From assembly GCA_020051675.1 (NCBI GenBank), contig JAGVQN010000023.1, positions 1 through 41,587 on the forward strand: a stretch of 41,587 nucleotides of DNA, in the 5' to 3' direction. Source of the stretch: Candidatus Brocadiia bacterium. Its GTDB lineage: Bacteria; Planctomycetota; MHYJ01; JACQXL01; JACQZI01. Below, in pieces: positions 1 through 41,587 of the stretch (the first letter of the stretch is position 1; every line of letters begins with the position of its first letter). Made by a program: the position numbers and the translations under genes. Below the pieces are notes generated by a model. That model made no database searches. It saw only the letters and a list, made by a program, of their open reading frames with translations, and was not told where the DNA came from.

Positions 1-3000
1 CGGATACGTGTTTATCTGGTAACTACCGTTGTGCGCCAGATAGACGTCTGTGCCCGCCGCTACCGGATTGTTCACCACCAGCTTACCGCGAATCTTGAAA
101 GGCAACGTTTCCCCTTCCGTTGCCAATGCCGCAGCTACTCCTATTTGCTTCACCCGCACCTTGACATCATCACGAATTAGATTCGGTATATTTATCCAGG
201 TATAAGTCCCCTGATTCCCCACGGTCTTAGCCGGTGTCGATGAAGTTATTTCTTTCCATTCCCCTATCCCTGAATTATCCCAATAATCCAACTGCACAGT
301 TGTTACATCGCCTGTTACCGTCCAAGTTATTGCCTCACTATTTCCTACCTTAAAGATACTATTACTGTCAGGATAATTCACCTGAATATTCCCTTTCACC
401 TTAATATCATAATCGCATTCATCATATACAGCCAGGTCGTTAACCATCCGAACCCTAACACGGAAAGTGGTGGTAATCGCATCAGGAACGGTTACATTCA
501 TTGTATAAGCACCGTTACCTGTGCCGATAACACCCGCTTCATTTCCGGCAAATGTCGTCCACGAGCCATCTCCTTTTGTCCACTGCGGATAAACTAAAAC
601 CACTCCGCCGGTTGAACCGGTTGTCGTCCAGGTAATCGCCTTGGTTTCTCCGACTTTCCAGGTCAATAAATCAGAATTAGGCGAATCCATATGATATTTA
701 CCGCGGACTTTAAATAAACCGCCCTGTGATGTTACATCTGTAATATTTACATCTGTTTTATCCGTTACCTTAATCCGTGCGGTGCCTGTCGTGGTTATCG
801 TTGAAATATTATCGTCTACGGTCCATCCGTTAAATTGCCATGTCGTTAATCCGCCAACAGCCTGATTATCATACGTCCTGTCCGGCGTCCCATCATCATT
901 ATAATCTATCTCAATCTTTACAGTGGTAACCGAGGTGGATTTTGTGCCGGTAATTACAGCCGTTGGCGAAGTGTCCCCTACGGCAAAGGTCTGACCTCCT
1001 GTCGGATACCCTAATGTTACACTTCCCTTTATAATAAAAGCGGTATTATTAGTATCGGAGATACCCTGCCAGCCATCCTGATTGGCAATCTGAATAAAAC
1101 ATTGTGATGACACGCGGTCCGGAACAGTCCAGACATAAGAATTATTTGTTCCGCTGATATTGGAAACATCTGTAGTAAAGCCTACTCCTGAATTATCCAT
1201 CTTATACCAGGTAACACCGTTATCCGTGCTAAAGGCAAGTTTAACCTTGTTAAAAGGCCCTGTTCCGCCCCATGCTTTCCAGGTAATCGTGGTTGTTACC
1301 GGAGTGCTCGGAGGAGGAAGATATTGCACTGCCGTCCCGCCTGTTGGAACCTGCACCTCCAGTTTTCCCCTAATCTGAAACACCCCTGAATCCGCATTAA
1401 CCAATGTCTCATCAACATCATTAGCCACCCTGACCACCACATTCTGCGCAATATTATCCGGTATTTTCCACGGGATAGATACGTTTTTGGCATTGGCAGA
1501 CCCGACATCAAAATTACTGGTAATTGTATTAGTAGTGACAAAATTATCTGTCGTATAAAAGACCTTGATTTTGGTAAGATTAGCGCCGGTTACCGTGCAG
1601 TTAATAAAAATATCATCATCAACCGTATACGGACTGCTGCCCGTAAGCGCTACATTACCAATCTCCCCCCTGATTTTAAAGGAAGCGTCGGAAAGGTCAA
1701 CTGTATCTCTTAACGGATCAGGAGGCAACGCGTCAGCTGCATTCACGATGCGCACCTTAATATTAGGAGCCGCGCCTGATAATTTCGCGTCAAGCGGAAT
1801 AGGCCAGGAATATGTCTGCGCACCATCCGTCCTGACATTGTTCACCAGAATATCATTGATATCGGAACCGAACTCGTCCGTGGAATACTTGATAGTGACG
1901 TTAAAATCGCCGACCTGTTCCCACTGGATATTTTCCGAAGTCCCTATCTTCCAAACCTCGGATGACAGATTCGGCCTGGTGACTATTACCTTTCCGCGTA
2001 TCTTGAAACTATTCGCGGAAAAACCGTTGATATTTATATCCGCCGTATTGGTCGCGGAAATGCGGACATTGGCGGAAACCGCGTCATTAGGCACGGGCCA
2101 ATAATATACATATGTCCCGGAAGAACCGCAGGGAGTAGTCACGATGGAATTCCACGGACCAGCCAAACCGTTAACGGAATAATATAATGTAACCTGCGAC
2201 ATTGGCCCGTTAACCGTCCAGGTAATCGGGAATTTCTCGGTTTGTTGCGCCGCATCCCATACCGTGAATACTTCATTTCCCGTATCAGGAGAAACCATGG
2301 TGATACCGCCTTTAATCTTAAACGGATTGGCTGAAATTGAATAGACATCATTCTTGAAATCCAGGCTGGCGTCTTCAACACGAATCTTTACCCGGTCGTT
2401 CGGGTCAGGAGTCAAATCCGAAGGAATCTGCCAGCTGACGCCGGTATTCGGATCAGATACGGTCGAATAGTTATTCCCATAAGGATTACCGGCAAACGCA
2501 ACCGTGGTTTCATATGTCCCGTTCTTATCCGTATCCTTTAGATAATAGAGGTTTACCGAGGTGATTACGCCCGTGGTCGTCCAGGTAATCGGCGTATTAT
2601 TACTAATCAGGTATTCTTCCCCGGAGAATTGTCCCGGATGGGTATTTGCCAGGTCTAACCTGCCGCGAATAATAAAGTTTGGAGGAGCCTCGGTTTCCGT
2701 TGATACCTCCGGGTCGTTAAAATCAGTAACCTTGATACGCGCCGTTAAAGTGGGAGTAATCAGGCGCGATATTGTCCAATCAATCCCGTCCACATCGCCG
2801 CTGACCGCTTTATTCGGGTTAATAGTAAAGGTCGCCGTAACTCCGCCATATGTGCCGATACACTCTATCTTTACATTAGTAATATTACCGGCCCTAGTCC
2901 AGGTAATCGGGCCGCTGGCATTGACATATCTGGGCTCGTTCACGGTGGGGTTATTTGCCACCAGTTTACCGCACAGCTTAAAATACTTGGAGGCATCGAT

Positions 3001-6000
3001 AATAGTTTCAGAATACGGCTGGGTTCCGCCTTCATCCGCCCTCAATGTCCTTAAACGCATCTTGACATCATAATTAGCGCCTAAAGTAGAGGTGGACGGA
3101 ATATTCCAGGCATACTGCGTGCCGGTAATAGGCTTGGCTATAAGTGTTTCCCCACCTGTAAAATCACTCCTGTCCCATTCAAAGACCAACGGATTGGTAT
3201 CACCTGTCGGTCCGGTATTGGTCCAGTCAAGAATCTTCTGGGTTCCCACCACCCACTTCAAGCTACTCCATATAGCCGTGCCGGTATCAATCGTTAATTT
3301 ACACCTAACGACAAATCCGCCTGAAACATTGACCACGGTCGGTTCGCCTGTTTCAAATATCTTAATCTTCCCTCCGGGCGCAATATCCGCTGCCGCAGGA
3401 GTCCATGGTTCTATTCCGTCATTACCGGTTCCGGTTGCGACATTGTATTCATCACCGTTAAAAAGGCCTGATTTTGAATATTGAATCGTGACAGCCCCGA
3501 CGCCGCCGGTTGAAGACCATTCAATATCATAAGAAGTTCCGACATACCATTTGGTTGTAGCGCTTGGAGTCAAGACCGAAATCGTTTTAGCCGCCAGGCT
3601 GGTTATGCTGAAATAATAATCAGAATCGTCCGTCACCCCGGTATCGCCATCTTTAGTCACCCTGATTTTACAATAATTCGAAGGAGAGTTCGGGACATAC
3701 CATGAAAGAGCCGTGCCGATTGGCTGAGCTGTGCTGATTGCATTCCAGGTCGGGATAGCTTCATTGGCATTAATCGTATATGAAATAACAACGTTTGCCC
3801 CGCCAATATTACCAATCGCCGTCCAGGTAATATTGTGCGTAGTCCCAACTGTCCAGGGCGGCGGGTCACTGCCTAATCCGTCTCCGTTAGGCTCTGATAC
3901 GACGATTTTAGCGTCCGCGCATCTTACCTGATCCAGCTGGCAGGTATCCAACCCGCTGGAAAAAAGGAACGCCTTGAAATAAAAAGTCCCTGAACCGAAT
4001 TGCGTATAAAACTGGCTGATATTCGTGTCAACTTCATTCTTTGTATTAGTCTCGGCTGGGTAACCGGCGCCTGTCTGCAATGTCCATTGTGTCCCGTTAT
4101 GATAATACCAGTTGGTGCTACTGGCGGCAATCTGGTATTCCACGCCGCTATTGGTAGTGGTAATAACCGTATCGGAAAATCCGGCCAATCCGCTATATGG
4201 GCCCCATCCGGTGATATTAGCCACGGTCGGCGCGTCATAAGGATAATAATTGCCTGTAACCGTAACCGTCTCCATGGCCGGTGAATATCTCGGTGCACCT
4301 GTATTAAAAATAGCCTTATATTGGAAATACTTACCTGCCTCAGTCGTGTAATCGGCGAAACCGGATACGGCATAATTACATTTAGTAATCGTCTCGGTCA
4401 GAGCGGTACTATCATCATAATAAGTATTCTTAGTTCCATCCGGTCCGACAAAATCCGCACCTATTCCAATTACATCAGGCTTGTCAAAATTACCGTTATT
4501 ATCTGAAGACCGCACCTGGAATCTCAGCCCGAGTTGTCCGTGTTTATAATGCGCTTTTACTTCCGTCTCTGAGATGGCAATGTTATGGAGTGCCGCCTCA
4601 TCAATCTGTCCCTTAAATCCCCAGAGATATTCCTCATCTGAACCAACCCAGAGGTCGTTAGAGGTGTTATAGTTTACATCGCCGGCGGTGCCAATCGGAC
4701 TTCCCGCCACCCCATCTACGTAAACAATACACTGACTGCCATTATAAACCCCGACAACATGATGCCATTTGTCATCTGTCACCGAAGCCGGACCCCAGGC
4801 CGGTGGGTCAGGAATCGATACCCCGTCCGTGGAAACCCAAAAATATGGCCGATAATCCTGGGTCGTTGAATTATAAGCAATACCCAGATTAAATTCTAAC
4901 GCGGGATTAACACCTCGGGCAACAATGGTCTGTTGCACCAGCGACCCTGTTTTAACCCAAGCCTCTACGGTTAACTTATCCGTCCAGACCGTATCTGGCT
5001 TATCAGGCACGACGGCATAATCATCCACCCCGTCAAATTTACCGGCATAACCGCCGAATTTATAGTTGCCCGGACTACTATCAAAACCAGCCCCGTTTTG
5101 AGGTTGAAGCGTCATGCCGGACCCCGAAGAATCGTTCCAATTATTATTCATATACCAGAGACCCACGAGCCCGGTTGCCTGTTTCAACTCATCGCCGTAA
5201 AACTCATCTTCACCCCAGGCGAGTGTTTCCCATTTAACCGTCGGGGTGCCCGCCACCGAAATAACCGGCGAGATATAATCACCCTGACTGCGATAGCCAA
5301 TCGGTGTATTCTTATAAATAGCGACATCGTCCAGCCGTCCCTTAAAGCTCTTGCCTATAATCACCGGTTCGGTAGATGGTTTGACAACAAATGACCTCAG
5401 AGTTGAATTCTCTTTGTTACCATTAACCGCTATCTCCATCGTGTTACCGTCAAATCCAGCCACAATATGATACCATGTTCCGGCCGTCCAAGTAACCGTC
5501 TGTGAGGAGATACTATAATAAGGGGTCGTTCCGTAGCGGAAGATATCGCAGTCGTCCAATACCAGCCCTGCTTCATCCGCCTCGTAACCGCAACCGATAT
5601 AAAGTCCGTCCGCATCGCTCGTCATTGCCCAGGCCATCGCATAGTTATCGTTAAATGCCTTGCCTAAAGAGCCCAGACTGGCAGTGCTGCCATCATAGAC
5701 CTTGGTCCAGGACGAACCATCAAAAGACCAAAGATTGGCATATGCGTAACTGCCGGTTCGGGGACGACCGGAAGAGGAATAGAGTTTGTTATTAAAGACC
5801 TCTAAATCATAGACATAGTAATCGCCGGCCGTGGTCAGGTTTTTAGAGATAGTCCAGTTTGTCCCGTTAGAACTCGCCCAGATATCGGCCTGCCCTGTTC
5901 CGGCACCGCCCGTGCCGGCATAAAGTTTAGTGCCATAGGCACAGAGTGAATAGGCATAATAATAAATCGGGGCAGCACCCGTGAAATCTGTGCCTACGGC

Positions 6001-8700
6001 TGTTCCACCTGCCGCGAGTGACCACCCCACCCCGGCTTCATAACAAAATATATCGGCATCACCAAGACTCGCGCCGGTTCCACAATATAATTTGTCATTA
6101 AATACGGCCATTGAATTGACATATTCATAAATAGCCGCACCGGTGTTGCCAATATCGTTGGCGGTGAGTCTGGTTCCCCGAACATAGGACCAGTTACCGA
6201 GAACCGTATAGTCACCGTTTAATTCCACCACATCCGCATCACCGGCGGTCGCCCCGAGCCCGATATATAGTCTCCCGTCATAGACACACATAGACTGGAT
6301 ATACTCATAAACAGCGCCATCCGCATCGTTTTTGACCCCATCCGCAAAATCACCGATGTCATTGGTGGTCGTTGCTGTCCCCATTGCGTAATCCCAATTA
6401 GTCCCGTCATAAACCAGGACATCCGCATCGCCGGCCGTTAGCCCCATCCCGACATATAACTTATCATTATAGACGGCCATACATCTGACATATTCATAAA
6501 CAGACCTGACCGTTGGTTTGGCGGGTGCCCCGGCCGTCGTGCCGCCGGTCTTGGAGTAAAAAGCCGTATCCTCTTTCCAGGAAACGCCGTCATAGACAAA
6601 GATGGCGGCATCACCGGCCCCGATACCCGTCCCGGCATAGACCTTATCCTTATAAACCGCCATCGCGGTAACGGACTCCCAGCCGTTGGTAGCTCCACCC
6701 GGAGTGAGGTCGTCAAATGCCTTATCATAGGACCAGGAAGGAGCCGGTGGCGAGTTGTTATAAAGGATGAAATCTAATTTACCGTTTGCCGCATTAAACC
6801 GCAGTTCATAACCCTTCTTTTTCTGGACCACAGACATATGGGCGGGCGCGCCCGCCTGAAAGGTATCAGTAAACCTGACCCAGGACTCTATCCCTAACGA
6901 ATATTTCAGGAGTGTATCTGTGGTATGGGTTACATTGATATAATCATCTACGCCGTCTAAGGCTACGGCGCCTGAGAACTGACCGCCGCCCGGAATAATC
7001 GTCGCACCATTCTTCAGATTGCCCCAATCTGCCTTTGTGCCGGCCGAGGGCGTGCCTGAAGCCGCATCAGTAACCGTAATCCCACCGGTGGCGCTATCCA
7101 ATGGCCATAAGGCAACGATATTATCTGCGGATACATTACGAGCTTCACTGGCATTATAAGTCGGCAGTAGCCGGACAAAATCCGTATTCCAAATAGTCTG
7201 ATTAAACACACCTGTTGCCTCGAATTCTGATTGAGCATCATCCTTATTATCCGCCGCCGAACCATTGACCGTTACATCATATAATTTGGGAGAGAAGGCA
7301 TTAGAGCCGGTTTGCAGGTAGACCCGATACTGAAGGTATCTATTCGCATCCGGTATCTCGCCTCCAAAGGTAACGGTGCCCGGCAGGGCAACCGAGGTGT
7401 AATATGAATTAGATGTCCCATCCGACCCGACAAAAGGTATGGCTCCTTCATCCGGCGGTGTGGAAGTAGCAAATGAGCGTGCCTGGAACCTGAGATCTGT
7501 CCCGTATTGATAATGAGCGCTCATCTCCTCGCTACTGAGCACCCGTCCATATATCGCGACTTCATCCATCTGTCCCTGAAAATTAGTGGTCAGAGTCGTG
7601 CTGACCGGTAGAGCCATATAAAGGAGATAGGCATTGGTCATATTCCAACTATTATCAGAACTTCCCTGTGTCGTCCTGTCGCCGGCCTGTCCATCCACAT
7701 AAATCGCCACATCTGAAGTATCCCTGAAGGCAATGATATGGTGCCATTTGCCGTCATTAACAGCCTGGTTAGAGACCGCATCGGTATAAACGGTTTCCAA
7801 GCCATCCGGACCGGTCCAGGGGGCAATCAGGCGGAAATATGCCTTACCAAATCCATTTATACCCAATTCCCAGCCATAATAATCGGTCGCGTCATCACGG
7901 CCTTTTTGAATAATCGTTCTGTCAATAATCCCGACGGCTGGTTTTAGCCAGCATTCTACGGTAAAATTGCCTGTGCCGAAATCAAGGTCGTTACTATCAT
8001 TTACTGAAACATAATCAGCCGCGGCGCCCGGGAAATTGCCGCCATTATTAAACTTCTGGGCGGTATTATTACTGGCCGCACCGGAAGGAGTTCCGGTATC
8101 AGTAGAGGCATCAACCGTAGAGTTATCAACCCAATCACCATTCATATGCCAGATTGCCTTGAGGTCTGATGTAGTATTGGCAATTTCAGCCCGGCCATCG
8201 TTCCAGGTAAGTCCGGTCCAGTTTGGTGTGCCGGTGCCATCAAAGACGCGTGAGGTAAAAGTCCCGGTCGTGGTCGTAAAACCGCCGTTAGGCAAACGAA
8301 CTAAACGAAGATAATCAGGGTCGGCATAAGCGAGGGTATTACTAAAGGCGTAACCGGTCTGGGTAAAACCACGAGGGGCAGAATTATCGTATTTATCGTG
8401 TGTGGTCGTGGCGGTTTGCTGCTTGAGCCGTGCCACGCCGCCGACAAATTCTATCTTAGCCGAATCAAAGGTGTAATCTTCCGGAGGAACGGTTCCCGGC
8501 GCGGCCAGGTCCCAGGTTTGGGAAGCCGCGTAGATAAGAAGAACCGAAACAACGATAATCGTAACAGAAAGAAGAAGCGGACGCAGGATACGGCCCAGGC
8601 GGCCGCGCGGTGTAGAGTGTGGAGCGTTAAGAGTAGAGTGCTCACACCACTTCGTATCTTCCGTTGTTCCGTCTACTTGCTTGTCTTTATTATCGTTCAT
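1..8700 (-). CDS. Giant surface/adhesin-like protein, 3'-partial (at least 2900 aa): N-terminal hydrophobic segment, 3 LamG domains, 7-blade beta-propeller, at least 12 Ig-like repeats
   Basis: Manual translation from ATG at 8700 (GGAG upstream): MNDNKDKQ...RILRPLLLSVTIIVVSVLLIYAA... The same frame reads ...FKIRGKLVVNNPVAAGTDVYLAHNGSYQINTYP at position 1. No ORF-track fragment is in this frame, consistent with no stop. LamG motifs: DFGTGNFTVECWLK, FDGVDDY, WHHVVGVY, FKGQIDE. Confidence 0.9.
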   Translation of the reverse strand, partial: MNDNKDKQVDGTTEDTKWCEHSTLNAPHSTPRGRLGRILRPLLLSVTIIVVSVLLIYAASQTWDLAAPGTVPPEDYTFDSAKIEFVGGVARLKQQTATTTHDKYDNSAPRGFTQTGYAFSNTLAYADPDYLRLVRLPNGGFTTTTGTFTSRVFDGTGTPNWTGLTWNDGRAEIANTTSDLKAIWHMNGDWVDNSTVDASTDTGTPSGAASNNTAQKFNNGGNFPGAAADYVSVNDSNDLDFGTGNFTVECWLKPAVGIIDRTIIQKGRDDATDYYGWELGINGFGKAYFRLIAPWTGPDGLETVYTDAVSNQAVNDGKWHHIIAFRDTSDVAIYVDGQAGDRTTQGSSDNSWNMTNAYLLYMALPVSTTLTTNFQGQMDEVAIYGRVLSSEEMSAHYQYGTDLRFQARSFATSTPPDEGAIPFVGSDGTSNSYYTSVALPGTVTFGGEIPDANRYLQYRVYLQTGSNAFSPKLYDVTVNGSAADNKDDAQSEFEATGVFNQTIWNTDFVRLLPTYNASEARNVSADNIVALWPLDSATGGITVTDAASGTPSAGTKADWGNLKNGATIIPGGGQFSGAVALDGVDDYINVTHTTDTLLKYSLGIESWVRFTDTFQAGAPAHMSVVQKKKGYELRFNAANGKLDFILYNNSPPAPSWSYDKAFDDLTPGGATNGWESVTAMAVYKDKVYAGTGIGAGDAAIFVYDGVSWKEDTAFYSKTGGTTAGAPAKPTVRSVYEYVRCMAVYNDKLYVGMGLTAGDADVLVYDGTNWDYAMGTATTTNDIGDFADGVKNDADGAVYEYIQSMCVYDGRLYIGLGATAGDADVVELNGDYTVLGNWSYVRGTRLTANDIGNTGAAIYEYVNSMAVFNDKLYCGTGASLGDADIFCYEAGVGWSLAAGGTAVGTDFTGAAPIYYYAYSLCAYGTKLYAGTGGAGTGQADIWASSNGTNWTISKNLTTAGDYYVYDLEVFNNKLYSSSGRPRTGSYAYANLWSFDGSSWTKVYDGSTASLGSLGKAFNDNYAMAWAMTSDADGLYIGCGYEADEAGLVLDDCDIFRYGTTPYYSISSQTVTWTAGTWYHIVAGFDGNTMEIAVNGNKENSTLRSFVVKPSTEPVIIGKSFKGRLDDVAIYKNTPIGYRSQGDYISPVISVAGTPTVKWETLAWGEDEFYGDELKQATGLVGLWYMNNNWNDSSGSGMTLQPQNGAGFDSSPGNYKFGGYAGKFDGVDDYAVVPDKPDTVWTDKLTVEAWVKTGSLVQQTIVARGVNPALEFNLGIAYNSTTQDYRPYFWVSTDGVSIPDPPAWGPASVTDDKWHHVVGVYNGSQCIVYVDGVAGSPIGTAGDVNYNTSNDLWVGSDEEYLWGFKGQIDEAALHNIAISETEVKAHYKHGQLGLRFQVRSSDNNGNFDKPDVIGIGADFVGPDGTKNTYYDDSTALTETITKCNYAVSGFADYTTEAGKYFQYKAIFNTGAPRYSPAMETVTVTGNYYPYDAPTVANITGWGPYSGLAGFSDTVITTTNSGVEYQIAASSTNWYYHNGTQWTLQTGAGYPAETNTKNEVDTNISQFYTQFGSGTFYFKAFLFSSGLDTCQLDQVRCADAKIVVSEPNGDGLGSDPPPWTVGTTHNITWTAIGNIGGANVVISYTINANEAIPTWNAISTAQPIGTALSWYVPNSPSNYCKIRVTKDGDTGVTDDSDYYFSITSLAAKTISVLTPSATTKWYVGTSYDIEWSSTGGVGAVTIQYSKSGLFNGDEYNVATGTGNDGIEPWTPAAADIAPGGKIKIFETGEPTVVNVSGGFVVRCKLTIDTGTAIWSSLKWVVGTQKILDWTNTGPTGDTNPLVFEWDRSDFTGGETLIAKPITGTQYAWNIPSTSTLGANYDVKMRLRTLRADEGGTQPYSETIIDASKYFKLCGKLVANNPTVNEPRYVNASGPITWTRAGNITNVKIECIGTYGGVTATFTINPNKAVSGDVDGIDWTISRLITPTLTARIKVTDFNDPEVSTETEAPPNFIIRGRLDLANTHPGQFSGEEYLISNNTPITWTTTGVITSVNLYYLKDTDKNGTYETTVAFAGNPYGNNYSTVSDPNTGVSWQIPSDLTPDPNDRVKIRVEDASLDFKNDVYSISANPFKIKGGITMVSPDTGNEVFTVWDAAQQTEKFPITWTVNGPMSQVTLYYSVNGLAGPWNSIVTTPCGSSGTYVYYWPVPNDAVSANVRISATNTADININGFSANSFKIRGKVIVTRPNLSSEVWKIGTSENIQWEQVGDFNVTIKYSTDEFGSDINDILVNNVRTDGAQTYSWPIPLDAKLSGAAPNIKVRIVNAADALPPDPLRDTVDLSDASFKIRGEIGNVALTGSSPYTVDDDIFINCTVTGANLTKIKVFYTTDNFVTTNTITSNFDVGSANAKNVSIPWKIPDNIAQNVVVRVANDVDETLVNADSGVFQIRGKLEVQVPTGGTAVQYLPPPSTPVTTTITWKAWGGTGPFNKVKLAFSTDNGVTWYKMDNSGVGFTTDVSNISGTNNSYVWTVPDRVSSQCFIQIANQDGWQGISDTNNTAFIIKGSVTLGYPTGGQTFAVGDTSPTAVITGTKSTSVTTVKIEIDYNDDGTPDRTYDNQAVGGLTTWQFNGWTVDDNISTITTTGTARIKVTDKTDVNITDVTSQGGLFKVRGKYHMDSPNSDLLTWKVGETKAITWTTTGSTGGVVLVYPQWTKGDGSWTTFAGNEAGVIGTGNGAYTMNVTVPDAITTTFRVRVRMVNDLAVYDECDYDIKVKGNIQVNYPDSNSIFKVGNSEAITWTVTGDVTTVQLDYWDNSGIGEWKEITSSTPAKTVGNQGTYTWINIPNLIRDDVKVRVKQIGVAAALATEGETLPFKIRGKLVVNNPVAAGTDVYLAHNGSYQINTYP

Positions 8701-8730
8701 TTCCAGTCTCCATCTGTGGAATCTGTGGCT

Positions 8731-8946
8731 TTACCCCGCGATAGCCAATACCTTTCTAAAATCCTTATCCAGATGCTCCAACATCTTCTGAATCGCATCA
8801 ACCTCTTCCTCCTTGAAATACCTCGCCCCGCAGGAGGGGCAACCGAATGCCGGGACGCCTTCCAGCGCCAGCTGGTATCCATGCCGGTTAATGGTATACC
8901 GGGATTTAATCTCCGCTATTTCATGGCCGCAATTTGAACATTTCAT
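8731..8946 (-). CDS. YgiT-type (MqsA-like) zinc-finger protein
   Basis: MKCSNC...LEGVPAFGCPSCGARYF: two CxxC pairs and the VPA-x-x-C motif; strong SD (AGGAGGTG) upstream. Confidence 0.85.
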   Translation of the reverse strand: MKCSNCGHEIAEIKSRYTINRHGYQLALEGVPAFGCPSCGARYFKEEEVDAIQKMLEHLDKDFRKVLAIAG

Positions 8947-9031
8947 AAATCACCTCCTCTTTTTTCGCCACGAAGGCACTAAGACACTAATTAATTCTTC
9001 GTGCCTTTGTGTCTTAGTGGCTAACTTATAT

Positions 9032-9048
9032 AGCAAATACCGTGCCAA
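9032..9048 (-). promoter_or_regulatory. Sigma54 (-24/-12) promoter for the zinc-finger and giant-protein genes
   Basis: Minus strand reads TTGGCACGGTATTTGCT, matching the TGGCAC-N5-TTGCW consensus, about 85 bp upstream of the 8946 start. Confidence 0.8.
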
Positions 9049-9181
9049 CTGCAGAGCAATCTGCCACAGAGACACAGAGAACACAGAGGAAACACCTGAA
9101 TATCATTTTAATCAACATTTAAGCCCATCAATCACTATTTATATCTATTAATCTGTGTTTAAATCCGTGTAATCTGTGTAA

Positions 9182-9202
9182 CCTGCCTCGCCGTCAGGTG
9201 GG
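9182..9202. repeat. 21-bp palindromic insertion element (intergenic copy)
   Basis: CCTGCCTCGCCGTCAGGTGGG; near-identical copies at 17044 and 36226. Confidence 0.75.
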
Positions 9203-9217
9203 TCTGTGGCTGGTTTT

Positions 9218-9283
9218 GTTACGATAGGGTAACATCCCATTACCAAAAGGTGCTTACCCCTTATTACGTTACATAACGGTAAC
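9218..9283. promoter_or_regulatory. Two GTTAC-N6-GTAAC palindromes, candidate upstream activator sites for a sigma54 enhancer-binding protein
   Basis: GTTACgataggGTAAC (9218-9233) and GTTACataacgGTAAC (9268-9283), 170-235 bp upstream of the sigma54 site. Confidence 0.55.
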
Positions 9284-9367
9284 ATTTCCGATAAATTACG
9301 GTAAAAGTCCGTATTTTTCCGTAACTCATTACTCCATGATTTATAAATAGTTATGTAAAGTTGCTAG

Positions 9368-11089
9368 GTAAATGTTCACTCATCCCCGTGTTATATACTA
9401 TAGAAGGCTTTTAAATACCAACATTTTTTCCGATAATATAATCATGACCGGTTCGGTTAACCTTTTACTGGAAAAGGCTCAGAACATCAAACCATCGGAA
9501 GTATTTTCATACGAAACACAAGATTTTAGAATTCTTTATGAGCGCGAATATTGGGCACACCAAGAGACTAAAAGAGGACTCCAAAAAGCCAAAGACCATA
9601 TTGAATATCTGGAAACCAAGATTCAAAAACTAGAAGGTGATATTGCCTATCTTAAGAAATTATTCTTTGATAAAAAGACAGAAGTTAATCAAAAGCCCGC
9701 TACAGAGACTAACCCGACTGCAGGCGCCAAACCGCACGGCGCTCAGACAGGCCATCCAGCGCATCATCGGAAGATTCCTTGGCATTTACCGACTCAAGAT
9801 GTGATTCATTCTCTCCAAGAAAAAGATTGTTTTTGCTCGGACTGTGGCTTACCTTTAGTAACTTTAGAAGCAGAAGAAATTTCATATGAGGTTACCACGG
9901 AAACTCGCTACATTTTGCTGAGACACCGCCGGGGAAAATATAAGAAAACCTGTCAATGTTCTCACCCGATTGTAACAGCGCCTGGACCGGTCAAACTCCT
10001 GCCCAAAGGGCTATATAGCGCGGATTTTTGGATTCAGGTGTTACTGGATAAATACGCTTATAGCATGCCGCTAAGCAGACAAATCTGTCGGATGCAATCG
10101 GCCGGAGTAAATATATCTAATGGCGTGCTGACCGACGGCTTATCGCGTTTGTCACCGATGTTAAAACCGTTATATGACCTGATGACCGGACGGCAAAATT
10201 GCCTTTGAAAAACTGGTACATGCAGATGAAACCGGCTGGTGGAATTGGGCTGGCCAATATTATTTAGAAAGCCCTGGGAAGAAGCCTCAACAGTGGCTCT
10301 GGGGATTCTTCTCTCAATTATATCATATCTTTGTGATTGACCCCAGCCGTGGGGCAAAAGTAATCAAAAAGACATTGGGGCAAGGTCCCGAACAAACCAT
10401 CATTCCAACCATATTTTGTGACCGTTATCGAGCATATCAGACCTGTGGTAATACATTAGCTTTTTGTTGGGCGCATGTGAGGCGGGATTTTATAAAACTT
10501 AAAACGAAATACCCAACCGATAATCTTATATCTACTTGGGCAAATACATGGATAAGTTTAATCGGGGACATGTATGCTCTGAATAAGTTACGTCTGGCTC
10601 ATTTGAGAGACCCGCCAATGTTTGAAGCGTTTCAAAAGCAGCTACAAGAAGTGCTGGAGAAAATGCGGAATCTAATGAATCCAGATGTCTATCGGACAAA
10701 GATTCATTTGGCACAGATTAAGAGTATGCGGCATCATTGGTCCGGTTTGACTCTATTTATCAGCGACCCGGAGATTCCCTTAGACAATAATTTGGCTGAA
10801 CGTGCTCTGCGTACTCCGGTGGTAGGTAGGAAAAACTTCTATGGCAATCATTCCGACAGGGCGGCTGAATCTACGGCTATATTTTACTCGGTGATAGCCA
10901 CCTGCAAATTACATAAAATTGAGCCTAAGAAATTCCTGAAACGCTATTTAACGACGTATACGCTAAAAGAATCCCATGCTTTAACCCAAGAACAAATGGA
11001 ATCTTTTCTCCCTCATAAATATGCCCGGATTTATCCAGAAGATATAATCAAATCCTAAGATTTCCATACGGTCATCAGTGAACATTTAC
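9368..11089 (+). mobile_element. IS66-family insertion sequence, single-ORF (ISBst12-like), 1722 bp
   Basis: Left end GTAAATGTTCACTCATCCCCGT; right end (reverse complement) GTAAATGTTCACTGATGACCGT. 8-bp direct repeat GTTGCTAG at 9360-9367 and 11090-11097. No tnpA/tnpB. Confidence 0.92.
9444..11058 (+). pseudogene. IS66 TnpC-type DDE transposase, frameshifted near 10185-10195
   Basis: Coiled coil and CxxC finger (CSDC) in frame 1. HADETGW, CDRYRAY, CWAHVRRDF and DNNLAERALR follow in the +1 frame. Confidence 0.88.
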
Positions 11090-11156
11090 GTTGCTAGCGT
11101 AGAAGGTTAACTGTACAACATACGTCGGGGGGCGGGAGGGTGGGGAGGGGGCAGCC

Positions 11157-11493
11157 TCACCCCCACCTCCATATCCCGCCACCCCAGCTACGTGATACAG
11201 CCACCCCAGTTAGTCCATATACCCACCCCGATTAGACCATACACTCACCCTAGTTAGTCTATACACTCACCCCCATTAGTCTATATACCCACCCCAGTTA
11301 GTCCATACACTCACCCTCATTAGTCTATATACCCACCCCGATTAGTCCATACACTCACCCCCATTAGTCTATACACCCACCCCAGTTAGTCCATACAGCC
11401 ACCCTCATTAGACCATACACCCACCCCAGATACGTAATGCACCCACCCCGGTTAGACCATGCCCCCACCCCGGCTACGTAATATACCCACCCC
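11157..11493. repeat. Non-coding tandem array of about 15 degenerate 22-bp units, consensus YCACCCYVRTTAGWCYATAYAC
   Basis: Unit starts at exact 22-bp steps: 11157, 11179, 11201 ... 11465, 11487. The central TTAG puts stops in all frames of both strands. Confidence 0.93.
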
Positions 11494-11709
11494 TACGGGC
11501 GGTTGGCACCACCACCCCCGCATATAAATTAAATTATGTGCGGGTTATTTTTCTTGCAGTAGAGGAAAGTATAAACACGAATGATACGAATAAAACCCGC
11601 ACCTCATGGTGGTGCGTGGATAAACATTTAAATACCGTATGAATAATCAGGGATAGGGGATTCGGAGCAGAAGAATAAAAATTTACATAGAAATTAAATA
11701 TTTCACTTG

Positions 11710-11792
11710 ACCCCGTTAGAGATATGTGATATACTATTATTAGAAACGACGGTCCTTATTAGAAATATTGAAAGTAAAATCTCTAACGGGGT
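11710..11792. mobile_element. Putative MITE-like mini-element with 14-bp terminal inverted repeats
   Basis: ACCCCGTTAGAGAT (11710-11723) and ATCTCTAACGGGGT (11779-11792); TTGA is duplicated at both junctions (11707-11710, 11792-11795). Confidence 0.65.
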
Positions 11793-11820
11793 TGACAGAA
11801 CCTCTTTTTTAGGGTAAATT
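11792..11820 (+). promoter_or_regulatory. Sigma70-type promoter for pilin cluster 1
   Basis: TTGACA-N17-TAAATT. A second candidate, TTGACC-N17-TATACT with an extended TG, lies at 11707-11735. Confidence 0.6.
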
Positions 11821-11854
11821 AATAGTGGAATAAGTTATAAGGGTGCGATTTAAT

Positions 11855-12247
11855 ATGTCAAATAAAAATAATCTAAACGGCTTCACATTAATGGAACTCA
11901 CTTTAGCCATTGTGATTTTGACCATCGGCATTATGTCGCTCATGGCAACCATCTTGCCGGCAATGAAACTGGAAGAAACATCAAGAAGTTTTGATATCGC
12001 CAAATCCGCGGCGGCCAATAAACTGGAAGAAATCGCCGGATATGATTTTAACAGCATCTGCACCGTATTCAGCGGGACTAATTTCGCGGCAGGCGAACTG
12101 GGGGACACCGCCGGTTATATCAGCATCGACAACTCAAATACGGAATTGCTTGATATAACCGTAACAATCAGCTGGTCAAGCACGGCTTTTCAAAACACCC
12201 CTTTAAGTTTACAGATGAAAACAATGCTCACGAGGTCAGACCAATGA
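11855..12247 (+). CDS. Prepilin-type N-terminal cleavage/methylation protein (PilV/GspI-like minor pilin)
   Basis: MSNKNNLNG|FTLMELTLAIVILTIG class III signal with Glu5; small globular C-terminus ending VTISW. Confidence 0.85.
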   Translation: MSNKNNLNGFTLMELTLAIVILTIGIMSLMATILPAMKLEETSRSFDIAKSAAANKLEEIAGYDFNSICTVFSGTNFAAGELGDTAGYISIDNSNTELLDITVTISWSSTAFQNTPLSLQMKTMLTRSDQ

Positions 12248-13044
12248 TTATGAATAAAACACGGAAATCCCCTAACTTGAGATTGCCGCGCCCCGTTGGG
12301 GCTCGTCCCGATGTCCATCGGGGCGAGGGAACAAAGAGACCGAAGCAATCTCAAGGTTTTACTTTAATGGAACTGGTTATCACCATGTCAATCCTGGCAT
12401 TAATATTAACCCTGATATTATCCATGTTTATGAAAACCCAGGAAAGTTTCGACTTCTCCAGCAACAAAGCGTGGCTCGAAACGCGCGCTTCATCGCTGAT
12501 AGACCGCATGACCCAATACCTGCCGGAATGTAAAATAGTTTCCGCTCCCGTCACCGGCACCCACCACGGCTCTATTACCATCCAGGTGCCTGTCCTGGTA
12601 ACCGGCACTTACTGGTCTGCGGATGGCAGCTCCATTAACTGGGGAGCAAAGGACCAGCTGGGCTGGACATTAACATACCAGTATGTCGTTTCAAAAACTA
12701 TTTCGGAAACCGCAACCGGTTTTGATTATAACGGCGACGGCGACCTTGGCGAATCATATGATTCGGGTGAAATCCAGATGGTCTTCAAAGATTCAGTCGG
12801 CACGGTGCAAAACACCTACTCCATAGGAAACGATATCGTAACTGTCCATACTAATTGGGAAAACGATTTAGACGGCGACGGCGCTCTTGACCCCATCTTC
12901 TACCGCGTCAACCAATCCGGAACAGAAAGCACCATTAACGGAAACAGGATTATCGTCAATTTCTTTATGATTACCATAGACGGAAAAGGACGGGTTATAT
13001 TCATGCATAAAAAAGAATCCCGAACATTAAGGAATCCGCAATGA
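12244..13044 (+). CDS. Prepilin-type protein (PilW/GspJ-like minor pilin)
   Basis: QG|FTLMELVITMSILALIL; ATGA overlaps with both neighbours; DYNGDGD and DLDGDG Ca-binding-like loops. Confidence 0.85.
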   Translation: MIMNKTRKSPNLRLPRPVGARPDVHRGEGTKRPKQSQGFTLMELVITMSILALILTLILSMFMKTQESFDFSSNKAWLETRASSLIDRMTQYLPECKIVSAPVTGTHHGSITIQVPVLVTGTYWSADGSSINWGAKDQLGWTLTYQYVVSKTISETATGFDYNGDGDLGESYDSGEIQMVFKDSVGTVQNTYSIGNDIVTVHTNWENDLDGDGALDPIFYRVNQSGTESTINGNRIIVNFFMITIDGKGRVIFMHKKESRTLRNPQ

Positions 13045-14369
13045 TGAAAAAGAATAAAGGCTCTGCGTTATTTACCTCGCTGGTCGTCATTATCATGGTT
13101 TTGGGGCTGGTGCTTGCTTATTTCGGGCTGGCTATCTCCCAGAATAAGCAAACCATGCAAGGCGCACAGGTAAGCAATGTAAAACAGATTGCCAATGCCG
13201 GCCTGGAAATGGCGCGCCTGGCGCTCCTTACCGGCCATGCCGATAAATGGGATGATGAACTGACGACAAGCCATAATAATGAATTATCCTATAATCCCAA
13301 TGATACGCCGGTTAACGCCGGTACAAATCCCGCTCTCTTCCAATGGGCGCGGGATATCAGCTATAACGACGGCCGTTACTGGGTTATTATTTACGATAAC
13401 AACGATGGCGACGGCAACCTCTTCACGGATAAAGACGATAAAGTAAACGTCAAGGTGAAGAGCTTTATTTCCGCCTCAACCATAAATCCCGCCATACCGA
13501 CCGAAAGCATAATAATCGCTATGCTGCGCTACAAGCCGCCCCTTTACCAGCCAAATGCGGCAATCGTCTCGGGCGGCGATATGAAAATAAGCGGCAACCC
13601 TGAAATATTAGGCGCTAACGGAACCGTTATAGTCAACGGCAATATCGATATCGGAGGCAATTCAACCATCGCCCAGGATGTCATTGCGACCGGTGAAATC
13701 AATATAACCGGCATCCCGTCAATCGGCGGCGACCAGCAGGAATTCGCACCCCCGCCGGATATCCCCCCGATAACCCCGTCCGATTACTATTCCTACCGCG
13801 ACTACCGCCTTGCTTCAAACGGCAAAGTCTATGACACCTCGGAAACAATGGTCTGGGATACCATCGCTTCCGGCGCATACCAGGGCTGGTTATATGACGG
13901 CGCGGGCAAATGGACCTTAAATGGCGATTCAGCGGCAAATCATACATATTATATAGAAGGCAATGTAAAGATTTCCGGCAATCCCGGCTCGGCCGAAATC
14001 CCCTGGCGCACGACATTGATTATAACCGGTTATCTTGATATCTCCGGCAGCCCCAAAATAGCCCCGAATGAACCGGGAACTTTGTATATCGTAGGGAAAG
14101 ATGTCAAAATAAGCGGCGCCAATTACCAGCAGACCGAACAGGCATTGATTGCCGCCCATGAACAGGTTAATATCTCCGGAACATCTTCTTACCTGGGCTC
14201 AATACTCGCGGAAGATGCCGAAGATATTTGCAGCCTGGTTACCAGCAAAAGCGAGCTCTCCATGGATATCAGCGGCAATCCGACCGTGACTTATAACGGC
14301 TCTTTAACCACCATACTAAAAGCAGGCGACCCGGTAGTAATAATACTTGGAAGAAAAGATGAGAAATAG
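13041..14369 (+). CDS. PilX/GspK-like minor pilin with probable C-terminal beta-solenoid
   Basis: KKNKG|SALFTSLVVII (no Glu5), A-x-AG-L/E motif, repeated 'xISGNPxI'-type strands. Confidence 0.8.
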   Translation: MMKKNKGSALFTSLVVIIMVLGLVLAYFGLAISQNKQTMQGAQVSNVKQIANAGLEMARLALLTGHADKWDDELTTSHNNELSYNPNDTPVNAGTNPALFQWARDISYNDGRYWVIIYDNNDGDGNLFTDKDDKVNVKVKSFISASTINPAIPTESIIIAMLRYKPPLYQPNAAIVSGGDMKISGNPEILGANGTVIVNGNIDIGGNSTIAQDVIATGEINITGIPSIGGDQQEFAPPPDIPPITPSDYYSYRDYRLASNGKVYDTSETMVWDTIASGAYQGWLYDGAGKWTLNGDSAANHTYYIEGNVKISGNPGSAEIPWRTTLIITGYLDISGSPKIAPNEPGTLYIVGKDVKISGANYQQTEQALIAAHEQVNISGTSSYLGSILAEDAEDICSLVTSKSELSMDISGNPTVTYNGSLTTILKAGDPVVIILGRKDEK

Positions 14370-14453
14370 TAAACACGAAGACACGGAAGAACACCACGAA
14401 AACACGAAACGGAAGGCATAAAAAACGGAAAGAATAGAGACGGAAACATAGAA

Positions 14454-14825
14454 ATGGGTAATTATAAATTTGAGGAGATAACCAGTAAAATTATAGGGGC
14501 CGCCGTCAATGTCCATAAGACGTTAAAATCTGGATTGCCTGAGAATATATACCAACGGGCATTAAAAATAGAATTACGGAATCAAAAAGTAGCTGTAGAA
14601 ACGGAGAAGGAAATAAAAATATACTACGAAGGCGAAAAAGTTGGCACGCAAAGATTGGATTTGGTTGTAAACAATATGGTGATTGTTGAATTAAAAGCCA
14701 TAAAAGGATTGGAAGACATAAATAAAGCCCAATTATTATCTTATTTGAAAGCAAGCGGATTAAAAATAGGATTATTATTAAACTTCGGAAAACCGGTATT
14801 GGAAATAAAAAGATTAGTAATGTGA
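14454..14825 (+). CDS. GxxExxY protein (PD-(D/E)XK-like)
   Basis: GLPENIY, RLDLVV, IVELKA, QLLSYLK, GLLLNFG motifs; flanked by ACACGAA/TTCGTG repeats. Confidence 0.92.
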   Translation: MGNYKFEEITSKIIGAAVNVHKTLKSGLPENIYQRALKIELRNQKVAVETEKEIKIYYEGEKVGTQRLDLVVNNMVIVELKAIKGLEDINKAQLLSYLKASGLKIGLLLNFGKPVLEIKRLVM

Positions 14826-14920
14826 TACACGAAAACACAGAATTGCTGCTCGAAGACACGGAATTTTTCGTGCTTTCGTGTATTAAGTTTCGTGCTTTCG
14901 TGTAACGGAAAGGAGAATAT

Positions 14921-16252
14921 ATGATAAACAACACGCCACTTAGAACGGGGGAGCGGGGCGCGGCACTTTTCATTTCTCTAATCGTCCTCTTCATGGTTCT
15001 GGCTATTTCGGTTTCTTACTCGGAACTCACGTTTACCCAAAACAAAGCGGTCAACAGCGCGATTAACTACGCCACCGCCTCGGAAACCGTCATGGCAGGC
15101 TTTGACATGACCAGGGTGGTTTTAGGAACAGGCCACTCCAACGGCTGGGATGACGAGCTGGTTACCAGTAATAATAACAAAGCTACTTATTCCGAAGGCG
15201 ATGCCCCACTCACAGTCGGAACATCAACCGCCGGATTCCAGTGGGCGCGTAAAATAGCCTATGAAAATGGGTGGTTTGTTACCGAGATTATAGATAATAA
15301 TGACGGGGACGGCGACCTCCTGAATGATTTTGACAGTAAAGTAATTATAAAAGTCACCTCCCAGCTTCCGGATGGCTCAATCAGCGAAGTGCAATCACTT
15401 GTGCGTTACCTGCCTCCGGTTTACGAGCCGGATACGGCTATCGTAACCAACGGCACACTCCAGCTTGACGGCAACGCCACGATTACCGGAACCAACGGGA
15501 CCATCTATGCCAATGATGACGTTGAAATAAAAGGAGCGGCAGTGGTTTTGCAGGATGTCTATTCAACCGGCACGGTTACCGGAGATGAAAAAGTCGGCGG
15601 GACGTGTTACGAAGGCGCCGCGCCCACGGACGTCCCGGGAATCACCCCGTCCGACTATGCCAACCTCATGGATTATCGCATGGCAAGCGACGGCAAGATA
15701 TACACCGCGGCAGGCGCTTTGGTCGGCAATGCCGCTGCCGGGCAGGTGCTGGGCTGGGATTTCATCACCGCCGGAGGCAAAAACGAATGGAAATATAACG
15801 CCGCCGCCTGCAACAACGGAACTTTTTACGTTGAAGGCGCGAGAGATGTTGATATCGCCGGCTCGCCGGGCAGTATCGCCGTTCCCTGGCAATTAACGCT
15901 CCTGGCAACGGGAAATGTCAAAATCACCGGCTCGCCGGTAATGACGCCGGATGAAACCGGGGTATGTATCATGGCGGGAAAGGATATATCCTGCGCCGGT
16001 AATCTTACGGTTCTTGATGGCGTGGTCGGCTGCCACGAGCAAATGGAAATAGCCGGTTCAGTTAACATCCAGGGAAACCTTGTCATTGAAGACGCAACCG
16101 ATTCCGTAGGAAGCCTGGTAACCCTTAAACCAAATGCCTTTGACGTCGCCATCGGCGGTTCAGCCATTATTAATTATAACGGAGGCTTGACCACCTTCCT
16201 GGAAGCCGGCGACCCGTGTCTTGTAATAATGGGCTTAAAAATAATAAGATGA
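14921..16252 (+). CDS. Second PilX-like minor pilin, paralog of 13041-14369
   Basis: ERG|AALFISLIVL; shares WDDEL, FQWAR, DNNDGDG, ITPSDY and AGDP blocks with the upstream paralog; SD AAGGAG. Confidence 0.8.
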   Translation: MINNTPLRTGERGAALFISLIVLFMVLAISVSYSELTFTQNKAVNSAINYATASETVMAGFDMTRVVLGTGHSNGWDDELVTSNNNKATYSEGDAPLTVGTSTAGFQWARKIAYENGWFVTEIIDNNDGDGDLLNDFDSKVIIKVTSQLPDGSISEVQSLVRYLPPVYEPDTAIVTNGTLQLDGNATITGTNGTIYANDDVEIKGAAVVLQDVYSTGTVTGDEKVGGTCYEGAAPTDVPGITPSDYANLMDYRMASDGKIYTAAGALVGNAAAGQVLGWDFITAGGKNEWKYNAAACNNGTFYVEGARDVDIAGSPGSIAVPWQLTLLATGNVKITGSPVMTPDETGVCIMAGKDISCAGNLTVLDGVVGCHEQMEIAGSVNIQGNLVIEDATDSVGSLVTLKPNAFDVAIGGSAIINYNGGLTTFLEAGDPCLVIMGLKIIR

Positions 16253-17772
16253 GAAACAAAATTCATTTGTCAGTTGTTAGTTGTCAGTTGTTAGTTGTCA
16301 GCTGTTTGTTGTTAACAGGATTGTTAGCATTTGCATATATCGTCCCGTTGTCCGCGGATACCGTGACCTTAAAAAACGGCTCAACACTGGAAGGCATCGT
16401 CGTTTCGGAAGACGAAGAATCCATCATCCTTGATGCGGATGATATGAAAATGACCATTAAAAAGAAGGATATCGAATCCATTACCAAATCCGAATATATA
16501 CCGCCTTCGGAAAGCTATAAACCGCCCGAGGTAAAACCAAAAAACCCACTCCCCGCTGAGATTAATCCCGTAAAGCCTATTACACCCTCAGACTCAACAA
16601 AACCTGATTTCTCTTCAGATTCCGGCGCAAACAACATATCCGGAATCGCCTTAAGCGATGAGGGCAAGACTCCTGAACAAATAGAGATAAACAATCTCTT
16701 GAGGAAACTCGTCGATAAGAACGAAAAAGAACCATGGAAAATATCGCCTGAATTAACCGAAAAAGGAAAAAGCGATACCGCCTACCTAATATCACTGATG
16801 GCCTTACCTTCAAACGACGCCAATATTAGACGCTGGATTATTTACTCCCTGGGGCAGATAATGCAAAGCAGCAGTCCCGCCTTGGCGGAAACCGCAGCAG
16901 CGTCGGGAGAAAAACCCACAGACAATGAACAAATCATCAATGCGCTCAAATTGGTATTATCCGACCCGGATGAAATAATCCGCTCTGCGGCAGTGGAAGC
17001 GCTCGGTCATTTTAAGGCACCTGAAAAAACAGCGTATTTAAAACCTGCCTCGCCGGCAGGCAGGGAGGAAAAAGATGTTTTAGGACAGCTTAAAAACCTG
17101 ATGAAATCAATTATGGAAACGGATACTTCTGTTTCCGTCCGTTTCCAGGCGATTAACAACCTCGCCGCCTGGTATGATTTTTCCGCGATTCCGCCTTTAA
17201 TTAAAGCGCTCGGCAATGAGGACGGCACAATCCGTTCGGCCGCTTCAGACGCGCTGGTAAAATTCATCAACCTGCCAGAAGAAGAGCAAGCAAAATACAC
17301 AAACCCGCCTGCCGCCGAGGCAAGAATCACTTATGATATCATCCCGATGCTCCTGCCAAAGCTAAGGGAGGATAAATTGCTCATCCGCAAGGAAATACTG
17401 GCTATTCTGGGTAAGGTAAAGGATAAACGCGCCTTTGACACTTTAAAGCAATTGATTGCCGACCGAGACCCGGAAATCAGGATGCTCGCCGTGGTTGCTT
17501 TGGGAAGCATGGTGGATAAAGAGACCGTTGATGTATTGCTTGATATGATGGAAAACGACCCTGATAAAACAACCAGGATACAAATACTGCAGGTATTGCA
17601 AACCCTTAAGATGCAAGAAACAATACCGCGCATTATAGAACTCCTCAAAGACCCTGATAAAGAAATCCGCTATTCCGCCTCGCGGGCATTGCGGCAAATC
17701 ACCGGCAAGGCGCTGGGCGCCACCTATGAATTATGGAAAGACTGGTGGGATAAGCTTCAGGGGATTAAGTAA
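16249..17772 (+). CDS. Exported HEAT-repeat protein
   Basis: Signal peptide ending PLSA|DTVTLKNG, Pro-rich linker, several 'L.DPD.EIR..A..ALG' HEAT repeats; ATG overlaps the upstream stop. Confidence 0.85.
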   Translation: MRNKIHLSVVSCQLLVVSCLLLTGLLAFAYIVPLSADTVTLKNGSTLEGIVVSEDEESIILDADDMKMTIKKKDIESITKSEYIPPSESYKPPEVKPKNPLPAEINPVKPITPSDSTKPDFSSDSGANNISGIALSDEGKTPEQIEINNLLRKLVDKNEKEPWKISPELTEKGKSDTAYLISLMALPSNDANIRRWIIYSLGQIMQSSSPALAETAAASGEKPTDNEQIINALKLVLSDPDEIIRSAAVEALGHFKAPEKTAYLKPASPAGREEKDVLGQLKNLMKSIMETDTSVSVRFQAINNLAAWYDFSAIPPLIKALGNEDGTIRSAASDALVKFINLPEEEQAKYTNPPAAEARITYDIIPMLLPKLREDKLLIRKEILAILGKVKDKRAFDTLKQLIADRDPEIRMLAVVALGSMVDKETVDVLLDMMENDPDKTTRIQILQVLQTLKMQETIPRIIELLKDPDKEIRYSASRALRQITGKALGATYELWKDWWDKLQGIK

Positions 17773-17947
17773 AGATTAACACTCCGCTTGTGAATCCTGA
17801 CAAATCGTGTTATGGGTTTAGCTCAATTATTCGGAGGTGATTTAATACCTGTATGAACGGTTCACACTGGTAGTTGAACGGTTGAACGCATGCGTGGAAA
17901 GGGTCACCGCATGCGGGGTTAATTATTCATAATGGGATCCCGAATCC

Positions 17948-17966
17948 CGTCCCGCAAAGCGGGACG
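17948..17966. terminator. GC-rich hairpin between convergent operons (terminator or REP-like)
   Basis: CGTCCCGC-AAA-GCGGGACG perfect 8-bp stem inside a larger CCCGA...TCGGG frame; no clear U-tract. Confidence 0.45.
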
Positions 17967-18035
17967 TGGTCGGGGGGACAGAAAGAAAAGTTATTATGGG
18001 TTATGTTCCGCGAAAGGACGATGATTTATTTAATC

Positions 18036-19040
18036 TCAGAACTCGTGCATGACGGCGATGGTCGTGCTTTCCCAGCCCAATAAAGTCATTTTTGAAGCCA
18101 TGAAATAAGCTATTACCAAACGGACCATCACCTGACGCGCGCCGGTCGGCCCGATAATCTGCACCTCAAACCCATGCGGAAACCCGGTCCCCGTCTGGTC
18201 AGCTATGGCGAATTTGGGAACGGTAACGGGAACCGTAAAAGTGGCAGTCTTATTCCAGGAAATACTGCTTGAACCGAATCCTAAAAGTCCGATTACGCTA
18301 TCGCTCCTCTCTTTTTGCATTACGTATAACGCGTTAGGGTCATCGTCAATATTATCATCATCGTCGTCGTCAATATCGTCGGTATCATATTCATAAAAAG
18401 CCGTATCTGGCGTATTGCGCGGAAGCCAGTAATAAGTGATGCCGCGTTCGTTATACAAAGCATTGGCTATTGTCTGGCGCGAAATCACCGCGGACATCGC
18501 CGTTATCTGCTCGTAATCTGCGAATTCCTTGCTCTGCCACCTTACCAGGCGCAGGCTGGAGGACCTGCCGCCAAAAGAGTTATTGTTGGGCGAAAGGTAA
18601 TAATACACCATCCGGTAAATATTCACCCTGCGTAGCGTACTGCCTATGGTCGTGCTGAAAGGGGTCATTTCCTGTATGAATAATAACGCGTTGCCGGTCC
18701 GGGTGACCGTGGTATCCAACCGGAAAGTGCCGGTTGAATCCACCTTAGGTAAAAGAGTCCCGGTAAGCACCGGATAGGCCGCTTCAATCTGCAACCTGCC
18801 CTGGTAAGCCACCCCAATCGAATTATTTTCATAAATCATGCGCGACTGGGTCACGTCCAGGTTAATCCGGTCTATCGCCTTCTGTCCCCATTCGGTCATG
18901 AATGAAGTGCCCTGCATAAGCTCGCTTGATGAGTTGATAGAAGAAATCAATTCAAAAGAAGCGATCATAACCATGGAAAACAAAGTAAGCACTATCATTA
19001 CTTCCAGCAACGTGAAGCCGCTTATTTTATTATGCTTCAT
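18036..19040 (-). CDS. Prepilin-type protein (PilW-like), cluster 2
   Basis: MKHNKISG|FTLLEVMIVLTLF class III signal; internal Asp-rich tract. Confidence 0.85.
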   Translation of the reverse strand: MKHNKISGFTLLEVMIVLTLFSMVMIASFELISSINSSSELMQGTSFMTEWGQKAIDRINLDVTQSRMIYENNSIGVAYQGRLQIEAAYPVLTGTLLPKVDSTGTFRLDTTVTRTGNALLFIQEMTPFSTTIGSTLRRVNIYRMVYYYLSPNNNSFGGRSSSLRLVRWQSKEFADYEQITAMSAVISRQTIANALYNERGITYYWLPRNTPDTAFYEYDTDDIDDDDDDNIDDDPNALYVMQKERSDSVIGLLGFGSSSISWNKTATFTVPVTVPKFAIADQTGTGFPHGFEVQIIGPTGARQVMVRLVIAYFMASKMTLLGWESTTIAVMHEF

Positions 19041-19056
19041 ACTTAGTTGATACGTT

Positions 19057-22000
19057 TCAACGGTTAATAAATATCCTCTGCCGGTGGTAAGAATAATGCC
19101 TCATCTGATTAAGGCGATACGCCTCCAGCCTGAGAATATAACTGCCCTCAGGGAAAATATCTAAATCGGAAACATCCCAGTCATAGCCTTCATTTGCGCC
19201 GGCATTTACATCCGTAATCCATAAACCCTGATTAGGGATGCCCAAGGTTGCCGCGGAATTATCCGCGACATGTTTCCAGGTATCACCGTTATCATCTGAA
19301 TAAAGCAGGACATACCGCAAATCAGCCTCTGTCTCGGCAAAACCATCCGCGTAAGCCGAGGTATATTTCTGCCCGTCCCATCTTTTCCATTCTATTGACC
19401 AGGTGATGGAAATCGCGGACGGGTCATTAAGCTCGGTGGCAACATTCGGCGTTTCCAGTTCTACCCGTGGAAGCTGGACAATCCGGCTGGGTGTGCCGGT
19501 CAATCCGCAGGTCAGGAAACTGTGCACTAAACTGACAACCGCGTAACGCCCGATAAATGCCGAACCGCTTTCCACGGTTTTATCCAGTCCGTTCACCACG
19601 ATAAACGCGTTTGAAGCCGCCGGATTGGCAAGCATGATAAGCGAGCTTCCCTGCCAGGTCCCGCCATCCTGATGCCCGTAAAGCTGTGTATTTACCGTTG
19701 CGGTGCAACGAAGATTTGAATATTCGGTAATGCTGAATTCCGTGGGGGCCGCTCCCCAGTCATTATCCAACCTGAACGGGCGGCTGATAGGAGCGCTTGA
19801 AGGCATGGGGAAATTATAACCATTAGCCATAATCGTCCCGTCTGCGGTTATCGTGCCGGTCGTGCCGTCACGGCCAGTATGGCGGAAAGTGGAAGTGGTC
19901 GTCCCGATATTAAAGAATGAGGTGCAGCCATAAGCCTGTGTCCGGCGGACGCAAGCCAGCCCGGAAAAGGTCGTTCCCCGGTTAAGCCATTTGGCGCTTG
20001 CCGCCGTAATATCCTGCCGGCGGATGCGGACAAAGGTGTTTGCCCCGCTGCCGCTGGTTAAGTTCCCGTTTGCCGTCCACTGGGCGGAGTAAACTCCGTC
20101 CGGATAATTCTCGCCCAGCCAGGGCATTCCCCACCAATACGGAGTAGTGCTTTCCCTGATATATTTAACGCCGCCGGTCTGGTCCGTGGTAATTGATTGC
20201 TCGTTACGCGTGCCGGTCCCCCCGTCAAACGGCTTGCGCGAGGTCGGGATACTGTTGGTAAATCCGTTGGCAGAGTCATACCCGATTTCATTGCCTATAC
20301 CCATATAATAATAAGACCATCCAGTAATGCTGGTATAAACACAATTCGCTCCGGTCAGCGCCGTCCTGATAAACTGGAAATACCTGGGCACATCTATTTC
20401 CATCCGGTCTCCGCCGACGACGCCGCCACCGTGCCAGCCGTCGTCGCTATCGGCGCTTCCATTCACCAGGGTAGAGCTGATACCGGGCCATTCGCTGATA
20501 GTATTAACGGTCGCATCCCGCAGGTTATCAAAATACCAGTTATAACCGTTATACGCGCGGACATCGGAATAAGGGCAATGGCGCGGGTCGCCCTGGAATT
20601 GGTAGCGCTCGCTAAAGGGAACATTGGCAATACTATTCGTCCGCCAGATATAGGTGGAAGAAAGGTTCGGCGGTTTGTTCTTGGCGGGCCAGACCGTGCC
20701 GGCAGTCAGGTCGTCATTTATCCGCGTCTGGATTTCGATTGTCCCGGTCGCGGGATTCCCTAATTCACGGACTAAAGCGGCGTTAGTTACCGTAACAATC
20801 CAGCGTGCGGTATTTTTAGGAACGGTTGAACAACGCAGGAACGGAAGGCTGCTGTTACCCTGTAATCCATATATATAACCGCTTGAAGCGGAATAAACCA
20901 AAGCGCCTCCCGCGCCAACATTATAAGGGTTAGTAGCGGTCATCACAGTCCATGAATTTCCGGAGATGGAATAACGCCAGAATGCGGTGTTTCCGGCGCC
21001 CTGGAAGGCATAGATAAAATCGCCTGACCCCGGATAAACCAACGCGCCGCCGCTGATAGCGCCTGTGCCGACATTACCCGGAGCATTAGTCATTGCCACC
21101 CAGGCATTTCCGAAAATGGAATAGCGCCAAAAGGCATTGGTCGCAGCTCCGCGGAAAGCATAAATAAAATCACCGCCGGTGGAAACTAGGGCCCCGCCTG
21201 AACCGACAGTAGCCGGGGCAACCGCCATAGCGGTCCATGTATTTCCTGAAATAGAATAGCGCCAGAAAGTATTTGTCGTGGCTCCGCGGAAGGCATAGAT
21301 AAAACCGGCGGTAGAAGTGCATGCCAGCGCACCGCCATCACCAACCGTAGCAGGAGCATCCGCACATGCTGTCCAGGAATCTTCAGTATAATACTTAAAG
21401 GTTGCCTGAGTGTTTCCCCTAAGGGCATAAATACGGCCGTTTGAAGAGACATAAACCAAGGCGCCGCCTGCTCCAACATTCGCGCCGTAATTCGCCTTTC
21501 CGACCCAGGAGTTGCCGGATATAGAATACCGCGATAAAACCTGGCTATTTCCTCCCCTCAAAGCATAAATAAAATCTCCTCCTGTGGAAGCCAAAGCGCC
21601 GCCTGCGGCAATAGTGCTCGGCGAATTCGCCATTACATCCCATAAATTGGTCGTATTAGTAAGATTCTGACTAAAATTATTTGCCGCTTCAACCGGGCAG
21701 GGAATATAATCCATCCCGTATAACCGGCGGTTAGTATCCAACCCGCCATTCTCTCCAGAGTACGGCGTCCTTAAAGGCGTAAAATAAAGCTTGACGACAG
21801 TCTGATCATTACCCGCATCATAACTGGTCGTCGCATACATCTTATTCATGGAAGAGCCTGTCCCGGTGGTCGTCGGCGCCGGAGAAATCACCGTATAAGC
21901 ATCGGCAATATTATTAACCGGGTTCTGGTCGGTTCCGCCTTCAATGCAGGAAATCGACATATCAGTTGCCGTGGTCAGGTTCATATTGGGAATCACCAGG

Positions 22001-23292
22001 CTGATACAGGTTGCCGTGGTCATAAAATTATTACCGCCTATGGAAGGGTCCTTGAGATACGCATAAACACGGAGTTTCAAATCGTCCGTAAGATTATAGC
22101 GTATTTGCTGCGGGTGAGTCACCGCGCGCCACTGCGGGTAAGCCGCCGGGTCTTTTGCCGCATCGGAATAATTGCGGATAGAAGGCATCGGAATCAACTC
22201 GCCGTGCAGATTGATAAAAAGAGAATTACGGTAATTGGTCGGATTAAGAATCATATCATCCAAAAGAAGGCGGTAAGTCAGGTCGCCTTCTGCTTCCTGC
22301 CCTGCCGCCAGGCGGTTGTTATATAAAGCCAGTTCATCCGGGTAACGCATGGCATGATTATACTGGTCTGCCAGGGCATAAGGATAAGGATTGCTTGTTG
22401 CATTGTAATCGTTGGTCGTGGTGCCGTCGATATTCACCCGCGCCTTGACATTGCCCGGAACATAATACTGGTTGACCGCCGAGCCTGAAGGCATGCTTCC
22501 CGGGTAAAAATAGGCGTAGTTAATATCAGCGTTTGAATCAACCGCATCGTTGAAAAACGGCTTGTATTCCTGGTCGCGCCCGTAAGCGGCTTTGGTCACC
22601 CAATGGCGGCGGAATTCCATTCCCGGATTGCGCGACTCCATATCGCTCAGGGCATTCTCAATAAACGGGGTCAGGTACGCCAGATACACCCACCAGCCGG
22701 GAATATTTTCCACGCCAAGCATATAAACATCGTATACCTGGGTAGTCGGGTCGGTATCGCCGCTGGTTGAAACGACCGAGGTTATATCCGCCATAATCGT
22801 GGCATCGTTCTGACCCGTTTCCGTCTTAAATATTTTCACCGTGACAATCCGGACATTGGAGGCTTCAAACGAGGCAAACTTCCTGACCGTAATGCGCCTG
22901 GCGTAATACCACCGGCCGGAAGTCCAGGTATTACCGCTTAAGATATGGTCCGGATTAGAAACAGTTGAATCAATTGTAAGAATAGGATTTGTCCCGACGC
23001 CGTCATCAAATATATCCAGGGTTGAAGCGCCGCCGGCAGATTCATTCGCTTCGGCATAGCCGCGCAACTCGCTTATGATTGAGATGGCTTTCTGGATGGC
23101 AAAAGAACGGTCCTGGGTCGCGCTTATGGATACATTCATCGTTCCGAAAAAACTGACTGAAGCGGTAATGGCAATCGCCAAAACCATTATGGCAATCATC
23201 AGCTCAATAATGGTAAAACCGTTTAACCTGTTGAAGATTATCTTTTTATCTGCGGATAATGCTGTCGTATCGCTTACCTCATTTAACCTCAT
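19057..23292 (-). CDS. Giant 1411-aa prepilin-type protein: PilV-like N-terminus, large accessory region, 6-blade Kelch-like propeller
   Basis: NG|FTIIELMIAIMVLAIAI; six 'GGAL...IYAFRG...FWRYSISGNxW' repeats at about 21645-20820; C-terminal Ig-like domain (ITW...YSDDNGDTW). Confidence 0.88.
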   Translation of the reverse strand: MRLNEVSDTTALSADKKIIFNRLNGFTIIELMIAIMVLAIAITASVSFFGTMNVSISATQDRSFAIQKAISIISELRGYAEANESAGGASTLDIFDDGVGTNPILTIDSTVSNPDHILSGNTWTSGRWYYARRITVRKFASFEASNVRIVTVKIFKTETGQNDATIMADITSVVSTSGDTDPTTQVYDVYMLGVENIPGWWVYLAYLTPFIENALSDMESRNPGMEFRRHWVTKAAYGRDQEYKPFFNDAVDSNADINYAYFYPGSMPSGSAVNQYYVPGNVKARVNIDGTTTNDYNATSNPYPYALADQYNHAMRYPDELALYNNRLAAGQEAEGDLTYRLLLDDMILNPTNYRNSLFINLHGELIPMPSIRNYSDAAKDPAAYPQWRAVTHPQQIRYNLTDDLKLRVYAYLKDPSIGGNNFMTTATCISLVIPNMNLTTATDMSISCIEGGTDQNPVNNIADAYTVISPAPTTTGTGSSMNKMYATTSYDAGNDQTVVKLYFTPLRTPYSGENGGLDTNRRLYGMDYIPCPVEAANNFSQNLTNTTNLWDVMANSPSTIAAGGALASTGGDFIYALRGGNSQVLSRYSISGNSWVGKANYGANVGAGGALVYVSSNGRIYALRGNTQATFKYYTEDSWTACADAPATVGDGGALACTSTAGFIYAFRGATTNTFWRYSISGNTWTAMAVAPATVGSGGALVSTGGDFIYAFRGAATNAFWRYSIFGNAWVAMTNAPGNVGTGAISGGALVYPGSGDFIYAFQGAGNTAFWRYSISGNSWTVMTATNPYNVGAGGALVYSASSGYIYGLQGNSSLPFLRCSTVPKNTARWIVTVTNAALVRELGNPATGTIEIQTRINDDLTAGTVWPAKNKPPNLSSTYIWRTNSIANVPFSERYQFQGDPRHCPYSDVRAYNGYNWYFDNLRDATVNTISEWPGISSTLVNGSADSDDGWHGGGVVGGDRMEIDVPRYFQFIRTALTGANCVYTSITGWSYYYMGIGNEIGYDSANGFTNSIPTSRKPFDGGTGTRNEQSITTDQTGGVKYIRESTTPYWWGMPWLGENYPDGVYSAQWTANGNLTSGSGANTFVRIRRQDITAASAKWLNRGTTFSGLACVRRTQAYGCTSFFNIGTTTSTFRHTGRDGTTGTITADGTIMANGYNFPMPSSAPISRPFRLDNDWGAAPTEFSITEYSNLRCTATVNTQLYGHQDGGTWQGSSLIMLANPAASNAFIVVNGLDKTVESGSAFIGRYAVVSLVHSFLTCGLTGTPSRIVQLPRVELETPNVATELNDPSAISITWSIEWKRWDGQKYTSAYADGFAETEADLRYVLLYSDDNGDTWKHVADNSAATLGIPNQGLWITDVNAGANEGYDWDVSDLDIFPEGSYILRLEAYRLNQMRHYSYHRQRIFINR

Positions 23293-24421
23293 AAATTCCT
23301 TTAGCCAGACGATACTGTCCGGTATATATGGCTATCTGCGAAATGACATTTGCGTCATAATCTATTTCGGAAATATCGCCGGTTGATTCGATATTCACCT
23401 GGTCAAGAGCGACCACCGAACCGTTGATAATGGAAGGCGCATGCTGGTGGTAATGACCCTTGCAATAAATGATGCCGTTATATGCTGACCCGCTGTTGGC
23501 GGCAATGGTCATATTACCGGTAATATAAAAAATGCCAGTGCCTTTCAAAGGATGGTCGGAATTAAAAGTGGCATTTCCTTCAAAAAAGACTATTTTGTAA
23601 TCGGGAATCGGGTCGGGCAAATCATCCACCGAATCAACAGAATAATCGGCAATGGACTTAAGTTCGGCCTCGGTCATTCCAAAAACATTAATGGTTGAAG
23701 TATTATAAGGAGTAAGCGCTGAGGTTGCACCAAGCGTTCCGGTTACCGTAGCATTAGGATTAATATTGGGCGTTCCGGAACCGGAAGGATAAATTATGCC
23801 GAACTTATTTCCCCCCTCAATCTTAACATTATTTCCGATAACTGTCTGTCCCGGATCACCCGCGCAAAGCGCCGCCTGGCCGGGTAAAACCATGCTCACC
23901 CGCCGGATTTCAGTCGCCAGCTTTATAGAACCCACCATATAGTTGGGCCAGGTATTATACGCCAATGAAGGATTCTTTTTTGCATATATTATACCCTGCG
24001 ATTCAATATACCATAATGTCCCGTTACTTAAACCGCGCTGTGTTGAAATATCGGAAACGATTGTCTTGGAAACGACATACATTCCGTAAAGATCACGGTT
24101 TTGGGCAACTTCAATCTCTCTTACTAAACCGGCATCAGAATCATCCGTTTCATTAATAACCGGCGTATGGTCCATATCCCGTTGCGGGGCAAATGTCGTC
24201 ACTGGCTGGCCGGTCTGCCGGCGAAACCAGGAAAGCGTATCTAATATGCCTGCCTTGGCAATCGACGTGGTCTGACCGTAATATTCCAAATGCGAATCAA
24301 GGATAAGCATGCTATTCATAAGCATGTTCATGCCGGCAGTAATAGCGGCGACTAAGACCATCATGGTAAGCATCGTCCAGATTAATATAGAGCCTTTTTG
24401 CGCTTGCTTATTTTTATTCAT
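23279..24421 (-). CDS. PilX-like minor pilin, cluster 2
   Basis: AQKG|SILIWTMLTMMVLV, AKAG motif, C-terminal 'GIFYITGN...GIIYCKG...INGSVVA' beta-solenoid-like repeats. Confidence 0.75.
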   Translation of the reverse strand: MNKNKQAQKGSILIWTMLTMMVLVAAITAGMNMLMNSMLILDSHLEYYGQTTSIAKAGILDTLSWFRRQTGQPVTTFAPQRDMDHTPVINETDDSDAGLVREIEVAQNRDLYGMYVVSKTIVSDISTQRGLSNGTLWYIESQGIIYAKKNPSLAYNTWPNYMVGSIKLATEIRRVSMVLPGQAALCAGDPGQTVIGNNVKIEGGNKFGIIYPSGSGTPNINPNATVTGTLGATSALTPYNTSTINVFGMTEAELKSIADYSVDSVDDLPDPIPDYKIVFFEGNATFNSDHPLKGTGIFYITGNMTIAANSGSAYNGIIYCKGHYHQHAPSIINGSVVALDQVNIESTGDISEIDYDANVISQIAIYTGQYRLAKGIYEVK

Positions 24422-24465
24422 ATATTTATTGCTGTTATTACTACTATCATTCTCTCTCCACCTAT

Positions 24466-24494
24466 AGTTTACCCCATAAATATCGTTTTGTCAA
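24466..24494 (-). promoter_or_regulatory. Sigma70-type promoter for pilin cluster 2
   Basis: Minus strand TTGACA-N17-TAAACT. Confidence 0.6.
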
Positions 24495-24524
24495 CATCTT
24501 TTTTAAATATACCTATATATTTTT

Positions 24525-25412
24525 TCATCGCCCGGAACATTCGAAACGAGCCAAATCAACCGCTGTTTTTATGGTAGGATTGTCTCCGCAGACCGGGCAA
24601 TTGTCAGATGGGCGGATATCCACTATCCTGAAGTTCATTGCAAGCAAATCAAAGACAAGCAGGCGGTTAATAAGAAGTTTTCCCCCTCCCCACTCCCCTC
24701 CCACATTGGGGAGTGGTTGGGGGAGGGTAATCAGCTTTATCGCCTCGGTCGCCTGGATAAGGCCTCCGATACCGGCAACCGTATTAAGTATCCCGGCTTC
24801 ACTGCAGGTCTGGATAGCGCCGGCCGGCGGCGGCTCCGGAAACACACATCTGTAACAAGCTGAGCGATTCCCGATTGGTTTTTTATTGCTCACTGTTCCT
24901 TGCTCATTGCTCATTTTCGGCACAACCGTCATTACCTGCCCTCCGTACCTCAATACTCCCCCATGGATAAAGGGCTTGCCGGAAATCACGCAGGCATCGT
25001 TAATTAAGTACTTGGCGGCGAAATTATCCGTCCCGTCTACTATCACATCATAAGCACTGATTATCTTACATATATTATCCGCCTTTAACCTAAACGGAAA
25101 TGTTTCTATATCAATCTTCGGATTAAGCTCTTTCAGCCTTTCAGTTGCGGATTCAACCTTGGGCCTGCCGATATTTTGCTCCTTATGGACAATCTGTCTG
25201 GGGAGATTAGAAAGCTCCACGGCATCCGGGTCGGCGATGCCGAGTTTACCGACGCCGGCCCCGGCGAGGTATGTCATGGCAGGCGAACCCAGCCCGCCCG
25301 CGCCGGCAATTAACACTTTTGCGCGGCTCAATTTTTCCTGCGCGTCCCTGCCGAAATTCGGCAGGCGCATGTGGCGGCTGAACTGTTCCAGATACTCTGC
25401 TGAAAAACTCAT
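24525..25412 (-). CDS. moeB: MoeB/ThiF-family adenylyltransferase (E1-like)
   Basis: GAGGLGS, D.VELSNLPRQ, DGTDNF, CYRC, catalytic Cys in TCSEAGIL, C-terminal CPVC. Start taken at ATG 25412. Confidence 0.85.
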   Translation of the reverse strand: MSFSAEYLEQFSRHMRLPNFGRDAQEKLSRAKVLIAGAGGLGSPAMTYLAGAGVGKLGIADPDAVELSNLPRQIVHKEQNIGRPKVESATERLKELNPKIDIETFPFRLKADNICKIISAYDVIVDGTDNFAAKYLINDACVISGKPFIHGGVLRYGGQVMTVVPKMSNEQGTVSNKKPIGNRSACYRCVFPEPPPAGAIQTCSEAGILNTVAGIGGLIQATEAIKLITLPQPLPNVGGEWGGGKLLINRLLVFDLLAMNFRIVDIRPSDNCPVCGDNPTIKTAVDLARFECSGR

Positions 25413-25544
25413 ATGCAAACAGATTACATAATATAATAAAAGCGGTCAAGAAATAGGTAAAAGCCAGATAACCGCAGAGTATACTGATTAAACTGAACAA
25501 ATATCAGCGTGAAATATTATATGTAAAGGCTTCAAACGAGATGA

Positions 25545-26252
25545 TTAGCTTTTAAGTTTCAGACGGCTCGCATCACGGAAGATGCCCTGGATGACCGAAC
25601 GTCCGTCCAGTTCCATCACCCGGGCGCTGATAAGAACCGGGATAATCTTCCCGTCTTTTCGGATTACCTCCGCCGGCCTTAATTCGGAAACCGCCCCCTG
25701 GCGGACATGATCCTTGAAAAATGAACGATAGAAGTCCTGTTTAGCTGGCGGATGAAGTTTGATAAAACTCATCCCGATAATCTCCTTACGCGGGCGCCTG
25801 ATTAATTCTTCCGCTTTCTCGTTGCAGTCAATCAGCACACCGGTTATGGTATCCGCCACAAAAATGGCGTCGCCGGCTTGATGAAATAGTTTTTTGTAGC
25901 GCTGTTCAGATTCTTTCAGGGTTTTATATGCCTGCCCGAAAATGCGGGGCGCCGGATCGATCCTGCCCTTTAAGTGGAGTTTCTTAATCATGTGGTAGAC
26001 CCGCTGGGAGGGAGTGCCTTTTGCCACCTCGTAAACGAAATGGTCGCTCACCCGTAATATCTTAGCCAGGGAAGACAAGCGTTCCACCCGCGGCACCGGG
26101 TGTTTGCCGACCTTAAAATCATGGAAGTTTTTGACATCCATATCCCAGCGCCGGGCAATCCACCGGTCGGGAACCGTCGCGCCTAATATCAGGCGGATGA
26201 ACTGGTAGAGATTGGAAAACCGGGGAGGAGCGGTTGGTTTTCTTTTAGGCAT
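25545..26252 (-). CDS. PAS-domain protein with N-terminal XRE-like HTH (putative one-component regulator)
   Basis: ESEQRYKKLF...DAIFVAD...DCNEKAEEL...LHPP...RKDG...GIFRD PAS/PAC. The N-terminal 'IARRW...F..GK..VPR..RL..LAKIL' region resembles an XRE HTH. Confidence 0.75.
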   Translation of the reverse strand: MPKRKPTAPPRFSNLYQFIRLILGATVPDRWIARRWDMDVKNFHDFKVGKHPVPRVERLSSLAKILRVSDHFVYEVAKGTPSQRVYHMIKKLHLKGRIDPAPRIFGQAYKTLKESEQRYKKLFHQAGDAIFVADTITGVLIDCNEKAEELIRRPRKEIIGMSFIKLHPPAKQDFYRSFFKDHVRQGAVSELRPAEVIRKDGKIIPVLISARVMELDGRSVIQGIFRDASRLKLKS

Positions 26253-26529
26253 AATTGCTTCTCCTTTACTGATTTTACCAGGCTTTTAATGTATTATCGG
26301 CAAATCCGGCGCCAAGCTGAAACAGGAACGGCAAAAGGAGCACGGAATAACACACGGAGCAGTGGATACCCACGATAATCTGTCGTGGGAATGCGCCAGT
26401 CTCACCCCTACCCAACACCTAAACACAGGCGGTTTTATATTGACTTTGAGTTATTTTCAAGATAATACTACTTAACTAAAACCGGTTTTAAGGCGTGCGC
26501 CTATAGCGGATACCCCGCACTTTTGAAAT

Positions 26530-26602
26530 GCTCCCGTAGTTCAACTGGATAGAGCACTGGCTTCCGAAGCCAGCAATACAGGTTCGAGTCCTGTCGGGAG
26601 TA
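26530..26602 (+). tRNA. tRNA-Arg (anticodon CCG), CCA not encoded
   Basis: Acceptor GCTCCCG/CGGGAGT, anticodon arm CTGGC-TTCCGAA-GCCAG, T arm ACAGG-TTCGAGT-CCTGT. Confidence 0.95.
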
Positions 26603-26630
26603 ATAAAAAAATACCGGATAAAACGTAAAA

Positions 26631-28973
26631 ATGAGATTTAAGATTTACTGTTTTTGCCTGTCTACTATCTGCTTAATGCTCTCTGCTATTGTTTCTATTG
26701 CCCAGGAAAAGCCCCCGGAAAACGGTAAGGCGCCGAAGGAAACCGAACTAAGCGCCTACATTAACTATAAAAAGTTCACAATAGTTAAAGAAGAGCCTTT
26801 CATTGTCGCCTTTGAGGATGTCCTTGCCTACCTGCCGGACCGGACTATTAAGGCGGATTACCTGATTGCCTGGCGCTACGGAAAAGCAGAGGACAAAACC
26901 GATTTCCCTTTTGATGAAATCTACTGCGAGGGAAACATCCAGATAACCATAGAAAAAGATACCATTCGCGCGGATCGGGCTTATTACAATATTAAAAACG
27001 GACAGGGCATCATAAAGAATATCGAATGGCGCACGGTCCTGACGGATGAAAAAGGAAATGTCTCGTCCAACAGCCTTCCGGTGGTAATCCGCTCAGCTGA
27101 AATCATCCAGACCAGCCAGAATGTTTTTAAGGCGTATAAAGCATCTGTAACCACCTGCCCTCACGGTAAGCCGCATTATGATTTCTTTGCCTGGAAAGTG
27201 GTTTTCACCAAGGTGGGCACGAGTAAAGCGATAAGCCTGTACCACGTAATTCCCCGGTACGAAGGCATCCCATTTTTTTACATACCGTATATGTATAAAG
27301 TAATCGGCAACGAACCGATAATCCGTTCGTTACGCGGTGAACGCAACACCCGCTTCGGGTTCACCAGCATTATTGAACTGGGGGTTAATATTAACAAATA
27401 CGAGCTTGATGAAAACGGAGCCCCGGTAAAAGATAAAAACGGATTCTACATACCAAAGCGCTGGGGAGATTTGACGCTTGAAAACGATTATTACAGGAAG
27501 CGCGGCCTTGCCTGGAGGCCGGAACTTGAATACAAATGGGATAACTACTACGGAAAAATCGGCGGGTTTTATATAAGGGATAAGGGCCCTGACCCGAACA
27601 ACGCCTATGACCGCCAGTTCCTGCCCATGGAGGAAGAAAGGCGATGGCGCGTGAATGTTTTTAACCGACATTATGATTTTATGGGAGTCCCGGGATTACG
27701 ATATGATGTGGAATATTCCGGCATGAGCGACCGCAATGTCCTGCTGGAATATTTTGAGAAAGAAGCCAGAGAGGATAAGGAACAGGAAACTTACGGATAC
27801 CTGCGCTGGACAAAGGAAAACGCGGGGTTGACGCTTCTGGAACGCCCGCGCATAAACGATTTCCAGACGCAAACCGAATACCTGCCCCGGGTCCAGGCGC
27901 AGCTCTTTAAAATATCCAAGGATGTTTTCCTGCCCCTTTATTTTTCTTCCTTTAATGAGCTGTCAAATATCAGGCGCCGGTTTGACGAAATCAATCCTAG
28001 CTCGGATATGCTCCGCCTGATAAGGTTCGACAGCCTGAACGAATTATCAACCTCTTTCGGGCTGGCGTTCGTCAATTTCACGCCTTTTGCTTCCAGCAGA
28101 TTCACCACTTATGAAAACGGCGCCCTGGAAGAAGGCTATACGGACCGTTTCATCGGTTCGCAGGGGTTAAGAGCCTTCAGCCAATTCCACCGCTTCATTA
28201 ACACCAAGTCTCCAAAATTCGGAATAGACAAAATACATCATTTGCTCTCGCTTGACATCCGATATAGTAACAATATGGTCGTAAGCGACAAACCCGCGGA
28301 ACTGATTCAATACGATAATACGGATAAGCTGGATTATTTTTCCGAGTACTATCTGGAAATCCGTAACAGGTTCGAAACCGGCTCCGAAGAAAAATATTTC
28401 CAGTTTATGGAACTCGGGATAGCGGCGGAATATTATCCCAGAGCCGAAAGGGATACGGTCAGCGAAAAATACTCCAATTACCTTTACCCGATGAACTGGA
28501 TTACCTTATCGCCGGAAAACCCGGCCGCAGCCGCGCCGGCTTTTCCCAAACGGCATCTTTCAAATATCAACATGGATTTGACCTTAACCCCCAGAGCGAT
28601 ATTTTCCGTGAATTCATCAGCCGAGTATAATACTTACGAAAAACTGGTTGAGGTAATGAACAGCGCGTTGAATATTACGCCCTACCCGGAATGGAACCTG
28701 GGGCTTTTCCACCATTACCTCAGAGACCAGACAAACACAGTCGGTTTTTCCCTGTCCTGCAGCCCGATTGATAAATGGTGGCTTAAAATATCCGAGCAAT
28801 ACGATTTTGAATCCAATAAGTTTAATACAATCTCGTACAACCTCCAGCGCGATTTGCATGAGTTTTTGCTGGAATTCGGAATAGTCCGCGATACGGGAAA
28901 AGACGAGTTTATGTTTTACGTCAATATAAACCCGAAAGGGCTGTTCAAACGGAAAATAGGTTTTTCTTATTAA
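26631..28973 (+). CDS. lptD: LPS-assembly protein LptD-like outer-membrane beta-barrel
   Basis: Signal peptide, OstA-like N-domain (ADRAYYN...G), 'TTCPHGKPHY', 'GIPFFYIPY', amphipathic beta strands, C-terminal 'RDLHEF'. Confidence 0.8.
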   Translation: MRFKIYCFCLSTICLMLSAIVSIAQEKPPENGKAPKETELSAYINYKKFTIVKEEPFIVAFEDVLAYLPDRTIKADYLIAWRYGKAEDKTDFPFDEIYCEGNIQITIEKDTIRADRAYYNIKNGQGIIKNIEWRTVLTDEKGNVSSNSLPVVIRSAEIIQTSQNVFKAYKASVTTCPHGKPHYDFFAWKVVFTKVGTSKAISLYHVIPRYEGIPFFYIPYMYKVIGNEPIIRSLRGERNTRFGFTSIIELGVNINKYELDENGAPVKDKNGFYIPKRWGDLTLENDYYRKRGLAWRPELEYKWDNYYGKIGGFYIRDKGPDPNNAYDRQFLPMEEERRWRVNVFNRHYDFMGVPGLRYDVEYSGMSDRNVLLEYFEKEAREDKEQETYGYLRWTKENAGLTLLERPRINDFQTQTEYLPRVQAQLFKISKDVFLPLYFSSFNELSNIRRRFDEINPSSDMLRLIRFDSLNELSTSFGLAFVNFTPFASSRFTTYENGALEEGYTDRFIGSQGLRAFSQFHRFINTKSPKFGIDKIHHLLSLDIRYSNNMVVSDKPAELIQYDNTDKLDYFSEYYLEIRNRFETGSEEKYFQFMELGIAAEYYPRAERDTVSEKYSNYLYPMNWITLSPENPAAAAPAFPKRHLSNINMDLTLTPRAIFSVNSSAEYNTYEKLVEVMNSALNITPYPEWNLGLFHHYLRDQTNTVGFSLSCSPIDKWWLKISEQYDFESNKFNTISYNLQRDLHEFLLEFGIVRDTGKDEFMFYVNINPKGLFKRKIGFSY

Positions 28974-29000
28974 AGGATTTTTATCAATAAAGGACGGCTT

Positions 29001-30293
29001 ATGAAATTAACGATTATCGGAAGCGGCCATGTGGGACTCGTAACCGGACTATGCTTCGCCAGAAAAGGATACCGGGTGCTTTGCGTTGATAATGACAAGA
29101 AAAAAATATCACTCCTTAAAAAAGGCATCGTCCCTTTTTATGAACCGGGGCTGGATAAAATGCTCAAGGAAAGCATGCGTAAAAAGCGCATTGCATTTTC
29201 CGCATCGGTCAAGGAAGGCGTTAATCACGCTGAGGTGTTGTTTATCGCCGTCGGTACGCCATTGGGAGACGACGGTTCGGCAGACCTTTCTTATATAGAA
29301 AATGTATGCCGGGGAATCGCCCGGTCTTTGAAAACTTACCGGGTTATCGTGGAAAAAAGCACCGTTCCTGTCCGGACCGGCGAAAGAATGAAACGATTGA
29401 TAAAAAAATATTCCGGCGGAACCTGTTTTGATATCGTCTCAAACCCGGAATTCCTGCAGGAAGGAAGAGCCTTCCAAACCACACTTTACCCGGATAGGAT
29501 TGTCATCGGCGTGGAATCCAAAAAAGCCGAACGAATAATGCGGAAGTTATACGCCCGGTTTAAAGCGCCGATAATCGTAACCGATTTAGCCAGCGCCGAG
29601 TTAATCAAGCACGCTTCCAATTCTTTCCTGGCATTGAAAATTTCTTATATCAATGCGGTGGCCCGAGTATGCGAATTAAGCGGCGCCGACATCACGCAGG
29701 TGGCCTACGGCATCGGATTGGATAAACGAATCGGGCGGGACTTCCTGAAAGCCGGGTTGGGATACGGCGGTTATTGCCTGCCGAAAGATGTGGCAGCTTT
29801 TGCGTATATTTCAGAACATCTGGGGCATAAATTTAACCTGCTCCATGAAATACAGAAGATAAATCTGGGGCAACGAAACCTGTTTATCAAAAAGGCGGAA
29901 AAAGCCTTGGGCTCGCTAAAGGGGAAAAAAGTGGCGCTCTGGGGGCTTTCTTTCAAGCCCGATACGGATGATATCCGGGAATCGCCTGCCGTGGCAATTG
30001 CATACCGTCTGGTGAAGCTGGGCGCAAAAGTGCAAGCCTATGACCCTAAAGTGAAACCGTCTAAAATCCCTTCCCTTAAAAATAGGATGAAATTCTGCGC
30101 CTCGCCTTATGAAGCGGTTAAAGAAGCGCACGGACTCTTGATTGCCACGGATTGGAAAGAGTTCAAAAGAATCGATTTTAAGCATGTAAAAAAAGAAATG
30201 TTACGCCCTATTATTATAGACGGACGGAATATGTTTGACCCGGCAAAGATGAAAAAATCAGGATTTGTCTACCACGGAATCGGAAGGTCCTAA
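29001..30293 (+). CDS. ugd: UDP-glucose/GDP-mannose dehydrogenase family protein
   Basis: GSGHVG, EKSTVP, SNPEFLQEG, GYGGYCLPKD, FKPDTDDIRESP, DGRN. Confidence 0.92.
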   Translation: MKLTIIGSGHVGLVTGLCFARKGYRVLCVDNDKKKISLLKKGIVPFYEPGLDKMLKESMRKKRIAFSASVKEGVNHAEVLFIAVGTPLGDDGSADLSYIENVCRGIARSLKTYRVIVEKSTVPVRTGERMKRLIKKYSGGTCFDIVSNPEFLQEGRAFQTTLYPDRIVIGVESKKAERIMRKLYARFKAPIIVTDLASAELIKHASNSFLALKISYINAVARVCELSGADITQVAYGIGLDKRIGRDFLKAGLGYGGYCLPKDVAAFAYISEHLGHKFNLLHEIQKINLGQRNLFIKKAEKALGSLKGKKVALWGLSFKPDTDDIRESPAVAIAYRLVKLGAKVQAYDPKVKPSKIPSLKNRMKFCASPYEAVKEAHGLLIATDWKEFKRIDFKHVKKEMLRPIIIDGRNMFDPAKMKKSGFVYHGIGRS

Positions 30294-30313
30294 AAACATA
30301 AGGAGATTAAAAG

Positions 30314-30793
30314 ATGAGCAAAGTAATCTACGCCGGTTCATTTGACCCGGTAACCAAGGGACACCTTGATGTTATCGAACGCGGAAGCAAGATTTTCTCT
30401 GAGCTGATCGTGGCGGTGGCGGATAACCTTTCGAAACCGCCTCTGTTTACCAAAGATGAACGAAAAATGATGATAGAAAGCGGCGTGAAAAAATACAAAA
30501 ACGTCAGCGTTGATTCGTTTGAAGGGCTTTTGATAGATTATGTCCGTAAGCAAAAAACAAATATCATATTACGAGGCATCCGGACAATGTCGGATTTTGA
30601 ATATGAATTCCAGATGGCGCTCACCAACCGGGCAATCGCGCCGGATATCGAAACCGTTTTTGTCATGACCTGCGAAAAGTTTTCTTACATCAGTTCCAGG
30701 CTTCTTAAGGAAGCGGCCTTCTTGGGCGCGGATATTTCAAAATTCGTTACGCCGGAAGTTTCAGTCGCATTGAATAAAAAAATAATTAAATAG
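30314..30793 (+). CDS. coaD: Pantetheine-phosphate adenylyltransferase
   Basis: YAGSFDPVTKGHLD, RGIR..SDFEYEFQMA, ISSR. Confidence 0.96.
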   Translation: MSKVIYAGSFDPVTKGHLDVIERGSKIFSELIVAVADNLSKPPLFTKDERKMMIESGVKKYKNVSVDSFEGLLIDYVRKQKTNIILRGIRTMSDFEYEFQMALTNRAIAPDIETVFVMTCEKFSYISSRLLKEAAFLGADISKFVTPEVSVALNKKIIK

Positions 30794-30805
30794 AGGAGGA
30801 TGCCT

Positions 30806-31288
30806 ATGGCGCCTATTTTCCTTATCGGATTGAACCGGTTTGACACTAATAAAATAGTGTTTGATTCTAAAGTAATCGAACAGGTAAACCCGCACCGGTT
30901 TGAAATGAGGCTGTTGGACGGAATCCTTCTTTTTAAACCGGAGGAATGTTTGGCGGTGGCTTATAAAGACAGCCGAGCCGATGAATTCTGGGTGCGCGGC
31001 CATATCCCCGGACGGCCTCTTATGCCAGGCGTATTAATGATAGAAGCGGCCGCCCAGCTAGCCAGCTTCTATTATAAAATGACGGAAGGTAAAAACGACC
31101 AGAGATTTTTGGGTTTCGGCGGGGTCAATGACGTTAAATTCCGCCATACGGTTATACCGGGAGATAAACTTATTATCCTTGGGAAGTGCCTTGAAATGCG
31201 CGCCCAGAGGCGTATTATATTTGCCAGCCAAGGTGTGGTAAACGGTAAACTTGCATTCGAAGCGACTATTATCGGGATGGCCGTGTAA
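30806..31288 (+). CDS. fabZ: FabZ/FabA-like 3-hydroxyacyl-ACP dehydratase (hotdog fold)
   Basis: PHRFEMRLLD, GHIPGRPLMPGVLMIE, VKFR..VIPGD. Start 30806 fits the GAGGAGG spacing (30800 is the alternative). Confidence 0.8.
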   Translation: MAPIFLIGLNRFDTNKIVFDSKVIEQVNPHRFEMRLLDGILLFKPEECLAVAYKDSRADEFWVRGHIPGRPLMPGVLMIEAAAQLASFYYKMTEGKNDQRFLGFGGVNDVKFRHTVIPGDKLIILGKCLEMRAQRRIIFASQGVVNGKLAFEATIIGMAV

Positions 31289-31349
31289 TAAACACGTAAC
31301 AACGCATTCAACCTTGGCACGGTTTAAAGAAAAAGCTTTTTTGCTTTAA

Positions 31350-32417
31350 TTATTCTTCTTCAACGGGAAGCAATTCACCACTCGAGCCATCGATATCAGC
31401 TTCAGGAGGAGAACCATTCTCTTTTTTGGCTTCCGTTTTTTGCTCCTTGGCTTCCGCAGGCTCCACCTCAAAAGAATCGCCTTTCTTGGCTTTTTCTATC
31501 GCAGCCTGTATTGCTGTTTCGGCGGGAAGATCTTTGCTCTCTTTACGCAAGTCTTCCAGTTGCGCGACAGTTTCTTTTCTATTAGACTCATCGTTTCTGT
31601 CGCCTGCCATATATTTTCTCGTAATCTCTTTCAGCCTGAGATTCAGCGGTTCATTCAACCCGTTAAGCTCTTTCTCCGCAGCGACAAACACCTCATAGCC
31701 GCGCCAGTTATTGTTTTTAATGATCTGGTTTAATTCCTTAATCATTTCGGCTTTGTTTTCTTTTTCTTTATGTTTTTTCACTTTATCCCATCTTTTACTC
31801 AAATCCTTCTTGCTCTCTTCAGTTTTCTGCTCTGCCCTTTCAAAAGCATCAAGTATCATACTGCTTGGTGACGAAATCGACAGTTTTTCCATGAGATTAC
31901 CGTATTTATCAAGTATAACGGCAACGCCGCTTTTGCTTAACCTGTTGTTCTTATAAAACTCGCCTATTTTCTCGTCTGTGATTTCCCCCTTTTTATTCAC
32001 CTCGACAAACACATTGGCAAAAACCGCTTTTTCTTCGGAATATTTCAACAACTCCTTGTCGTAATTCGGAGGAAACTTTTCTTTCTCGGAAAAATAAAAG
32101 TATATATACAGGGGCTTTTTTTCTTTTTGTCTTAAATTGGATGATTCGTCAAACTTATTTGTTTTCCATTTAATGCCTACTTCATCAACTGTTGAACCAC
32201 TGGAAGAAGATGATGATGAAGACGAATTGTTTTGCTGCTCCTGCTTTTTGTTAACCCATTCTTCTATCTTTTTCTTCGTTTTCTCTGCCCGTTTCTGCGC
32301 CGGATTCTTTTGCTGGTTTGGAGGGGGCGCCTTCCCCTCTGCTAAAACAATAGCCGGAATTGGACCCAACCCTAAAATAAAGCAAATTACAAGCCCGCAT
32401 AATGTGTATCTGGACAT
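31350..32417 (-). CDS. Exported hypothetical protein, possibly with a Cys-less thioredoxin-like domain and helical C-terminus
   Basis: SD AGGAGG before ATG 32417; signal peptide; poly-Ser linker; 'IKW...KKPLYIYFY...VILDKYGN' pattern. Confidence 0.65.
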   Translation of the reverse strand: MSRYTLCGLVICFILGLGPIPAIVLAEGKAPPPNQQKNPAQKRAEKTKKKIEEWVNKKQEQQNNSSSSSSSSSGSTVDEVGIKWKTNKFDESSNLRQKEKKPLYIYFYFSEKEKFPPNYDKELLKYSEEKAVFANVFVEVNKKGEITDEKIGEFYKNNRLSKSGVAVILDKYGNLMEKLSISSPSSMILDAFERAEQKTEESKKDLSKRWDKVKKHKEKENKAEMIKELNQIIKNNNWRGYEVFVAAEKELNGLNEPLNLRLKEITRKYMAGDRNDESNRKETVAQLEDLRKESKDLPAETAIQAAIEKAKKGDSFEVEPAEAKEQKTEAKKENGSPPEADIDGSSGELLPVEEE

Positions 32418-32487
32418 CTTAGTTCCTCCTGTTTTAAATAAATACAATCCTTATATAACCCCATTATAACAGAGAAGTTGCGCAAAA

Positions 32488-33252
32488 TCAAGTTCCTTTT
32501 CTTAATCTTATCCATAATGATTTATCCAGCGTCATCAGCGATTGCATCGTGGTAACCGTCTTTTCGATATCATAAATCACCCTTCTATGAATAACTGTGG
32601 CCCCGTCAAAAATAGCGTAACATGCCCGCGGGTCGCCGTCACGCGGCTGCCCGACCGAACCAGGATTAATCAGCGTCTTGGTGCCCAACAACAAAGGATA
32701 TGTTTCATAATTCTGCCATTCCGGATGGACCAGATAAAAATCAGATGTGCAAACATAAGGAATATGGGTATGCCCGACAAACCCGATGGTCTCCACCAGC
32801 TCAAAATTATATTTAAGAGACATTTTTACCTCGGGCGTCAGATTGAAAAAATCATCCTTCTTAATAACGTATTCATCGATCTCTCCGCGCGGAGAACCGT
32901 GCGTGTAAATAATGCCGTCTTTTTTATATTCGTATTGCAAGCTGTCAAAGAAATGTTTTACCTGCGGATGCCTTTTGTTGTAATTTATGACTTCCTTGGT
33001 CCAGTTAATGGCCCTTTGGGCGGTCGGATTAAAGTTTGTTTTATCCTTGAAAAGGGCCAATTCATGGTTGCCGTAAATATTAATCACATTGTTTTCAAGC
33101 GATTTAACAATGCACTCAACCGGATTAGGCCCGTAACCGACCAGGTCGCCAAGGGAAATTATTTCGGTAATCCCCTGGGCTTTGATATCGTCCAAAACCG
33201 CCGTAAAGGCTTCTAAATTGGAATGAACGTCGGCAATAATGGCTTGTAGCAT
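32488..33252 (-). CDS. Metallophosphoesterase (calcineurin-like, YfcE/MJ0936-related)
   Basis: DVHSN, GDLVGYG, GNHE, HGSP, GHTH, NPGSVGQPRDGDPRA. Confidence 0.92.
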   Translation of the reverse strand: MLQAIIADVHSNLEAFTAVLDDIKAQGITEIISLGDLVGYGPNPVECIVKSLENNVINIYGNHELALFKDKTNFNPTAQRAINWTKEVINYNKRHPQVKHFFDSLQYEYKKDGIIYTHGSPRGEIDEYVIKKDDFFNLTPEVKMSLKYNFELVETIGFVGHTHIPYVCTSDFYLVHPEWQNYETYPLLLGTKTLINPGSVGQPRDGDPRACYAIFDGATVIHRRVIYDIEKTVTTMQSLMTLDKSLWIRLRKGT

Positions 33253-33315
33253 AACGCGAAGGCACGAAACTAATAACGCGAAAGCACCCCAAAAGTATAC
33301 GGGGCGATTCCATTT

Positions 33316-34653
33316 TTACTTCCAAACATTCTTTAAGTAAGAAGGGATGGCCGAAGCTTCTCTCGGGCCGACCATTACCTGCCAGCCTGATTCCGCTTCC
33401 AGCTTGCCGCTTAAGACCGCGATATAACCGGGAATAATCAGTTTTTTATGTTTTACCTGGTCCGCTACTTTACAATCATTAAGCGCCTTGGAAATTATTT
33501 TCTCATTCAATTTATCAGCCGCAAAAGCGGTCAAAACAGACATTCCTTCCGTATTGACAACCACGATATAACTCGGGATCTTGCTTCCCTCAACTTCCGG
33601 CTGCATGGTAAAATAGGTCAGAGAAAAATTAGTGGTCACTAAAACAGGCGATTGTTCGTTAACATTGCCAACCGTATATATTTTCGCTTCTACCTGTATC
33701 GGTTTCTGCGGATCTGTGTAAATATTTTGCCTGATGCTGACCAGCGGCAATCCCTGCCACAGGGAGGCCTCCGGCATAACCACAACGCCGGCATACTTGG
33801 CAATAAAAGTTCCCACAAAAATAACGGATTGGTACGCATCGCCGGCCGGCGCAAACACGATGACCGGAAAACCAAACGGGCGGAACGCCTTCTTTAAAGC
33901 CAACCGCCTGATTTGCGTAATATCAGAAAGTAATTTAGCCGGCTCCGTGCTGCCTGGATTTATGACCAGTTCTTTCACGCCTAAAGCGGCGATCTTCGGC
34001 GTCAGCTCCGCCAGTTCGTCAAGGTTCTTGCCGGCAACCCCCAATGGGCAATTATATTTCTTGGCAAGTTCCGCCATTGCCTGGTAATTTTCCGCATTCG
34101 CCCCGTAAAGCAACGGGCGCCTATCCGCGCATAACTTGGCTCCGGCTTCCATCACCGCCGGATTCACGCTGGACAAAATAAGCGAAAGCTTTGAATTCGC
34201 CGCGACTGTTTTTACCGCCTCGGCAAATTTATTCGCATCGCTGCTTTTATCCGTTACGGCAATAAGTTCAAACCGAACCTTCTTGCCGACGCGGTCGAAT
34301 TCCATGGCATTAATGCTTTTAACTTTTGCCGCTATATCGGAAACCGGTAAATTATCCGCAATCGCAACGGCCAAGCCGGGCTGATGATAAAATGTCTGCT
34401 CGTGCCTGAAAAGAACTGTTTCATTCCCGATCTCAACCTTGTTATCGCCGCTACCTATGGTCACCAGCTGGATCGGAGGCGCTGATGCGTTATCCAAAGC
34501 CGATTTGGCTTGGGCTGAAACATCAGGGCATTTATCCAGAGAAGTCTTCTTGCCGGCTAAAGCCATCGCAAAAGCCAGGCATGTCGGAACACCGCATTTA
34601 CCGCAGTTTGTCTTGGGTAAAAGCTTATAGATATCTAATCCTGTTAATGCCAT
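33316..34653 (-). CDS. acsC: Corrinoid iron-sulfur protein large subunit (acetyl-CoA decarbonylase/synthase gamma)
   Basis: LPKTNCGKCGVPTCLAFA...CP [4Fe-4S] domain, ETVLFRHE, NIYTDPQKP, TTNFSLTYF, G.SVLTA.AA, VGPREA. Confidence 0.94.
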   Translation of the reverse strand: MALTGLDIYKLLPKTNCGKCGVPTCLAFAMALAGKKTSLDKCPDVSAQAKSALDNASAPPIQLVTIGSGDNKVEIGNETVLFRHEQTFYHQPGLAVAIADNLPVSDIAAKVKSINAMEFDRVGKKVRFELIAVTDKSSDANKFAEAVKTVAANSKLSLILSSVNPAVMEAGAKLCADRRPLLYGANAENYQAMAELAKKYNCPLGVAGKNLDELAELTPKIAALGVKELVINPGSTEPAKLLSDITQIRRLALKKAFRPFGFPVIVFAPAGDAYQSVIFVGTFIAKYAGVVVMPEASLWQGLPLVSIRQNIYTDPQKPIQVEAKIYTVGNVNEQSPVLVTTNFSLTYFTMQPEVEGSKIPSYIVVVNTEGMSVLTAFAADKLNEKIISKALNDCKVADQVKHKKLIIPGYIAVLSGKLEAESGWQVMVGPREASAIPSYLKNVWK

Positions 34654-34698
34654 AATCCACCCGCTCCTTTCTGTTAATCAATTAACCCGTTAGTTCAA

Positions 34699-34727
34699 AC
34701 TATATAACCATAGGCAAAATCCGTCAA
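34699..34727 (-). promoter_or_regulatory. Sigma70-type promoter for acsC
   Basis: Minus strand TTGACG-N17-TATAGT. Confidence 0.55.
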
Positions 34728-34820
34728 GAAAATTACTACCTACTAACCTCAATATTATTTCCTACAGTAAGGACTATCGCCCTATAATACAAGAAAAAAC
34801 ACTAATTAAAACCATTTTTC

Positions 34821-34850
34821 TTGACCCTTTTGCTGAGCTTCGGTTATACT
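34821..34850 (+). promoter_or_regulatory. Sigma70-type promoter for the por operon
   Basis: TTGACC-N18-TATACT, 33 bp before ATG 34884. Confidence 0.5.
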
Positions 34851-34883
34851 AACCAAACTAACAATAGCAAGCTTGATATTATT

Positions 34884-35468
34884 ATGATTGAAATAAGATT
34901 CCACGGACGAGGCGGACAGGGAGCGGTGGTTGCCTCGGAAATACTCGCCAACGCGTTTTTCTTCGAAGATAATTCAGTCCAAACATTCCCGGAATTCGGC
35001 GTGGAACGCCGCGGCGCTCCGGTAGCCGCTTATTTAAGGATTGATAAATCACAGGTCCTGGTCCGTTGCAAGATATACGAGCCGGACCATATCATTGTCC
35101 TTGACCCGACACTGCTTAACGCGGTTGATGTCACTGTCGGATTAAAGCCCGGCGGCTGGATTCTGGTTAACAGCAATCATAAACCTGATGAATTGGGATT
35201 CCCCTCTAAATTCCGCGTGGCAACCATAGACGCAACCAGCCTGGCGATAAAATACCACCTGGGACCGAGGACTTCCCCTATCGTCAACACCGCCATACTC
35301 GGGGCGTTTTCCAATATCAGCCAATTCATGCCGATTAAAGTATCAATGAAAAGTATCTGCGGCGCCATTAAGAAAAAAGTCCCGATTCAAAGGGAAAATA
35401 ATATCAAAGCCGCCAAAGAAGCTTATAACATGGTGATAATTGATAAGGAACTATGCAAAGCAAAATAA
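34884..35468 (+). CDS. porC: Pyruvate/2-oxoacid:acceptor oxidoreductase gamma subunit
   Basis: [33 protein letters not shown]. Confidence 0.92.
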
Positions 35469-37159
35469 AAGTTATTCCGACGACCCTAAAGGTTAAAGAC
35501 CTTCCGCCGACCGCCATTTCTATGTCCAATATGCTCTTTAATAAAACCGGCTCCTGGCGTAATTATAAACCTGTCTATGATGAAAAACTGCCGCCCTGCA
35601 ACGCAACCTGCCCGTCAGGCGAAAAGATACAGGGCTATCTCTACCTCGTAAAGAATAACAAATTTGCCGAGGCATGGCAGCTCATCAAACAGGATAATCC
35701 ACTGCCGGCCGTCTGCGGGCGCGTCTGCTTCCACCCATGCGAAGTGGAATGCAACCGCAACGATTATGACGAGTCTGTCGGAATCCATAATGTCGAACGC
35801 CTTATCGGCGATTACGGACTCAGGCATAATTTGCGTGTCAAAATAGGGATTAAAAAGAAACAGCAAATCGCTATTATCGGCGGCGGACCGGCCGGAATAT
35901 CTGCGGCTTATCACCTCGCACGGATGGGTTATAAGCCGACTATATTCGAAGCGGAAAGGCAACTGGGCGGCATGCTCCAATATGGAATCCCCTCTTACCG
36001 CCTGCCTAAAAACATATTGCAAAAAGAAATAAATTCCATCATAAAAATGGGCGTGAAGGTAAAAACCGGAATGCGCGTCGGCAAGAACCTCTTTATCGAA
36101 GAACTCGCCAAGAAATACCATGCCGTCCTCATCGCCACCGGAGCATATAAGGAAAGAAACCTCGATATCCCTGGAGAGGAAGCACGCGGCGTAATCGGCG
36201 CGCTCGATTTCCTGCATGAAGCAAACCTGCCTCGCCGGCAGGCGGGTTCCGGGAAAAAGCCCACAATATCCAAAGACGTCGTTATCATCGGAGGCGGCAA
36301 CGCGGCAATGGACGCGGCCAGGAGCGCCTTAAGAATGGGCGCTCATCCAAAGGTCATCTACCGCCGGACCAGGAACGAAATGCCCGCCATCCCGGATGAA
36401 ATACGCGATACCGAAGAGGAAAAAATAGATTTCATCTTCTTGGCCGCCCCGGTAAAAGTAATCACTAAAAACAATAAAACTGTCGCGCTAGAATGTATCA
36501 GGATGAAACTCGGTTCAGCCGATTCTTCCGGGCGCCGTAAACCCATCCCGGTTAAAGGCTCCAACTTCCGTATAAAAACCGGCACCATCATAAAAGCCAT
36601 CGGTGAATCTCCCGAAACAAGCTTTATCCCGGCAAGTCTCCTTAAAGACAATCTGGTCTGCACAGATAAATGGGGAATGACCGCACAAAACAATATATTC
36701 GCGGCGGGCGATGCAGTTACCGGTCCGAAAACGGTTGTGGAAGCCATCGGCGCTGGCAAACGCTCCGCACAGGCAATTGATAAATACGTAAGAACCGGGA
36801 AAGTTACGCATACGGAAATACCAGAAGTAAAACCCGTCCGGTTTGAACAGCTCAACACTGCTTATTTCGAACACGCCCCGCGCGTTTCGATGCCCCACCT
36901 CGAATTCAAGCAGCGGGTTAAGAGCACCAAAGAGGTGTATCTCGGCTACAAGCCCAATGAAGCCATAACCGAATCAGATCGCTGTTTTAGCTGCGGAGTC
37001 TGTAACTTCTGCGATAACTGCTGGGTCTTCTGCCCGGATATGGCCGTAATAAAGAAGAAGAATAAATACGAATTCAATTACGATTACTGCAAAGGATGCG
37101 GCATCTGCGCCTCTGAATGCCCGCACAACGTAATTTCATTAGTGGAAGAAAAGAAATGA
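35453..37159 (+). CDS. Delta-subunit (2x[4Fe-4S]) / GltD-like FAD-NAD(P) oxidoreductase fusion
   Basis: N-terminal KTGSWR..KP; PPCNATCP and CGRVCFHPCE..C clusters; IIGGGPAG, IIGGGNAAMDAAR, FAAGD; C-terminal CNFCDNCWVFCP and CKGCGICASECP. Confidence 0.88.
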   Translation: MQSKIKVIPTTLKVKDLPPTAISMSNMLFNKTGSWRNYKPVYDEKLPPCNATCPSGEKIQGYLYLVKNNKFAEAWQLIKQDNPLPAVCGRVCFHPCEVECNRNDYDESVGIHNVERLIGDYGLRHNLRVKIGIKKKQQIAIIGGGPAGISAAYHLARMGYKPTIFEAERQLGGMLQYGIPSYRLPKNILQKEINSIIKMGVKVKTGMRVGKNLFIEELAKKYHAVLIATGAYKERNLDIPGEEARGVIGALDFLHEANLPRRQAGSGKKPTISKDVVIIGGGNAAMDAARSALRMGAHPKVIYRRTRNEMPAIPDEIRDTEEEKIDFIFLAAPVKVITKNNKTVALECIRMKLGSADSSGRRKPIPVKGSNFRIKTGTIIKAIGESPETSFIPASLLKDNLVCTDKWGMTAQNNIFAAGDAVTGPKTVVEAIGAGKRSAQAIDKYVRTGKVTHTEIPEVKPVRFEQLNTAYFEHAPRVSMPHLEFKQRVKSTKEVYLGYKPNEAITESDRCFSCGVCNFCDNCWVFCPDMAVIKKKNKYEFNYDYCKGCGICASECPHNVISLVEEKK

Positions 37160-38313
37160 AAGAAGTAACCACCGGTAATCACGCGGTATCTTACGGCGCG
37201 ATGTTAAGCCGTGCGCAGGTAATCGCGGCATACCCGATTACCCCGCAGACCCAAATCGTGGAGTTACTCTCCAATTTCTGCGCCACAGGCAAGCTTAAAG
37301 CCAAGTTCCTTAAAGTGGAATCGGAACACTCAGTCATGGCGGCTTCTATCGGCGCATCCCTTGCCGGAGCGCGCGCCTTTACCGCCACCAGCGGACAGGG
37401 ACTCGCCTTAATGCACGAAATGATTCACTGGGCGGCTAACGGACGTCTCCCCATCGTCATGGCGGATGTCAACCGCTCCATGGCGCCGGGCTGGTCTATC
37501 TGGACCGACCAGAACGATTCGCTTTCCCAGCGCGATACCGGCTGGATACAGCTCTATTGCGAATCTTCCCAGGAAGTAACCGACAGCATCATCCAGGGAT
37601 TCAAAATCGCCGAAAAGGTCTACCTGCCGGTAATGGTCATCCTGGATGCATTTGTGCTGTCGCATACTTCGGAAGTGATAGATTTACCGGATATCAAACT
37701 GGTGGATAAATACCTGCCGCCCTTTAAAGCCCGCGATATGATGGACATGAAAAACCCGCGCGCCTTCGGCGGATTGGTCACGCCGGATTTTAACTTCGAA
37801 CTGAAATATAAAATACAGGAAGCCATGAACCAGACAATTCCGGTTGCCAAATGGGCGGACCGCGAATTCAAGCGTATTCTCGGCCGCTCCTACGGAATCA
37901 TCGAAGCCTATAAATGCGAAAAAGCCGATACGATTCTGGTCACTTCCGGTACGATTACCTCGACCAGCCGTTACGTAATAAACCAGTTGCACGCCCAGGG
38001 TAAAAAGAACGTCGGGATATTGAAAATTAGGATGTTCCGCCCCTTCCCGGCAAAAGAAGTCGTTGCGGTATTAAGCAAAGCCAAAAAGGTCGCCGTAATA
38101 GACCGCAATATCGGCTACGGAGTCGGCGGCATATTCTGCCAGGAAGTCAAAGCCGCTTTCGGGAATGAAAAGAAACACCCGGAATTCTTTAACTTCATTA
38201 CCGGCATCGGTGGGCGCGACGTTACCCCCAAGGATATCCAAGGAATTATTGATTATACCGAAACCCATAAAAAGCCCAAAGAGGATATTATCTGGGTAGG
38301 TCTAAGGAAATAA
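37156..38313 (+). CDS. porA: Pyruvate/2-oxoacid:acceptor oxidoreductase alpha subunit
   Basis: AAYPITPQT, VESEHS, TATSGQGLALMHE, RMFRPFP, GIGGRD; ATGA overlap at 37156-37159. Confidence 0.93.
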   Translation: MKEVTTGNHAVSYGAMLSRAQVIAAYPITPQTQIVELLSNFCATGKLKAKFLKVESEHSVMAASIGASLAGARAFTATSGQGLALMHEMIHWAANGRLPIVMADVNRSMAPGWSIWTDQNDSLSQRDTGWIQLYCESSQEVTDSIIQGFKIAEKVYLPVMVILDAFVLSHTSEVIDLPDIKLVDKYLPPFKARDMMDMKNPRAFGGLVTPDFNFELKYKIQEAMNQTIPVAKWADREFKRILGRSYGIIEAYKCEKADTILVTSGTITSTSRYVINQLHAQGKKNVGILKIRMFRPFPAKEVVAVLSKAKKVAVIDRNIGYGVGGIFCQEVKAAFGNEKKHPEFFNFITGIGGRDVTPKDIQGIIDYTETHKKPKEDIIWVGLRK

Positions 38314-38316
38314 ATT

Positions 38317-39198
38317 ATGCGGAATGAAATACCGTTAGAAGAAAACCTGAATTCAGGGCATCTGGCATGTCCCGGCTGCGGCGGCTCTCTTTCCATGCGC
38401 CTTGCCTTAAAAGCGCTCGGCAGGAAAACATATCTGGTCCTGACCGCCTGCTGCTGGTCGATTATAGACGGTCCCTTCCCCTATTCCGCGGTTAAAATAC
38501 CATTGATGCATACGGCGTTTGAAACCGCCGGCTCGGCAGCCTCCGGCATACGAGCGGCGCTTGATATACTCGGCAAAAAAGATATCACCGTCATGGCATG
38601 GGCAGGCGACGGCGGCACGTTTGATATCGGGATACAGGCTCTTTCCGGCGCCGCGGAACGCAACGAGGATTTTATCTACTCCTGTTATGATAACGAGGCA
38701 TACATGAATACCGGCATCCAGCGCTCTTCAGGCACGCCCTGGGGCGCCTGGACCACAACCACCCCGGAAAGCAAAGGTGAGCAGAAAAAGAAAATCATGG
38801 AAATCATGGCCGCGCACCGGATTCCTTACGCCGCCACACTTTCTCCGGCTTATCCGGAAGATTTTATCAGGAAATACAAGAAAGCCAAATCAATCAAAGG
38901 CACTAAGTTCATGCACATACTTTCTCCCTGCCCGCCCGGATGGAAGACATCGTCAGAGCAATCAATGAAGCTCTCGCGGATGGCGGTTGAAAGCGGAGTC
39001 TTCCCGCTCTATGAAATAGAAAACGGGACAAAGTATACATTGAACAATCCGACCGCGGACTTTAAAATCAAGCCGATTAACGAATACATCTCGATGCAAG
39101 GGCGCTTCAGGCATCTCAACAAAGAGCAGATTAAGTTCATGCAGGAAAACGTCACCTCCGAATGGCAGCGGCTATTGCGCAAACTTAAATACGCTTAA
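38317..39198 (+). CDS. porB: Pyruvate/2-oxoacid:acceptor oxidoreductase beta subunit (TPP-binding)
   Basis: ACPGCG, GDGGTFDIG, DNEAYMNTGIQRS, SPCPPGW, QGRFRHL. Confidence 0.93.
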   Translation: MRNEIPLEENLNSGHLACPGCGGSLSMRLALKALGRKTYLVLTACCWSIIDGPFPYSAVKIPLMHTAFETAGSAASGIRAALDILGKKDITVMAWAGDGGTFDIGIQALSGAAERNEDFIYSCYDNEAYMNTGIQRSSGTPWGAWTTTTPESKGEQKKKIMEIMAAHRIPYAATLSPAYPEDFIRKYKKAKSIKGTKFMHILSPCPPGWKTSSEQSMKLSRMAVESGVFPLYEIENGTKYTLNNPTADFKIKPINEYISMQGRFRHLNKEQIKFMQENVTSEWQRLLRKLKYA

Positions 39199-39339
39199 TT
39201 AAGTTCCCTAACCTATAACTCTTCAACCTCTAACCTGTAACCACTTTAAACATTGACTCTTCCCACGGGAAAAGTAGAATATCAAATTAAGGATATCGGC
39301 AAGGCGTCTCCGGAATTATGATTAGAGAAAGGAGAAAAA

Positions 39340-39858
39340 ATGACCGAATTAGTGCCGGTTGAAAAGATAGAAAATAAAATATTACAGATAAGAGGTAAAA
39401 AAGTTATGCTTGATAGTGACCTGGCAAAACTATATGAGGTTCCGACTAAAGCCTTGAATCAAGCTGTAAAAAGAAATATAAAACGGTTCCCCGATGATTT
39501 TATGTTACGACTGACCAAAAACGAGAAAGATAAACTGGTCACAAATTGTGACCACCTTAAAGCATTGAAGTTTTCGCCACAATTGCCCTATGTTTTTACA
39601 GAACAAGGAGTAGCGATGTTATCCAGCGTTTTAAATAGCGAACGAGCCGTTATGGTAAATATTCAGATAATGCGTGCTTTTGTCAGCTTAAAAAGAGAAA
39701 TCTTAACTTATACCGCCTTAAAACGAAAGCTTGAGTCAATGGAAAAGAAGTATGATGTGCAATTCAAGGTGGTATTTGAAGCTATCAAACAGTTAATGGT
39801 ACCGCTTAAGGATGCGGAAGAAAAACCTAAGCCAAGAATCGGGTTTCATAGGAGTTAA
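39340..39858 (+). CDS. ORF6N-domain DNA-binding protein
   Basis: IRGKKVMLDSDLAKLYEV.TK.LNQAVKRN..RFP.DFM, FTEQGVAMLSSVLNS, C-terminal RIGF. Confidence 0.92.
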   Translation: MTELVPVEKIENKILQIRGKKVMLDSDLAKLYEVPTKALNQAVKRNIKRFPDDFMLRLTKNEKDKLVTNCDHLKALKFSPQLPYVFTEQGVAMLSSVLNSERAVMVNIQIMRAFVSLKREILTYTALKRKLESMEKKYDVQFKVVFEAIKQLMVPLKDAEEKPKPRIGFHRS

Positions 39859-39920
39859 TCCGCGGGAAATATAAAATATCAGGTAAGGCGTTCCTGGAAT
39901 TATCAGAAAGGAAAATTAAG

Positions 39921-40367
39921 ATGAAAAAGAAAAAACAAAGATATATTGAACCTTGGTATGCTGTTAAGTGCCTTTTTCAGAATCCAGAAACAAAAACAGG
40001 TCCCCGTCAGCGATATGAGGAAAGAATCATTTTAGTAAAATCAAATAACTTTCCAAACGCGTTAAAAAAGGCAGATAGAGAAGCAAAAAAATATGCGAAA
40101 GATTCTAGCAATTGCAAGTATGTCGGGAGAATCTGCGATTTTCATTTGTTTGACAATTATGTTGGAGACCTTACTGAAATATATTCAGAAATTAGAAGGA
40201 GCAATTTAAGCCCAAAGGAATATATCGCTAAATATTATCCGGAAGACAGACTGGATGATTGTGAAAAAGACGGCTTAACACATAGATGGTATAATAAAGA
40301 TAACAAAAACAGCGCTTGCTATGAGTGTAATGTTGTTAAACCAGGCAGATTATGGGAAGAAGAATAG
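39921..40367 (+). CDS. DUF4288-like protein with C-terminal Cys/His extension
   Basis: WYAVKCLF...YEERIILVK...A..KA...G..TEIYS; tail C-x6-H-x10-CxxC. Confidence 0.65.
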   Translation: MKKKKQRYIEPWYAVKCLFQNPETKTGPRQRYEERIILVKSNNFPNALKKADREAKKYAKDSSNCKYVGRICDFHLFDNYVGDLTEIYSEIRRSNLSPKEYIAKYYPEDRLDDCEKDGLTHRWYNKDNKNSACYECNVVKPGRLWEEE

Positions 40368-40395
40368 TGCTTTTCTGGGTAGTTCTGTCGATATC

Positions 40396-40473
40396 AGTAT
40401 AAAAAATACTGCCTCAAGTATACAAGATACTGATTCAAGTATAAGAAATACTTCTCTCAGTATAAACGATACC
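40396..40473. repeat. Four phased 15-bp palindromes AGTAT-N5-ATAC(T/C) at 21-bp period
   Basis: Starts at 40396, 40417, 40438 and 40459, directly before the SD of the next gene. Confidence 0.85.
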
Positions 40474-40484
40474 GAAGGGAGGGA

Positions 40485-41150
40485 ATGGCTATGAAAAGAG
40501 ATTATATCCCTGAAAGGGATGCTACATTTGATGAATGGCTTGCCAAATTCACTGGCTATGTATCGGCTCATTATGCGGAATTGGGCTTATCCGCTACGGA
40601 CAAGGATAATCTGGTTGCCGCTAATAACGATTGGAAAGCGAGCTTTTCCGCTCATCTAACGGCAAAGAACGCGGCCCGCGGCGCAAAGGCAACCAAAAAT
40701 AACAAGCGAAAAACGGCTGAATCGCTTGCCAGGAATCTTGCCCAACGGGCGACTGTTTATCCAGGGATAACAAATGACCGCCGCGCATCAATGGGCCTAA
40801 CGGTTCCGGATACCAATCCTACCCCGACCGCGCCGGAATATGTGGCAACTTTAAACCCGCCCCTTTTAGTTCTGGACTGGTCAGGACGCGGGCAGGTGGT
40901 GATTCATTTCGGAGTCAATCCGGAAAATGAAAAGGAGAATTCCAAGCCAAAGGATATTGCCGGCGTTAAGATATGGTATCGTATAGAGACTGGGGTGTGG
41001 ACATTTTTGGCGGACGATACCAACAGTCCTTATACGCATCAATTATCCATAACTGAGCCGGCGACTGTGGAATACAAGGCGCAGTGGTTTGATAAAAAGA
41101 TGCGCACCGGTCCTTTTGGCCAGACGGCTAAATGCGTTGTTACTCCGTAG
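40485..41150 (+). CDS. Hypothetical protein (helical N-domain, probable FN3/Ig-like C-domain)
   Basis: 221-aa ORF with SD GGGAGGG; C-terminal 'GVKIWYR...W.FLA.DT.SPY...EYKAQW...GP'; no signal peptide. Confidence 0.75.
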   Translation: MAMKRDYIPERDATFDEWLAKFTGYVSAHYAELGLSATDKDNLVAANNDWKASFSAHLTAKNAARGAKATKNNKRKTAESLARNLAQRATVYPGITNDRRASMGLTVPDTNPTPTAPEYVATLNPPLLVLDWSGRGQVVIHFGVNPENEKENSKPKDIAGVKIWYRIETGVWTFLADDTNSPYTHQLSITEPATVEYKAQWFDKKMRTGPFGQTAKCVVTP

Positions 41151-41349
41151 TCCTAATCAGAACGGTTAGTCGTGGATGGTAGGCGAACCCTACAACCCGT
41201 GAAATGCCGCTAGTTATAAAAACCTGCCGCAAGATAGGCATGGGCTGGAAAATATCATTAGACTGTCCCATCAATAATTAATTTCCAAAGAGAGATCTTA
41301 AATACTTCTTGTTTAACTTCTTTTCTTGATGCTTACGGAACAATAATCT

Positions 41350-41587
41350 CTACTTTTGAGAAATAACAAGCATCTCAAAATCCCCTGTCGTCAGCTTGTC
41401 GTTTCTTGAGTACGCCCCGAGCTTGGCGCCGAAAATATCGATTTTTTTATACCCCAACGTCTTTAAAAGCCATGTGAGTTCACTTGGCACATAGTAGCGC
41501 TCGTTACAGGTTAATTCCTTTTTAGTTCCCGCATCGTCCTCGAACACGACGGTGTTGTGGTCCCGGAACGTCATCAGATCGAAAGAA
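41350..41587 (-). CDS. Probable class I SAM-dependent methyltransferase, C-terminal fragment (5'-partial)
   Basis: ...FDLMTFRD...NERYYVPSELTWLLKTLGY..IDIFG...FEMLVISQK resembles methyltransferase C-termini; the frame stays open to the window end. Confidence 0.6.
   Translation of the reverse strand, partial: SFDLMTFRDHNTVVFEDDAGTKKELTCNERYYVPSELTWLLKTLGYKKIDIFGAKLGAYSRNDKLTTGDFEMLVISQK

Follow-up and report, generated by a model that had tools for sequence, protein, structure and literature searches.

Two minor-pilin modules, one containing a giant modular pilin, as candidate tip-initiation complexes in a Candidatus Brocadiia bacterium

Among the large pilin-like subunits that stand at the tip of a filament is TcpB. 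Others are CpaL of Tad pili (PMC12918778), and CofB and ComZ (PMC8179133). The I-J-K core of minor pilins is universal, and its apical K subunit lacks Glu5 (PMC12918778); GspI-GspJ-GspK, or XcpV-XcpW-XcpX, is its form in type II secretion (T2SS). In modular pilins, such as PilB and PilC of Streptococcus sanguinis, extra modules are grafted on the pilin module; many of these are without database signatures, and the most extreme one named in a survey has 860 residues (PMC8179133). Myxococcus xanthus has several alternative sets of minor pilins plus PilY1 (PMC7541494).

The DNA considered here (the window, the whole stretch of 41,587 nts analysed) comes from a metagenome-assembled genome (MAG) that is 57% complete. 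It has two minor-pilin clusters, A on the forward and B on the reverse strand, which converge across a 263-bp gap, an arrangement reported in a first-pass annotation and borne out by the ORF coordinates. Module A starts with an I/V-type minor pilin of 134 aa (11843-12247, +) and a J/W-type one of 266 aa (12244-13044, +). These are followed by a K/X-type putative cap protein of 442 aa, without Glu5 and with a beta-helix-like C-terminal part (13041-14369, +), and by its paralogue, a second K/X-type protein of 443 aa (14921-16252, +; 41% identity, E 1e-107). A HEAT-repeat protein, 518 aa from the listed GTG (16216-17772, +; HEAT_2 135.3 bits), completes the module, and the hydrophobic, signal-like stretch at its N-terminus agrees with its earlier description as exported. 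The two X paralogues are separated by a GxxExxY / PD-(D/E)XK gene (14454-14825, +; PDDEXK_3 132.5 bits; TIGR04256 141 bits), which lies outside the module and is missing at the locus in the congeneric genome G001. The order V-W-X-X-HEAT is found in G000, G001, G012, G004, G006 and G011, the HEAT protein closing the module in 6/6 genomes examined (the G001 ORF being assigned by position only). Module A is a conserved five-gene unit that also occurs in other contexts.

Module B comprises X380, a K/X-type putative cap protein of 380 aa, again without Glu5 (23279-24421, −), a giant I-type modular pilin of 1,411 aa (19057-23292, −) and W334, a J/W-type minor pilin of 334 aa (18036-19040, −). This gene order, X, giant pilin, W, is kept at five loci (L009, L010, L065, L080 and, in Elusimicrobia, L038), and module B is a conserved three-gene unit, standing alone in Planctomycetota and in an Elusimicrobia MAG. 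Each module is a complete I/J/K-type core, with I/V and J/W subunits bearing Glu5 and a K/X subunit lacking it. Both A and B are without a major pilin, an H-type minor pilin and any machine gene. Sigma70-like sites ahead of cluster A (11707-11735 and 11792-11820, +) and ahead of cluster B (24494-24466, −), which are consensus matches only, are compatible with separate promoters.

Clusters A and B both have the appearance of minor-pilin tip sets, as the first annotation had also considered, and we find it moderately probable that they form alternative complexes that initiate the tip for machines whose genes lie elsewhere, the giant pilin's head standing at the tip. Modules A and B would serve to prime and cap two different type IV filaments, pili or T2SS-like pseudopili, assembled by PilB-PilC machines, secretins and prepilin peptidase encoded elsewhere. 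The subunits would bind one another, as in an I-J-K heterotrimer whose K-type sheet is completed by a C-terminal beta-strand, and would be incorporated into the filament, and the head carried by the I-type subunit of module B, which may bind a ligand, would replace a separate PilY1-type protein at the tip. Besides an elaborated ThuA/GATase1-like alpha/beta core, the head would have an FN3-like domain and an Ig-like beta-sandwich such as Gram-positive pilins and adhesins contain, and in the window's lineage a Kelch-like propeller of six blades would have been added within a loop at the surface.

The typing of the subunits requires some qualification. Seven class III prepilin genes had been counted. 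At the Pfam N_methyl (PF07963) cut-off of 21.2 bits four of the seven pass, namely the proteins of 134 (23.1 bits), 266 (28.4), 334 (31.2) and 1,411 aa (23.0), and the same four have the class III signal, G|(F/M)xxxE with a hydrophobic alpha-1 helix. The three X proteins match none of the Pfam or NCBIfam pilin models, and at E≤0.01 neither PilX_N (PF14341) nor T2SSK (PF03934). At their N-termini a Gly precedes a hydrophobic helix in which position +5 is not Glu (G|SALFT, G|AALFI, G|SILIW), so they are probably of PilX/GspK type and not canonical class III prepilins. They form one superfamily, in which relatives carry PilX_N and DUF7305. The family of the 442-aa protein has 766 representative clusters at E≤1e-3; among 36 relatives scanned, PilX_N is above cut-off in eight and DUF7305 in one. 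X380 joins this family remotely (hhalign 98.3%, E 1.5e-14, 302 columns). Its 50 homologues are annotated at most as 'hypothetical protein', none with a precomputed Pfam domain, and it shares 28% identity with its Elusimicrobia orthologue (E 6e-67).

The Glu5-bearing subunits fall below the cut-offs of the models for named families. The 134-aa protein scores 28.3 bits against the PilV equivalog TIGR02523 (cut-off 52.2) and 19.4 against the gspI equivalog TIGR01707 (cut-off 44.35), for which the giant pilin, at 17.2 bits, is also below the equivalog cut-off. W334 reaches 19.7 bits with the GspJ/PilW equivalog TIGR01711 (cut-off 64.85) and 24.2 with NF038304, the HpsC hormogonium polysaccharide pseudopilin (cut-off 200). 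The 266-aa protein scores 24.1 bits with the Verru_Chthon cassette model TIGR02599, over its N-terminal 60 residues only and against a subfamily cut-off of 256.5. In profile comparisons with hhalign, the alpha-1 helix of the 134-aa protein pairs with the profile of the giant pilin (88.9%, E 2.4e-6, 61 columns), and the N-terminal 93 columns of the 266-aa protein align with the W334 family (97.1%, E 7e-11), in which there are 35 homologues and an Elusimicrobia orthologue of 27% identity (E 4e-34).

The 1,411-aa pilin belongs to a widespread, uncharacterised family. Its 586-aa conserved C-terminal part is found in 35/301 sampled Planctomycetota genomes (27/190 of those of high quality). A pilin module (~22-185) is followed by the conserved head, into which a six-repeat Kelch-like insert (~548-826; Kelch_6, 31.9 bits) is set, and by a C-terminal FN3-like domain; the insert has the only Pfam signature in the extra part. 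With N_methyl and this insert it is a modular pilin as PMC8179133 defines them, a pilin module with a class III signal joined to at least one further module that is not particular to pili; PilB and PilC of S. sanguinis show the same fusion of pilin and extra modules. It differs from the modular pilins described there in that its extra part is far larger and multi-domain, highly conserved across phyla, and set in a fixed three-gene unit. The structure was read from an AF2 model of a relative, P0011, which is 67% identical to the window's giant pilin (pLDDT 86.4, pTM 0.85). Residues 63-183 of P0011 superpose on XcpV, a GspI homologue (5bw0_B; rmsd 2.7 Å, 87/89 residues), with a Z of 8.1, a middling fold match and one obtained on the relative, not on the window's protein. 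On this model the pilin module resembles XcpV in fold, yet it is not a GspI/PilV equivalog. The model also shows the Ig-like sandwich and the FN3-like domain.

The head, ~950 residues in the model of the relative and ~1,200 in module B, has no convincing counterpart among solved structures, the best Z being 8.6 over 197/821 residues; its alpha/beta core is similar to a ThuA-like, non-catalytic domain that many carbohydrate-active enzymes have (GH42, PelA, Agd3; Z 6.5-8.6). In a 45-sequence alignment reaching other phyla it is 45-69% identical to the window's protein and is rich in invariant Trp, Arg, Asp and His; the best tblastn segment in an Elusimicrobia MAG is 36% identical. An adhesin built into the pilins had been suggested. 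The very large extra module in the cluster B pilin is there, but 'adhesin' is only one possible role for it, because the head shows conservation well above what is usual in adhesins.

That conservation would suit a fixed partner or substrate, and with it another reading, that the modules are T2SS-like pseudopilus tips for secretion or uptake of a polymer, the head handling the substrate or plugging or gating the secretin. The gene types are the same as in GspI-GspJ-GspK, including the K type without Glu5, and trimer logic and the superposition with XcpV both point to GspI/XcpV. The enzyme-associated ThuA-like domain points the same way, as do the four secretins and several ATPases in the genome and T2SSK matches in 2/36 relatives of the 442-aa X protein (30.1 and 20.4 bits over the whole proteins, the cut-off being 24.2 and no single stretch passing). 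We nevertheless consider it unlikely. Neither sequence nor fold comparison gave a match to a catalytic domain or an enzyme family, and the ATPases beside platform genes are T4aP-like, with MshEN domains and PilS-like kinases. The modules differ from a T2SS tip in several respects: the I-type subunit of module B has ~950-1,200 additional residues, the K types have a beta-helix-like (DUF7305-type) part in place of the GspK alpha-domain and no T2SSK match, GspH and an adjoining gsp operon are lacking, and the proteins score below the T2SS equivalog cut-offs.

Machines on which tip complexes of alternative filaments could act are encoded outside the window. The earlier annotation had proposed a genome search for type IV pilus and T2SS core genes, and that search was productive: T2SSE has 11 matches, at least five of full PilB/GspE size, and there are three T2SSF platform genes, four secretins and, on contig C48, a prepilin peptidase (Peptidase_A24). 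PilB-PilC-PilS-like kinase cassettes are on C1 and C19. Within the window the reported absence holds, T2SSE, T2SSF, secretin and PilY1 (PF05567), the tip adhesin with a C-terminal beta-propeller domain, being found in none of the ORFs scanned. At only one of six loci inspected, L080, are machine genes within the flanks: PilT/PilB-like genes 4.7 kb off, past three housekeeping genes.

The distance at the other five loci would fit a different explanation, in which the proteins would use their class III-type N-termini for nothing but export and membrane anchoring, as parts of an envelope complex that never polymerises, and a head of this size would be bulky cargo for a secretin. It appears distinctly improbable. 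Each module has the complete I/J/K set with a Glu5-less cap, a hallmark of filament initiation (PMC12918778), and N_methyl has only eight matches genome-wide, four of them in the window, so that the signal is not in broad use. Furthermore, PilY1 is of comparable size, and it is carried on pilus tips in other bacteria (PMC7541494).

Remoteness from machine genes counts against the preferred reading, of alternative tip complexes; it is shared with PilV-PilW-PilX plus PilY1 of type IVa pili, which likewise occur as several sets per genome and involve a large, non-filament-forming mass, presumed to be at the tip. The differences are that A and B lack FimU/PilE-type genes, that the mass of the giant pilin is covalently part of the pilin, and that PilY1 was found neither in the window nor in a six-frame search of the genome, a 57%-complete MAG in which the positive controls were silent. 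The Pfam PilY1 model is matched in 1/301 sampled Planctomycetota genomes, 14 named genomes giving no positive control. CpaL, CofB/TcpB and ComZ are enlarged minor pilins involved in initiation at the tip, as the giant pilin of module B would be. In those systems, however, the enlarged subunit is itself the cap or initiator, whereas in module B it is the Glu5-bearing I type that is enlarged and the Glu5-less X protein is separate; none of them matches the giant pilin by sequence or fold.

The left part of the window is occupied by the gene of a giant surface protein (1-8700, −; at least 2,900 aa, its 3′ end being beyond the contig edge) with an N-terminal membrane anchor. It had been described as a LamG/propeller/Ig protein back to back with the pilin clusters. 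The size and three LamG domains stand (Laminin_G_3, 161.7 bits over three stretches), but no model confirms the propeller and Ig parts, and the gene is not back to back with cluster A, as a 71-aa zinc-ribbon ORF (8731-8946, −) and a broken IS66-family transposase intervene. The latter (9372-11058, +) consists of two ORFs, 9372-10208 and 10333-11058, with DDE_Tnp_IS66 and with NF033517 in two pieces; the remnant is missing at the corresponding place in G001.

It had further been supposed that the two clusters and the giant LamG protein belong to a single apparatus dedicated to adhesion or contact. The window and G001 both have the three side by side, and A and B are convergent neighbours in G012 too, but the co-location largely fails in other relatives and the idea is very improbable. 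Of eight relatives with an N-terminal LamG match, only the congeneric G001 has the gene beside pilin genes; in the other seven the homologue is on other contigs, and its place in G012 is taken by a HEAT protein of 808 aa that is unrelated. A and B are adjacent in 3/9 genomes carrying both and apart in 6/9 (verified on the flanks for G004 and G006). Between the window and G001 the LamG protein is 46% identical (to a 2,568-aa open ORF) and the giant pilin 88%, so the two are under different constraints. The predicted promoter type differs as well, sigma54 for the LamG gene and sigma70-like sites for the clusters. There are three separable units, the zinc-ribbon plus LamG operon, module A and module B, and the giant LamG gene is unrelated to the pilin modules, a neighbour by accident of the window's genus. 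Homologous LamG open frames in relatives extend up to 8,909 aa.

Sigma54 control of the giant gene, also claimed earlier, gains support from comparison. A scan for TGGCAC-N5-TTGC at −24/−12 gives one site with zero mismatches in the window, TGGCACGGTATTTGC (9033-9047, −), and an identical site is in G001. Perfect sites are upstream of five further LamG homologues, and overall the site is on the right strand in 7/7 homologues examined. The genome has sigma54 activator genes; rpoN was not found in the 57%-complete MAG and is present in G001, G004 and G006. On this promoter evidence the LamG gene is predicted to be in a sigma54-dependent operon with the small zinc-ribbon gene, the first gene downstream of the site. 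The 71-aa product has a weak N-terminal MqsA-like match (Pfam MqsA_antitoxin 21.6 bits, under the cut-off of 30), and a 71-aa orthologue is at the same position in G001.

The lasting item of interest in the window is an uncharacterised triad of genes built around a giant pilin of the I type (the I, J and K types of minor pilin being also called V, W and X). In the ORF listing and family scans the triad, here module B, runs on the reverse strand from an X protein of 380 aa (X380; 23279-24421) through the 1,411-aa giant pilin (19057-23292) to a W-type pilin of 334 aa (W334; 18036-19040). Module A faces it on the forward strand, with a V-type pilin of 134 aa (11843-12247), a W-type pilin of 266 aa (12244-13044), X proteins of 442 aa (13041-14369) and 443 aa (14921-16252) and a HEAT protein of 518 aa (16216-17772). 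Sigma70-like sites, as consensus matches only, lie close upstream of each cluster. The X paralogues are separated by an inserted GxxExxY / PD-(D/E)XK gene (14454-14825, forward strand); the congeneric genome G001 lacks any gene at that place, and in another relative, G012, it is occupied by an ORF of 122 aa that is unrelated and matches nothing in Pfam. Past module B come ThiF, a PAS protein and genes of central anaerobic metabolism (CODH/ACS delta subunit, 2-oxoacid:ferredoxin oxidoreductase). Nothing in Pfam matched the ORFs at 26631-28973 (780 aa), 31350-32447 (365 aa) and 40485-41150 (221 aa) at E<=0.01. The window corresponds to contig C21 of a metagenome-assembled genome (MAG) of 1.2 Mb, in 116 contigs and 57% complete.

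The first-pass annotation counted seven prepilin-type genes. This is right in substance, since X-family relatives carry PilX_N and the X380 profile and the 442-aa family align across 302 columns (hhalign 98.3%, E 1.5e-14). Four of the seven products are canonical, with Pfam N_methyl above cut-off; the three X proteins matched no pilin model in the window family scans and are cap-type, their translations reading Gly and then a hydrophobic helix with no Glu at +5. The 442- and 443-aa X proteins are paralogues at 41% identity, and an exhaustive HMMER search with the former found 766 related representative clusters. Among 36 relatives of the 442-aa protein scanned against Pfam, PilX_N is above cut-off in eight and DUF7305 in one (with many more slightly below), while two match T2SSK (GspK) at 30.1 and 20.4 bits for the whole protein against a cut-off of 24.2 bits, no individual stretch of either being above cut-off alone. 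The 50 homologues of X380 are named 'hypothetical protein' at most, and six that were scanned had no Pfam match. Neither X442 nor X380 found anything in PDB sequence and profile searches. The small 134-aa pilin of module A aligns to the giant-pilin profile over alpha-1 (hhalign 88.9%, E 2.4e-6), and the W proteins of the two modules align along their N-terminal 93 columns only. Membership of a Verru_Chthon cassette, and of HpsC, was rejected on score.

The order X, giant pilin, W is kept in every relative that could be read cleanly (loci L009, L010, L038, L065 and L080). In L038, from an Elusimicrobia MAG, the X protein is 28% identical to that of module B (E 6e-67) and the W protein 27% (E 4e-34); in the GC-rich DNA of L079 the giant gene alone was readable cleanly. 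In most inspected loci, L079 included, the neighbouring genes are unrelated housekeeping ones. The sole machine genes near any inspected triad are PilT-like and PilB-like ATPase genes in L080 (G100:C4, 17552-19998), 4.7 kb downstream of the triad and beyond gatA, gatB and hisF. Module A recurs as V-W-X-X-HEAT in G001, G012, G004, G006 and G011, in differing contexts. Nine genomes encode an X protein of the A type as well as the giant pilin. The two are adjacent on one contig in three of these (the window's own genome G000, G001 and G012) and on separate contigs in the other six (G004, G006, G008, G009, G014 and G027, with flanks read in G004 and G006).

A word-index search with the giant pilin returned 616 matches at E<=0.001, a number that overcounts its family because some match Kelch-like repeats only, as was seen with P0068 (2,311 aa, a multihaem cytochrome): its candidacy as a cytochrome-fused member was rejected, BLASTP similarity being confined to those repeats. 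The top matches among those listed are mostly of 1,090-1,620 aa and carry N_methyl as their only Pfam annotation; the titles of the listed matches name Planctomycetota, Acidobacteria (including the isolate-titled 'Acidobacteria bacterium Mor1') and Thermoanaerobaculia, and a scan of genome contigs added one Elusimicrobia MAG and one Luminiphilus MAG. In an alignment of 45 sequences reaching other phyla, the members share 45-69% identity with the window's protein and more than 100 positions are invariant, many of them Trp, Arg, Asp, His, Pro or Gly. Some relatives align to residues 24-547 and 823-1411 only. As these insert-free proteins skip the part between, residues ~548-826 are a lineage-specific insert (window 20818-21651), which in translation consists of six repeats of ~46 aa and scores 31.9 bits with Kelch_6 of Pfam. 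Relatives have other very large ORFs with many copies of the repeat (for instance a 4,213-aa frame in G002:C13), P0068 contains it too, and it looks like a mobile module. Of 301 Planctomycetota genomes sampled evenly, 35 carry the conserved C-terminal part of 586 aa, insert excluded, as do 27 of the 190 high-quality ones; it is mostly a single copy and concentrated in a few families. The triad protein belongs to a conserved family of I-type pilins of 1,100-1,400 residues, with X and W as fixed partners, in Planctomycetota and, by record titles, in Acidobacteriota and Elusimicrobia too. Neither a curated model nor a solved relative was found for the family. It is undescribed in the literature searched on minor and modular pilins; Dataset S1 of PMC8179133 might list members. 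The protein Atlas yielded pilin-plus-propeller clusters only, at 0.84, a lead and no more. A look-up of sequencing runs listed none, RNA included, for the stretch of module B.

The structure was modelled on an insert-free relative, P0011 (1,152 aa, 67% identical), in place of the 1,411-aa protein itself, with an alignment of 60 sequences (pLDDT 86.4, pTM 0.85). In a structural search against representatives, XcpV, a GspI homologue solved in complex with XcpW (5bw0_B), was matched by residues 63-183 (Z 8.1, rmsd 2.7 Å, 87 of 89 residues), and FN3-like modules by residues 1014-1152 at Z ~9. The intervening head, residues 190-1010, refolded separately with pLDDT 88.5 and pTM 0.92, and its structural matches are middling only. 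Its alpha/beta core, which is discontinuous, is similar to ThuA/GATase1-like domains (best with a GH42 enzyme, in its non-catalytic domain, at Z 8.6 over 197 residues; ThuA-like proteins Z 6.6-7.5 over ~200 residues), and a beta-sandwich at ~196-430 of the head model resembles Ig-like domains of Gram-positive pilins and adhesins, and cohesins, at Z 6.2-7.7. Foldseek with the whole model and with the head gave Ig-like or chance rows only; PDB sequence and profile searches with the giant pilin found nothing, and no catalytic domain was recognised by sequence or fold. Prediction of a complex of X380, W334 and the first 190 residues of the giant pilin, with a separate alignment per chain, scored 0.63, 0.63 and 0.61, fell to 0.00 and 0.00 with a partner replaced, and still gave 0.47 with an unrelated protein in place of X380; the result is weighed neither for binding nor against it.

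Minor-pilin tip complexes set both the start of a type IV filament and what the filament binds. To our knowledge, almost all that is known of them comes from Proteobacteria, Firmicutes and Myxococcus, where PilY1, or a pilin of modestly increased size, serves as the large tip protein. PMC12918778 describes a core trimer of I, J and K as the common initiator of type IV filaments, its apical K protein lacking Glu5; the large protein at the tip can be a separate one (PilC/PilY1) or belong to a pilin-like subunit, as with CpaL. Pilins with grafted modules ('modular pilins') are described as widespread in PMC8179133. Both modules fit this frame: each encodes one protein of the I type, one of the J type and one or two of the K type. 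Module B departs from described cases in that the enlarged subunit is the Glu5-bearing I-type one, by ~950-1,200 residues, and in a head strongly conserved across phyla whose architecture has no convincing solved match. Most likely, modules A and B serve as alternative sets for tip initiation by machines whose genes lie elsewhere, and the head would be displayed at the tip; they may instead form secretion-type pseudopili, or an envelope complex that makes no filament.

Elsewhere the MAG has eleven T2SSE matches (five of them full-length genes of PilB/GspE size), three T2SSF genes, four secretins and one prepilin peptidase. PilB-PilC-PilS-like kinase cassettes on G000:C1 (L066) and G000:C19 (L067) are a near-identical pair, their ATPase being MshEN plus T2SSE; a third platform-kinase pair is on contig C111. 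Half of the eight N_methyl matches of the whole MAG are within the window. Pfam PilY1 was not found in this 57% complete MAG and is present in one of the 301 sampled Planctomycetota genomes, in a search whose controls included no PilY1 carrier. We tentatively suggest that in several phyla the triad may be a self-contained 'headed' tip-initiation complex, in which the I-type pilin, with its conserved head of ~950 residues, would have taken over the role of PilY1 and a surface loop after the Ig-like domain would dock effector modules specific to a lineage, in this case a six-blade Kelch-like propeller. Were this so, pilus tips in PilY1-poor phyla such as Planctomycetota would follow a different building principle, and the strict conservation of the head would indicate a shared ligand or mechanical function. 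The triad is a concrete, testable candidate for filament capping in such phyla.

A giant ORF of at least 2,900 aa with three LamG stretches (1-8700, reverse strand), whose 3′ end is off the contig, had been joined with both pilin clusters into one composite apparatus. That is unsupported: elsewhere the LamG gene adjoins pilin genes only in G001, of the same genus, and modules A and B are apart in six of nine genomes. Homologues are on other contigs in G004, G006, G007, G008, G011, G012 and G013, in open frames of up to 8,909 aa, and in G012 an 808-aa HEAT protein holds the giant's place. Between the congeners the LamG giant is 46% identical, versus 88% for the giant pilin. The link is one of neighbourhood within a genus and not of a shared system, which corrects the tempting idea of a neighbouring giant adhesin as part of the same machine. 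The first-pass observations thus largely stand and their interpretation does so in part. The homologues at G006:C1:44389-48726 and G011:C193:10201-13701 are in open frames of 8,909 and 7,011 aa, and the full length of the window's copy, truncated at the contig end, may far exceed 2,900 aa.

The proposal of sigma54 control of this gene is well supported at the level of sequence. A site scan found one perfect -24/-12 element in the window (9033-9047, reverse strand), ahead of a 71-aa zinc-ribbon ORF (8731-8946, reverse strand) and the giant; G001 has an identical site and conserves the zinc-ribbon ORF. All five further upstream regions of LamG homologues (G004, G006, G008, G011 and G013; ~1.6 kb scanned in each) have a single perfect site each, correctly oriented and ~60-150 nt from the first aligned codon, with ~0.003 expected by chance per 1.6 kb. 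The scan found none in 68 of 78 loci. Activator genes for sigma54 are present in the window's MAG; rpoN was not found in it, at 57% completeness, and is present in G001, G004 and G006. A remnant of an IS66-family transposase, broken into two ORFs (9372-11058, forward strand), separates the sigma54 operon from module A and is missing at the same site in G001. Just past the ThiF gene by module B, G001:C4 (L062, 2258-5434) encodes an NtrC-type sigma54 activator (receiver, Sigma54_activat and HTH_8), a candidate regulator of the LamG gene's promoter, together with a dCache/HAMP histidine kinase. Where G001 has these two, the window has the PAS protein; a sigma54-like site with one mismatch, TGGCGCCGGATTTGC (26300-26314, reverse strand), lies 48 nt upstream of this PAS-domain gene (25545-26252).
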